This document shows positions 1 to 64,000 of a DNA stretch of 64,000 bases, piece after piece. The notes below the pieces were generated by a model. It made no database searches and was not told where the DNA came from. It saw nothing but the letters and a program-made list of their open reading frames with translations. Numbering within the stretch: the first letter of the stretch is position 1; every line of letters starts with the position of its first letter. A program made the translations under genes and the position numbers. Source of the DNA: Mytilus trossulus (taxonomy: Eukaryota); the NCBI RefSeq assembly GCF_036588685.1, contig NW_026963293.1, forward strand, positions 186,001 through 250,000, written 5' to 3'.

Positions 1-25
1 TCTAAAAAGTTGTTCAAATCAGGCT

Positions 26-365
26 TAAATAGTTATCAAAGGTACCAGGATTATAATTTAGTACGCCAGATGCGCGTTTCGTCTACATAAGACTCATCAG
101 TGACGCTCATATCAAAATATTTATAAAGCCAAACAAGTACACAGTTGAAGAGCATTGAGGATTCAATATTCCAAAAAGTTGTGCCAAATACGGCTTAGGT
201 AGTAATCCATGACTGTGATAAGAAAAGTCTTAGATTTTCGGTAAATTCAAAGTTTTGAAAACATGAAATTTATAAAACTGACCACATTATTAATATTCAT
301 GTCAACACCGTAGTGTTGACTACTGGGCTGGTGATACCCACGGGAACGAAACGTCCACCAGCAGT
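26..365 (-). mobile_element. Hammerhead-bearing retrozyme-type element, family A, nearly one full monomer
   Basis: Closely matches 53722-54119 and 56713-56853. Contains a hammerhead at 63-106 and part of the structured module at 319-365. Confidence 0.85.
63..106 (-). ncRNA. Minimal type I hammerhead ribozyme with an AUC cleavage triplet
   Basis: Minus strand reads GCGUCA CUGAUGA GUCU-UAUGU-AGAC GAAA C GCGC AUC UGGCGU. Core boxes, stem I and stem II are intact. The GUC>AUC change breaks the C-G pair of stem III. Confidence 0.8.
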
Positions 366-631
366 TAAGCCATCTATCTACATAAGCCTCTGCATTTAAC
401 GAACAGCAGATGTACCGAAAATAAAAGTTTCAGTGATAATTCATGTAAACAAGTGTACCTTCTGAACTTCAACTAACTATGGAACTGACCCAGTCATAAT
501 TAAGCAAGTAGTAAACAAGTAAACGAGACCAACGTTTCACCAGGCCTTACAAAATCTCAACAGTGGTTATACAACCTTCACAAATAATTATGGTTTTACT
601 TTTTTCAAGTAAGTAACACTAATCATCAACA

Positions 632-637
632 TTTATT
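632..637 (-). promoter_or_regulatory. Candidate polyadenylation signal of USP-A
   Basis: AATAAA on the minus strand ~675 nt past the stop. An ATTAAA variant lies nearer (~810), so the assignment is uncertain. Confidence 0.3.
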
Positions 638-1310
638 TACATACATATATACATATATATTTACAAATATTACATGTTTTTTATATCTTCAATTGGGTAC
701 ACATCATTAACAGGGAATATGAGTCCATATTCCTTGTGAGGCCCAAATACAAATTGTATTCCATTGTAGTGTATGATTATTATCACCAGTCTGCTCTTCC
801 TTTTTTTTTTTAATTTTCAAATGATTTGAACTAATACTCCCTGTTAAGATTATCCTCAAATTGCACGAAAGTATATTTCACTTCAGTATGATATACGTCG
901 GTAAAGAGGTATTGATTTTAGGGGTAGAATACTTGAATGTCTATATCACATCAAGATAATTACTGTTAACTGCATACATTAATCCAAAAACAGTCACATT
1001 CATTACAAATAAGCAACTGATATATATAAAGAAGATGCATGGAATTGACTATTAATCAAACCAATCAAACACGTACTTACACGCACACGCACACACACAC
1101 TCATCTGTATCTCTGGTTTTTGTATTTATATCATAGCTTGTGCCTTCCAATGTATCTTAAAAATGATTATATGTGGTATGATTGCCAATGAGACTACTAT
1201 CCACCGCAGTGTTGGTAAATAGATTAAATAAACTATACAAAATTGTTGTTTCCAGCTGCAGCATCGTGGTCGTTGACAGTGCAATGTTCACAAACAAGTT
1301 ATGTTAAATA

Positions 1311-1538
1311 CTAAGGTTTATGATGGTGGCCTTCTTTGTGATGTGGATGTGGAATGGTCATGACTGGTATGTGAGCGTGGTGTAGTATGAAACCACTAAC
1401 ACTTCCAAGAAATGTTCTGCGAAATGTACCATGTCCTCTACATCCAGTTACAATCATGTCTGCGTTTAATTCCTTGGCTATATTTAATATTCCTTCGCCA
1501 GGGGAACTTGCCTGCGTGCTTTTAACTACACCATTTAA
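1311..1538 (-). CDS. USP-A exon 4 (last coding exon)
   Basis: tttcag acceptor, then LNGVVKSTQASSPGEGILNIAKELNADMIVTGCRGHGTFRRTFLGSVSGFILHHAHIPVMTIPHPHHKEGHHHKP*. Contains the USP G-2x-G-9x-GS motif. Confidence 0.95.
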   Translation of the reverse strand, partial: LNGVVKSTQASSPGEGILNIAKELNADMIVTGCRGHGTFRRTFLGSVSGFILHHAHIPVMTIPHPHHKEGHHHKP

Positions 1539-2535
1539 CTGAAAGATACATCATTTTAAAAATTATCCGTTGCACAGAGCATTGATAATTTCTTCTTATT
1601 TATATATAAAGATAATATGATAACATAATATACAAATATACAAAAGATTACAACGATCTAGCACCTTCGTCCACCTTAAAAACCTGATACAACGTTATGT
1701 ATTTCGCTACCTTGACATAGACCGTTGATTTCCCTGTTTGAATATTTTTACACTAGTAATTTTGGGACCCTTCATAGCTTGCTTTTCGGTGTGAGCCCAG
1801 GCTCCGTGTTGAAGTCCATACTTTGACGTATGATTAAATACATTTTACACTTGCGCTTTACGTAGAATGTTGTGCCATTGGCACTTATACAACATCTACC
1901 TATTTCTATTAACATGAGTCTGACATATAAATTGATACACCTAGTATCTATGGTTAGTTGATACAAAAAAGGGAAATGTAAAAGAAATACCAATACGTCT
2001 ACAGTCAACTGGTGATCATGTATTTTTTGGGAACTGGGAATAAAATCCCTATGCCACTGACAGTCTATCTACATAATGCATTTATTATGACCGTTTTTGT
2101 AAAATGTATCATAAATTAATAAGGTTGAGAGTGATAACTATTTTTAAAAGTTCCATTGAAGCATTTGGGGTGAAATATATTATTAAATAAGCAGTGTTAC
2201 GCAGCAGCTAAGGTTCTTATCCAATATATATTAGTATTTTGTAGATAGCAACACGACAGGTGCAATATGTGTCATGTAGCATGTCGCATGTTTTTGGTAG
2301 TTATAAATACTTGATTTAAATGGTTATTGATGAAAGTATACCCGGGAGATCCATGCAGATCCATATGATTTATATTGGGTTATTTTGATTGTTTGAACTG
2401 ATTTATATACAAGTTAAACATTCTGAAGCTTTCTCATTGCAACGCTTGTTTTTTTATTCATCTCAAGGCAACTGATATTGATATACAAATACTCTGTATA
2501 TCGACTTGACAAATATAATTTGCTACCATCTTCAC

Positions 2536-2642
2536 CTTTATTTCCCTCATGTATACAGCAAATTCTATTAATCTGGTTTTTATTCTTTCAATTTCCTGGT
2601 CAATTAGTTGCTTCAAAACCTCACGATCAATCGAAAAATTTG
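2536..2642 (-). CDS. USP-A exon 3
   Basis: ttaacag acceptor and gtgaag donor; (A)NFSIDREVLKQLIDQEIERIKTRLIEFAVYMREIK. Same 107-nt length and phases as USP-B exon 3. Confidence 0.9.
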
Positions 2643-4668
2643 CTGTTAAAAAAGAAATTGAAAATTATTTAAAAGTAAATATGTACAATCATTGTTGTAT
2701 TGTTTCAGTTTTGTCTACTAAACTACAAGGGGCCTATTTATACAAATCTAACACAATAAATGTTGTGAAGAAAGCAATTGTAATCGTGTGAGGGTAGAAC
2801 CACTGGTGTAGTAGCAGAGTTAAGATACCGTTTTCTCAATCGCTCCAGTATGTTTTCGTTGTAATTAACAAATTTTTTGCACATATTGCCATGCAAAGGA
2901 TACACATTTCACTAAAGTAATTGCATTATATTGTTCATCAAATTTGCATACCTTTTCCATTCTATAGAAAATTGTATATTTTTTGCCAGAAAAGTGGAAA
3001 TTAAAAAAATTACTGCAATTGAAGAGAAGTTATTGGTTTGAAATATACATTCTTGGCATTGAATCCAAACGCCAAGACTGTAGTTATGAATTTCAATAAA
3101 GAAAACGTTTATACGTTTTGAGAACAACATGTTGATAATTCTGATTTACATGAATAATCATATATACCCTTGTTAGTTTATCAAGTAATAATTGTATAGA
3201 TTAATCTAAGTCTAATATAATACCAGCCAAATCTAACAATTACATTAGGTTTATGATTCGACTGATTTCTGGTAGACTGTTAGAGCGTAACTAATGCGAG
3301 TGAACACATTTAAAAACGTGCGTTTGGCCTCCGCTATCATCTTCTGATCTGTTGATAATTTTAAGAAGAAATAGATTTTAGTATAGGAAATGATAAATGG
3401 AGCTGTTCTAGAGTGACAAAGGAAACAACATAATTTCAACTTTATTCAAAGTCACTTCAGGTTTAAAAACGGTTTGCTTTTCTTTTAGATTATTATCATT
3501 ATTAAATGTGCATAGGTACTTAAGTGAAAATTGAACATTAAATTATCTTACAGTATATTAAAATTGGGGTTAAAAATCATTTAGCTGGCTTCATTTGTCC
3601 TATAAAAACTATTCAATGGAACGGATTGTCTAGTGGTAATAATTATAAGAGTATTGAAACCAACACACTTTAATATTGATCAAACGATATCTTTTTGTCT
3701 TGTCATGAAATAGATAAAAACTCTATACCAGCTACTAGATATAATAAAATAAGTAACTTGTCTATGTTTGAATACAAGTTCGAAAGAGATGCATGCAAGA
3801 GAGTGGTTTAGTAGTTTACATGCACAAATGAACACAATCGAACTTCTATTTGTTTGGAATTTCTTACCACTGGCCTCATTTAAACCACTTATTGTTTTCT
3901 CTAAAATAAAAATACTGTGTAAAGTAAATTGATAATTCTATACTAGCAGTTAACTGTTTTGTTTGTATATTGATACACATATTCACTACATATGTACATC
4001 CACTAGTAAATGGATTTTAGTACAAAACTGTTATTGGACAACATCTTTAATAAGGTTTAACAATAAAATATTAAGCAAATCTTCTGTTCAATAGTTGTTA
4101 TTTCCCTGTATATACCATCACCATACCGAAGTGTCTGAAACACTACTGAACAGTACTGAATTGGCTACAAGCGAATTATCGGAACAGTAACAAATTAACT
4201 GCATTCCATTGCTCAGTTTGACATTAACATCATCTGAAAACACTACATTATGTTCCGTCTTTTAGAGGATGTAAAGATCGGAATGACAAAAAATCGCTTA
4301 CTAAATTTATGTCTATTCATTTGTTCACTATGAGTATTTACAATCGTATCTTGATAAAAAAAAAAAGTTTTGCGTATTTTCGTTATTTAAGTTTTCATCA
4401 TCATTTTGTGCTAAAACAAGAGAGAAAATGCATTATTATTTACCAGTAATTTACCAGTAGATGTCTTATAGATTTGTATTGTGTAGTTATCTGCCTTATT
4501 AATGATCATATTTCGTTTTATTTTGAAAACGATTATATACTTTAGAAACACATGCTTTTTTCTAAATATGTATTTACAAAAACATTGATAGAATACAAAT
4601 CTGGTTCAAGCTAGAACTGTCAGCTTATAACCACATTGCAAATATAATATACAGTATTAATGTATTAC

Positions 4669-4749
4669 CTGTAGCTACAATATCACTCAGTTCGACACAG
4701 TAAACAACTATTATCTGATCAGTTGGCTTGTAGCACCAATCAGCATAAA
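4669..4749 (-). CDS. USP-A exon 2
   Basis: cctttcag acceptor and gtaata donor; (F)YADWCYKPTDQIIVVYCVELSDIVAT. Homologous to USP-B exon 2 (VYCVE). Confidence 0.92.
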
Positions 4750-5589
4750 CTGAAAGGAAAATTACATGAATATGTATAGAAACGAGATCATTATTGAATA
4801 CAAGGTGAAGAGAGGTACAACATTTTATTTATATTGATTTACGTGTATCTAGCCTTGTAGCTTTTCGTAAAGCAAAACTCATTTGGTGAACTTTAAGTTA
4901 GGAATAAACTGGGTTTTTTTTGTAAAGAAATATTTATATACCTATATATAGGTCCTATTGAAACCATTTTAATTTTATAAAACTTTTATTTTGCTGATTT
5001 ATTTTTACGTAATGTAAGCGCTTAATAACTTATTCATTTAAGAGGGAAAAAATCATACTGTCGCCAGCATTTAATAGGAAAAACCGCTCACATAGATCTG
5101 AAAACGCTACTTTCGAATTTCTGTTAAAAAAACCCGTTCGGGATCGATTTGTTTTGTCGGATTTGCATCAATATTCCACAATCTAAAGGCTAAAGTTTAA
5201 TTGGATGATGTAATAATAATCACAACAGAAACAAAAAACGGAGCTTGGACACATGATCTGTATTTTAATTAGATTCACTCTAGGGTTTCGCAGATGATAT
5301 TCCAAACATAACATCAGACAGCTGAAGATATCAAGCGAAAAGAAAATATAAAATAAATCATCATGATCAAAAAGACAATTATCGAACAGGGTATAGTTAC
5401 CGAAGATTGATATATGGAAAACCAAGGAATTGCAATTGGAAAACAGATCTAAGATGAAGGTCATTTAATTCAACATATTGGACAATTCTGTGTTTATTAC
5501 ACTTTATAACAATAGAGGGCAAATGGCTCGTTAATTGCATCTAAGTGATTTTTATCTTTAAAAATGTTATTGATAGTAATACCTTTTTT

Positions 5590-6476
5590 TACAAGTAATC
5601 AATGGAATGAATCTACAGAAAATCAAGGACAAACAAAGACAAAGATGTCAAGACAGGTTTCCAAAATACAACAAACCGGAGAGAGAGAAAAAGAAAAAAA
5701 CAAAGAAAAACATCAAAAAGATAAATATAAACAAATAAGTGATCATGACTTCTATGCTCTGTGTTTTTGAATGATATTATAGGGTCGATATAAAGTTGAA
5801 AGAAAAGAAAAACCCACTAGATGATTTCAATCTATCAAGACAGCTCTTTAAATAACTATAATGAATATAAAAGCCACGGGATAATTTAAATAAGTTATCA
5901 ATATGTTGGATCTAGAGAAATCTATAACAAATAAAAGATGAAGATATCTAGACAGATTTCCGAAATACAACAATCCGATAAGAGAAAAAAAGAAAAACGT
6001 CAAAAAGACAAATACTGAATAAATTATGGATCATGACTTATATGCCCTTTGTTTTAAAATGATATACTATGGTTGATATAAAGTTAAAAGAAAAGAAACT
6101 GAAAGCCACTGGGTGGTTTTAATCTATTAAGGCAGCATTTTAATTACAAGAATGAATATAAAAGCCACTGGATAATTTTATAAAGTAATCAATAGATTGG
6201 ATCTACAGATAATCCATGACAAACAAAAGATGAATATGTCAAGACAGATTTCCAAAAATACAACAAACCGACAAGAGAAAAAAAAAAGAAAAACACTAAA
6301 GAAAAACGCCGACAAAAAAAGCCAATGAACAAATTATTGATCATGACTAATTATATGCCCTGTACATGTTTTTAATGATACAATATGGTAGATGGTAGAG
6401 TTGCAAGTAAAGACTTGTAAAGCCACTGGCTGATTTTAATCTGTTGAGCCGACAGCATTTGTTATTACAAGAATGA
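5590..6476. repeat. Diverged tandem repeat, 3 copies of ~295 bp
   Basis: Units start at 5593, 5892 and 6183 (aagtaatcaat...atctacaga...aaatacaacaa...gatcatgact...aagccac). Confidence 0.85.
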
Positions 6477-7034
6477 GACATTCATATGAATACTATACTT
6501 TGCGAAACTATTGAGTTCATTAAATAAATGTTATAGTATTAATATTACATGGCAATATATGTAATTGATTGTTGCCTATTGGTAGCAAATGCAGATGGGA
6601 CCACAGGAAACATATAAATATACACTATAAGTAATTAGCAGCAATCATACTATATGTAAACATGTATACATAAATATTTAACAGCGTCACTTCACATGTT
6701 CTATACTTGGTTGATTAAAGCTTAATTGTCCAAAACACACTTTGTTTTGTGATTCAAAGTAAACTATATATATTAATTTCGTTCTTATCTTGACATTTTG
6801 TGTAGACGAAATAAAAAAGTGTATGGCCGTGTTCACACCAAACGCCGTGTAGAGTAAACATGTTTACAATTACTTTAAATTAGTGTAGTGTACACTGGTT
6901 TCACATTACATTTGTTCACATCTATACACCTTGTTTAGCTACCTGTACATAAGATTTGTTCCCACTTGTAAACTATATGTCATTTAAATGTTCATTACGT
7001 AGAACTGAGTTCAAAAAAATAATTCTAGCGGTTA

Positions 7035-7307
7035 GGGAACAACCATTTGACTTCAAAAGGGGGGGGGGGAATGGAAATATTCCGATCCCCAATTTGATAA
7101 AAAAAAAAAAAATGGTAATACAGATGATAAAAAAAATTATTTTGAATCAAGAGTTTCCCCATACCGTATAGTGTTAAACATTGAAAAAAAAGTATGTGAT
7201 CACCAGCGTCGAAAAAAAAGGAATAAAAACGTACGCGCGAAAAAAAATCTGACTCAGATAAAAAAAAAATAACCCTCCCCCTTTTTTTAAGTTAAGTGGT
7301 TGCTACT
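7035..7307. mobile_element. MITE nested in the 6825-8230 element
   Basis: Imperfect TIRs gggaacaaccatttgactt / aagttaagtggttgctact, subterminal G and C tracts, and TTA on both sides. Confidence 0.7.
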
Positions 7308-7694
7308 TTATGAAAGCCATTTTTATAATTTGCAGTAGTTTGAATATACTATAGATGTCTCGATAACACAAAAGAAAGAAAGATTTTGGCAACAGCGTGC
7401 TTACAGCCGAAAAAAAAAAGAATTGAGATATTAGGGACCACTACATTATTTTCTTTTCTGTTCGTTTTAAATGGTATTTCTTCTCCAAGGAGTATTTGGT
7501 AAAGGAATAGGGTAACGTTTTTTTTAATTCATTTTACGTGTTATTTAACGGATCTGAGATACTAGACAAACATATCATTTACCTCACACATTTTTTAGTC
7601 ATGCATTTATGCGTGAATCGTTTTTTGAGTAAAGACCAGTGGCGAATATTTCTGTGTACGTCAAGTCGATTCGGGAAGACCTTTTCAAATGAAT

Positions 7695-7975
7695 TAGGCA
7701 GCAACTGTTTACTTCACTTTTTGTGGAGGGGGAGGGGGGCGTGAGCTATTGATTTTTTTTCAGGATAAATTTTGGTGACAAATTGAAATCAATTTTAGCA
7801 TTATATATAGTGGCAGCTGAGGGTGAAACAATTTTTTTTTCAGGGCCAAAAACTGGAAACTTTTTTTTTTTCCAAAACAAAATCCATAGCTCACCACCCC
7901 CGTCCCCTTGCCTTTATGTTTTAAACTCAACTACAATAGCCCCCCCCCCCCCCCCCCCCCCCGGAAAATCTAATA
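7695..7975. mobile_element. Second related MITE, right end eroded
   Basis: Starts ttaggcagcaac..., then a G tract plus gctattg, mirrored by caatagc plus a poly-C tract at 7934-7962. Confidence 0.5.
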
Positions 7976-8985
7976 ATTATCAAAAATATCAATTTTACTC
8001 AAAAATAGTTTTCTCCTTAAATATATACACGATAAGACTAATGTCCTAAATGCCTAGTTTTGTTTACTTAACCTACACAAGGCCTACATTGACTATCGAC
8101 TGTGTGTAGGTAAAACATGATTTAAACTACATGTAAACATTGAGTTTTATCAATGGAAACGCAATTGTGTTTAGTTTACGTGTGAGTTACACTAACACAA
8201 CACCGAATTTAGGTCAATGTGAACACGGCCTATGTTACGTATACATGATTACAGAAATAGTAAAATTATACAATGTTGTGTGAAAAATTATGTTCTAACT
8301 TAACTTGCAAAAGATCATATAAATTTGTCTATAGTTCAAAATAAAGTATACAACCATCTCTGTAGTTAAGAATAAAGAAAGACGATGACGTATATCAAAG
8401 AATTGAAAACACATTGATTCATTTATAACTCAGTTACTTAATATTCTAAATGATTCCTTACAAACTTTTAGATGTTTGTGTTGAATACATACAAGTAAAG
8501 TAGGCAGTGGAAAGCATACCAATTACGATTAACTGACATTTATCATCACCAGTAGCACAACAGAAATCGATTTTATTGTTCAGTTCAAAGACATGTCCTG
8601 TTGAGTTTATGTAGATTTTTATTCTTCAATGTAACAAGCTGAAGAGGCATTTACGGCCACGTTAAACAAAAGATTTAAAGAATTAGAATATCTTAAAAAC
8701 AAGATTTCAGGTTTATTTTTTTCATCAAAACGAAGAAAACTGACTTACTTAATGAGCTGGATAACAATGATGTTCTATAAAATAAGATGCAGATTTAAAC
8801 TATACAAATCAATTGTATTCAGCTATAATCAGTTAAGTTACAAAAACAACTCGACAATATAAAACAGGCAATTGGTTGTCGATCATGATAAAATAGCATC
8901 ATTTTTATTGCAAATGTATTGCGTAAATGGTGTCTAATGTAATTTTTCATAAAAGAAATGTTATAGAATCAAATAAATTACTCAC

Positions 8986-9100
8986 ATTTCATCGCGTACT
9001 TTGCATAGTCACTTCCGTCAAAAGCAATAATAACTGTTTTCCCATCTTTCTTTGTAGTCGAATTTACAATACTACTACAGTGTTTATTTACTTTGGCCAT
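8986..9100 (-). CDS. USP-A exon 1
   Basis: gtcATGG start; MAKVNKHCSSIVNSTTKKDGKTVIIAFDGSDYAKYAMK, then a gtgagt donor. Contains the USP beta-1 DGS motif. Confidence 0.92.
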
Positions 9101-9548
9101 GACAAAATACGGTAGTGAACTCTACGTAGCAACTTCGTAAATAATCTAATCAGCGTTGCCTTCATCAATGAAAAACAACATGAATGCCAATCATTCACAA
9201 CAGTTAGAAATGATATGAATATTTTGTAGCATTAGATTATATGAATACGATAATAGCAAGACGATATATTAATTATTGGTTTTTTATTGCTGTAATAAAA
9301 ACACATTGAAACTGTAACATTGTACAATGTAATGATGATTTGACACAATCATATATCAATTTTATCATATTGATCTCAAACTTAGGTTTGTGGTAACAAT
9401 ATTGGCATGAAATTCGATTTTTACAATCATTTTAAGTTTGAGCAACAAAAACACAGCAAGTTTCAAACCAAAAACGCCATAAAATTGAGCAGTCCGTTTT
9501 CCACTTGTGCCATACATTATACTGCTCATAAAAAACCCAGGTGTAATT

Positions 9549-10684
9549 AAAAAGTCAATTGTTTATGAACAATTGAAAGGTCTTTCTTTTTTTCTTTTAT
9601 TAATTGCCTTCTTAGTTCAAAAATATATGGTTTCTAAGGACTTTTATGTTCATAACAAGTGGTTTCTAAGGACAAAAATCATTCCTAAGGATAAAAATAT
9701 TACTACCAGTATTAAAAATGTCATATGTACTATTTATAGTATTTAAAGTTAAAAAAATAAGTGATTGCTAAGGACTTATATGTCGTTGCTAGGGACAAAA
9801 ATGTCATTTCCAGTATTAAAAATTTCATATTTATATTATTCATAGCCTTTTAATTTCAAAAATATTTGGTTGCTAAGGTGTTTTATGTCGTTGCTAGGGA
9901 CTTGACCTCTGACCTTCATCTAACTTTGTAGATCTTATTATGCTGAACATTTTTGCAATTCAAAGTTTCTTTCTATCTCTAACCACTTTTGAGTAATAAG
10001 CAAACAATCATCATTTCGGACCCCAAAAACAGTTTTGGTGACCTAGTTCCATAACATTCAGTCCAATAATTTTGAACCCACATAACAAATGTAGATCTCG
10101 ACAAGACACACATTTTCTCCGTTACATTTTATCAGCCATCTTTTACGGTTATTGAGTAAATCCGATAACAAGCTAAGGTCAAAATCTAGGTCATGGCCTT
10201 GACCTTTGACCTTAGGTCAATTTTCATGGTCACGTGAATTGATGATCATAAGTGATGATCCTAGATGGCTACAACTTACGGTTTCTGAGTTTTAGTGGCC
10301 AACCGACATTGATTAATTTTCAAAGGGGCATACATGTAACCCTACCAATGAGTCGTTGAATCTTTTCGATCTAAATCTAACGAAGAACTAAGGTCTGTCC
10401 CTGAACAAATTCCACCCTTTTTTTTCTACCTATTATGGTTATGGAGTTAGAATGATAACAAGGTTTTCGGTGTTAGGAGAGATAACCGCTATAAAGGAAA
10501 TGTTACAGGGTCGTGCCCTCACCACAATATAGCTTTTGGTCAACCGATACTAGATACCTAATATTATTTCAACCTGTCACGTACTTTTTTGGGGAAATTT
10601 CGTTAAAGTTTGGCGGAAAAAATAATAATAATCAGAAGAAATACAGTATGGTCTTTCCTTATAGAAAAAAGGAAAGACCTTAAT
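9549..10684 (-). mobile_element. Helentron-associated non-autonomous element (HINE/DINE-like), copy 1
   Basis: 5' palindrome ggtctttcctt..aaggaaagacc (10650-10679) next to an (ATT)n tract. Subterminal repeat aggtctttc near 9578. 3' stem-loop tcaattgtt-tatg-aacaattga (9555-9576). Internal ttgctaaggac subrepeats. A second copy lies at 26966-28068. Confidence 0.75.
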
Positions 10685-10716
10685 AAAACTGAAATGTCAA
10701 TAGATGTTCTTTTCAT

Positions 10717-11526
10717 GGTTATGTTCCTCTCTTATATTTTATGATGATATAATACTAAACCACTAACGGGAGGGATTGTGCCTGATATTCATATGAAGAA
10801 GACATAATCTTTCAATTAGTTTAATTGAGGTCTGGACCTGACATATGAGCAACTGCTAGTAGTCTTTTGTTATTTATGTGTTATTGTCATTTTGTTTATT
10901 TTCTTTTGTTGCCTCTTCTGACATCGGACTCGGAATTCTCTTCAACTGAGTTTTACTGTGCGTATTAGTGTGCGTTTGTTTTTTCTACATTGGCTAGAGG
11001 TAAAGGGGGAGGGTTGATATATATAAAAAAAAAACAGGTTTAACCCCGCCGCCTTTTGCGCCTGTCCCAAGTCAGGAGCCTTTGGCCTTTGTAAATCTTG
11101 TATAATTTTTAATTTTATCTTCTTGTGTATAATGCGGAGTTTAGTATGACGTCCATTAACACTGAACTGGTATACATGCTGTAAATTCAGAAATTCATGC
11201 GATGTCTTTATTATTGCGAAAAAAAGTACGACTGAGTTCTAAACCCAATTATTTAAACTAGCGTTTTGAAATATTTTATCTGAATTAAACAGGATTTTTC
11301 TCAAAAATCGTAAAAATTAAAATCGCATTTAAGTCTTAAATAACAAAATCGCAATAATAAATGCACGCAATAATTTCTGAATTTACAGTATTCGTTTAGA
11401 GGCGCCTCCGGGTGCGAGAGTTTCTGTCTGCGTTTCAGATCCATTGGTGGCCTGCGGCTGTTGTCTGCTCTATGGTCGGGTTGTTGTCTCTTTGAAACAT
11501 TCCGCATTTCCATTATCAATTTTATT
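10717..11526 (+). mobile_element. Abundant non-coding interspersed repeat, interrupted by a MITE
   Basis: Matches 24927-25271 (ttaaccccgccgc..gcgcctgtcccaagtcaggagcc..ggttgttgtctctttga..ccatt.tcaattttat) and inverted fragments near 59560-59890 and 60790-61110. Class not determined. Confidence 0.75.
11179..11388. mobile_element. Tc1/mariner-type MITE, 210 bp
   Basis: Perfect 17-bp TIR ctgtaaattcagaaatt, extending imperfectly to ~40 bp. TA on the right, TG on the left. Absent from the paralogous repeat near 25120. Confidence 0.85.
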
Positions 11527-11714
11527 TTCAGTTTTTTATTTCTTGAATATAAATTAGAAACCTATTATTCAAATTTGGTATGCCAGACTTCATAAGAATC
11601 ACAGTTGGACCTCGAACAAAAAAAAGAGGAATATCAAGTGAACATTCCCGACATTATGTTTCAATACGGTAAGGGTTAATATTTGGATAATGTAACAGGC
11701 TTGAAATTGGCGTA

Positions 11715-11906
11715 CTGGGGATTCACTTTTTTCGTGGGTATCAATTTTCTGGCTGAAAACATGCATATTCGTGAATATTTGATTTCGAGGTATTACCAAT
11801 CACTGCATATAAAGCCTTTTGAAACTATCTTATTCGCTGAACATTTGAAGTCGTGGTTTACCTGTACCCACGAAACCCACAAAAACGAATAATAATGATT
11901 CCTTAG
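11715..11906. mobile_element. Degenerate TA-flanked MITE
   Basis: TA-ctggggattcact ... aatgattccttag-TA, with internal inverted motifs ttcgtgggt / acccacgaa. Confidence 0.55.
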
Positions 11907-14133
11907 TATGACATTTGCGCCGATTTAAAAATGTTTCAGGCGAGTTTTATATAATCAATATAAACCAACCATTCCGTAAGGCTGTTGTACATATGTAATG
12001 AATTGTCAATTATAACATAAAATTGAGCACAAAAATGAGGAATGTGTCAAAGAGAGCAGAAAACAGTCCAACTTTACGTTATTCACACTAGTTCTTAGCA
12101 GCTCTGACCTTTCAAAACTATAAGTAGCGAATCACGAATCGTTGCATTTGCAGTCGGATCATTCTAACATTTATAGAATAGACGAGAAAGGAAGGAATAC
12201 ATCAGATGTGTAGTCTATACATACTCAGGAAGAACAGATTGATAATATTGTATTCCGTTTTTACGGATTTAAATGTTTTGCTTTTGAATGCTGAAAATAG
12301 ATTTTTACTCCGTGATTATATCTTTTAAATTGACTTATACTGCTCGAAATTATACTTCAGCCTTCTCTTGGTGACCAATGGATACCATTTATTATATGCT
12401 TGTCATTATTGAAAATTCATAATATATGTACAACTTGATAGCGGAAGAGTTTATAACGACAAATACAAATAAAAATCATTCACCTGTAAATAACATGTAG
12501 ACATTGGCGCAAACGCAAAACGCCGCTGTAAATCTTATATCATGGTGAACGTTTTGTCTATATTAATTCATTGAATGAAAGTTGTAAAAAAACAAATCAT
12601 ACAAGAAGTAGTAAAGCTTTGAAAGCAGAAGCAGGGGATGTAAATAAAACAAAAGAATCATATCCGTGAAACCAAATATTCTACAACACTCTTTGTTTGA
12701 TGATTCGCAAACTGTAATTTATTCATGTTAAAACGTATGCAAATAATTGAAGCTCCCGAGAATAATGATATAATCACTTCAACATAATAATTTATATATG
12801 TGTTTAAGGTTTTGGTTTGCCATTTGATAAAGGAATTTCCTTTTTGAATTTTTCCTTGGAGTTCAGTATTTTTGTGATTTTACTTTTGTATGGGTCCACA
12901 TAAAAAGTTAAATCAATTGTAATAAACTTTGTTGTTCATGCCTTTTGTACTTGACCTGAAATCTTGTTTTCGTGCTTATAACCCATCTGATGAACCCAAC
13001 ACTTTTAAGGTGGTTGTAGTGATTTATCATCAGTAATAATCATTTTCGTTTAAATATGCCAAATAGATAGTTTTCTCTTTTGAGTGGCCTTTTACAAAGT
13101 TATAAAACGAAGAATCAGCTTTAAATCACAATGTGTTAAAGGAAAGACAACTCAAATACGAACAATTTAGTATACACATTTGTTATTACAGTTGTAAAAT
13201 ATGTGTTGGTTAATAAACGAGCTTTATAGAAAATTTACTATTGTTTAATATTGACATTGATATAATCAAATACAGTGCACTGCATACTATTAGTCATCAA
13301 TTTATATGTTATTCAAAGAATAGGGGTATCAGGTATCTAGGATCTTGTTTTGTACTAAGAAATACATGTTACACAACTATACATTTTAATAAAAAAACTT
13401 ACCAGTACACCATCAGATGAATTTAATCTATTACACAACTCAGTTTGTATATCAATTCTAACAATACAACATAATTTTGTTGCTGCTATTATCAAGAGGG
13501 AAATGCAAATCGTGCAATAGAAACAATGTGTTGGTTGTCGAAAGACATATAACTATGACTAATTTATAGCGAAAAAGTCATCTTCTATAGAGAACAATAC
13601 AAAACATCAATGTTTGAGAAATACAGCCCCAATCAAATAATGCAGAGAGTCAAATCATGTACTTAGGAAGGTTGAAAGGTTTTTGTTTAATCATAAGCAC
13701 ATGTAGATTGCAGTTTTTTTAAAGATAATATAAGAATGTTGTTTTTGAAAAAAATACTTAAGTTATATAATTCATCTTGAAGAATAAAACGTTATTTGTT
13801 TTATTTGTTAAAAAAACAACAACACACTGTCAATTTTACTCAACCAATATTGAAATGTTTGAGATGTATTCAATGATTATATATTTCCAATATAAAGACA
13901 CATCTGAGACTTAAAAGGTGCTCTCAAAGGAACTTTAGTTTTAGAATAATGAAACTTTGGTATGACCATTTAATCTTCTTATTGTGTACATCCTGTAAAG
14001 GTTTATTTTGTGATGGTAAAATTAGTAGTTAGCGCAATGCCTACTGGAACACAAATACGAACTAAACATCATATCATGGTGACCACATTTCAATCCATAT
14101 TTAGTGTTTACAGAATTAACTTGATTACGTGTC

Positions 14134-14201
14134 GGTTAGTGTATAGAAAGTTGTATAATATGAAACTTTGAGCGAGGTATATACCTTTCTATACACTATC
14201 C
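14134..14201. repeat. Inverted repeat / hairpin
   Basis: Perfect 14-bp arms tagtgtatagaaag ... ctttctatacacta. Confidence 0.7.
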
Positions 14202-15472
14202 AATTTAGCACATATTTACAACTTTATAATAAATCCTGTAATTAGTATATTGACATGCTTTTGCTGACTAGATGTTGCTCATTTACGTAGTTTGGTAAAT
14301 CTACCTACTTATATCATTGTAAAAATTGGATTTCAAAAACCCTTGACTTTAGAATGAAAAGATGGTAGCTGCTGGTGTAAGTATGTTTATTGATATAAAT
14401 CGGTGTTTTACTATACATGTACTTATTTAAATGGTAAGATGACAAAATAAGTTGACCAAAAGCAGACAATTCTCAAATTTCAATAGAAGCTTTACATTCT
14501 TGAAAATATTTTTTGATTTCACATATAAACTACAAATCATATTGAAAATGTTTTTGAATGAGTACAAACAGTTGGTTCCCCCTCTCATATGATTGATTGA
14601 AACACTTTTTAAAATGGCTGGATCTGCCCCTGGTATGTACCCATAGGTAGTCTTGTGGATAGTTTACATGCATGAAATATTTGTCATTGGACATTAGGCA
14701 ATCAAAAATCGACCAATTTATGACGAAATATATCAAATTGCTTTATTAATAATTTCCCTTCAAAAGATTCATGGTTGACTCTTTTTGTATACAAAGTAAT
14801 TGCATGGAAGATAAAGGATTACAAATTTTAGATGGAGTTGTACTTAAATCAATGTATAAAGAACCAATGTATTGTTACTCTTTATTTTAATGAAAGAAAC
14901 TTTTAATTGTCAAAAAAAGTTTTAGATCAAAAGATTGATTAGTAGGATGCTAAAAATCTCTTTGAAAACTAATTACAAACTATTTAGTTAAATTTGGAAC
15001 ACAGAATTTATTTCAAAATAGCCAGTAGCAATTTTTGTTCTAAAATCTTGATAACGATACAATGAAATCTTACCCTTGTGGTCATTCATGCTCAGTTACT
15101 TAGTAAACGGAAAAAGTATGAACTATGAAAATTAGAAGGAAATTCAAGCAATTTGATTGGACGAGAAGTTGTAAGTATGTACTAAAGTGATCACACATTG
15201 GAATTTGAAAAAAAAAAAATGCTTTCAGTAACTTACTGTTACTATGAGTACTATTAGGTTAGTACTTTGTGTGTTTTGTGATTTTGTATGTTCATGTTTT
15301 TGTGGCTAGTATCGTCCTTATGGTTTTAGCTTGCTTTTAACGGCTTTGTTGAAAAGTCTCGGACCTTTTACCAATTCAAATGTACCTGGCATACAAAGGA
15401 AGATGCTATTTTGATTAGAAGACTAGTGAACATTCAACAGCTCCATTTTAAATAAAACTATAACTTTAAAAA

Positions 15473-16416
15473 AATATATATATCTGTTCAATTGCAGGAT
15501 AAATGCAAACGACTTAATTCCCTTTGCCTGCGAAATCATTAGATAATTTATAAAGATAAAATAGACAGAGTTTGAATACGAGTTTTGATTTTGTTTTCAG
15601 GAATAGTGAAATCTAAATTGAACAGATTTGAAAAGAATATACTATATATGAATTCTAACTGTTAATACAATTCACGGATAGATACAAATGACTTAATTCC
15701 CTTTGACTATGAAACTTTTTTTGTTTGCAGCTGATGTCAATTTATTCAACGATATTTCTTTCGGTTTGTTGTTAATAAATTGTTAATATATATATCTGTT
15801 CAATTGCAGGATAAATGCAAACGACTTAATTCCCTTTGCCTGCGAAATCATTAGATAATTTATAAAGATAAAATAGACAGAGTTTGAATACGAGTTTTGA
15901 TTTTGTTTTCAGGAATAGTGAAATCTAAATTGAACAGATTTGAAAAGAATATACTATATATGAATTCTAACTGTTAATACAATTCACGGATAGATACAAA
16001 TGACTTAATTCCCTTTGACTATGAAACTTTTTTCGTTTGCAGCTGATGTCAATTTATTCAACGATATTTCTTTCGGTTTGTTGTTAATAAATTGTTAATA
16101 TATATATCTGTTCAATTGCAGGATAAATGCAAACGACTTAATTCCCTTTGCCTGCGAAATCATTAGATAATTTATAAAGATAAAATAGACAGAGTTTGAA
16201 TACGAGTTTTGATTTTGTTTTCAGGAATAGTGAAATCTAAATTGAACAGATTTGAAAAGAATATACTATATATGAATTCTAACTGTTAATACAATTCACG
16301 GATAGATACAAATGACTTAATTCCCTTTGACTATGAAACTTTTTTCGTTTGCAGCTGATGTCAATTTATTCAACGATATTTCTTTCGGTTTGTTGTTAAT
16401 AAATTGTTAATATATA
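15473..16416. repeat. Near-perfect tandem triplication of a 312-bp unit
   Basis: tatctgttcaattgcagg recurs at 15481, 15793 and 16105. I see only one substitution among the copies. Confidence 0.97.
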
Positions 16417-16818
16417 ATTGATAGAATAGAACGTTTAGAATACGTTATCTTTTTAAACGACAAACAGTAAAAACATTACGATACGAGCAGAAGTGAATAC
16501 AATTGCATGTGTTTGAATGCAAAAACTTACAACAGCCATGACAGACATTGATTAAGTTCTTGAAAATATTGAAAAATGAGTGCAGTAAATTAAAGATACA
16601 ATTATGAGGAAATTTTGTCGTTATAATCATCAGACATGACACAATAGTTCTCCATCTCTGCTGGTTATTTTGGAATTTTTCGCACTTTCAAAACACATGA
16701 CGTCTATAAAAAAAAAACATTTGACTACGATTTAAAATGTGCTTAACTATTTCATTACATTTCAGTTTACATGTTTAAATACACGTCTTAGTTAAATACA
16801 TGTATACATAAAACGGTA

Positions 16819-17080
16819 TTATTTATAGATTATCGTTGGTTATCTCAAGGAGATTGATTTTCTCACCGGTCACGGCGAAAACGAGAAAAGCAATCGAGTT
16901 GAGATGACCAATGATAATCTGTTTATTGCTATTTTACCTATGACGACGTTGTCAATTTCATTAGCCAACGTGGCGCCTTAATTTATAGCGATAATTTTCC
17001 ATCTCAAGCGAGTGTCATGATATGAAAAATTATCACAAAAAAAGATCAAAGGAAAAATGCACTAAATAGCGATAATATAA
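16819..17080. mobile_element. Small palindromic non-autonomous element
   Basis: Hairpin agattatcgttggttatctcaa / ttgagatgaccaatgataatct (16828-16920), followed by the inverted pair ttattgctattt / aaatagcgataa. Confidence 0.55.
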
Positions 17081-17174
17081 TGTCTTTGTTGGCAATTTGA
17101 AGGTCTTCGTAATTTTCATGAATTTAAAATTTTAAAGTAACTCTAAATTAGAATGACTTTCAAACATGCAAAGC

Positions 17175-17180
17175 TTTATT
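17175..17180 (-). promoter_or_regulatory. Polyadenylation signal of USP-B
   Basis: AATAAA on the minus strand ~90 nt past the TGA stop. Confidence 0.55.
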
Positions 17181-17268
17181 ATTTACATTTTATACAATAT
17201 ACTAATTCTTATAACATTTAATACTAGTTTGATCAATACAAGTAAAGACAAACATTGAATGCATTTGT

Positions 17269-17481
17269 TCATTTCTTTTTCTCTTCCTTTGTTCTGCAAA
17301 CTAATACAGGAACATTAGAATGATGAACAAGATAATCACTAACACTCCCTAACAGTGTCCTCCGTAATTTACCAAGAGCTCTAGTTCCAGTAATGATCAA
17401 AGCGGCGTTTTCTTCTTTTGCAACTCTTAAAATTCCTTCGGCGGGTTTTGATGCTTGGGTACTTTTAGCGACGCCTTTTAA
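17269..17481 (-). CDS. USP-B exon 4 (last coding exon)
   Basis: cctttcag acceptor; LKGVAKSTQASKPAEGILRVAKEENAALIITGTRALGKLRRTLLGSVSDYLVHHSNVPVLVCRTKEEKKK*. Typical USP C-terminus. Confidence 0.95.
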   Translation of the reverse strand, partial: LKGVAKSTQASKPAEGILRVAKEENAALIITGTRALGKLRRTLLGSVSDYLVHHSNVPVLVCRTKEEKKK

Positions 17482-19061
17482 CTGAAAGGAAAAAAAGAAG
17501 TACAGCTATCAGGATAATAATAATATTTTGTTTTGTTATTGTGAATAAATATTAATTATCATTTTTAAGAGAATCACTGACGATCTCTTAAGGAAATTTG
17601 GTTTGATGCATGTCACATGATATATGTTTACAGTCAGCATATACATATTCACATTTAAATATTGACAATTCCGGGATCCACAGTTACTGTATTTCCCGAA
17701 AAGATACTTAAGATGATTTAAAATAGTAGCCTGTTATTTTCTATACTCTGGCAAATTGACACTCTTAATACATCCTTTGCAATTCATGGTATTTTTATCG
17801 ATTGTATGACTGTGATAAATGGGGCTAACCCTGAGTGTATTGTTATCTGTTCAACCATGCCTTTAAATCGAATGTACCCTGTCCTTTACTAACACCACTT
17901 TAAGCACACATTCTTTGTTATAACGTATATTCTTCAATGCTCATTTATTTGTTACCTTCATGTACGGTTCTAGATTATATGTTTGAATATTCTTAAATCA
18001 AAAATATCTCTTTTCGAAAATTGTTCATTAGTATGTAAGTGAAACTTATTTGTGTTTCATTTCCAACTTGCAGTAACACACTAATGATTTTTTGCTAATT
18101 ATTTTTGATTTTGGTTGATGCCTAATGATTAACATGTATACCAATTTTTCTTTCGTCTTCGATGTCGTTGAAAAAACGAACGTTGTACACTGGAAGACGC
18201 CAGAAGAACAAAAACAGAGAAAGAGGAATATAGAGACGCTTCTATACTTTGAATAAAGTTATTGTGCGAAATATTTGTCATCACTTTTATTTGATTGAGA
18301 GTTATTGTTTCCCTTACTTTAAAAGCTAATGGAATGATGTACGACCTTAAACTGTAATAGAGTGTTAAATCGTTCATGTTATTCAATTAGGCAACCTCAT
18401 GAGAATTAACAATTACTCCCATGTTTCATAGAACAGTCCTTTATTGTCGTTCATACCCGATCTGTTGTTCGCCGTAAACATCACGACGTTTAACCTTTAA
18501 ATAAAATGGAAGTAAAACGACCATAAACAATACTTTTGTTAGTTTTTGTTTAACATTGTCAAAACGTTTTATATAGTATTTACGAGACCCTAGCGTGCTT
18601 ATTAATTATTCAAAGCTAAAAAGTGAATTTGTTATTTTAGGTATTCAAGAAGAAGATGGTAATTTCATGTTACACACAAACTCGTGTAGTCAAACATGTC
18701 ATTTGCATTGATTAAAGTGACATTTCACAAGATTGTGATTATCAAATACACGTTTCCTTGTATATTGAATCCATGTTTGTTGGTTTGTTCATGACTTAGC
18801 TTTGTTGATGTTCTTTTAATTTGCGACATTTTGTTTGTCTTCTCATAATATGACATATGTACTATATAGTCAATCTAATCATCTTATCATATAAGACATA
18901 TTTGTTCATTGATAGATATTTGAAAAAAGATATCGACAAAATGCAAAATGCTAAATTCTGGTATAACTGATCAGTTAGAGCCACAAATCAACCATAACTA
19001 CCATGAAGGTAATTAAAAAGTTGTATTAATTTCAACAATTACAACTTTATAGAGACATTAC

Positions 19062-19168
19062 TTTCAATCTTTGTAGACAAGCCCCAAACTCTTCGAGTCT
19101 AGCTTCCACCTTATGAATTTCGTGATCTAATATGGTTTTGAATGCGTCTACGTCTTCAGGGTTTGGTG
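19062..19168 (-). CDS. USP-B exon 3
   Basis: cttatag acceptor and gtaatg donor; (S)PNPEDVDAFKTILDHEIHKVEARLEEFGACLQRLK, 107 nt. Confidence 0.9.
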
Positions 19169-20456
19169 CTATAAGAAAAGATAAAAATAAAAATAACACG
19201 AAAATATTATATATTCAATTGAATTTATAACCTCCCTGGCTTTTAATTTATTAAATGAATATATCTAAAAGTATACATGTCATCAGTGAAGGATATATAA
19301 TCATTATAATTGTTGAAGTTATATCCATAGTTTTTTCAGCATTTTCCCTACCATCTTATAAATCAAACACGAAAATATTTTCCAAATATAAAAAAAAATT
19401 GAATATAGATTTTGTTCATCAATAATTGTATTCAGATATCAATTCATACATGTATATATTAATTATTACATATCAAAGACAATTTTCATAATATATGAAT
19501 CAATTGATTAAAAAAAGAGAAAATAATCAATGAAAATAAAAAAATATATATATCGTTTTATTAATATTAATATACTACATGTCTCTGAATAAATCAAGTC
19601 TTGGTGAAATGTTACATGTTTTTCCCGCGACACACATTAGCAGTTTGTCCGTGAGAATGTTCAGATTGTTCTCAGATTGATATTTTTCATCATTATACGA
19701 TATTAAGCAAACAAAAACAAATAAATTATTCTCTACAATGTCAAACTTTACTTTTCCTTTTAATTAAATTATATCGATTGTTTTCTTCTTTGAATTGTTG
19801 TACATTTATCATTTCAGGGCATTCATTTTATAGCCGACTTTTGCGATATGAGCTTGGTTCGTTATTTGAAACCATACGATGACATATAGTTCACAATTTC
19901 TGTGTCACTGGGTCTCTTGTAGAGAAATGTCACATTCGCAATCAAACCACATCATCCTTTATTTAATAGTTTCGCAAATTGTACGGTCTTAATTACATGT
20001 AAATGGGGAGGTTTTCCTACACTGCTTTTTGATACTGAAAGAATAATAACAGCAACCACAGGATAGCCGAACTGACTGTTGATGACATAAACTTTATCTA
20101 ATATAATCTAAGATATATGGTATATTCTCCATTTTTTTTTATTAACACGTGTCAAATATAGATATGACCGAAAGCGGATACTACATTGAGACAATATCCT
20201 AACGACCATCATCCGACCCAAATAACACATCCCGAGGTAATATGCGGTCAAAGGTGTGAATACTATATTTCAAGGTCCTAATATCTGAACAAACCAGAGA
20301 CAAGAAAAGTTGTTAATGAATTTTATTTTAGAAGTCTTTCCAAAAAATATCAGCTATATCATTTTTTCATACACATTTTTTAATGAACCAGAACAACCTC
20401 TAAAAATGTGGCTGACGGGGTACACGCTGTTTTAAAGATTCATGATTTTAACTTAC

Positions 20457-20552
20457 AATGATATAGTTCAGAAGAGGAAAGCAATTCGTTCATCTCTACA
20501 CAATATACCAATATTACGTAGTCATCTGTTTTGTGAACGTTCTTGGCATACC
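20457..20552 (-). CDS. USP-B exon 2
   Basis: attttag acceptor and gtaagt donor; (W)YAKNVHKTDDYVILVYCVEMNELLSSSELYH. Confidence 0.92.
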
Positions 20553-21759
20553 CTAAAATAACAATCATTACATGTTATGGCTTCAATTTAACCATTATTG
20601 AAAACAGTCAAACTAGAATTTAACCATTGTATAAACTAGCAAACTAAAATGAGAAAATGTAGCATAATGATAATTTAGCATGCAAACCGTGTTAACGAAG
20701 AATGTTTATCTCGTGATTACATCGGTTTTATCTACACAAATTCTATACTACATCGCTGAGAACAGTTTTAGTTTTGCAATGATGTTTTATCAATAGTGAT
20801 GCATTATTACCATGCGTGTCGTATGTTTATACGTCCAGAGATAATTGGCATATCTATTCATGTCAATTATTCATAACAGGCATTGACGTTGATATCTTTT
20901 GATAAAGTGTTGTTTTCGGACAGGAAATTGGTTTTTGATCTGTACTATTGTAGAAATAGAGCAAACAAAATCAAACGATTGAGGGTTATTGTCATTCAGA
21001 AGCTTCAAATTAAAAAAAAAAAACATCAGAAGGGCTTTGTCATTATTATTGTTTTAACATACAAAAACCGATATTTTTTTTATAGGGACAATTTTTTTTT
21101 AAACAATGTTGTTTTAAATTTTAAACGATTTTTCGAAATTTCAAAATCAAACAATTTCTAAAACAAAAAGTACCCACCCATGCCGCCTTACATACGAAGA
21201 ATGCTTGGTTCCTTAAATCATAGGTGACATTTTACGTGCTATTTACAGTTAAATGATTTGTAATGCTATTCGTTCTTTTATTTGTATATTTCTTCCCTTC
21301 CTTCTGTCATACCTTTTGATAAAACTCGAAATTAAAAATGTACTATCCAAAAGTAGTAATGTAGTACAGGGAATTAAAAACAAATAAAAATAAAAATAAA
21401 AAACAAATCATAGGTCACAAAATAATTTAAAAAAATGCAATTCAGAACAGTACATGGTTTGTAAAAAAGCAAAGAAAGGGCCTGTTATGAACAGCAAAAT
21501 GATTCTCCGCATTTTTTAGACTCATCATTATAAATGTGGTTCGTGCTATGCATGAAGTACAATGTAAGAAATGGTGAGTTACTCTTATTAAACGTACATT
21601 TGCTTTTTACCAAATAGGAAGAAATAAGACCACTTTCAAAGGGGAAATCTGAATCAATAACTTGTTTTTATGCGCTCTTAAACAAAGTCTTACACTTTTT
21701 AATACTGTAACATATGGAATTGAGTACAATTTTTCAATCCTACTAGTGAACATGCAAAG

Positions 21760-21913
21760 AAACTCATCATATATACCAGGATTAAATTTTGTACTTACGC
21801 CAGACGCGCGTTCTGTTTACAAAAGAGTCATCAGTGACGCTCGAACCCAAAATAGGCCAAATAAAGTACGAAGTTGAAGAGCATTGGTGACCTAAACGTT
21901 TTGCCAAATACAG
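21760..21913 (-). mobile_element. 5'-truncated family A retrozyme with a damaged hammerhead (21797-21840)
   Basis: CUGAUGA and GUC are present, but GAAA has become AGAA and stem II is mispaired. Confidence 0.8.
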
Positions 21914-22824
21914 TAGTAATCGACAAAAGCACTTAACACTAATACAGTATAACATTGAAGCACACAAATAAGCACACGTACATTAAACATTGTAACATCT
22001 CTAAGACTTCTGTTTTTGTTTCAAATTGCAAGATTAAAAGTCCTGTTAGACCAGTTTTTACGAATGAATATTAATAGGCCTGCCCTGACGGATTATTTGA
22101 TATCTTACTGAGCAACTATAGTAATATAACATAGTCATATTTTCTATGTTTTTATGCGTGGTCAGTCCAATATTGGAAGTGTTGAATTACATATTCCATT
22201 TAAGTAAGTTTAGTATATAACATGATAATTGTGAACATAAAATAGAGAGTAAAATAAAATGAGTTGCTTTCGTGCTTCTTGTTTTTGTTTGTTTGAAAAC
22301 CGTAGCTGAAACAAGTGGTAAGTTCTATCATCAGATTCTATTGACTATTGTGCTGGACCGACTAATTTTATTTACTTACAATCAATATGACACAAAATGA
22401 TATTCATAAATGCTTCATATGTAATTTATAATTCATGTCAGGAAGTCATTTTTCAAAGAAAACATACAGAGGAGACAACAAAGGAAATTGTAGAATATCT
22501 CATACATATTGATAATGTATAAACTAATTTGCACTGCATATTAAACTAGATTAGAAACTATTCTCCACGTCAAAAACCTTATAGTTGAATGGGGTCATAA
22601 ATACATATATAAACTCAATCGTCGATAACGAAAAAGCAGTTTCCTCGTCAATTCTTTTTAATATTTGCGAAGTGTAAAACTCGATGGTTATAAGTTTCTA
22701 AGTTTACAAAACATTAATGTTTAATGAATTTTAATATCTCTGATGAAACGAGAGGGTGCTACAGAGTAAAGGCTTATAAAAAAAAACATTGCTAATTGAC
22801 AATAAATTTGTTGTCAGGCATAAA

Positions 22825-23007
22825 TTACCTTAGCTGTATTTGGCAAAACTTTTAGGAATTTTGGTCATCAATGCTCTTCAACTTCGTACTTTATTTGGCC
22901 TTTTTAACCTTTTTGGATTCGAGCATCACTGATGAGTCTTTTGTAGACGAAACGCGCGTCTGGCGTATATACAAAATTTAGTCCTGGTATCTATGATGAG
23001 TTTATTT
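22825..23007 (+). mobile_element. 5'-truncated family A retrozyme
   Basis: Reverse complement of 25378-25565; ends ...gatgagtttattt. Confidence 0.85.
22923..22966 (+). ncRNA. Minimal type I hammerhead ribozyme, intact core
   Basis: GCAUCA CUGAUGA GUCU-UUUGU-AGAC GAAA C GCGC GUC^UGGCGU, predicted cut after 22960. Stem I has one mismatch and can extend through GGAUU (22915-19) pairing with AGUCC (22980-84). Confidence 0.88.
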
Positions 23008-23230
23008 GCATGTAATGTAATGTTTAACCAATAAAACTGAAAACAAATGCATGCTAATTATCATACGTCTAATGTATTTTGTTTTTGTATTAGTTAAAAT
23101 TAAGAATAATGGAAAAAAAATTCACACGTTACAAGAATCTGGCATGAGACTATTAAGACTAGTTATATAAGCAACAATGTACAATAAAAATTGTGTCTGT
23201 ATCTTATACTTTAGTATGGAGAATAATTCA

Positions 23231-23347
23231 TTCATGTCAATATTATATTTGTTAAATATCAAGTTAAAATTCATGTCAATATTATATTTGTTAAATATAA
23301 AGTTAAAATTCATGTCAATATTATATTTGTTAAATATAAAGTTAAAA
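23231..23347. repeat. Minisatellite, 3 x 39 bp
   Basis: Unit ttcatgtcaatattatatttgttaaatat(a/c)aagttaaaa. Confidence 0.95.
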
Positions 23348-24926
23348 CATGGGTGTTTTTGCTTTCAGCATCGATTTCTTGAAGACAAAATAAAATTTAG
23401 CATGCTCTTGTGTATAATCATGAGTTAAACTAAACAAAAACCATTATTGTCAGACAATTATAACTAGCAGCTGGAAAAAAGAAAAAAAGTCTTCTTTAAA
23501 ATTTTGGCTTTTAGAAATCTGTTTATTTCAAAACATCATGACAAAAGTTTGACCAAATGTTGTTGTAAGTTTTCATAGAAATTATGAAATAGTTTGTTAT
23601 TCTTTAAAGAGATTTTAAAATAAAAAATGACAGTCCATGTGCAAACTGTCGGCTGATAATGCACCAAAGATAACCCATCTCATATGATATATAAGATAGA
23701 ACACATCAGTATTAAATTCACACAGTAAACCTTGATTTGTGCAGCGAAGGAGGAACGTCGGCACAAGAACGTAATAAAAAGGCTTTTAATCAGAATAATT
23801 ATGTATCAATATTTGATATTATCAGACATTGCTGTGATATTTTTATTTATACTAAAACTGTTTAGTTGATGAAAAAGACACGAAGAAAATCCCGCAAGGT
23901 CACATGCAATAATTATTTCTTTCATGTGCAATAAGTATCATACGTAGAATAGAAACGTTTACCTATTTGATCCTTTCCAATTAATTCTCTTGAAATTAAA
24001 TTCCCGAACTTTAGCCTATGTACAAAATGTAATCCTTATTACATGGAACTTATGGCAAATATGATTAAAAGTAAATTTGCATTGTATTTGGATCAATAAC
24101 AGTGAACAATAAGGAACGAATATTCTTTGCTGTAGATATTATTATCAAAAGTACACTTAAACAAACATTACATTCTTTGACGTCCCTTGAATATCTTTTG
24201 CTAATCAGGTATTGCTTGAGTGTCAATTGACAATAAAAAAAAACCAAGTGTCTGTTGTATCAATACGCTCCTGTAGATAACTCGTGTATCTATTTATGTC
24301 AATATGTCATGAACGATATTTCAGTGATGTTGTTTTTTTAAGATTTTTTATCAGACACATATCCCATTCTGACCATTATTATCTAAGAATATAGCACTCT
24401 GTAGTATTCCGTAAGTCAGAAGTTATATATTAATCTGTAACCAACGTTCTCTTGACAGAGTTATTTTAAACTGCATATGTTTATATAACATGTATAATAA
24501 ACAGAATCGTGTTGTACAATCATTGCGTCTGTTATTTTGGGGAGATGTGGGGTATACACTAACCAGACATTAACCAAACAAAAACAATAACCAACATATA
24601 TCTATTGGGCAACATTAGTGAATTGGTTAAACTGTTTCTTAAGATCACATCCTTCCCCTGTATGTCCCGGTTTGTGGATTAGCAACAACGTAGATTAAAG
24701 GAAATACACTAAAAATAAGAAGAAGATCAAGTACTTAACTTAAAACTATAAATGATATGATAGACTACAAAAATGTAAACAATATTGAATAAACCCCATT
24801 CTTATGTGTGTGCGAAACGTAGATATGTCAAACATTTGCAGAACCCATATTGATAAAAATTCTATTAATTCTTATTCATTGCTGTACTAATGTTTAACAC
24901 TAACACATGAACGCGAAACATGTTTA

Positions 24927-25271
24927 CGTATTGTTATGCGTTTACTTTTCTACATTGGTTAGAGGGTTGAGATCTCACAAACATGCTTAACCCCGCCGCA
25001 TTTTTGCGCCTGTCCCAAGTCAGGAGCCTCTGGCCTTTGTTAGTCTTGTATTATTTTAATTTTAGTTTCTTGTGTACAATTTGGATATTAGTATGGCGTT
25101 TATTTTCACTGGACTAGTATATATGTGTTTAGGGGCCAGCTGAAGGACGCCTCCGGGTGCAGGAATTTCTCGCTACATTGAAGACCTGTTGGTGACCTTC
25201 TGCTGTTGTTTGTTATTTGGTAGGGTTGTTGTCTCTTTGACACATTCTCCATTTCCATTCTCAATTTTATT
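24927..25271 (+). mobile_element. Truncated copy of the 10717-11526 interspersed repeat
   Basis: Direct sequence similarity; lacks the MITE insertion. Confidence 0.75.
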
Positions 25272-25419
25272 TCGATTCTTTTCTAATAGTTGTAATTAAT
25301 CACAAACAAACACAGATGACCATCAATATTTTTATTTCACTTATGTGTTGCAAACTGATAATCATTATTATACACTGAAATAAACTCATCATAGATACCA
25401 GGATTTAAATTTTATATTT

Positions 25420-25463
25420 ACGCCAGACGCGCGTTTCGTCTACAAGACACTCATCAGTGACGC
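25420..25463 (-). ncRNA. Minimal type I hammerhead with intact core and weakened stem II
   Basis: GCGUCA CUGAUGA GUGU-CUUGU-AGAC GAAA C GCGC GUC^UGGCGU, with one G.G mismatch in stem II. Confidence 0.8.
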
Positions 25464-25794
25464 TCGAATTAAAAAATGTTTAAAAGGCCAAATAGCTATA
25501 GAGTACGAAGTTGAAGAGCATTGAGGACCAAAAATTCCTAAAAGTTTTGCCAAATACAGCTAAGGCAATATATTCGTGTGGTAGAAAAGCCTTAGTTTTT
25601 CAAAAATTCAAAGTTTTTGTAACAGTTAATTTATAATTATGAACATATCAATGATAACTCAAGTCAACACAGAAGTGCTGACTACTGGGCTGGTGATAAT
25701 TACTCTCGGGGAAATAAATCTCCACCAGCAGTGGCATCGAGCCAGTGGTTGCAAATAAACTCATTATAGATATTAGGATTAAAATTTTATATTT

Positions 25795-25838
25795 ACGCCA
25801 GACGCGCGTTTCGTCTACAAAAGACTCATCAGTGACGT
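25795..25838 (-). ncRNA. Minimal type I hammerhead ribozyme, fully intact
   Basis: ACGUCA CUGAUGA GUCU-UUUGU-AGAC GAAA C GCGC GUC^UGGCGU. All core residues and stems are present; predicted cut between 25801 and 25800. Confidence 0.9.
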
Positions 25839-26965
25839 TCGAATTAAAAAATGTTTAAGAGACCAAATAGCTATAGAGTACGAAGTTGAAGATCATTGAG
25901 GATCAAAATTTCCTAAAATGAACTCTTGTTATTGCATCTTTATCTGGAATTGTCACACCTCTTATAATAATATACAACTGCGACATTTAACAGTTCTTAT
26001 CTTTGATAAGCCATTTTACAGTTTTTATCAAATGAAGTCAACAATATTCTACATAAATCTAATGGTACAAATAAGCATATGTTGTGTATCAAATCCAGAT
26101 GAATCAAGGTTAATACGCATGCCTTGCTAAAAAATTAAGTGCATGATGGGAAGAAAATTAATATGATGTTTATGTGTGTAGGACCCTGGACCAAGATAGT
26201 ACTCCCAACCGCGATATTGAAGTTGAAATACGACGGTTTGACGTTGAAGAGCATTTTTGTCACGTTGAAGAACGATGACGACATTGGGACGTTATCTTGG
26301 TGTTTGATACGCCAAAGTGCGATGATGGCAACGCTGAAGTGTGGTGGATTACATAAACTATTTTTTCAATGATTTTGATATCAATGTAGACGTCACTTTT
26401 AATTGTTCATAAGGGGGATTTACTTTCAATACTATGGGAAATGGATGAAAACTACAAGGGAAAGAGGGTAAATATTACCTTCTTCGATGTACTTTTTATT
26501 AAAATGTGTTTTAGATGTATGAAGCAGCGTGGCCTTCTTTGAATAAATATGTACCCGCAGACTCTCCGAAATATAATATAACGGTAAACGAGAAAATCAT
26601 GAGTGTAACAAAATAAAGAAAAGTGCTAACGCAGAATTATATTCATATTCAGATATTTAAAGAGGGCGATCTCTCGTCTAGTATGCAACTATAACTTATG
26701 ACATACATAGACAATGCAAATGTGTATACTAACTAGGAAACAAATACACCGCTAATATCAATTGCACGTCTGTAGATTTTAAACTATCACGCGTCATATA
26801 AACCATCGCATATCAACGAACGGACCATTGCACATCAGCGTGACCATTGCATTTCTGTGTTCTTATCCCACTTCTGAGTCCTAAGTGAAAAACAAACTTT
26901 GACATAATTTCATAATTGATATATAAAAGTAACATAAATAACCGAGAAAAAAGATAGTCTGAAAT

Positions 26966-28068
26966 AAAAAAGTCAATTGTTCATTTGAAAGGTCTTTCCT
27001 TTTTCTTTTATTGATAGCCTTCTTAGGTAAAAAAATATATGGTTGCTAAGGACATTTATGTTCCTAACAATTAGTTATTATGGACAAAAATCATTCCTAA
27101 GGATAAAAATATTCTCCCAGTGTTGAAAATGTTAATTAAAAACTATTCATAGTCTTTGAAGTTAAAAAATAAGTGATTGCTAAGGACTTCTATGTAGTTG
27201 CTTGGGACAAAAATTTCATTTCCAGTATAAAGACATTCATATTTATATTATTCATAGCCTTCAAAAATAATTGGTTGCTTAGGTGTTTTATATCGTTGCT
27301 AAGGATCTGGACCTCCAACCTTGACCTAATTTTATAGATCTTATTATGCTGAACATTTTTGCAATTCAAAGTTTCTTTCTATCTCTAACCTCTTTTGAGT
27401 AATAAGCAAAAAATCATCATTTCCGAGCCCAAAAAATGATTGGTGCCATAGGTCCATAATAGTTGGTCCAATAATTTTGGACCCAGCATAACAAATGTAG
27501 ATTTTGCCAAGACACGCATTTTCTAATTACATTTTATCAGTCATCCTTTACGGTTATTGAGTAAATTCGATAACAAGCTAAGGTCAAAATCTAGGTCATT
27601 ACCTTGACGTTTGACCTTAGGTTAATTTTCATGGTCACGTGAATTGATGATCATTAATGAAGATTCAAGGTGGTTACAGCTTACAGTTTCTAAGTTTTAG
27701 TTGCCAACCGACATTGGTTAATTTTGATGAGTCGTTGAATCTTTTCAAACCAAATGTAATGAAGAACCAAGGTCAGCTTCTACACAAAATCTATCCTTCG
27801 GTTTTTTTTCTACCTATTATTGTTAAAGAGTTAGAATGATTACAAGGTTTTCGGTGTTAGGGGAGATAACCACTATAAAAGAAAGGTTACGAGGTCGTGC
27901 CCTTACCACAAAATAGCTTTTGGTCAACCGATACTAGATACCTAATATGATTTTAACATGTCGCGTACTTATTTTGGAAAATGTCGTTAAAGTTAGGCGG
28001 ACAGAATATTAATAATCAGAAGATATACAGTAAGGTCTTTCCTTATAGTGAAAGGAAAGACCGTAATA
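26966..28068 (-). mobile_element. Helentron-associated non-autonomous element, copy 2
   Basis: Collinear with 9549-10684. The empty paralogous site is at ~31841-31860 and there is no TSD. Confidence 0.8.
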
Positions 28069-31000
28069 ACATGCACTGTCAGTTTTATATAATGACAAAA
28101 CACGCAACTGACGGACACTATCTTGATTATTAGTTAACAACTTTTATAGTTTATATACAGAATGCAACAATACATCAATACAGTTTGACATATATGATAT
28201 TTATGTTTCATTTTTTTCCGTCTTGCTCGTAGATGTTATCCATAGATTCGTTTTGGTTTTACAAAATGATGGATGGTGTTTTACTTTAAAGATACAAAGA
28301 ATACCTCATTGATTGATCAAATGTTTGCCTTCTGAATTTATATTACCATTCCAGTCTTCGAGTAACCTAGTTTTAAATGTTTTGAAAAAAGAAAAAAAAT
28401 ACTTTTAAATTTAAAGAAAATGCACCATAACCCTTATAGTTATAACTTATCAGAACAGTCTATTAATTTGCAATAAATAACAAACTGCACAAATAATATT
28501 TATAAATGTGATTAAGTTAGTTTCTTTTTACAAAATATGATGGCAAATGGAACAAGAACAATCAGTATTTTCCAATTAATTAAATCACTAAACTTGACTA
28601 ATCGACCCACGAATATAACACTAAAGCAAACATAATCTCCCTTAAAAACTGGAAGTATTTATGGGATAATGAAAATATTGCGCTACGCTCCTGGAACATG
28701 CTGAAAAGGGACAGCACAAGCGATTTCAAGTATGTCTGACATCTAGGTAAAATAAAAAAATTATCGATTAATTTGTTGGTTTTATTTAGTATGAGTTGGT
28801 TCAGATAGCTTAATGTCTTGCAATTATGAAGTGATAATATATTTTAGAAATGTCTCCAGATACTGTTGAACTTTTGTTTTATAAACTGAGGATTTATGTG
28901 GTATTTTCCAGGATAATATGTTATGTCTTATCGTTTGAAGTCAACATAATTATAAAATTGTCTTTCCATAACATCATTGTCATTTAAATTGGTATACTGG
29001 TATAAAGTTTGAAATTGAATGTTAGTAACGTAAGCGCGTCCCTGTTTTGTGACATTCAGTGGTATATGTCATTGACTGAATATGTTCGTTGTTGTTCTGC
29101 GATTTGCATGTTGTGTCCACTAAAACATTATTTGTTTATCTGTTTCCTTTGCGATGAATGGTCTTGTGTGGGTTTGTGCTGTATTTATGTCAATTATGTT
29201 GCTATTTAACGATATTTATTTTAACATTGTCGTAAAGTGGGAGTTTTTGTTTGTCATTAAGCCATGTTCAAACCACATTTTTTTTATAAAATGTCAAGAA
29301 ACAAGTCAGGAATATGGCATTTGTTATCAAATAGTTTGTTTTCTCTTAATCGAGTTACGTCTTTTTAACACCGGTTTACTAGTGTTACCTTTAGTTACTA
29401 GTTGCCTTTAACAGTAAAGAATATACTGTGATGATAGGACAGATAGAAGTACAAGTTACTTCACAAAGTCGGAAATGGAAAACTTATATAGACAGGGATA
29501 AGTCATGAACATGGTAATTTGTGCTAAGTTAAACACAAACATGTAAAGAGTACTAAAAATTGATTGTATCAGTATTATGACGCGGAAACCAACTGCATTG
29601 GTCTTTTTCCTGCATGTCAAATAAGTTATAGTTATTGACCAAGCAAGTCGGTATATTGGATTTAATCTGCACAGCTGGTGTGACCCTGATTAACCCGAAC
29701 GACGTAAAACTTTTATTATATTCAACTATTTGTATGGTAAATTATTGTTAACGCTTTTATATCTATTTACACAGGGGTAAATAGGAAGATAAAACCAGTA
29801 GTTTTCAGAGAACTTAGTAACACAGAAGACTAAATAATGAGTGACGCGAACAAATCCATATACTGATAATATACCATAGTTACGATGCTTTGAATGGATA
29901 AACAGTTCCTAATCCCTTCATTCCACCAGTCATGTTGTTCACGTCAAGAATAGATATGTCTCATTCTATGAAAAGTCAGAAACGAGGAGAATAGGTTTGT
30001 TATAATTTTTAACCGAGGTCCTTTGTGACACAGATATTTCGTAAAGGTAACCAAAGTCATTTAGGTGTTTGTTTTTGTTGCACTTCAGTGTTCTTGTTGT
30101 TCCTTTGTAACATATCAGACATTCAGAATAATGAAGGCCAGATTTCACACAAAGTGTGTAGCCACCTTAAAACAAAAAAGACAAGAACATGCAACATCTC
30201 ATTTTAGCAATTGAACAACCATTCAACATTTTACCCCATTAAGGGATGAGGTGGCTTGTTTCGGCGATGATCAATCAACTGATTGCAGTTAGTGAGGTTC
30301 CTTATTATTTATTTATTGATATTTGTATGATGAACTAGTAACACAGGCACTGGTCTCTGAAGACAATTATCCTTATCTGTGTATGCTGTAATAAAAAAAA
30401 TAAAAGTGTTTGTTGTTTTTCCAGAGACAAGTACCTGTGTTTGCTAATATTACTTTCCCCAACACTGAATAGAAATAAAACAATATATTAAAAAATGATG
30501 TAAGAATGTTTTGCAAGAAACTTTTGAATACAAAATCGTGGAAATGACTTTCCAAGAGCTTAACGCAATTGTCTTCTCTAAGGCACGATCAAAGTTAATA
30601 TACATTCAAACCATGCAGATTTATATAAAACTGAGGACATGTGATCGATATGATTGCCAATGAGAAAACTTTCCACCAAGGCTCAAAGGACGGGCATATA
30701 GTGATATAATGTTTAACTCAAATATAACAAACATGATATTAGTGGGTATTCTATTTGCTAGATGCATGCAGGATTTTTTTCGATCCTAAAAACCAATTGA
30801 AATTTAAGTGGTTTGAATTAATCTAGTGGAAATTAAAATTGGACTGTACAAATTGCTACATCATTTAAAGGATATTGATCAAATACAAATGTATGAATCA
30901 TGTGCACTCAAATATTTAAAAATAGACAATCAAGATTCTCTCTTTTCAGTATTTAACAACTTCTTTCGTCACTTTTGTTATTTGTTAAACACAATTGCTG

Positions 31001-33224
31001 AAAAGAAAGTGTGAATGAAAAACAAGAGTAGGCGTTGATTATCTGCATCAAAATAGATCAGTGTTGAAATTTGATTAACTACAACAACAACATTTTATAA
31101 CTCATATATGCATTTTATTTGGCTCAAACAGTCTATCTTATTTGACTACACCAATTAAGATATAATGAATACTTATACATGTAATTGATTTACAATTTTA
31201 CCAAAAATTAAATTTTAAATCTAGCCTCGTGCGTCTAGGCAAAAACCATTTATGAAAAGGATACAATGCTTTTCATGTCGACGTATACTTCAATTTAGAT
31301 TGTTTGTTAGAAGCAGTTTTTCGGGTTTCGAAGTTAAAAAGGGCTTATCCACTTTAAAGACTACTATAAACGGTGGGTAATATGGGGAGAGGGCAAAGTT
31401 TACGTTCTGTGGCGATATTTTTTCCAAATCTAAAAAATGTTTTTTTACGTACAATGGAGCATGACATTAGCTGAAAACATAGGGTCCGAGAGTCTCCTAA
31501 TTAATACGGGAAACATGGTAAAGGAGGATAATGAGAATGTAAGGATAAATGTTAAGGCAGAATATATACATGCATACATTTAAAAAGGAAGATCTCTCAT
31601 TTAGTCTGTACATCTGTAGCTTTTTAGTTAGTATGTTAGCAATCGTTATATAGATCATCGCACATCACCGATTTGATCATTGCACTTCGACGCAGGCAAT
31701 GGTACTTCAGTTCGACCATAAGACTTCAACTCGAACTTCCCTTTTCTGATCAATGAGTCCCTCATGATGAAAAAACCTTAAGAAATAATTTGATAATTGA
31801 TATGTTAAAGTAATATTAAAACCCGAGAAAAGATGGTTTGTAATAAAATTCATTGTCAGATTTTTATAATGACAAACAAGCAACTGACGGACACTATCAT
31901 GATTCTAAGTTAACAAACAACTTGTATAGTTTATATACAGAATGAAACAATAAATCAGTGCAGTGTGACATACATGCATATATAATAATTTTGTTTCATT
32001 TTTATTCTGTCTTGCTCATATATGCAATCCTTAGATTCATTTGGCTATACAAAATGGTATTAAGTAGATGGTGTTTTACTCTGGCAAAGATAAAAAGAAT
32101 ACCTAATTTATCGATCAGCTTGTTCACCTAATGTATTTATATTACAGTTCAAGTCCAAACGTAATCTTGTTTTCAATTATTTCATAAAAATTTGTTTTTG
32201 ATTTAAAGCAAATGCATCATAACCTTTTACGTTATAACTGATCAGGAAAAAAAAGGTATCAATTTGCAATATATAAAGTATAGCACGCGGAACATCAATA
32301 AATTTGATCTGATTAAATAAGTTTCTTTTCATAAAATATGATAGCAAATCGAACAAGAAACATCAGTTGTGTTTTCCAATTATTCAGGTCATTAATTTTT
32401 ACTTAACGAACATTGAATCTAACTCAAAAGTAAAAATGATTTACTAATAGATGATAATCAAAATATTGCGCTCCTTGAAATGCTGAAAACGGAATTCTAA
32501 ATATACTTATATTTAGGTACGACGAAAAAAGGGTGAATGTTTGAAAAACAAGAAAGTTTTACGAATTACTAATAAAATGACACCGCACTTTTCACATTAA
32601 CAGGTCAAGCACAATAGTGGATTTGCAAAATGAAGACTTCAAATTAAAATGATAAGTCGTAAAATATTGACATATTTACAAATAATATAGCTTTTTAACC
32701 AAGTATTTATTTAAGTCAGATTTATCACACTCTATGTATTTCATATGTTAATATTGTTTCCATCACTTCTACTTTACAATGAGGAAAACAACTGAATAGA
32801 CTTCATTAGAGACTTTCGGTAAATCTTTGTTAATGCATGACAACTAGTAATCTAACCTTTCCATTGCCTACTCTAATCAAAGTAATGGAATCTTAATACA
32901 ACTCTGGTAATCGACATCAAAACTCACGAAACTAGCTATTTGTTTCAAGACAAATACATCATAAACAAAGCTGATTCCTGTTCAAATCGAATAGTTTTCC
33001 TGTTGACATGTTCATTGTTTGAAATCTGAATGTCGACCTTTCTTTTAATAAGACATCCATAACATGAAATAGGCTTATCATTAATAAATGCATGAGATGA
33101 ATTCTTTTGCACGAGACATATCAGTGTCAATTGAATGAAAACGATGAATGCCGAATTAACTACAAAGTCGAATAACTTGCAATACGATTAAAAACATAAG
33201 ATAACAATTTAATTGTATGCGCCT

Positions 33225-33397
33225 TATCTTAGAGTGGTATAATCAGACTTTTTAGGCACAAATAAGAAATACTAGCTGGTTTTACTTGTATTGATTCTAA
33301 ACTCCATTTGCACATAAATCTCAACGTCATAAGTAGCATGACGTTACAATACATACATAGCGGTACCGCGAACGTCTAATGAACACAGTCCTGAACA
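33225..33397 (-). repeat. 3' LTR (TG...TA)
   Basis: 172/173 identical to 38992-39164. Preceded on the minus strand by GGGCCCCCAGGA at the PPT position. Confidence 0.95.
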
Positions 33398-33513
33398 TCC
33401 TGGGGGCCCGCGAATGATAATTTAAGCAATAAATAAAGAAAAAAACTTTAAAATGAAATAACTATTGTCTCTCAAATGAAATAAAACTTTAACTTTTTAC
33501 ACTTAAACAGTCT

Positions 33514-36500
33514 TTATGTTTTACGGAACGGTTGAATCCAACTTTTGATTTTCTCCTTGGCATCAGTTTTTGCTTTTCTAGTTGAAGTAATAGTATTGTC
33601 ACTGGAATCACACGGACTATCTGTTGATAAGAGTGGATATAGCTTACTTATTGGTCTAGATGTCGTGCCATTTTTAGTGCGTGAAATGGCAGACCTACAA
33701 AGTCCATCTCTCCCATAAACTAACTTAACGATAATCGCTATATTCCACACTGTCCTTGGGGTATCATCATGAATCTGTACAATGTCGCCCACTTTAATGA
33801 TTTGAGTGTTATTTCCGGTGTTTCTATGTTGTTCCCTAAGTGAAGTGAGATATTCTCGTCGCCATCTGTTCCAGAAGTCGTGAATAATGCGTTTTTGAAC
33901 ACTAGATTGTCTATTTGCTGTGTAATGTGTTAAGTTTTGTACGTTCTCCTCACTGCTGAAATGAATTGTTCCTGAATACGGTAAAGTTTTAACCCGTCTT
34001 TCATAGAGAAGATGAGACGGTGTAAGCGGTTCATCATCGGTAAGGTCCGTTGATACGTGGGTTAACGGACGATCATTTAATATAGCCTCTATCTCGATCA
34101 CAATTGTCTCTAGCACTCTAAAAGTAACTAGTGCTCGTCCTAACACTTTCTTTATGCAATTCTTGGTCAAGCCGATCAATCGTTCCCACCAACCACCATA
34201 CCATGGTGCACGCTTCGGAATAAATTTCCACTGAGTTCCATATATGTTGAGTTGTTCCTGAATAGTAGTAGATTTTGTAAGCATTTCAATTTCCTTCGCT
34301 GCTGCGATATATGTTGTACAATTGTCAGACATCATGATTTTTGGTAACGATTTGCGGCTTGTGAATCTCCTAAACGCTAGAATGAATGTTTGTTCTGTAA
34401 GGTCTTCAACGATTTCTAAATGCACAGCTCTAGTGTTAGCGCAGGTGAATAGACAAATATATGCTTTACTAATACTGTTTCTTTTTGTTCTCACATTCAA
34501 TGCTCCTGTGAAGTCGACCCCGGTTACGGTAAACGGTGGTGAATCATTAAGTCTGTCGGACGGCAGTGGTGGTGGGTCGGGTGTATGATAGGGTCTTCCT
34601 GTAATTTTACGGCCAGTAACGCAATTACGGAGTATTGATTTAACACATTGTCGAATCGACGGAATCCAGTAAGACTGGCGAATAAATGTCACTGTACTTT
34701 CTAATCCAGAGTGTAAATTCTTTGCGTGTGCATCCATCACAATTAATTTACAAAATCTGTCTTTGTTCGGTATTAGTACTGGAAATTTAGCTGATTCATC
34801 AATAGGTGCATTGTTAATTCTCCCACCACAACGGATAATGTTCATTTTATCCATGTACAATCTAAGTTGCTTCACTAGCGCATTTTTCACTGATTTGTTG
34901 TTTAAACTCTCAATAACATCCGGGTATTTACGCAGTTGCGAATCTCGAATCCATGAAGTCGAAGCAGTCTGAATTTCATTGACACTAAGATTTCCTGTTA
35001 GTTTGTCATTATTTCTACAGTTGTTTATGAATCGGTACATGTATGCTGTTAAACGCAAAAGTTTTTGGTATGAGCTGTAGCGTTGTATATCCATAATTTT
35101 ACTTATTCCTTCATAAAATCTGATTTTCTGTTGCGGTTCACTAGTTGATTGTCCTTGCTCAATTGTAGTGCTAAGAATGTGCGATTCTTTATTCTTCCAC
35201 TGTGGCCAGTTTGATTTGTCAGTGAGCCATTCGGGTCCTTTCATCCAAAGATCCAATTCTAGGAATTTGGTTGCAGTTACTCCTCTCGATAGCATATCTG
35301 CCGGATTTGAATCTGTCGGACAGTACTTCCATGTGTATTCTTGAGTAATTTCGTTAATTTCCTTCACTCGATTACTAACGAAAACGGGTAATTGTTTCTC
35401 AGTAGTAAGCCAACTTAAAGTTATCTGACTGTCACTCCATAATGTGACGCTTGTAACATCCAAGTGCGATTTCAAATGCTTGACGAGTCTTGCGCCTATC
35501 AAAGCTGCACTGAGTTCTAACTTCGGAATTGTTAACTGTTTCAGAGGTGTCACTCGATTCTTTGACATGATAAGTACGGTTTCTTTTCCACTGACTAAAT
35601 ATGCGCATGCTCCATAGGCTTTCAAGCTTGCATCCGTAAACACATGTAATTCTACATTGTCTGATTTTTCTTTGAAATACGGTCTATTAATTTTCAAATG
35701 TGAACATTCATTAATATCTTTTAGTACACACTTCCATTCTGTTGTAATTTCAGATGTAAGAGGTTCATCCCAATTTAATCCTTTCTCCCACAAAGTCTGC
35801 ATAAGCATCTTACTACGCACAGTAACTGGACCAATAAGTCCGAGTGGATCATAGATTTTAGACGATTGTCTTAAAATCTCTCGTTTTGTCATGCGTGTTT
35901 CTTCAATATCGGTGTATTCCGGTTGGCGAAAGTAAGTGTGTCGTTACAAGTGTTCCATCTCAATCCAAGCACTTTTATGAGTTCATCTTTGTCTAATACG
36001 CTGTGTGAATTTGCGCGGTCTCGCAAAAGTTGAGAATTTGAAGCCCATGAGCGCAAGTTAAATCCTGCTCTAGTGAATAAGTCTCTTGATGTATCAAAAT
36101 ATTTCAGTAATGCACTCTCTGTAGGAAAACTCGACAGTATATTATCAACATACAAATCGTTCTTTAAAGTGTCAGTATATTCACAACGGTTCTCTCTCAA
36201 GTGTTTTTGCAGAACGGAATTCAGTATGAATGGCGATGAAGTGGCTCCAAATAATACAGACTTAAATCGGTAAGTTGATAGTGGAGTTGATGGGTCTGTT
36301 GGTGTATCGAACCAAAAGAAACGTGTGACATCTCTATCCTGTGTCTCTAGTCCCACGTTCAAGAACGCCTTCTCTATATCAGTAGTAACGGCAAATTGGT
36401 GTAAAAAAAAACAAAAAAAAACGAAATCTTAAAAGTATGCCGACGAAGTCATTTAAATTGGGTGGAGTGGTCATCAAACAATCATTAAGACTAGACGATT

Positions 36501-38972
36501 CTGGTGTTGCTTTACAACTGCAGTCGAATACGACCCTGATTGGTGTTGTTGTTGAATCTTTTCTCACAGCATGATGCGGAATATAGTGTATTTTGCTCTT
36601 TTCATCGGCCTCATTAGTAGTATCCACTTTCTCTATGAAGCCGCTTTTCTCCTGCTCAGCCATTATTTCTCCATATTTTTCCAGTAGTTTGGGTTCCTTG
36701 CTAAGTCTTCTTACTACACTTTCCGTCCTTCGTTGTGCAATGGCTTTATTTGTCGGTAACGTAGGGTGATCCTCTTTCCATGGTAACGTTACAAAATATC
36801 TGTTGTCAGTCATGGTAACGAATTTGTTTCTCTTCATAAGTCTTTTGAATATCCATCTGTTCTTCTAACTTTGTAGTGTCAATTATCTCGGTAGCCAGTG
36901 ACTCTATTTTCCAAAATTTCTCCAAGTCGTACTCATCGGTTTTTGTTGCGATCATCACGGTCATCATTGAAGCTCTCTTGTATCCATCTATGTCAGAGTT
37001 GTGTGAATGTAGCGTTTCAGACAACAGGTATCCGATTTTTGATTGAACAGCTGTCGGTCATTCGCCTCGGATAATATCATTCTGAACAATTGACCAGAAG
37101 TAATCAGCTCCAATTAGAATAGAAATTTCAAAGTTTTCATCTGCTGTTACTGGGTGAGCTAATTTGATTCCTGACAAATATGTAAGTTTTGCTGCTTGGC
37201 GTACATAGGTTCTCATCGGTACTGCGATCTCTGGAACGATCAAGACTCGAATCGGAAGTTTACCCTCTGTAGTTATGAGATATACCAATCCTGTACTCAA
37301 ATTGTCTCCAAATCCGGATAGGTTAACGCTTTCAGTTCCAGTAGGTTTGAGTTTCAATTTTTCGGCTAATTCCTCTGTGATAAATGAGCGCTGTGCGCCT
37401 TCGTCAAACAATATTTTTGCATCAAGTATTTCATGTTCTGCACTTACTGGGTTAATTGCTGTCTTCAAAAGTACACGATCTGTCGATTGCGAGTGTAAAA
37501 CAGTGTCTGGTTCCTCCGCGTTGTGTTGAATTGTGCCTACGGTTATATCCCCTGTTGGTTTGTTGTCTTCATTTGTTTTAACATTATCTTTGCAAATGCT
37601 GGTGTGATGACGTTTGTGACACTTGTTGCAAGTTTTTGTAGATTTACATGCGGACAAGCTATGGTGTCCTAGACAGTTAAAGCATAAACGATCTTTTTTC
37701 ACGATTGACATCCGGCCATTGTAATCAGATACTTTAGTGCAATTAACAGACGAGTGTGGCTCCTTACAGTACGCACAGAGTGGCTTGGGTTTAGTGATAG
37801 TTGCGTTTGTATTCTTGTTACCTCTATTTCGATTACTATAATTTGTATTTGTCAGAAAGGCGGCGGTAGCTGTAGGGTGTTCTAACTGTTCTGAAGTTTT
37901 GCCTGCATCCATAATATAAAATTCATCGAAAATTTCACGGCGTAATTCATTCAGTTGTAAATCTGTAGATCTATATTGTCTGGCAAGATTTCTGCGGATT
38001 TCACCGGGTAGTTTGTTCATAATAATGGGCACTAAAAACGCTCCATATGTGTCTTCACTTTGACCTAATGACTCCAATCCTCTAATGTGTATCTCAATTT
38101 CATCGTAGAAGTTTTTCATGCTAAATATCGTGTATTTAGGGGCTGGTATATCAACTAGTGCTTGCATATACTTCTGTCTTATTACATGCGATTGTCCATA
38201 TCTTTCTTGCAGTAAAGAAATAGCTTTCTCATAAATTGCATGTGTAAGCGCAAACCCTGTGACGGTTTTCAATGCTTCATTATGGAGTAGTGACTTCAAA
38301 TAATTAAATTTCTGAACGTTTCCAAGAGTAGTGTTTTCGTGAATGGATGTCTCGTATGAATCCCAAAATGACTGCCACTGCATAATATTACCATCAAAGG
38401 TAAGAAGATTCAATTTGGGCAACTTGTTGTACTCATTTAATCTAGTGTTACTACGTGAAAACTGAGTTTCCGGTACACGGAAGTTTGAATTACATGTATT
38501 CTGTTTATTGTATATCTCGGGTTGAGCATAACTTTGTTGATCATGAGCAGGTTGAGCATAACTTGGTTGATCATGAGCGGGTTGAGCATGAGCGGGCTGA
38601 GCAGAGGCGGGTTGAGCAGAGGCGGAATGTGAAGGGTCGCTATAACTGACAAAATATTTTGCATTTGTACTGAGTGTGGATGTATTGACAAGAATGAGCT
38701 TTTGTATTTGCGTTATTTTTCCATCTAATGTGTAAGCATACTCATCTGAATCGACGATCTCGGCTTCTACTTCTCCTTCATCAAGATTTTCTAGAATGTC
38801 CTCATTAAGTTTTTGTAGTGTCTCTTGTTTCTTCAACAGATTGTTCACAATTTTAGTTAACTCTTCAGTGTTCACGGGCTCGTCTCCGTCGTCTCGGATG
38901 TCCTCAAATTTCTTCAAAAGTCGGGAAATAACTTCTGTGTCCTGCACGTATAGAACGTAGTTTGGAACTCAT
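33514..38972 (-). pseudogene. BEL/Pao gag-pol polyprotein with 4 frameshifts and 1 in-frame stop
   Basis: ATG at 38972 (MSSKLRSIRAGHR). Gag KLPKLNL..FDG and zinc knuckles, protease LFDEGAQRSF, RT YVDN, RNase H VFTDAS, integrase GVDFTG / SDN / WERL. Lesions near 38932, 37058 (TGA), 36808, 36403-36421 and ~35910. Confidence 0.93.
38520..38625 (-). repeat. 15-bp coding minisatellite in gag (xxxQP pentapeptides)
   Basis: Encodes ASAQPASAQPAHAQPAHDQPSYAQPAHDQQSYAQP. Confidence 0.85.
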
Positions 38973-38981
38973 CTTGGTCCT

Positions 38982-38990
38982 ACGGCACCA
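38982..38990 (-). promoter_or_regulatory. Primer-binding site (tRNA-His type)
   Basis: TGGTGCCGT one base inside the 5' LTR, complementary to the ...ACGGCACCA 3' end of tRNA-His. Confidence 0.75.
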
Positions 38991-38991
38991 A

Positions 38992-39164
38992 TATCTTAGA
39001 GTGGTATAATCAGACTTTTTAGGCACAAATAAGAAATACTAGCTGGTTTTACTTGTATTGATTCTAAACTTCATTTGCACATAAATCTCAACGTCATAAG
39101 TAGCATGACGTTACAATACATACATAGCGGTACCGCGAACGTCTAATGAACACAGTCCTGAACA
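38992..39164 (-). repeat. 5' LTR (TG...TA)
   Basis: Direct repeat of 33225-33397. Confidence 0.95.
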
Positions 39165-39338
39165 CGCCTGAAGGGCTTTTTCATATTGACCTTCAGCAGA
39201 TATTGCCGAAGTAAAATATGTTAATGAAAATTATAGCAAAGCAACGTACAATTTTAAATTGCACGTTTTTCACATTTTGAAATATTTTCTTGTAAATTAA
39301 ATTTAACTCTTATATAGACAATACCTGTTAAGTGTCTT

Positions 39339-39424
39339 TTAATATCAGCTGTATGTGTACGAGGCTAAGAAACTATGGGCTTTTACTCTTGTTTCAAGCT
39401 GAGTACAAAAACAGCTGATATTAA
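39339..39424. repeat. Inverted repeat / hairpin
   Basis: ttaatatcagctgtatgtgtac ... gtacaaaaacagctgatattaa; 22-bp arms with 2 mismatches. Confidence 0.75.
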
Positions 39425-42400
39425 TCATTTGTTTTCTTTATTCCGCAATTGATTTTGTACATTGTTCTTGATTTGAAATACAGAAAATCTCATATTTATT
39501 ACAATCATTGTCGATTTAGATTATATTACGTTTTGGTTAATTTTACCTTTAAGGCCCGCATAGTAGTATTACAAAAACTCAACAATCAGCTAATGATAAT
39601 CAGTACGCCCAAAAGAATCTCACATGACCACCAATAATACATCGCTAGTTGAACATGCTAGAAGGATACCCAACAAAAACAATTCATACTGAATTCGAAT
39701 ATCAGTTTCAGTCAAGATGTAAATTCGTTTTCAATTCTTTCATACAAAAAAAGTTTCATTGAAAGCAAACACATCATAACTTTATATTGCTGTTACTAAG
39801 TAGAAACAATGTCGCAATTTGTAATACAAGACAAACAGCAGAAACAGATACACAAACTGTATCTGATTAAACAATGTTAAATAAGTTGCTTTTGAGATAA
39901 TATTTTGGCAAATGAACAAGGAAATCAGTTTCGTTTTCCCATTTATTCAATTAACTAAACTTAACTGAAAAACCCTGTAATCTAAGAGCGCCCCCCCCCC
40001 CCCCCAATCTAACTCTAAACAGACAGGAGTTTCACTAAAAACCAAAAAATCAAATAGTGACAGGATTATAAAAATATTGCGCTCCTGGAAATGATTAATA
40101 CGGGCAGCAAGCCTAAGAACTAAGACGTTCTAATATATGATGTAATAAACAGCAATGGCACTAGTATTTCAGGTTAATTTGGTATGAGTCACTTCAGGTA
40201 GGTTTTAGTTCAGCAATGTTAACCTCCGTTAATCTTGAAATATCAGAATATTTCTATTCTATTTATTATTTGAATATTCATTCAATAAAAGGAAATGTTA
40301 ACGAAAAAGAAAAATAACGGGCGAATGTTGCGACTAACAAGTCATTTTTTTCCGAATTACTACAGTACACTGTGCCTTATCAAGAAACATAACGAGCATT
40401 ATAATTTTGGATTTCAAAATGAACACTACAAGTATTTGAACTCAGTTTATTAGTAAATACTGCTGGATCACTTTGAAATAATGAAAACAAGTCAACATAC
40501 TTCATTTGTGACTACCGATAAATCGTTGTTTATACATGACTGATAATCATTCCCTCTATTCTCTAATCCTAGTAATAGAATCTTAAAATACCTCTATATA
40601 AGTCTAAAGAAAACATCAAGAAACTGACATTTTATATAAAACAAAATCATCACATAGTTTAATTCCAATCCAATTCAATAGATGAATATTTTTTGTGTAG
40701 CCATGTTCATAGGGCCCCCTCTTCATAGTTACAATATTGCTATTCAACCCTTCACTTGTTTCGAAAACCTATAAACATTCAAAGTCTATCATTATAAAAC
40801 GCCAGATGCGTATTTCGTTTTTTAATGTCACTGAAACGAAGACGAATGGAAGGCTGAAACACTATGAAAAAGATTACATGTCTAGGTTTACCTTCATCTC
40901 GAGTTTAGTTAAATATTTGATAATAATTTACATTACAACGTGCATCGAAACATTCATCATATTTTCAAATATTAATTAAGTAAACTATTTTTAATGTTTA
41001 TATCAATTTACACAGGATACAGGAGGATAATACAAATAGCAGTTCACAAAACACTTACAAACACATACACCCAAACAATGCGTGACTCGCACAAAACTGA
41101 GGCTAACGGTATACCATGGTTATGAAACTTGGAATGGATAAACAGTTCTTAATCCATTTATGCCACCAGTCATGTTGTTCACGTCAAGTACAGTTCACTG
41201 TCAATGAAAAGTCGTAAACGAGAAAAGGAGAATAGGTTTAATGCGACTGGCGTCCAAGTGAAAGGTTTAAATAGCAATAAAACCAGGATTAATTCCCCAT
41301 TTGTCACATAAAAAATTGACTCAGCCAATTGACGATTATAAAATCTGATATCCATTCGTTTGTTGTGTGTAAGCTTTAGGTTTTGCTCTTTGAATTTTCC
41401 TCCATTTCTTATATTGTTGTTATTCTCTTTTTTTCTGGCAATTTTTAAGTGTTGGGATTTGTGACAGAGATATTTCCTAATGGTAACCGAAGTCCTGGTG
41501 GCGTTCCTTAAACTTTCAAAACAATTACTTTACAATGACGAATTCAAGCCTCCAGAAAGTACGGTTCAATGAATGATAAATCCCAAGCATAGTATATCCG
41601 CCTTAAAACAAAAACAAACAAGAACCATGTAACTCCAAAATGGTGTGTACAATGGAATAAAAAGTTGGTGAATGTGTTTTTTACAATTCTAAAGCGGTAT
41701 TCAGACAAACACGTCCAAGTGAAAGTAGGTCATTTGGGGTCATCATGATAAAAGTGAGGATTAAATGTTTGCTTATTTATTGGGTTTTTTATGTTACATC
41801 TTCACCATGAACACATGGTGTTGAAGGTAGTTGTATAAAGCATTCTAACTGGTGCAGCACAGTTGTATCGTACAAGCATATACTTTTTAGAGCATTCAAT
41901 AAATGATATATCTTTAGAAACATTTCACAGTCACTTATTGGTCAGCTACACATGCACAATCTGATTTGAGCAATTGGACAGTAATCATCATTCGTCATCA
42001 ATTTGGGTTGGTATGGCTCGGGTCAATGACATGTGGTATCAGCATTGATCAATCATTTGATTTTGTTCAGTTTAGCTCCTTGGAAGATTTTGACAATTAC
42101 TATTTGTAAATTGATATTTGTATGATGGCCTGGTACATGTAACAAAGGCACTTGTCTCTGACGACAATTATCTTTATGCTTTACTATCAGATATGATTAT
42201 ACGATTATAAACCAAACACAATGATATAAGTGGGTTTTGTATTTTGCTAGATGCATGCTGCTATGTTTTGGTCTTAAAGCACAGCTGAAATTGATCTACT
42301 TTAAATCAATGTAGTTGAATGAAATTTAATTTAACGCTTACAAATTGTAACACAATTTAAAGAATATTGATTCATACAAATGTATGTATAATGTGCACTT

Positions 42401-43431
42401 AGTACAGTAACTTGCGCAAATATTCAAAAATAAACAAAACTTAATCAAGATACTATCTTACCATTATTTAACACTTTAATTCAACACATTCATTCAACAC
42501 TTTTTCATTAATAGTACATGAATATATAACACTCATCTTGAATGAAAGTGTGAATAAACAAAAAACAGTAAGTGTTTTTTTTTTCCTGCATAAAAATGGA
42601 CCAGTTTTGTTATTCAATTAACTACAACAATACTGCACTCCATTTTGATTAAAATATCATAAAATTTATGTTTTCTTTTACTTAACACAATTTATCTAGT
42701 TTGATTCTAGAAATTAAAATAATCTGAACATTTATAAGGGATTAACAATTCTACTTGAATCCAATTTTAAATTGATAACAATCTTTGTAAATATGGCTAA
42801 CCATACTTTGTGGGTCTAGGAAGAACAAAACTTCGAAGTATGAACTAAAATGACACAAGACTCGAGTATCGTAAGAGGTATTTTCATCTCTTTTTCAGTA
42901 CACATTTCAGATTTTATATACAACCTATTCAGCAGCACAGATTTTGTCAATATGAGCAAACCTGGTTTTGAAGGAACCTGCGTTTGAAGATACTTGCAAT
43001 GTTTAAGATATTTGTACGAAAATTAGAATGGCTGCTAAGATAACTAGAATGGCCTTTATTTGCAATGAATTTCTAATGAATAGCTTGGCATTGTGAATTT
43101 GGATTTGGATGTTTATTCGGCACCTATGACCAAAGATCAACATAGAACCCTAAAGAAAGAAAAACGTTCATCTATTGTTTTAATCCTGCTGATAATACTC
43201 GAACATTATAAGGCGGAAAACACATGTTTTTGTATGAGCTTAATATTTAGATGTGCAAAAAGATTTTACAGTTTCAGTAAAGATACAGGGTCCCGATTAT
43301 AAAACTGAAAAGATAAACTTGCGTATTATGATACATCTTGGATTAAGCCTGAATTAAACTAGTTTCACACTTAGCCTCTATAGATTTGTAATGGAAATTT
43401 GTTCATTTTTTGAAATTATTATCATGATTAT

Positions 43432-43630
43432 GACCTAAGGTTTCAACTTTCTCGGGCAAAGTTGGCTTTAAATGAATTTGGCTATTTATTTTAGGTATTT
43501 TTGACATATAGCTCTTCAACGATTTTCTGTACTTATCTATCTTTCAAATGTTTGTCTTTGAGCGTTCCTGATGAAGGTAAATCCAGAAAAGCGATTCGGA
43601 CGCAAGAAATTATTAAACGTGTTGTTTTTA
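43432..43630 (+). mobile_element. Family B retrozyme fragment
   Basis: Shares gctcttcaac..gtactt..tttgagcgt with family A but carries a different hammerhead. Relics lie at 58251-58390 and 59240-59340. Confidence 0.7.
43562..43603 (+). ncRNA. Minimal type I hammerhead ribozyme, family B (UUC triplet)
   Basis: GCGUUC CUGAUGA AGG-UAAAU-CCA GAAA A GCGA UUC^GGACGC: 6-bp stem I, intact core boxes, very short stem II. Confidence 0.75.
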
Positions 43631-44333
43631 ATTCTTTAGTATGAATAATGCAAAATGTACAGCATCTTTTCGTTAAAACTCGTGTTTATTTTTACAAAAA
43701 GAACGTAGAAGCTTGCATATGACAAAAATATGTGTATTGACAACAAAGACTTTTAAGTAAGATGCCATTCCATTTTTTTTCTGAAATATCAAGTTTACTT
43801 TATATAAAATGACTAATATAAGTCAAATCATAATAAAACAATTTAACTGCTCAAGACATAAATATTTAATTAGGATATAATTCACAATGACAAGTGCATA
43901 AGTGATATATGTTTTGTATCTGATCCAAATAAATCGTTCGTATTTTCAATTTTTCTTGGTAGTATCACCAAAAGAAGTTGAGAAGAGGACTACTAAATTG
44001 GTTTCTTCAATTATGAATGTTAATATGTGACAATATATTTCTGTATATCAATTACTTTGTTTTAAAAGAAAAAAGGAATCTGGAAATCTTCAAGGATCAT
44101 TTTCAAATAATGACATCATGGTATTTTTTTTAATATCGGTAATAGAATATTTTGAAGAAGACTGCTGAAGGAAAAGATAAACATGATAGAATCATTTTCA
44201 AAACAATGTGGCTGTGGCCATTGACTGACGACCTAAATTATCCCATTGACTGGGACAGATTAGGTGAACATTTGTCTGTAACAAAAATTGCTCACTACTT
44301 ACTTATTATAGAATTTAAACCGTGGGGTCATCA

Positions 44334-44483
44334 AAGGTTCGTTACGCCTTTAATAGTAAAATAATTCGAAAAATTAATCAGGAATAACCTTTATATTTTG
44401 ATTTATATTATTGATATAAATCAAAACATCGTGTTATTCCTGATTATTATTTCCAATTACTTTATTTAATGGTTGAGAACCTT
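44334..44483. mobile_element. Fold-back (palindromic) MITE-like element
   Basis: Arms aaggttc..taatcaggaataac..ttttgatttatat / atataaatcaaaa..gttattcctgatta..gaacctt. Confidence 0.7.
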
Positions 44484-44509
44484 CAAATAAAATTTCTAAA
44501 TATATTTGT

Positions 44510-47500
44510 CAAATACGTGAGTTAATATTAACCGTTTGCATAAAACTACATTTTTGGTGCATTTTGATAATATTCAAGATATAATGAAAATATATCACCT
44601 AATAAAAACCACGTAATAAAAAGCTTTTAAAAAATGTGTATACTTTGTGTATTGGTCGGCTGCCTTTAAACAAAATGTTTAGATATATTTGTCAAATACT
44701 GGTCTAAAATAAAACCTTCAAATTAATCAAATTAATTCTATTTAGTTTAATTAATGTCCATGCGGTATGAAATAAGCCGTAGGAGATAAGCAGTTTACAA
44801 CGGGTATGACATGTAAATATATTCCAGACAAAAAAATGACAATTACAAATTCGTTTATTTGTGTACATGGATATATATTGTATAACAATTACTTCTGTAT
44901 ATCACTGATGGTAATTGAAAGCTCAGTCCACAAATATTTAATGTACAGGTGATGTTCCACCCACGGACCGCGACCGTGTGATAATATAAATCAAATTTGC
45001 GTGTCGTGTGCAAAGTGTCGTCCCTCCTCTGGATATCCTAATTCTATCTTTTTTTGGGGGAATATTTTTAGAAATTCAAATGTAACGTCACTTTGTGTGG
45101 GTTTTTTTCGAATTTCAAATGTGACGTCACTTTGTGCGTAGAGGCTTTGGCTAACTCGGCTGTGTATTTTTTTGTGTTGGATTAGGTTGTTTTATGTAAT
45201 GTATCCGTTTATATTCCGTAGTTAGTCACCACTTCGGTTTTATCATGTATATCTATAATATAGTCATTTAAAAAAATTTACTGTTTGCAAAAAGTATGAA
45301 TTATTCTAAATAATAAGGATGTTATCATCCCAGGTAAAAAAAACCTAGCCGTATTGGGCACAACCTTTTATGAACTGTTGGTCTTGTCTTCGGTGTTATT
45401 CAACTTTGTACTTGTTTTGGCTTTCCAACTTTTTTCATCTGAGCGTCGCTGGTAAGTCTTGTGTGGACGAAGCGCACGTCTGGCGTATTAAATTGTAAAC
45501 CTGTTACCTTTTGTTAGCTATTATTCGTGTGTTTCTCTGTCCTATATGTTCTCCCATTTATTTGTATTGTAGTCCTGTCATGTAATGTTGTCATTTTAAT
45601 GTTATATTTAATATTACCATAAGAGCAGGAGGTTTGGCATGCCACAAAACCAGGTTCAACCCACCATTTTTTTTCTTAAAATGTCCTGTACCAAGTCAGG
45701 AAAAATGGCCATTGTTATATTATAGTTCGTTTTTGTGGGTGTCGTTGTTCTCCTCTTGTATTTGATGCGCTCCCCTCAGTATTTAGTTTGTAACCCGGAT
45801 TTGTATATTTCTCAATCGATTTATTAGTTTCGAACAGCGGTATACATGGTATACTACTGTTGCCTTTTTTTTTAAGTCTGTATTTTATTTTATGAAGACG
45901 AAAAGTTGAAATGTGTGAATTCATGATAAATAAACTCATCATATAACAGGACTGAAAAAGAAATACATTCCTGTTTACACTATATGACCTTTGGTTTTAA
46001 ACGCAAAGCAGGGGATATGTTTGTAAATAGGGAAGATCCGTCAAGACTCAAATGTGGCATCACTTATTGATATTAATGAATTAATAGTGTGGATTCAAGG
46101 ATATGTGTCAACAATTGTGTACGAATACAATTATTGGGTTCACTATAGACAAGGTGTGAATGACCAATCCTATTATTTCTTCTTTATTAACTTGATTCTT
46201 GATAACAAAGTATTTTTGAAATTACTTAAGAATTTCATTGACATAAACATTGTAATTGATTGTAATTGATTTTTTTAAAAGCAAACTAGTAATTGCTGCT
46301 CAATGCAATAACACTGAAATTTCAATTGGATGAAATAACAGATAAAGAACTAAAATCTCTATTACACTATATGCATATTTGTCAACAAGTTCAATTGTGG
46401 AACAGATCTAGATGAAATTGGAGAGTAGACCAAAGATAGTAGCTAACTCAAAATTGACAAATAAATGAGAGTTTTAAAGATTGTCTATTGCCCTCATACA
46501 CATTGTATGATTTTAAGGATTTCAAAAAATGCTTATATCCTATTTTTTCTACGCGGTTTATTTTATTTACCCGTTTGAATAATTGTACGGTATTCTAAAT
46601 CAAACTGTGGTTTGGTGATGTTGACTTTGCAAGGACGTGTTTTTGATTTTGAAATATTCATATACTAGTCAAAAAAAGAAACGTTATATTGTTTTTGATT
46701 TGAAAATATCACATATTTTAAGTTCAAATATTTTCATGATTAAAACTAGTAACCTGAATGATTTATCTTTCAAATTTACTGATTTACAAAAACGCAAGTA
46801 AATACTAACCTTATGCATAAAAACTACATTCTTTGTGAAGTAATGTTGATTGCATTCAAAATATTATGAAACGTTTTACCAAATACCAGAGCTGACTCAA
46901 TACAAAGCATTTAATAAAAACCGCTTTTTAAAATTGTGTATACTTGTGTATTGGTCGGCTTCGTTCTCTAATTGTGTTTTTTTGTGTTCAGATAAATGAA
47001 AAATAATACAGTATTGATAAATAAAATGTGGTCTCAAATAAAACCTTCAAATTATAATCAAATTAATTCTATTTAGTTTAATTAATGTCCATGTCGTATG
47101 AAATAAGCCCTCGGTGAATTCATGATACATAAACTCATCATATAACAGGACAGAAAAAGAAATACATTCCTGTTTACACTATACATGCTATATGACCTTT
47201 GTTTTTAAACGCAAAGTAGGGGATATGTTTGTAAATATGGAAGATCCGTTTAGACTCGAATGGGGCATCACTTATTGATATTAATGAATTAATAGTGTGA
47301 ATTCAAGGATATGTGTCAACAATTTGAAGGATACAATTATTGGGTTCACTATAGACAAGGTGTTAATGACCAACCCTAGCATTTCTTCTTTATTTACTTG
47401 CTTCTTGATAGCAAAGTATTTTTGAAATTACTTTAGAATTTCATTGACTCCTACATAAACATTGTAATTGACTGTAATTGATTTTTTTTAAAAGCAAACT

Positions 47501-49225
47501 AGTAATTGCAGCTCAATACAATAAAACTGACATTTCAATTGGATGAAATAACAGATAAAGAACTAAAGTCTCTATTACACTATATGCATATTTGTCAACA
47601 AGTTCAATTGTGGAACAGATCTAGATGAAATTGGAGAGTAGACCAAAGATAGTAGCTAACTCAAAATTGATCGTACGAATAAATGAGAGTTTTAAAGATT
47701 GTCTATTGCCCCCATACACATTGTATGATTTTAAGGATTTCAAATAATGCTTATATCCTATTTTTCTACGCGATTTATTTTATTTACCCGTTTGAATAAT
47801 TGTACGGTATTCCAAATCAAACTGTGGTTTGGTGATGTTGACTTTGCAAGGACGTGTTTTTGATTTTGAACTAATCATATACTAGTCAAAAAAAGAAACG
47901 TTATATTGTTTTTGATTTGAAAATATCACATATATTAATTTCAAATATTTTCATGATTAAAACTAGTAACCTGAATGATTTATCTATCAAATTTACTTAT
48001 TTATAAATACGCAAGTAAATACTAACCTTATGCATAAAAACTGCATTCTTTGTGAAGTTATGTTGATTGTATTCAAAGTATTATGAAATATTTACCAAAT
48101 ACCAGAGCTGACTCAATACAAAGCATTTAAAACAAACCGCTTTTTAAAATTGTGTATAATTGTGTTTTGGTCGGCTTCGTTCTCTAATTGTGTTTTTTGT
48201 GTTCAGATAAAGGAAAAATAAATACAGTATTAATAAATAAAATGTGGTCTCAAATAAAACCTTCAAATTATAATCAAATTAATTCTATTTAGTTTAATTA
48301 ATGTCCATGTCGAATGAAATAAGCCCTCGGTCAATTCATAATACATTAACTCATCATATAACAGGACTGAAAAAGAAATACATTCCTGTTTACTCTATAC
48401 ATGCTATATGACCTTTGTTTTTAAACGCAAAGTAGGGGATATGTTTGTAAATAGGGAAGATCCGTTAAGACTCGAATGGGGCATCACTTATTAATATTAA
48501 TGAATGAATAGTGTGAATTCAAGGATATGTGTCAACAATTTGAAGGATACAATTATTGGGTTCACTATAGACAAGGTGTTAATGACCAACCCTAGCATTT
48601 CTTTTTTATTTACTTGATTCTTGATAACAAAGAATTTTTGAAATTACTTTAGAATTTCATTGACTCCTACATAAACATTGTATTTGACTGTAATTGATTT
48701 TTTTTTAAAGCAAACTAGTAATTGCAGCTCAATACAATAAAAGTGTAATTTCAATTGGATGAAATAACAGATAAAGAACTCAAATCTCTATTACACTATA
48801 TGCATATTTGTCAACAAGTTCAATTGTGGAACAGATCTAGATGAAATTGGAGAGTAGACCAAAGATAGTAGCTTACTCAAAATTGATCGTACAAATAAAT
48901 GAGAGTTTTCAAGATTGTCTATTGCCCCCATAAACATTGTATGATTTTAAGAATTTCAAATAATGCTTATATCCTTTTTTTCTACGCGGTTCATTTTATT
49001 TACCCGTTTGAATAATTGTACGGTATTCCATATCAAACTGTTGTTTGGTGATGTTGACTTTACAAGAACGTGTTTTTGATTTTGAAATAATCATATACTA
49101 GTCAAAAAAAGAAACGTTATATTGGTTTTAATTTGAAAATATCACATATATTAATTTCAAATATTTTCATGATTAAAACTAGTATTACCTGAATGATTTA
49201 TCTATCAAATTTACTAATTAATAAA
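44510..49225. repeat. Tandem array of a ~1.2-kb unit (partial + 2 full + truncated copy), interrupted at 44779-45914
   Basis: aactcatcatataacagga recurs at ~45932, 47131 and 48347 (periods 1199 and 1216). An older fragment lies at ~53190-53452. Confidence 0.93.
45050..45860 (+). mobile_element. Composite interspersed repeat containing a dead hammerhead (45443-45486)
   Basis: Retrozyme-like segment 45250-45510 with CUGGUAA/GAAG in place of CUGAUGA/GAAA, fused to a tail (aaaaccaggttcaacccaccattttt..ccaagtcagga) also seen at ~29260 and ~41280. Confidence 0.65.
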
Positions 49226-50624
49226 AATATCGGAAATGACGTGACGTCATTTTCTGATTTCAAACAAATAACCATGTTTTCAAAAATTTACCTGTATAGA
49301 GATAGAATCGAGTTGTACTTTTGGTCATTATTTGTGTCGAACACGATTGTTCACAAAAGGTCGTATTAAAAAATTGAAAACGTTACACGTAACGTTAAAC
49401 GTAAGTCAGTGCCCCGTCTACGTCAAAATGAGAGAGAAAGAGCTATTGGGATGTTGGCAGCAGGAATGACTCAAGTGCAGGTTGCAAATCATTTTAATGT
49501 CTCTAGAATGACTATTGCAAGACTTAAGACTCGCCTTCGAGATACTAGCACAACAAATGATCGCCCCCGTAGTGGCAGGCCACGTAAAACGACGTTACGT
49601 CAAGACAGGCACATCCGCATCATTCATCTCCGGATTCGATTTTTAAACGCGTCACAAACTGCACGACAAACCCACGGGAGACATAACAACAGAATATCTG
49701 CTCAAACAGTTCGTAACCGATTGCGTCAAGTTGGTCTAAGAGCTCGTCGTCCATTGAAGGGACCTATCCTTACGCAGCGTCACAAGATGGTGCGACTTCC
49801 ATGGACTCGGGTACGGATTCGATGGAATAGGCAAACATGGAGACAGGTTCTTTTTACCGGTGAATCTAAATTCAACTTGCAATTTAGCGACGGCAGAGCC
49901 AGGGTGTACCGGAAGCGCAATACACGATTTTCTGATTTTCTGCGGGCAGGAAACAGATCGGTTTGGTGGCGGCGGAATCATAGTTAGGAGCGGAATAACC
50001 TACCAGGAACGCACCGAGCTGAAAATCATCGTTGGTAACCTTAATGCAACAAGGTTTAGGGACGAAATTCTTGCTCCAGTTGTTCTCCCGTTCCCCGAAG
50101 ACATCGTTTTAACCACGTTTTTCAGCAGGAAAACACCCGTTGTCACGTGGCACACATTTCGATGACCTTTTTGGAGAATAACCATATTCGTGTATTGCCT
50201 TGGCCAGCAATGTCTCCAGATTTATCGCCATTTGAACATATTTGGGACGAACTTGGCCGACGTATCAGAAATAGCCAAAATCCACCGGAAACGCTCGCCC
50301 AGCTCCGAACAGCACTTTTCATGGAATGGAACAACATCCCTCAAGACTTTATTCGACGTCTTGTTGATTCCATGCGACGGAGGTGTCAGGCGGTCATAAA
50401 TGCAAGAGGTGGTCATTCAAGGTATTGACATGCTAATCTGAATTCTGTACACGTCCTGTTAAAAATGTCCGAAAACGTGCAATATTGTTTTCAATAGAGA
50501 AAACTAGTCATTATTCTCTTCAAAATTATGTTAGCTAACTATTCCATTTACTTATTGTTATCAATATTTTGTTATAAAAAAAAATAATCTTAAAAGCATG
50601 TAACGTTTATTTTTTTGCCTAGTA
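49225..50624 (+). mobile_element. Tc1-family DNA transposon, left end missing
   Basis: Transposase remnant plus a Tc1-like right terminus (..aacgtttattttttttgcctagta followed by TA). No matching left TIR was found. Confidence 0.85.
49409..50428 (+). pseudogene. Tc1 (DD34E) transposase pseudogene
   Basis: Paired-like HTH, GRPRKT, WPAMSPDLSPFEHIW and NARGGHSRY. Start codon is GTG, with frameshifts at ~49940 and ~50095. Catalytic Asp residues are changed (FTGES, FQQEN), with 34 residues to the Glu. Confidence 0.93.
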
Positions 50625-53600
50625 TATATAAGTTAATTTGACAAATATTTTCTTGATTTATCAATGCACACACTTGCCCTGTTACAAACATATTGAAAGA
50701 TATTTGAATGCCAACACATACGACCATAACGCACGTAACTTCAGATATAACGACAGAAGCGGATGTACATTCATTTGTATGAAAAAAATTATTATCTGGC
50801 CCTTAAATATAAGTAAATAATATAAAAAAGAAGATGTGGTATGATTGCCAATGAGACAACTATCCACAAAAGACCAAAATAACACAAACATTCACAACTA
50901 TAGGTCACCGTACGGCCTTAATCCTTTTTCATTAATCTTAATTTTGTCTAGCAATGGACAGGTTAAGATGATCAATTAAGTGCAGAAAGGTCTCGTGTAT
51001 TGTTACAATAATGTAATAAATATAAAAATAAATGGCCATTTAACACTTAGTATATGACGAAAAAAAGATAAACATAAGGGCGAAATAAAAACAATATTTA
51101 ACACAACATTAACACCTTTATAAAATACATCTTAAGGCAGAAAATTTAAAAGGTACAGCTTTGACTCATATATATACATATTTACAACAAGATATCAGAA
51201 AACGGTAATACGAATAAATTAGTCGTTATTTTCCGCTGATCTACTATTACTACATGTGGAACCGAATGAACGTGGAAATAACACATTCATCGCAAAGCAA
51301 ACGTATCGCTTGTATCGCCTTAATTCTTGTTATATTATACTTTTAAAGCAATGCCAATGATGTAAATGTCTTTTTTTAAAACTTTGCGGGTTTCCCTCGC
51401 AGCGACGTTGAACGAGATCTGAGGTATGCCCCGGTTGTAGGTGTGATTCGTGTTGCTCTGTGTTCAGTTTTCAATGTTGTGTTTTGTACGCTGTTGTCTT
51501 TTTCTTTATTTGCCGTGACGTTTTCAGTTTATCCTTGACCTTTGAAATTGAATGTCACTTTAGTATCGTTCGCATATATCTTTTAATGCAAATTTAGTTA
51601 GGAGATAACATAAAAATCAATAAAAAACGCGATCTTTAATTCTACTAAAACTTGATCTTTAATATACAATATTTCGAAGGTCTTTCCAAAATTAAAAACA
51701 ATTTCGGCAAAGTTGGTTGTCATGTTTGAAATTTATTCACACTTCAAAAGTACAAACCATTCCTCGTCTCCGTACAATTACATTATAAGACAATACATCC
51801 GCGTCCTTCGGATACCGATGCATGTCTTTCTCATTGGAAATTATACCACAGATCCTCATTTGTTTCAATATATTGCAATCATACAACTAAATATGTGACT
51901 GTATAATACTTATTACTCATTATAATCGCTTCCGAAATATTTCGTGATGAAGAAGCGATAATTATCGTCATTTTACTTTTTATCACTACAAAGATATATA
52001 TATATATAAGCTACATTTCAAAATCAAAGTTTTCAAAAGTAAATCTTATCTTTAGTTACTAGTATAAACAAACATATCTGTTGGTCTCTGATAGGTTGTT
52101 GTATCATTGCCAATCATAACACATTTCTCTTCCTTTTTTATCTTGATATAGTTACAAATGTTTTAAAATCTGCAATTTGTTGTTTTGCACATGTACATGT
52201 ATAGCTTTTGTTATAAAACAATCATTTGCAAACAAGCTCTTGTAGCAGAAACGATTCCATCTTAAAATTTAAAAACACATCAAATTTAAAAATAACTTGG
52301 GGGACGACAATTCTTATGTATCGATTCAAATATTTGTTTTTTTTTATTTCAATTATTCCCACATTATTAGCAATGTTTGTTTTTTACTGAATCCCTTTTT
52401 CGTGCTGAGCTATAGCATGTCAGATTAAATTCTATTTACTGAAATATTAAGTTTAATAGTTAAATGATAATCAATATCAGAGTCACAAATTTCGAAGTAC
52501 AAAATATAGCTGCAGAAGCCATAGCTGTTTTGATTTGATCATGAATAGAGCGTAAGGGAAATCTGAATCAAATAGATTTTTGGCCTGTTCCAATCTTTCA
52601 GTGATTGTACAAATAGATAAGTTATTAACAGGATTACAAAATTGGTTTCTTCAAATTTGGTTTTGAAGCATCATTGACACATAATGAAATAGTGATCGAG
52701 CGTAATGTTGATGTATCACTATTAGACCATTTTGACTGTGTTTTGAATACGTAAAACAGTCAGAAATAACACTACTGAATAAAGCAAAGATATGATAAAA
52801 CGTTATATTAAAAGGGCGTTGTTATGCATATAAGACAACGGTATTGTTTCATAAAATAACATTCTTTATAGAGTATGAAATTATCTATATAACAATTTGT
52901 GATACATGAGGGTATGAATTGGGATTACAGAATTGACATTAAGTGGCAAAAAGAGGCATTTTACATATACATATAATTGCGTTAACACTGAATACAGACT
53001 AATATTTTAAAAACGTTTTTATGCTGAGTATAAAAAAAGTTTTATAAAAAAGGGCAGGTCCGATAGCCATATTGAATAGGCTCTAGTGAGCCTTAATCTC
53101 TTGATTTTGATTGATCATTTTTTAGAATCATGCATGTAAATAATAGTACATGTGTCTACATTCTTGTAAGTATAACACCATTTGGTTCATAATGTTCATT
53201 GTGTTGATGATTAACCCTAACATCTCAACTTTATCTATTTAATCTTTGATGTCGAAGTATTTTTGGAAGTACTTTCAAATTTCATTGGCTCTATTTTAAA
53301 CACTGTAAATAACTGCAATTGATTTTCTTTACGCAAACTGGTGATTGCATTGCAATACAATATAAAATGAGTTTCAATTGGTTGAACTAATAGATGGAAC
53401 ATTAAAAGCTTCATTACAATACACGCATATTTGTCAACACGCTTAATTGTGACATATAGACTTTTGAAAAGTCCAAATTTCCTTGATTTTTGATGTTCTG
53501 AACTAATTAATACAGGAACTATCAAAACCAGTGTGTCGATTAATATTGATGACCTCTACATGTTGCATTGTTTGGTTTTATGTTTATGTGTTGTTAGGTT

Positions 53601-53721
53601 GCTGTATCGTTGACGTAATATCATATCAGTTTTCTATTCATAGTGCCTGAGGCATAAACAAGTGAACCAAACGTAAATTAAATATTTAAACGATCTTGAT
53701 TTGTACTAAAATCTGATCTTC

Positions 53722-54119
53722 AATAGTTATCAAAGGTACCTGGATTATAATTTAGTACGCCAGACGCGCGTTTCGTCTACATAAGACTCAACAGTGACGC
53801 TCATATCAAAATATGTATAAAGCCAAACAAGTACAAAGTTGAAGAGCATCGAGGATCCAAAATTCAAAAAAGTTGTGCCAAATACGGCTAAGGTAATCTA
53901 TGTCTGGGATAAGAAAATCCTTAGTTTTTCGAAAATTCAAAGTTTTGTTAACAGGAAATTCATTAAAAGTGACCACATTATTGATATTCATGTCAACACC
54001 GAAATGTTGACTACTGGGCTGGTGATACCCTCGGGGACGAAACGTCCACCAGCAGTGGCATCGACCCAGTGGTGTAAATACTTATCAAAGGGACCAGGAT
54101 TATAATTTAGTACACACCA
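53722..54119 (-). mobile_element. Family A retrozyme: one 355-bp unit plus a ~40-bp terminal redundancy
   Basis: aatagttatcaaaggtacc..ttagtac (53722) is repeated at 54077. The hammerhead at 53757-53800 carries CUGUUGA (A6U). Confidence 0.9.
54010..54073 (-). ncRNA. Conserved structured RNA module of unknown function inside the retrozyme
   Basis: Nested helices with compensatory and G-U-compatible changes across four copies (319-365, 25681-25749, 54010-54073, 58267-58326). Confidence 0.6.
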
Positions 54120-55902
54120 GGTTAAATTCGTAAAGGACTTTTCAAAAATTATAAACAATAAGTAAGGTTGCTAATATTGATTAATTTACAGTTTAAAGTT
54201 TTTGTTCAAACCATCCAAGATTTCCGCACAGCGCCATTTAGTATTCTCCTCTTTTGATCTTTGGTTGATAATTGCTTCATTTGTAATCCTAACACAAATC
54301 ATTATTTGTATAAAGATGTCATCATTAAACTAAATATAGTTTTATTATTGTAAATTTCACAAATCTGTAAGCCTAATAATTTTGTGATGAAGAAGAAATT
54401 ATCATCGTCCCTCCTTTTATACTTTTATGAGTAGTGAGATATGCATAAAACATCCGAGTCTCTAAAAAAAGCTAATGGAGGATTGTCTCAATGACAATCA
54501 TATCACATCGACTTATTTTATACTTATATATATATATATATATTATAGATAGATAGATATATATTGGTTTTCATACTTGTCATTTGTTCTGTAGTGGATA
54601 TTTGTCTCATTTTCTTTTATCTCTTCTTATTTACAATTTCAATAGTCTAACGATTAACGATCTCAAATTCGTAGCATATTTATTGTACATGTACATATTA
54701 TATTTTTGATTGTAAAATTCACTCATTGTTGCTCAACAAAATATTGTGTTAGGAACGATTCCTTCTCGCAACTTTTGACTTCAATTCGTTCATTTCTTTC
54801 TACAGGGTTCATTGTTCATAATTACGTAACAAAATACGATTTTTTTTATTTTCTTTATAAACTTTATGGATGTGTATCGATATGTCAGCTGCCTCTTGAA
54901 CAATGGTATTCTGTCTTGATTACATTTTTATTTAATTTTTTCGCGCCAACAATAAGACATTTTCAACGTCGATGAGACTGCAACCAAACAGTCTCAAAAT
55001 AGAAAATTGACTTGATTTTTAACTCAACTTCGAGAGATAAATTCGAGATATTAACTTTGACTTATTCCGATACACAAATTGGTTTGAACGATGATTATCT
55101 TATGTTAAGACGTGTGTTTCCTTTGTACACTTTTCCCGCGCTTTATTTTATTTATCAGTCTTACTATATATTTATCTGACGAGTTTTTTGTTTGAACATA
55201 GCAATTCTAAAGGTTTTAACAGAATGACAACATTTCATCGATCAGTTATGAAATTTACCTTCTATGATCTATTATGTAGTCCACTCAAAAGAGTTTTGTT
55301 TTCTTTTATCCTAAGAAAAAATATCCCCAAGTTTTAAACTTTTATCTGTCCTGTTATATTTTTGTTTGAAATACGTTCGCTATTTCCGCTTTAACAAAGT
55401 AAACAAGTTAGTTTGTACAGAATGGTAATGTGTCATTGATCTGTATTGAAATGATTGAATCAATCTGATATGTAAAAACATAAATATGTCATTATTTGAT
55501 CCATATAACACTGAACATGTATAAACAAGAAAAAACAGAAAATCAATTATTATAAATATTCCATCAATACAAAAAAGTATGTATAACAACGCTTATTTAT
55601 TCTAATAATTTGTTGATGCTGATACTACACTTGTTTAAGTATAGTTTACGTTGCAAGCCTATTTGCATCAATTATATTACGTATTTGGACTAATTTAAAT
55701 GAATGAATAACATGAATAATGAAACTCCTTTAGGAATGAACGAGATTCATATAAGAAGTAAAGATTATGCATGTATATGATGAACACTTCTTGTAACACA
55801 TAAAAGTTGGAATTTTACTATGAGTTGAACTAATTTCTACAATCGTTAAAACTATCTTTAAACTTTGTCTACATGTGTCTATTAATAAATATCTTAACTT
55901 AC

Positions 55903-55990
55903 ATTCAATTGCAAACATAGAATTATCACTTCCGTCTATTCCAATAACTACTTTTTTACCCTTGGAGCTCTCTTTTAACTTTTCTGCCAT
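55903..55990 (-). CDS. USP-B exon 1
   Basis: acaATGG start; MAEKLKESSKGKKVVIGIDGSDNSMFAIE plus T, then a gtaagt donor (phase 1, giving Trp with exon 2). Confidence 0.9.
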
Positions 55991-56147
55991 TGTGTTTTTT
56001 AATCCAAAATATAGAATTTTAACACTTATAAATTCTTCAATGCCCCATTTAACAAAATATGCAAGTAAACTTGTTCATCCAATGTAACAGGTCGGGATTA
56101 TGAAAAGTTTCTGATCAATCAACGAGGTATTGACTGATAGCGACTGT

Positions 56148-56162
56148 TGGGAATTTCCCACA
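56148..56162. promoter_or_regulatory. Candidate NF-kB/Rel site overlapping a CSL/Su(H)-type site upstream of USP-B
   Basis: TGGGAATTTCCCA palindrome fits GGGRNWYYCC; the minus strand reads TGTGGGAA. Lies ~160 bp upstream of the ATG. Confidence 0.45.
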
Positions 56163-56712
56163 AATTATCGATATGTTGTAGTAAAAAAGTACGCATCAAT
56201 ATTGTAAACAGTAGTTTAATATTCAATAGTTGCTTTTTATTAAAGAAATTTATCCTATCACATATTCAATGACAACGAAAATTGATACGAAACAACTGTT
56301 CGTCCATACTTTATTACATTAAGAATTGTTTTTGTCTAAGCGCTTTTTATTACAATAGTTTTTTTAAATACTTATTTTAAAGGGATTTATGAACTGAAAG
56401 CGATAATCTCTACATGACGAGGTATTTGCATCTTAGATATTTGTTTTAATTACATTTGACATTCAACTAAATTATTTCAGAAACATTGAACCAATATTTG
56501 GTCTATTCTAAAAAATGACACTTACCATGCGTGTTTTCGGTTTGAGCTTTACTATGTAATAAGACAAATGAATACAATGTGAGAAAAAAATCATTTCGAT
56601 GATTGCTTAACGGATTTGAATTTGGACAGAGAATCATCTTTATTCAGTTGAATCAATAGATCGACCGCATCATATAGGGTTCTCCAATGCATAGATACAA
56701 CAAAGGCAGGTT

Positions 56713-56853
56713 TAAATAGTTATCAAAGGTACCAGGATTATAATTTAATACGACAGACTCGCGTTTCGTCTACATAAGACTCACCAGTGACGCTCAGATC
56801 AAAATAGTTATAAAGCCCAACGAGTACATAGTTGAAGAGCATTGAGGACCAAA
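56713..56853 (-). mobile_element. 5'-truncated family A retrozyme with a mutated hammerhead (56750-56793)
   Basis: Core reads CUGGUGA (A6G); loop III is GCGA. Confidence 0.82.
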
Positions 56854-57746
56854 TAACAGAGTTATAAAATTTTAATCGACACGCTATATTATAATAAGGA
56901 ACGAAGTTTAGTCAAATTGTTGTGCTTAAAAATGTTTAAACTGTACTTTGACCTATACATGTTTTATTTACACAAATTGTGACTTGGATGGAGAACTGTC
57001 TTATTGGCACTCATACCACCTCTTCTTATATCTATTAAACGCGCTTATTTAAATATATGAAAAAGGTTAATTGTATAAAATGTGTATCATGTCATTATGT
57101 CCTCTAGCAGTACTATATAGGGGAAAAGCTGAATTTCTTTTTAAATACCAGACCGTTAGACAAATCGCTTTGTGTTTGTTTACATAGGATTTTACGTGGG
57201 AACCTGGCAGAAAGTTTGATGATTACTCTATATCGATGTGATAACATCAAACAACCGTATTAAAGTTCGTTCAATGCATATTTCTCAAAGTTGAGTAAAA
57301 CATTTTGTATACTCGTTTTCATTAGGTTAACATTGCGCGTACATCAATGCTACAATTGAGTAAACGTTTAATGGCCGCAAACTTTTTAGAATATTTTGTA
57401 TTATAACCTTATCTTACAGTATTTCATGTCTACTGTAAAATCATCTCTCTGAACTACACATCATAAGCAGCGCCAGGAAAAACTTAAAGAGAGACTATTA
57501 GTATATAATTATTGCATGTTGAATTACATCAATTATTCGGTTTGATGTTACAAGATTAAGACTATTATTTGTGAAAATCTGTATACTTTTTATAGGTCAA
57601 AAGAATCAATTTTTGCTTTTTCGATTACATTTTAGTGGTGAATACAATATGTGTTTTAATAAACTCATTATAGTTATACAAAATTCTCATTCTGATTATT
57701 GCAGGTAAACAAACGAAAATAATATACACAAATGTCATGCGTCCGG

Positions 57747-58041
57747 ATAAACTCACCATAGTGACCAGGATCGAAATTTTGTATATGTGCCAGACGCGCG
57801 TTTTGTCTACAAAAGACTCATCAGTGACGCTCGAATCAAAAAGTTAAAGGCTTAACAAAGTGCGAAGTTGCAGAGAATAGTCGACACAAATTCATTAAAG
57901 TTTTTCCAAATATAGATGAGGTAATCAATCCCTGAGTTAGAAAAGTCTTAGTATTTTAAAAATTCCAAATTTTGTAAACAGCTTATTTATAATTATGACC
58001 ATATCAATGATATGTCAGGACAACTTAGAAGTGCTAACTAC
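57747..58041 (-). mobile_element. 5'-truncated family A retrozyme with a mutated hammerhead (57787-57830)
   Basis: CUGAUGA is intact but GAAA has become AAAA (G12A, the catalytic base). Confidence 0.82.
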
Positions 58042-58250
58042 AGATTAATTAAAAGCTCTTATCTGTATTTTCCTCCGTCAGTGACGACTAAAATGATTTG
58101 AAAGACAAGGATGTACAAAATTAATTAAAATATGTATCTGGCATAAGAGTCAGCTACACCCGAGGGAGGAGTTGAAACCCTATGCTAGTTTCCCAACAAA
58201 TCAAACATTCATTAATGGACAATCTAAGAATGATCCGTTATTATTCATTT

Positions 58251-58390
58251 CAGTACTGAAGTACAGACTACTGACCTGCTAGTAATACCGTCCGGAACTT
58301 ATAGTTCACCAGCAGTTATATCGACCAAACGCAATGAATACAAAACGTTATAGGATCAATGCGTCCGATGCGCTATTCTTGATTTACTTT
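58251..58390 (-). mobile_element. Family B retrozyme relic
   Basis: Structured module at 58267-58326, followed by gcgtccgatgcgctattcttgatttac, the decayed 3' half of a family B hammerhead. Confidence 0.6.
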
Positions 58391-59239
58391 AAGAAGTAGT
58401 ACAATTTGGGCTAAATTAAGAGCATTTTATCAAACCAGATATAAAAGGGGCATTTTCAATCAAAATATTGAATAAAAGGAACATATGTTAGACATAACAA
58501 GGTATTTGTATGCCAAATCCTTAATGTCCTTCGTTGCAAAATTTTACACAGTCACATGTTAAATGTGTACTTATCTTTTCGGATGAATTACTTTAAAGAA
58601 CACTTTAATAATATATTTTGAATCCGGTAGTTTTTTACTTGTGTCTCAATGAAATATACTAATACAAGTGAAACTGACCTGATCTTTTTACATTAGATTA
58701 ACATTATGTTGTTTCGCGGGAGATTTCTATATACAGGATTTCATTTCATTTCATACTAAATTAACTTGTTTAATGTTTAATGTTTGATGACATCAACCAA
58801 CGGAGTTGCCAGTTTAAAATTAATTAATAGGTGGGGCAATTTGTTTTTATCCAGGACAATTTGTTATGTGTCCATCCTTTATTTCAATTCATAGTTTAGT
58901 AGCCTGCTGGTGGAATTCTATTTCCATAGTGTGTCATATAATTCTACACATAACGGTTTTTCTGTAATCGTAAATAGATTTGTGTGAAATACAAAAGTTT
59001 ATTAAATCTAACGAAAGAATAAATCCACCTGCAAGAACTTAATAACATTTTGTATTTTGATAAATAATATTAACATATAAAGGACATACAACATTATGAT
59101 TATAAAAAAAATATCTACGCAATATCTTATATTATATAGATAATTATAAAAAAAACATATTAATTTGGCAATGCGTAATATATAAAAAAAAATGTTTTAA
59201 AAGATACTTATCTTTTTTTCATTTTGTAATGAATGGCAT

Positions 59240-59340
59240 TTGTCAGAAACCCTTTTTTATTTATCTTCATCCGGAACGCTCAAAGCTAAATATTTGAAAG
59301 CCAATACCTAAAACAGTTGAAGAACAATATGACCAAACAG
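59240..59340 (-). mobile_element. Family B retrozyme relic
   Basis: ttcatccggaacgctcaaagctaaatatttgaaag..gttgaagaac is the reverse complement of 43510-43575. Confidence 0.55.
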
Positions 59341-60789
59341 GGCATAAAAATAACCAAATTTTTCTAAGGCAAATTTTGAATGAAAAAAAAGTAGTTACAT
59401 ACATTTAGATATGTATTAAAGCTATTATGTGTAATATCTAATTTAGTAAGGCAACATTCAATTAGAATATTTTTTTGTTACCTCTGAAGAAATTTCTCAT
59501 TTGCAAGTTGTTAGAAAAGTATAAAAATCTGTATTTACAATATCTTATGAAATGAAAAGATGTGGTATTATACTGCCAATGGGACAAATCTCTATCAGAA
59601 ACGAAATAAATTAAAAGGTTAAAAACAATATGTCGACGTACGGCTTTCAACTATTTGCAAAACCCCTAACGGAAAGTAAGCTACAAAAGCTCCTTAAGTG
59701 ACAAACGATAAACTAAATATAACCTCATTCATGTAAAAAAATCAATAAACGAAAAACATGATAAATAGCGTCTAACAACAACCACTGATTACAGAATTAA
59801 ATGGCTTCTGACTTAAAACAGGCACAAACAGAAGGTGTTGCGGTCTGACATGTTGGCGGGCGCCACACCTTCCCTTATCCTGAGAAACAAGTATAACACA
59901 ACATAAAAATACTGCATAAACAAGATTGAATAGAGCCTAACTGAACATATCGATATATAACAAAGCAACAGTACACAAAAAAATACAGATCGGAAGGTAC
60001 TCGCAGTTGCAGTAATTTCGTTCAAAGTCAAAATAAAATAAACTAATAAAAATATCAAGTATCTAAGACTAAAATATCAATCAGTCCACGTCTATCGTCA
60101 ATAAACGGAATCGGTAAACAACATCACGTAGAATGATGATGGCATTTACGATTTTTAATAAGTTTTCTAAAGGTACAAAATCAATATTATTTTGTAAATA
60201 TAAAAAAGTAAAGGTTTTAAGTGTTTTGTTATAACAGTATCCTTGACTTAATGATTTTTATAAATTGCCAGCAATACATACAGTTTATAAAAACACTAAA
60301 ATGTCACAAACGACACGGCAAAAGCGAGCTGTGTTATATAAACAACATAAGGTCGTATAGTCCGTTTGACTTCTATCATATCTATAAATCTTCAGAAAAT
60401 AATTCATAATAATATTTTTTTTCAAATAAACATTTTTTTCTTGGTTTATGCATGATACATACGAACTATGACTATAAATATCATATTCTTGGGCCAATAT
60501 TAAAAAAAAATATGCAACTGTCATGCTAGTTTCTATATAGGAAAATGCCTGTAATGAATATACAAGGATTGTCAATTCGTTTGATGTGTTTGAACTTTTC
60601 ATTTTTCCATTTGTTTAGGAACTTTACGTTTTGAATTTTTCTCGGAGTTTGGTAATTTTGTCATTTTATTTTTCATGTTGGAGTCAATGCATTTTGTAAG
60701 TTATATCCGGAAGGGTTTTGCCAAACCTGTGGCACCAGTCGTGTTGCCTAGGTAAGTACACACCCATGATGAGTCTAAGTCGGTAAGTC

Positions 60790-61110
60790 ACACACGGGGA
60801 AACAAAGCTTATACTGCATAGTCAGTTATAAAAGGCCCCAAAATCACAAATGTATAAATATTCAAACAAGAAAATTAACGGCCCAATTAATTTACAAAAA
60901 ATGAACGAAAAATAACAACTGAACTACAAGCTCCTGACTTGAGACAGCCACATACATACAGATAGTGACGGGGTTAACCATGTCAGCGTGATCTCAACCC
61001 TCCTTCTTACATTGGACAGTGGTGTATTAAAGTACAAAGTTAGAACGAACTATAAAAATCAGTTGAAAAATGCTTTTCTCATCAGATGAATACAAATTGA
61101 AATACACATA
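60790..61110 (-). mobile_element. Inverted fragment of the abundant interspersed repeat family
   Basis: gctcctgacttgagacag..cggggttaa..gatctcaaccctc is the reverse complement of motifs at 24963-25030. Confidence 0.6.
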
Positions 61111-63542
61111 ACCCAAAAAAGTTCTTTTTCCAATATATTTTTAAAATCAAAAACATTAGATGGGTCTATATAAATTGACTAAATTTAGTCTTAAACTGTG
61201 ATTCAAAAAAGCGATTCTGGTATTAATGGGGTGCAATTGATGCCCATATGAATATCTATAATCGTCGATATGTTTTGCCGAATTGTTAGTAAATAAGGAC
61301 AAGGACAAAATTACCAGCTTTAATCTGCTTATCTGCCGGAGCCCCTCAGATCAATAATGTTTTTTATGGGTTTCGTGTTGCTCAGTATTAGTTTTGCGTG
61401 CTACGTTTGTATGCTGATAATTAAGGTTTTTTTCCTGCTATATATTGTAAGCTCCTTCATGACTAATGAGATTGATTATTCCTTGTTATATTTTGCTAGA
61501 ATGTTTGTTTTAATCATCCAATCAGTTTTCCAGGAAGGATACCTAGCATATTTTCACCTTTTTTCAATTATGAAGAAGGATTTTTATGAATAAAACCGAT
61601 GCATTAAAGGTCAACGTACGGCCTTCAAGCTTTGGATCACACCGAAGAGCAAGCTTAGAAGGACCCAAAAATTACTAGTGTAAAACCATTCAAACGGCAA
61701 AACCAACGGTCTAATCTATATAAAAACGAAAAATGAAAAACACTTATGAACAACATAAAGAGATGGCAACCACTGAAAATAAATATTTAAATAAAAAGGA
61801 AAACATTCTTGAAACGATTGTGTGGAAGTGGAAGTGCTTAGAAGTTAAAACTGTCCATTGAAGTATACGCACATTCACACACAAAAATACATACACTAAA
61901 GAAATAGTTTATTTCACTTTTTTTACAATCCTTTTTTCCACCAAAATTGACAAGTTATTTGATAGTACTTAAGGAACTTGTTAAAACACTGGTTATCATT
62001 TGTAAAACACTTATATATCGTTTGATCAAACAAAATCAAACTCAAGGTTTTCAGATGGTTCGATCTAAATGAGCTGTACAAAATTTAAACCTTAACTTGA
62101 AAAAGAAGCTGATATCGAAAAAGTCTGTTTGTATCAAGTTTTTTTTAACGGCTTTCTTAACCACGTGTTATTAGTTGTTGCGGATTAACGACTGGTGAGG
62201 TCTGTTCTACTGTCCAATATCTTTGAAAAACTAAAGAATTATCATTTGTATTGTTAAATGGTTGTCCTAGCGCCTTCTTGTTTGTTTTTCTACGAAGCAA
62301 AAACAAAAGAGGCTAGGTTATATTATGATGCATGAAACAGTCTGTATTATTGTTCTTTTTTTTTGTGTATCGATCTGACAAGTTTACCCCATTTCAACTG
62401 ACTTTTACAGGTATTTCTTTCATGTTTTGCTCACTGTAACATAACTTTTAACCCTGTCCCAGGTTAGGAAAGGGTTTCACGCCAAAAAATACTTAGTATC
62501 GGGAACTCTGCCACAGTATGCGTGTATGTTCATTGTCAGAAGTCTGTTATGCAGTGGTTTGTTACTGTTTATCATACTAGGTAAAAATATGTCGGTTATC
62601 ATTTTGCACATTAATCATACAATCATTTGAATTGTTTTGGTTTTGTCTTTTGAAAGGTTTTTATGTGTTATGGGGTTTGTTCATTATTGAAGGGTACAAA
62701 TTGGTCATCAATTAGTAAATTCTACGTGATTGTGTGAGAGCTGTCTCATTTGCAATTATACAATATCTTCTATTTTCCAACTTTAGAATAAATAATGACC
62801 TTTTGGAAGTATTGTTAAAGGTAATTGGTACGCACGTTTTGTACAACACAACTGGTTTATAGTTTCAAGACACTCCAAATAGTAGGCACATTCCCATTGC
62901 CATTAAATATTTTGCACACATGCCTTAGAATGCTATAAGAAGTAAGCTATTAGTCAAAGTCACTGGACTTTAATTGTCATACCGGTGATATCTGTAGAGT
63001 ATATATTTGGAACATTTAAATGTTATCACTATCAAAAAGGTTCGTATCGGCATTTGACAATAGAAATACACTATCATTTTTTTATCATATCTTTCCAATG
63101 CAATGTTTAATAAATAATACTGATATCCATTTATATAGGGTTAGTTCTCATTGGGTCACTTACTTCACATTTGTCTGTCAACAATACTCGATCTTCGGAT
63201 GAACTCTCTCAAAACCATCGCAAGGTGGCCTGTACAAATTGTTCAATGCATTCAACCATTGTGACTCGTTGGACAGTGTTGAAGGTTTATTATAAATTCG
63301 TTTTGTTAATGAAATTTAAAAGATTGAAGCCTAACGGTTTTATTTGTACTGTTTTACTTCTCGTTTCCTTTTCCATACTGAAATCTGACATTTTCCTGCT
63401 TGGTGACAATGTAGGTGTTATATTAATCATATCGAAGATACTGATTAACACATTCAGAAATGTGGGCTGTAAAAAGTTAATATATATGTGACTAGGAGTT
63501 TTTTCTAACACTTTCTTGAAGACTTATTAATGGGAAAGACGC

Positions 63543-64000
63543 ATGGAAATGGATAACAATCTGTCGATGACAAGTTGTACTCATGAAAACATTGAGGTTG
63601 AATTATATCATATGATAGTATACATCTTTTGGACATTTTTAATGACATTCGCTGGATTCGGCTTAAACGCATACGTCTTGCACGCAATTTTGACACACAC
63701 TACATTACAGACATATGCAAATGGATTTGTAGCAAGTCTTTGTATTACCGATCTTCTCTGTATATTATCGTTGATTGGTAGAACATCTTCATGGATAGCC
63801 TGGAACTCTTTCCTTGAACTAATATCAGAGAAAATGTTTTGCATTTCAAACGGTGTAACTATAATGTTGGCGGCGGCGATTGCAGTGGACCGTTTTGCCA
63901 GTCTTAAATATTCTCTACACTATTCCTCCAGGATGACAGGTAGTAAAGTTATAGTCGTAACGTTTTGCTGTTGGTTCTACTCCATAATAATAACTGTGTT
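63543..64000 (+). CDS. Class A (rhodopsin-like) G protein-coupled receptor, N-terminus to TM4, running off the window
   Basis: Open frame of 152 codons after an in-frame TAA at 63528: MEMDNNLSMTSC..FAGFGLN (TM1, N1.50)..FVASLCITDLL (TM2, D2.50)..AIAVDRFASLKYSLHY (TM3, DRF)..FCCWFYSIII (TM4, W4.50). Missed by the ORF track because it has no stop within the window. Confidence 0.92.
   Translation, partial: MEMDNNLSMTSCTHENIEVELYHMIVYIFWTFLMTFAGFGLNAYVLHAILTHTTLQTYANGFVASLCITDLLCILSLIGRTSSWIAWNSFLELISEKMFCISNGVTIMLAAAIAVDRFASLKYSLHYSSRMTGSKVIVVTFCCWFYSIIITV

Follow-up and report, generated by a model that had tools for sequence, protein, structure and literature searches.

Non-LTR retrozyme families of 350–390 nt were described in Mytilus galloprovincialis by Cervera and de la Pena (2020; PMC7229834). 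Self-cleavage was demonstrated there for a mussel retrozyme copy, the ribozyme was slow (about 0.1 per min), and most of the RNA was reported as circular. The authors proposed that metazoan retrozymes use a circular template and a Penelope-like helper; the portions of that paper available to us do not settle how priming occurs, nor do they map a priming site, hairpin, helper clade or 5'-end distribution. In the Poseidon element PAc of Anolis carolinensis (Frangieh et al., 2024; PMC11167929), reverse transcription begins within the RNA at two sites of an AC-rich stem-loop, 85–92 nt past the hammerhead cut by subtraction from published numbers, and these sites produce a ‘tail’. Priming also requires RNA lying 3' of the start, and AT-rich targets are cut at ATT. 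Naiads, a clade among the Penelope-like elements (Craig et al., 2021; PMC8557442), reportedly lack canonical hammerheads, and the accessible text of that report names neither a retrozyme partner nor a start-site hairpin. How retrozyme RNA returns to DNA, and by which enzyme, was left open in the papers describing these elements. Based on vertebrate co-occurrence and terminal-repeat homology, Li, Clavereau and Pollet (bioRxiv 10.64898/2026.07.22.740005) consider retrozymes to be non-autonomous derivatives of Penelope-like elements.

Retrozyme copies in the window

A 64-kb stretch of Mytilus trossulus DNA (the window) was analysed. The element it carries is the known mussel-type non-LTR retrozyme (PMC7229834), and both it and the proposal of a circle have been published before. 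As in M. galloprovincialis, type I hammerheads, non-coding units of 350–375 nt, dispersed and tandem copies, low GC and transcription of the ribozyme strand were found. At least four subfamilies were seen in this genome, whereas two ribozyme families are given in the available sections of PMC7229834. Units measured 345–375 bp (~354 nt in subfamily A, ~365 nt in subfamily B), within the 150–450 bp typical of metazoan non-LTR retrozymes, and were non-coding, with tandem arrays of up to about 20 units. The genome contained 20,132 instances of a 22-nt ribozyme word and none of its reversed control.

A preliminary description had reported seven copies in the window with a common end 41–48 nt past the cleavage site and variable 5' ends (~140 to 540 bp). 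All seven were recovered, ending at +41 to +48 from the cleavage C. Subfamily A copies were located on the minus strand at 26–365 (cleavage C at 69, end +43, 5'-truncated within the downstream hairpin, with a partial match to hairpin model R1 at 316–386), 53722–54113 (one unit plus 37 nt, end +41, CUGANGA core altered) and 56713–56853 (cleavage C at 56756, end +43, core altered). Subfamily B copies were located on the minus strand at 21760–21914 (old, 79%; cleavage C at 21803, end +43, GAAA core altered), 25378–25918 (1.48 units with two hammerheads, cleavage C at 25426 and 25801, end +48) and 57747–58041 (old, 81%; cleavage C at 57793, end +46, GAAA core altered), and on the plus strand at 22814–23007 (cleavage C at 22960, end +47). 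The A ends (+41 to +43) and B ends (+43 to +48) fall at the same homologous site. By local alignment the copies at 26, 21760, 23007, 25378, 53722, 56713 and 57747 measured 340, 162, 197, 541, 392, 145 and 295 bp; two of them, at 53722 and 25378, are longer than a single unit (355 and 375 bp). The cleavage triplet, given earlier as GUC, is AUC in the copy at 26. An eighth, older A-like copy (76%; 45223–45522, plus strand) ends at +42; its 3' flank is common to three copies elsewhere, so it probably belongs to a composite repeat and did not insert independently. Contig C36 carried near-identical duplicates of window copies.

Intact cores were found in 4 of 9 hammerheads in the window. Rfam Hammerhead_1 gave one match above gathering (25795–25838, 35.7 bits) and three more below, including 25420–25463 (30 bits) in the same copy and 22923–22966 (28.5 bits) in the plus-strand copy. 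Folding of single ribozyme copies gave no significant z-scores, and no ORF of 100 aa or longer was present at any of the seven copies.

A fixed 3' end across the genome

Copy ends were counted in a random sample of 100 evenly spaced 10-kb stretches (1 Mb), which held 89 copies, 87 of them with the 3' end clear of the stretch edge. The 3' end lay within −2 to +12 of an A|TT site in 60 of the 87 random copies (binomial p = 3e-61 against uniform phase), which bears out the 3' peak anticipated in the preliminary description, and in 28/35 of those at least 88% identical to the reference. With all stretches pooled, less six that duplicated the window or each other, 207 of 294 copies ended there (mode +2/+3 from A|TT). 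The 5' ends of random-sample copies were scattered from −1 to −302. Target duplications of at least 5 bp were found in 21 of 109 young copies, compared with 7.1 in shuffled pairings (maximum 12); the other 88 had none of that length. In metazoan non-LTR retrozymes, target duplications exceed 4 bp where they occur. A shared 3' flank, the suggested sign of DNA-level spread, was found for only 8 pairs among 206 canonical copies, so spread by DNA duplication is a minority route.

Two apparent end classes were rejected. Ends at +90 in the genome-search output, about 50 nt downstream, disappeared after re-alignment, and sharp 5' ends at −5/−8 were an artefact of candidate trimming in the search that was likewise removed. 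A subfamily C end fused to B at one locus (L063) was considered as a template switch and discarded: a 7-bp duplication and an upstream B remnant identify it as an insertion.

The fixed end, the scattered 5' ends, the target duplications and the unscarred crossings of the cleavage site (see below) support target-primed reverse transcription, as earlier proposed, and place its start at one U-rich internal site.

A conserved predicted hairpin downstream of the start site

The offset of the 3' end from the cut site differed by subfamily (A, +41; B, +47; C, +33). A conserved helix started 8–9 nt past the 3' end in all three. Since the offset varies and the distance to the helix is constant, the end is set by the downstream hairpin and not by the ribozyme. 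In the window, the internal A|TT site and its hairpin were found on the minus strand at 25678–25759 in the 25378 copy (model R1, 70.5 bits; pair counts; predicted folds) and at 54007–54082 in the 53722 copy (model R1, 100.1 bits), where the predicted fold of 53990–54080 gave z = −3.65. The hairpin has a predicted three-helix fold and is likely a recruiting element for the reverse transcriptase.

The retrozyme and PAc are alike in starting inside the RNA downstream of the hammerhead cut, with genomic ends that match the start site (PMC11167929). In the retrozyme, unlike PAc, there is one U-rich start 31–47 nt past the cut, and no second 3' end peak of the PAc type (an optional tail of 30–40 bp) was found. 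PAc is autonomous, whereas the retrozyme encodes no protein. A counterpart to the required 3' RNA of PAc is suggested by the conserved hairpin.

Naiad families with a similar end

Two young Naiad Penelope-like families end likewise before a similar hairpin, which makes a Naiad reverse transcriptase the likely helper. Fragments of both were present on the plus strand of the window, each ending at its own A|TT site: Naiad-1 at 25153–25272, outside any retrozyme copy, and Naiad-2 at 56943–57036. Among the copies counted, 52 of 58 Naiad-1 3' ends lay within −2 to +8 of their own A|TT site and 35/71 Naiad-2 ends at 0 to +8. In subfamilies A, B and C and in both Naiads, GTGGA is followed by the hairpin and then by TCCCCG; GTGGA starts 30 nt past the junction in A, C, Naiad-1 and Naiad-2 and 31 nt past it in B. 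These words were picked after inspection as common to retrozymes and Naiads, and the pair gave 14 matches in 1 Mb, one of them outside retrozyme-like sequence. Predicted folds placed the basal helix at the same position in retrozymes and Naiads, with paired changes judged by eye.

A colinear-word score comparing Naiad-2 with A, B and C gave p = 0.002 (best of 92 windows); the score for Naiad-1 gave p = 0.09. Two unbiased similarity tests, by local alignment and by covariance model, did not reveal the link (see Discussion). MAFFT misaligned the retrozyme and Naiad groups. A genome-wide spaced pattern gave 620 matches (control, 0), and by eye the 100 listed comprised 75 retrozyme-type, 24 Naiad-1 and 1 other; the pattern was built from both retrozyme and Naiad and so shows specificity only.

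The candidate helpers resemble the Naiad clade as described in the available portions of PMC8557442 in their N-terminal GIY-YIG-like region, CxC linker, DKA motif, in-frame TGA codons (four here), SECIS-like matches (SECIS_1, E = 0.003 and 0.03, below gathering) and tandems. Selenocysteine codons with SECIS elements are a feature of Naiads in some bivalves. Residues 87–193 of the candidate protein aligned with a Neptune-type element in its C-terminal GIY-YIG region (E = 2e-7), and residues 451–756 with the reverse transcriptase of that element (E = 5e-7); Pfam alone gave no match. Naiad-1 and Naiad-2 proteins were 58% identical, and by eye both differ from the N-terminal sequences of Naiad_Mgal and Naiad_Mcor seen in PMC8557442. 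A search of the Naiads against Rfam up to E = 1 found no twister-like motif. Naiad-1 occurred in tandem runs spaced about 4.02 kb; these were considered as proof of ribozyme-free tandem formation and then downgraded.

Second-round stops and the form of the template

Crossing of the cleavage site means that the template was continuous there, and one indel at the scissile bond was found in 320 crossings. To this extent the preliminary description is upheld. The fixed end, which had been read as the sign of a circle, does not carry that meaning: it is set by the hairpin, and a Penelope-like enzyme starts within linear RNA that has not been cut (PMC11167929).

In long copies, which were drawn from targeted searches and not from the random sample, the 5' end was scored at each encounter with the ribozyme. 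At the second encounter, 24 of 102 copies stopped within −10 to +12 of the cut site, compared with 6/108 in the preceding 23 nt (p = 3e-4) and with 3/69 on rounds 3–5 (p = 5e-4), where growth at the DNA level may have raised the counts. Against the 23 nt that come next (10/78) the excess was non-significant (p = 0.08), and round 3 alone gave 3/38 (p = 0.052). The spaced-pattern set skewed 5' ends toward +50 to +64; without it the excess was 19/65 versus 5.3. Fourteen of the 24 stops lay at +1 to +11 and ten at −2 to −6, 2–6 nt beyond the cut; these ten are unexplained by plain run-off. The pattern is consistent with two kinds of template, one continuous (likely circular) and one ending at the ribozyme, and in the literature available to us no earlier description of it was found.

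The two long window copies had also been taken to fit rolling-circle copying. Their length stands, and the 5' end of the 53722 copy, at about +5 of the upstream cleavage site, is a second-round stop at the ribozyme that fits a template ending there. Several long arrays showed shared variants with periods of 2, 3, 4 or 7 units, so unit number alone is no proof of rolling. In three stranded runs with the same species label, ribozyme-strand RNA reads spanned the whole unit and wrapped from end to start, and neither their starts nor their ends were concentrated at the cut site; circles and tandem transcripts look alike in such reads.

Discussion

We consider it somewhat probable that retrozyme copies end at A|TT before the hairpin because a Naiad reverse transcriptase binds the hairpin and uses nicked genomic DNA to prime at that point, acting on a mixed pool of circular and ribozyme-cut RNA. 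The Naiad GIY-YIG domain would nick AT-rich DNA, and the freed end would pair with UU(U) at the start site. The hairpin, lying 3' of the start, would be left uncopied on the new end, so that only copies longer than about one unit would keep a hairpin beside the start and could be sources. Copying would proceed 31–47 nt to the ribozyme and then across the intact bond. About a quarter of second-round copies would exhaust their template at the ribozyme, on a nicked circle or a tandem transcript with the upstream ribozyme cut, and the remainder would continue as on a closed circle. Some long arrays may expand further at the DNA level.

More tentatively, and with real doubt, retrozymes may be parasites of selenoprotein-coding Naiads by way of a start-site hairpin mimic outside the copied end. 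The ribozyme might then act as a length switch, with cut RNA giving one unit plus about 40 nt and closed circles giving tandem arrays. If true, rolling-circle reverse transcription of a circular RNA would have genomic support in an animal, and its enzyme, start and stop would be named. With the start site mapped, and with a 70-nt hairpin as candidate recruiting element and two young families as candidate helpers, a direct in vitro test becomes possible, in which the second-round stop would serve as a readout separating circle, nicked circle and tandem transcript. The results also bear on the role of ribozymes in Penelope-like elements generally.

The templates could instead be linear tandem transcripts, left wholly or partly uncut and primed internally as in the anole Poseidon, with long arrays derived from long sources or DNA growth. 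In vitro, unprocessed RNA was the main substrate for PAc and hammerhead mutants left insertion unaffected (PMC11167929); the slow mussel ribozyme (PMC7229834), the 14 second-round stops at +1 to +11, the periodic shared variants and the Naiad-1 tandem runs, in which no hammerhead core was detected, also favour such transcripts. We nevertheless regard this as unlikely: if each round carried the same chance of a cut ribozyme, about 24% of copies should stop on each, against the 3/69 on rounds 3–5, and circles are reported as the main RNA form in mussel tissue (PMC7229834). In a 15-unit array, 99.9% homogeneous, no variants were shared; a 3.4-unit array was 100% identical internally, and the closest sequence outside it was 98% identical when 39 of 3887 candidates were scored, a coverage at which the lack of a near-identical parent is uninformative. 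The homogeneity of young arrays and the unscarred junctions would also suit a template that is always a closed monomer, with the second-round excess caused by a stall in the GC-rich ribozyme core, where the enzyme has to displace the cDNA it has made. The ten stops at −2 to −6 lie within a GC-rich palindrome, and no excess was seen at the ribozyme on the first round (4 stops versus 6.2 expected, with very short copies under-detected). Such a stall should repeat on rounds 3–5, where it is weak; the hairpin, as GC-rich as the core, showed no excess on later rounds (11 versus 14.2 expected), and the excess straddles the scissile bond. An exclusively closed template thus appears quite improbable.

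The likeness to Naiads might reflect convergence or chance, the helper being a Poseidon, Neptune or Hydra type Penelope-like family with its own hammerhead. Xenopus retrozymes are related to terminal repeats of hammerhead-bearing Penelope-like elements in the available text of bioRxiv 10.64898/2026.07.22.740005, local alignment of the retrozyme hairpin with Naiad-1 was non-significant (p about 0.7), a covariance model from retrozyme hairpins alone recovered zero Naiad junctions, and T-rich 3' ends may be general to GIY-YIG elements. That preprint and the present analysis agree in proposing Penelope-like machinery as mobiliser; its available text gives no endpoint analysis, and here the link is provided by a short structured element situated downstream of the end, while no terminal-repeat homology can be aligned. 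That helix and words lie at the same distances from the junction in both Naiad families, whose proteins are 58% identical, argues against another helper, as do the absence of the words in 5/5 loci of a Neptune-type family (the sole other Penelope-like family used as control) and two direct fusions of a retrozyme 5' end to a Naiad-1 3' end among 294 copies (about 0.08 expected, by arithmetic from Naiad-1 counts). We judge a different helper to be very unlikely. Hardly credible is DNA-level duplication of one truncated ancestor, in which the shared end would be inherited and uninformative on priming. It draws on the common 3' flank of the four copies that include 45223–45522, on two further flank-sharing pairs and on the duplicates on contig C36, and is largely refuted by the unrelated flanks of most copies; three subfamilies of differing sequence end at the homologous site, and target duplications exceed chance.

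Retrozyme copies share an internal 3' end

Offsets were counted from the hammerhead cleavage C unless the A|TT site, the shared internal 3'-end site and proposed priming site, is named. All seven mussel-type retrozyme copies listed in the preliminary description as sharing one end (window positions 26, 21760, 23007, 25378, 53722, 56713 and 57747) were recovered, with 3' ends at +43, +43, +47, +48, +41, +43 and +46, respectively. They were split into two subfamilies, A (~354 nt) and B (~365 nt), whose sizes match the published 350–390-nt class of mussel retrozymes (PMC7229834). Subfamily C formed a third group (345–350 nt, 3' end at +33), and a fourth, older type by eye ended apparently near +36. 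In the window, Rfam returned one type I hammerhead above the gathering score (25795–25838) and three more below it. Genome-wide, a 22-nt core word occurred 20,132 times.

In 100 evenly spaced 10-kb stretches, 89 copies were detected, and the 3' end was free in 87; 60 of these stopped at -2 to +12 of one A|TT site, their 5' ends being spread from -1 to -302. Across all 236 stretches (six duplicate stretches dropped from the count), 207/294 copies ended at the A|TT site (mode +2/+3) and 87 elsewhere; many of the latter class in the random set were old or short internal fragments. Target duplications of at least 5 bp flanked 21 of 109 young copies (7.1 expected by chance), most copies having none, and flanks were shared by only 8 pairs among 206 copies. 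Heterogeneous loose ends at +41 to +43 were also found in RNA reads of other individuals. Target-primed reverse transcription, as established for non-LTR elements, produces this combination of one fixed end, variable 5' ends and short duplications.

The fourth type, which has a distinct hammerhead but the downstream hairpin described below, was also observed in the window at ~43541–43633 (+), 59259–59326 (-) and 58233–58342 (-); its period was ~346 nt in G000:C3:73.11 Mb. The 57747 copy may have been inserted into a copy of this type. At four loci (window 45223–45522, L054, L174 and the G000:C2:98006795 region), an old A-like copy was followed by a common 3' flank; this is likely a composite repeat into which retrozyme sequence was incorporated. 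G000:C36 (L002, L072) carried window copies in near-identical form and between the same flanks, and likely represents an alternative haplotype within the assembly.

A conserved element lies downstream of the end

In A and C a helix began 8 nt past A|TT; in B the spacing was 9 nt. The offset from the cut site thus differs between subfamilies (+33 in C, apparently ~+36 in the fourth type), whereas that to the downstream element stays the same. The three-helix structure was 95% paired across 28 copies, with both-side changes in only 2 of 17 pairs. Being located 3' of the start site, the element is not carried at the end of any new copy. This arrangement, an end followed by a conserved predicted element, resembles the internal start of the anole Poseidon enzyme, which starts inside its RNA downstream of a hammerhead and requires RNA 3' of the start, cleavage being dispensable (PMC11167929). 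With that precedent, a fixed internal end does not imply a circle.

Template form

Among copies at least 84% identical, an indel at the scissile bond was found in 1 of 320 distinct crossings; the template is continuous there. Such unscarred crossings argue against frequent untidy jumps and fit a circle and an uncut multimer equally. Copies longer than one unit made up 8/60 canonical copies (those ending at A|TT) in the random set. Over all sets, 29 of 104 long-copy 5' ends fell at the ribozyme (8.8 expected), an excess that persisted in young copies and without the set whose search pattern biased 5' ends; for none of the 29 was a fragment with a matching-phase end present upstream. Stops at -10 to +12 in the second round of reverse transcription around the unit numbered 24/102 (fourteen at +1 to +11, ten at -2 to -6), compared with 6/108 just before, 10/78 just after, 3/38 in round 3 and 3/69 in rounds 3–5. 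The first round, in which very short copies are poorly detected, gave no excess (4 against 6.2 expected). The simplest reading is a mixture in which some templates end at an upstream ribozyme and others are endless; the 53722 copy belongs to the class that stops at the ribozyme. One of two hypothetical events would be needed for the stops at -2 to -6: a stall within stem III, which is palindromic, or a short hop onto the upstream fragment while it is still paired.

Among tandem arrays, one of 15 units was 99.9% homogeneous (two private variants, zero shared) and the units of a 3.4-unit array were 100% identical internally, as repeated copying of one circle would give. In several other long arrays, shared variants recurred every 2, 3, 4 or 7 units, a pattern that suggests either block duplication at the DNA level or circles of more than one unit. 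The length of an array is therefore weak evidence. Across three stranded RNA runs, the ribozyme strand was ~2- to 8-fold dominant (taking the usual library orientation), depth was unbroken at both the cut site and +41, 310–994 reads per run wrapped exactly one unit, and no pile-up of read starts or ends was seen, a pattern that fits circles and tandem transcripts alike. In a 19-unit C array at G000:C1:9106.6–9113.5 kb (L276–L292), the 5' part was B sequence joined just past the C cleavage site, by either a template switch or an insertion.

Naiad families as candidate helpers

Two young Penelope-like families with Naiad features (matches of 99–100% identity), Naiad-1 and Naiad-2, shared 58% protein identity. 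Both had an N-terminal GIY-YIG-like region, CxC and DKA motifs, in-frame TGA codons and SECIS-like matches; a Pfam search of the Naiad-family protein returned no match. Naiad-1 copies ended at their own A|TT site in 52 of 58 cases and Naiad-2 copies in 35 of 71, 14 others belonging to a sister family that diverges earlier. At Naiad tandem junctions a helix began 8 nt further on, and GTGGA at 30 nt after the junction was followed by a hairpin and TCCCCG; the GTGGA offset was 30 nt in A, C and both Naiads and 31 in B. These words were anticipated in Naiad-2 before its junction was seen, which is not an independent test because the two Naiads are related. By colinear-word score, Naiad-2 reached p = 0.002 and Naiad-1 p = 0.09, and the words were absent from a Neptune-type Penelope-like control family. 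Neither local alignment of retrozyme with Naiad nor a covariance model built from retrozymes only detected the link. In two of 294 retrozyme copies, the 5' end was joined to the 3' end of a Naiad-1 copy, and no remnant was detected upstream. Naiad-2 RNA showed a low sense-strand signal over the 5' region and ORF in one of four runs. Naiad is likely the retrozyme helper.

Earlier reports already describe the retrozyme and its circles and propose a Penelope-like helper (PMC7229834; PMC4209133; PMC7761336; bioRxiv 10.64898/2026.07.22.740005). Within the accessible parts of the non-subscription literature searched, no report maps retrozyme endpoints, names Naiad helpers or gives a second-round stop. 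The element is known, and the mechanistic detail likely new; the observation of the preliminary description is borne out, its interpretation in part.

The Naiad-type families at L200:3161–3225 (-) and L355:205–262 (+), with in-frame TGA at cysteine-like positions and SECIS-like elements, differed by eye from published Mytilus Naiad proteins. A young Neptune-type Penelope-like element (L036:1–3900, L368–L370) carried an inverted 5' copy in head-to-head arrangement and, ~190 nt before its end, a degenerate core resembling that of a hammerhead.

Other repeats in the window

A Bel/Pao-type LTR retrotransposon at 33514–38968 (-), with DUF1759, Peptidase_A17, integrase zinc-binding and DUF5641 domains, was spread over several frames, and a Tc1/mariner-type transposase at 49370–50428 (+) in three frames (HTH_Tnp_Tc3_2). 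Tandem repeats comprised a trimer of a 312-bp unit (15473–16416, 99% identical) and a triplication of 1.2 kb (45915–49276). A further repeat was present in two copies 17.4 kb apart (9591–10674 and 27003–28058).

What the first reader, a model, noticed from the sequence alone, without database searches (positions are those of the whole stretch)
25378..25917. Double-hammerhead cassette in the sense strand of a stress-gene intron, predicted to release a 375-nt RNA
Seen: two type I hammerheads head-to-tail on the minus strand, the strand of the USP-B pre-mRNA, with GUC sites at 25801 and 25426. Cleavage at both would free 25800-25426 (375 nt). Each has a minimal stem III built on the palindrome ACGCGCGU. 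Established: minimal hammerheads of this kind in Penelope-like elements and metazoan non-LTR retrozymes cleave best as dimers through that palindrome, and retrozyme monomers accumulate as circular RNAs (reported for mussels). Inference: USP-B transcription could drive production of this circRNA without a promoter of its own, and cutting of intron 1 could affect USP-B splicing or output.
Basis: partly seen in the sequence, partly recalled or inferred. Interest (0 to 1): 0.82.

Follow-up and report, generated by a model that had tools for sequence, protein, structure and literature searches.

The report
Ordinary mussel retrozyme copy in intron
This is one slightly decayed copy of the already described mussel "retrozyme" repeat, a small hammerhead-ribozyme element present in thousands of places in this genome, which happens to lie in a long intron of a stress-protein gene, and nothing shows that it does anything for that gene.

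Summary
Two type I hammerheads lie head to tail on the minus strand. One is at 25838-25795 (Rfam 35.7 bits, above the cut-off). The other is at 25463-25420 (30.0 bits, below it). Their GUC sites are 375 nt apart, inside a 1.44-unit direct repeat spanning 25378-25918.

It is not a special cassette. It belongs to the Mytilus non-LTR retrozyme family described by Cervera & de la Peña in 2020. The cloned unit printed in their supplement has the same ribozyme and the same flanking sequence. This genome holds 18,701 exact intact hammerhead motifs, many in long arrays. Most of the dispersed copies sampled have the same layout: a fixed 3' end, a variable 5' start and two ribozymes around one unit.

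The upstream ribozyme is consensus-like. The downstream one carries two private, derived changes in stem II. These are part of an even decay of about 3.6% since insertion, so efficient double cleavage is doubtful.

The element does lie in sense in the inferred 35.4-kb intron 1 of a four-exon USP gene, but no RNA evidence could be obtained. CircRNA production driven by the host gene and any effect on USP-B remain untested.

The scan has noted this kind of element at least eight other times in this genome. Verdict: already known, low interest.

The parts
25378..25918 (-). Whole retrozyme insertion, 541 nt, 1.44 units: unit positions 258-375, then 1-375, then 1-48
   Evidence: The 3' end at unit position 48 matches the family's fixed 3' end. 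No target-site duplication was found.
25795..25838 (-). Upstream hammerhead (HH1), type I. Its core, stem II and helix III all match the family's commonest form, with cleavage after C25801.
   Evidence: 35.7 bits, above gathering score 34; commonest stem II and helix III. It differs from the ribozyme of the published, in-vitro-active mussel clone only at its first base.
25420..25463 (-). Downstream hammerhead (HH2). The core is intact but stem II is disrupted (GUGUC...AGAC). Cleavage would fall after C25426.
   Evidence: 30.0 bits, below gathering; the bases at 25448 and 25446 are private and derived; the hammerhead fold scores -1.0 kcal/mol against -5.4 for HH1.
25426..25800 (-). Predicted 375-nt monomer between the two cleavage sites
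   Evidence: GC content is 35.5%. It is 90.5% identical on average to 47 other units. The whole-monomer fold is not unusual (z = -0.95).
25753..25918 (-). 5' terminal repeat of the insertion, containing HH1
   Evidence: Six of the 12 differences between the repeats are derived in this copy.
25378..25543 (-). 3' terminal repeat of the insertion, containing HH2
55903..55990 (-). Inferred USP-B coding exon 1 (MAEK...VVIGIDGSDNSMFAIE), with donor GTAAGT and phase 1
   Evidence: It is the only exon-1-like sequence upstream of exon 2 in the window. An identical copy lies at C36:906616-906702.
20553..55902 (-). Inferred intron 1 of USP-B, 35,350 nt and full of transposable elements. It holds the retrozyme 30.1 kb from the donor and 5.2 kb from the acceptor.
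   Evidence: No RNA evidence.
20457..20552 (-). Inferred USP-B exon 2 ((W)YAKNVHKTDDYVILVYCVE...)
19062..19168 (-). Inferred USP-B exon 3
17269..17481 (-). USP-B last coding exon with its stop codon, the C-terminal half of the Usp domain
   Evidence: PF00582, 62.3 bits; 65.3 bits

Best explanation
The stretch is one dispersed copy of the known Mytilus non-LTR retrozyme, a non-coding repeat of about 365 nt. Transcripts of this repeat cut themselves with a type I hammerhead, and the host ligates the monomers into abundant circRNAs. Those circRNAs then serve as templates for reverse transcription. This copy looks like the product of one such event. Copying started at the family's fixed 3' end (unit position about 48) and ran 1.44 times around a circular or multimeric template, which left a hammerhead on each side of one full unit. 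The copy landed in sense in the long first intron of a USP gene and has since decayed neutrally by about 3.6% per site. The upstream ribozyme is still of the active consensus type. The downstream one has lost stem II pairing. If USP-B pre-mRNA runs through the element, the likely event is a slow cut at 25801/25800. Release of the 375-nt monomer would be inefficient. The genome's circRNA pool must come overwhelmingly from the thousands of other copies and the long arrays. Family identity, architecture, decay pattern and gene context are shown. The insertion mechanism, any cleavage in vivo and any consequence for USP-B are inferred.
For: Family identity: the supplement of PMC7229834 prints the cloned M. 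galloprovincialis unit with the same ribozyme and the same flanking unit sequence. That paper reports repeats of 350-390 bp, kobs of about 0.1/min and abundant circRNA. Copy number: at least 6,030 candidate places and 18,701 exact intact hammerhead motifs against 0 in the reversed control, with long arrays of 354-355 nt period. Architecture: among 14 dispersed copies examined, ten end within a few bases of ...GAUGAGUUUAUUU, while the 5' starts vary from unit position 153 to 341. Most carry two ribozymes. Decay: at all 12 differences between the two terminal repeats, one copy has the family majority base and the other a rare base. Three of the 12 fall in the 88 nt of ribozyme, which matches the overall rate. 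HH2's stem II bases occur in 0 of 47 other units. Its catalytic fold is 4.4 kcal/mol weaker than HH1's, and it scores below Rfam's gathering score. The near-identical copy on contig C36 matches at 99.5% over 2.8 kb, with no excess conservation in the ribozymes.
Against: No RNA data specific to this locus could be obtained, so transcription through the element, cleavage and circle formation are neither shown nor excluded. HH2's catalytic core is intact, and ribozymes with a weak stem II can keep some activity. The 8-bp palindrome could also let the two ribozymes pair with each other (duplex -13.3 kcal/mol). The repeat differences could in principle reflect a heterogeneous multimeric template rather than mutation after insertion. 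The link between exon 1 and exon 2 is a model.
Confidence: 0.85

Rival explanations
1. One reading: USP-B transcription drives production of a locus-specific 375-nt circRNA. Both hammerheads cut the pre-mRNA or the excised intron, and a host ligase closes the monomer.
For: The element lies in sense within the inferred intron. HH1 is essentially the ribozyme shown to be active in vitro. Both catalytic cores and both GUC sites are intact. Mussel retrozyme monomers do accumulate as circles.
Against: HH2 has a disrupted stem II, scores below the Rfam cut-off, and has a weak predicted catalytic fold. Its changes are derived and fit neutral decay. No run on record as RNA holds the locus. The laid contigs were short repeat fragments from other family members, and exon 2 and the unique intron had zero depth in the three runs guessed to be RNA. 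With 18,701 intact motifs elsewhere, any contribution from this copy would be minute.
Confidence: 0.12
2. The hammerhead cut in intron 1 tunes USP-B expression. It would sever nascent pre-mRNA before exon 2 is spliced, by analogy with the intronic CPEB3 ribozyme.
For: HH1 lies 5,249 nt upstream of the exon 2 acceptor. At the published in vitro rate of 0.1/min and assumed polymerase speeds of 1-4 kb/min, 12-41% of transcripts could be cut before the acceptor is made (the polymerase speeds are my assumption). An intronic self-cleaving ribozyme lowering host expression has a precedent (PMC10919898, abstract seen).
Against: There is no sign of selection: the ribozymes decay at the same rate as the rest of the element. 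In Xenopus 42-44% of retrozymes overlap introns, so intronic location is commonplace. The same intron also holds other dead retrozyme fragments in both orientations, an unrelated interspersed repeat and a young LTR element, so it is a sink for transposable elements. No expression data are available.
Confidence: 0.05
3. It is a short piece of satellite DNA, made by tandem duplication at the DNA level and not by retrotransposition.
For: The family also forms long tandem arrays, and no target-site duplication was found.
Against: The 3' end falls at the same unit position (46-51) as in many unlinked dispersed copies, while the 5' ends vary. That is the signature of copying from a fixed start, not of unequal crossing-over. 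The copy has unique flanks shared with its near-identical copy on contig C36.
Confidence: 0.04

Closest known systems
Mytilus galloprovincialis non-LTR retrozyme (Cervera & de la Peña, Nucleic Acids Res 2020, PMC7229834)
   Same: The ribozyme sequence is the same: HH1 differs from the cloned, self-cleaving ribozyme only at its first base. The unit sequence on either side of the ribozyme also matches. Unit size is 375 nt against the reported 350-390 bp. GC content is low (35%), there are thousands of copies, and tandem arrangement occurs.
   Different: Nothing differs at the level of the family. This particular copy has a 4-nt and a 6-nt insertion, 13 private substitutions and a damaged downstream ribozyme. 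The motif count in this assembly (18,701) is higher than the roughly 4,600-5,000 reported from the 2016 draft genome.
Amphibian satellite 2 / axolotl retrozyme hammerheads that act as dimers
   Same: Both are type I hammerheads with a very short helix III ending in a palindromic loop, carried in tandem repeats of about 330-350 bp.
   Different: The amphibian helix III has one base pair and needs dimer formation for good activity. The mussel type has two base pairs plus a tetraloop and is reported to cut as a single motif. A dimer requirement was not tested here.
Penelope-like elements with hammerheads in their terminal repeats
   Same: Both have minimal type I hammerheads, tandem or partial-tandem insertions and variable 5' ends. 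Penelope-like elements have been proposed as the mobilising partner (PMC7229834; preprint 10.64898/2026.07.22.740005).
   Different: No reverse transcriptase or GIY-YIG open reading frame is present here, so the element is non-autonomous. The link to a specific Penelope-like element of this genome was not tested.
Intronic self-cleaving ribozymes of amniotes (CPEB3 HDV-like ribozyme; HH9/HH10 hammerheads)
   Same: Each is a self-cleaving ribozyme in sense orientation within an intron of a protein-coding gene.
   Different: Those are single-copy and conserved across orders of mammals or amniotes, and for CPEB3 an effect on expression has been shown (PMC10919898). This one is a decaying copy of a repeat with thousands of copies and shows no sign of conservation.

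Membership tests
Hammerhead ribozyme type I (Rfam RF00163) | Score at or above the curated gathering score (34 bits) | tested here: met
   HH1 scores 35.7 bits. HH2 scores 30.0 bits and does NOT reach the cut-off.
Hammerhead ribozyme type I (Rfam RF00163) | Conserved catalytic core CUGANGA ... GAAA and an NUH cleavage triplet | tested here: met
   Both copies have CUGAUGA, GAAA and GUC.
Hammerhead ribozyme type I (Rfam RF00163) | Three helices around the core, with stem I open and stem II base-paired next to the core | tested here: inconclusive
   HH1 has a 6-bp stem I, a 4-bp stem II and a 2-bp helix III. In HH2, stem II has a G.G mismatch after 2 bp; the alternative is a shifted 4-bp stem that leaves 2 extra bases next to the core.
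Hammerhead ribozyme type I (Rfam RF00163) | Self-cleavage | not testable with these tools
   Inferred for HH1 only from its near identity to the ribozyme tested in PMC7229834.
Metazoan non-LTR retrozyme | Type I hammerhead within head-to-tail repeats of 150-450 bp | tested here: met
   The period is 375 nt here, with 1.44 units. Arrays of 354-375 nt period occur elsewhere.
Metazoan non-LTR retrozyme | Low GC content, with no LTR, primer-binding site, polypurine tract or coding capacity | tested here: met
   GC content is 35%. The only repeat is the unit itself. There is no meaningful open reading frame; the longest open stretch is 68 codons, stop to stop.
Metazoan non-LTR retrozyme | Many dispersed and tandem copies in the genome | tested here: met
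   At least 6,030 candidate places and 18,701 exact hammerhead motifs.
Metazoan non-LTR retrozyme | Sequence identity to the published Mytilus unit | tested here: met
   The clone sequence printed in the supplement shows the same ribozyme and matching unit sequence on both sides. This was compared by eye; no alignment tool was run on typed letters.
Metazoan non-LTR retrozyme | Expressed as linear and circular monomer RNA | tested here: inconclusive
   This is shown for the family in PMC7229834. For this copy the reads tools returned only short repeat contigs, and no run is on record as RNA.
Functional intronic ribozyme (CPEB3 / HH9-HH10 kind) | Single-copy and conserved at the orthologous intron across species | tested here: not met
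   It is a repeat with thousands of copies and decays evenly at the neutral rate. Orthologous loci in other species were not examined.
Universal stress protein (Pfam PF00582), the host gene | Usp domain above the curated cut-off | tested here: met
   The last exon alone scores 65.3 bits against a cut-off of 24. Exons 1-3 are too short to score. They were searched one by one by reference, and the joined model was not searched.

The most novel reading that the evidence does not exclude
Because the copy sits in sense behind a stress-gene promoter, induction of USP-B would feed HH1-cut intron RNA into the retrozyme pathway, along with some 375-nt monomer despite the weak HH2. That would couple stress to retrozyme RNA output and, through intron severing, dampen USP-B itself.
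Probability: 0.05. Interest if true: 0.5.

Novelty: already known. Interest (0 to 1): 0.12.

Why it matters
As it stands, this mainly matters for annotation. The stretch should be masked as a copy of the published mussel retrozyme, not flagged as a regulatory feature of the USP gene. Two by-products may be useful to specialists. First, a chromosome-scale assembly holds about four times more intact hammerhead motifs than the 2016 draft suggested. Second, dispersed copies share a fixed 3' end at unit position 46-51 with variable 5' starts and no obvious target-site duplication. That pattern constrains how and where reverse transcription of the circular template begins. If the host-driven reading were true, it would be a natural case of a ribozyme-bearing parasite borrowing a stress promoter.

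Tried and rejected
- **Run search and read laying:** The look-up of sequencing runs found no run on record as RNA. The best holders carried only 0.17-0.34 of the sampled words. Read laying on 20300-26200 with four runs returned only short Logan contigs, mostly 60-80 nt with 2-3 mismatches, which come from other family members. Depth was huge over every repeat and zero over the unique intron and exon 2 in the three runs guessed to be RNA. This says nothing about this locus, about read ends or about circular junctions. Both tools are now at their cap.
- **Target-site duplication:** none was convincing for this copy or for 13 other dispersed copies.
- **Folding:** the whole-monomer fold is not more stable than shuffled sequence (z = -0.95). 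The isolated 44-nt ribozymes do not take the hammerhead fold as their minimum-energy structure. This was taken as uninformative, because nearest-neighbour models ignore tertiary contacts.
- **Pfam on exons 1-3:** no hit, because the exons are too short.
- **First fuzzy-regex script:** it timed out and was replaced by a BLAST-based extraction.
- **Joined exon model:** exons 1 and 2 were joined only inside one script, to check the reading frame. The joined model was not sent to any search tool. The large protein searches were therefore not used to confirm the exon 1 to exon 2 link.
- **Satellite-DNA origin:** considered and rejected on the evidence of the fixed 3' end.

Full report
**What is in the sequence**

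On the minus strand, Rfam's type I hammerhead model (RF00163) matches 25838-25795 at 35.7 bits. That is above the curated 34-bit cut-off, and it is the only Rfam match in the 64-kb window that passes a gathering score. A local search adds a second match at 25463-25420 at 30.0 bits, below the cut-off. Both have CUGAUGA, GAAA, a GUC site and the helix III palindrome ACGCGCGU. The C of each GUC lies at 25801 and 25426. The two ribozymes sit in a 166-nt direct repeat (25378-25543 and 25753-25918) that is 93% identical with a period of 375. The whole element is thus 541 nt, or 1.44 units.

**What it is**

The window is contig C18:186001-250000 of a 1.3-Gb genome. The 375-nt unit finds at least 6,030 candidate places there. 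Scored copies are 85-90% identical. They occur both as long head-to-tail arrays and as dispersed copies.

An exact pattern for an intact ribozyme (core, base of stem II, helix III and GUC) matches 18,701 times, against 0 for the reversed control. Arrays of 354-355 nt period run for dozens of units.

Cervera & de la Peña (PMC7229834) described this family in Mytilus galloprovincialis. They reported about 5,000 type I hammerheads in 350-390-bp repeats, self-cleavage at about 0.1/min, and abundant circular monomers in several tissues. Their supplement prints the cloned genomic unit. Its ribozyme is identical to the commonest form here and differs from HH1 only at the first base. The sequence on both sides matches our unit as well. 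Membership of this published family is therefore shown, not just suggested.

**Why the 'cassette' is the ordinary form**

I examined 14 dispersed copies. Ten end within a few bases of the same unit position (46-51...GAUGAGUUUAUUU). Their 5' starts range from unit position 153 to 341, and most carry a ribozyme on each side of one full unit. No target-site duplication was evident.

A fixed 3' end with variable 5' ends and more than one unit length is what one expects if reverse transcription starts at a set point on a circular or multimeric RNA and runs on past a full turn. That is the model proposed in PMC7229834. The mechanism is inferred. The architecture is shown.

**State of the two ribozymes**

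Among 83 distinct ribozyme instances from the sampled loci and the window, 54 have an intact core. The commonest stem II is GUCUUUUGUAGAC. HH1 has that form. HH2 has GUGUCUUGUAGAC, which none of the 47 other units shares.

At all 12 positions where the two terminal repeats differ, one copy keeps the family majority base and the other has a rare one. This fits two repeats that were identical at insertion and have since diverged by about 3.6% per site. Three of the 12 changes fall in the 88 nt of ribozyme, which is the same rate as elsewhere, so there is no sign of selection on them.

The hammerhead secondary structure evaluates to -5.4 kcal/mol for HH1 and -1.0 for HH2. HH2's competing fold is also more stable. 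The alternative 4-bp stem II in HH2 leaves two extra bases next to the core. HH1 is therefore very probably active. HH2 is probably impaired, so efficient release of the 375-nt RNA is doubtful.

For invertebrates the paper reports efficient single-motif cleavage and a helix III of 2 bp plus a tetraloop, as here. The palindrome could still pair two copies (-13.3 kcal/mol). This was not tested.

**Gene context**

Pfam's Usp model hits the minus strand at 17293-17451 (62.3 bits; 65.3 bits for the exon alone). This hit is one member of a tandem cluster of USP genes. Upstream, I found three further exons, whose GT/AG sites and reading phases fit together:

| Exon | Coordinates (minus strand) |
|---|---|
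| 3 | 19168-19062 |
| 2 | 20552-20457 |
| 1 | 55990-55903 |

The exon 1-2 join reads ...FAIE-W-YAKNVHK.... No other exon-1-like sequence lies between exons 1 and 2. No other USP last exon lies between them either.

The closest paralogous exon 1, on contig C1, also sits about 29 kb from the next last exon. Intron 1 is thus modelled at 35,350 nt. The retrozyme lies in sense within it, 30.1 kb from the donor and 5.2 kb from the acceptor.

This is a model. No RNA evidence was obtained.

**Surroundings**

The intron collects transposable elements:
- other retrozyme fragments at 21803-21913 (-), 22820-23010 (+), 45430-45502 and 53763-54108 (-); in each fragment that retains the ribozyme region, the core is mutated;
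- an unrelated 345-nt interspersed repeat at 24927-25271, with at least 6,600 candidate places;
- a 5.9-kb LTR element at 33225-39164 with 173-nt LTRs that are 99% identical, also in sense.

Contig C36 carries a near-identical copy of the locus, 99.5% identical over 2.8 kb, with the same HH2 variant. It differs from our copy at three non-ribozyme positions in the element. It is either the other haplotype or a very recent duplicate, and its intron 1 is about 14 kb longer.

**RNA evidence**

The one search for sequencing runs found no run on record as RNA, and no run held more than a third of the sampled words. Laying four runs gave only short contigs from other family members. Depth was enormous over all repeats and zero over the unique intron and exon 2 in the three runs guessed to be RNA. 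This neither supports nor refutes expression of this copy.

**Verdict**

It is an ordinary, moderately old copy of a published family. It lies in an intron, as in Xenopus, where 42-44% of retrozymes overlap introns. One of its two ribozymes is damaged.

CircRNA production driven by the host gene and an effect on USP-B are possible in principle. At 0.1/min and assumed polymerase speeds of 1-4 kb/min, 12-41% of transcripts could be cut at HH1 before exon 2's acceptor exists. An intronic ribozyme lowering host expression has a precedent in CPEB3 (PMC10919898). Nothing here supports either idea for this locus.

Earlier notes of this scan list at least eight similar retrozyme findings in this genome. 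One follow-up reached the same 'ordinary copy' verdict.

Noticed in passing
window 24927-25271: An unrelated interspersed repeat of about 345 nt lies 106 nt beyond the retrozyme's 3' end. It has at least 6,600 candidate places in the genome, and the scored copies are 90-96% identical. It looks like a younger SINE- or MITE-like family and shows very high k-mer depth in all runs laid.
   Followed up: partly
window 33225-39164: An LTR retrotransposon of about 5.9 kb with 173-nt LTRs (33225-33397 and 38992-39164) that are 99% identical. Its pol-type open reading frames are on the minus strand (33514-35892, 35889-36362, 36379-36837, 37058-38947). It lies in sense within the same USP intron, upstream of the retrozyme in the transcript. 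It was observed only.
   Followed up: partly
window 69-365, 21803-21913, 22820-23010, 45430-45502, 53763-54108, 56756-56853, 57793-58041: Seven further fragments of the same retrozyme family lie in the window, in both orientations. Five of them retain the hammerhead region, and in each the catalytic core is mutated. For the 69-365 and 22820-23010 fragments no hammerhead instance was extracted. HH1 is the only hammerhead in the window above the Rfam cut-off.
   Followed up: partly
L003, L006, L007, L008, L015, L023, L025-L027 (dispersed copies) and window 25378: Dispersed retrozyme copies share a fixed 3' end at unit position 46-51 (...GAUGAGUUUAUUU). Their 5' starts vary and no clear target-site duplication was found. 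This points to a defined start site for reverse transcription on the circular template.
   Followed up: partly
G000 genome-wide, for example C1:113382-118368 and C1:269295-284873: The genome holds 18,701 exact intact hammerhead motifs (reversed control 0), many in arrays of 354-355 nt period. That is about four times the roughly 4,600-5,000 motifs reported from the 2016 draft M. galloprovincialis assembly.
   Followed up: no
G000:C36:803309-906702 compared with C18:163579-241990: Contig C36 repeats the C18 USP gene cluster in the same order and orientation, including the retrozyme (99.5% identical locally). It is either a second haplotype or a recent duplication. USP-B intron 1 is about 14 kb longer on C36, and the two sequences stop aligning beyond window position 26727.
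   Followed up: partly
window 1350-9043 (-) and C18:154261-203451: There is a tandem cluster of at least five USP genes on the minus strand. The neighbouring gene (USP-A) has its exon 1 near 9043-8987, its exon 2 near 4747-4670 and its last exon at 1350-1520. Its intron 1 is only about 4 kb, against 35 kb in USP-B.
   Followed up: partly
window 25774, 25773, 25765: Three clustered G-to-A changes on the RNA strand lie within 10 nt of each other in the internal copy of the unit's 5' region. The terminal partial repeat keeps the family's G at these sites. They may be chance or a clustered mutation or editing event.
   Followed up: no
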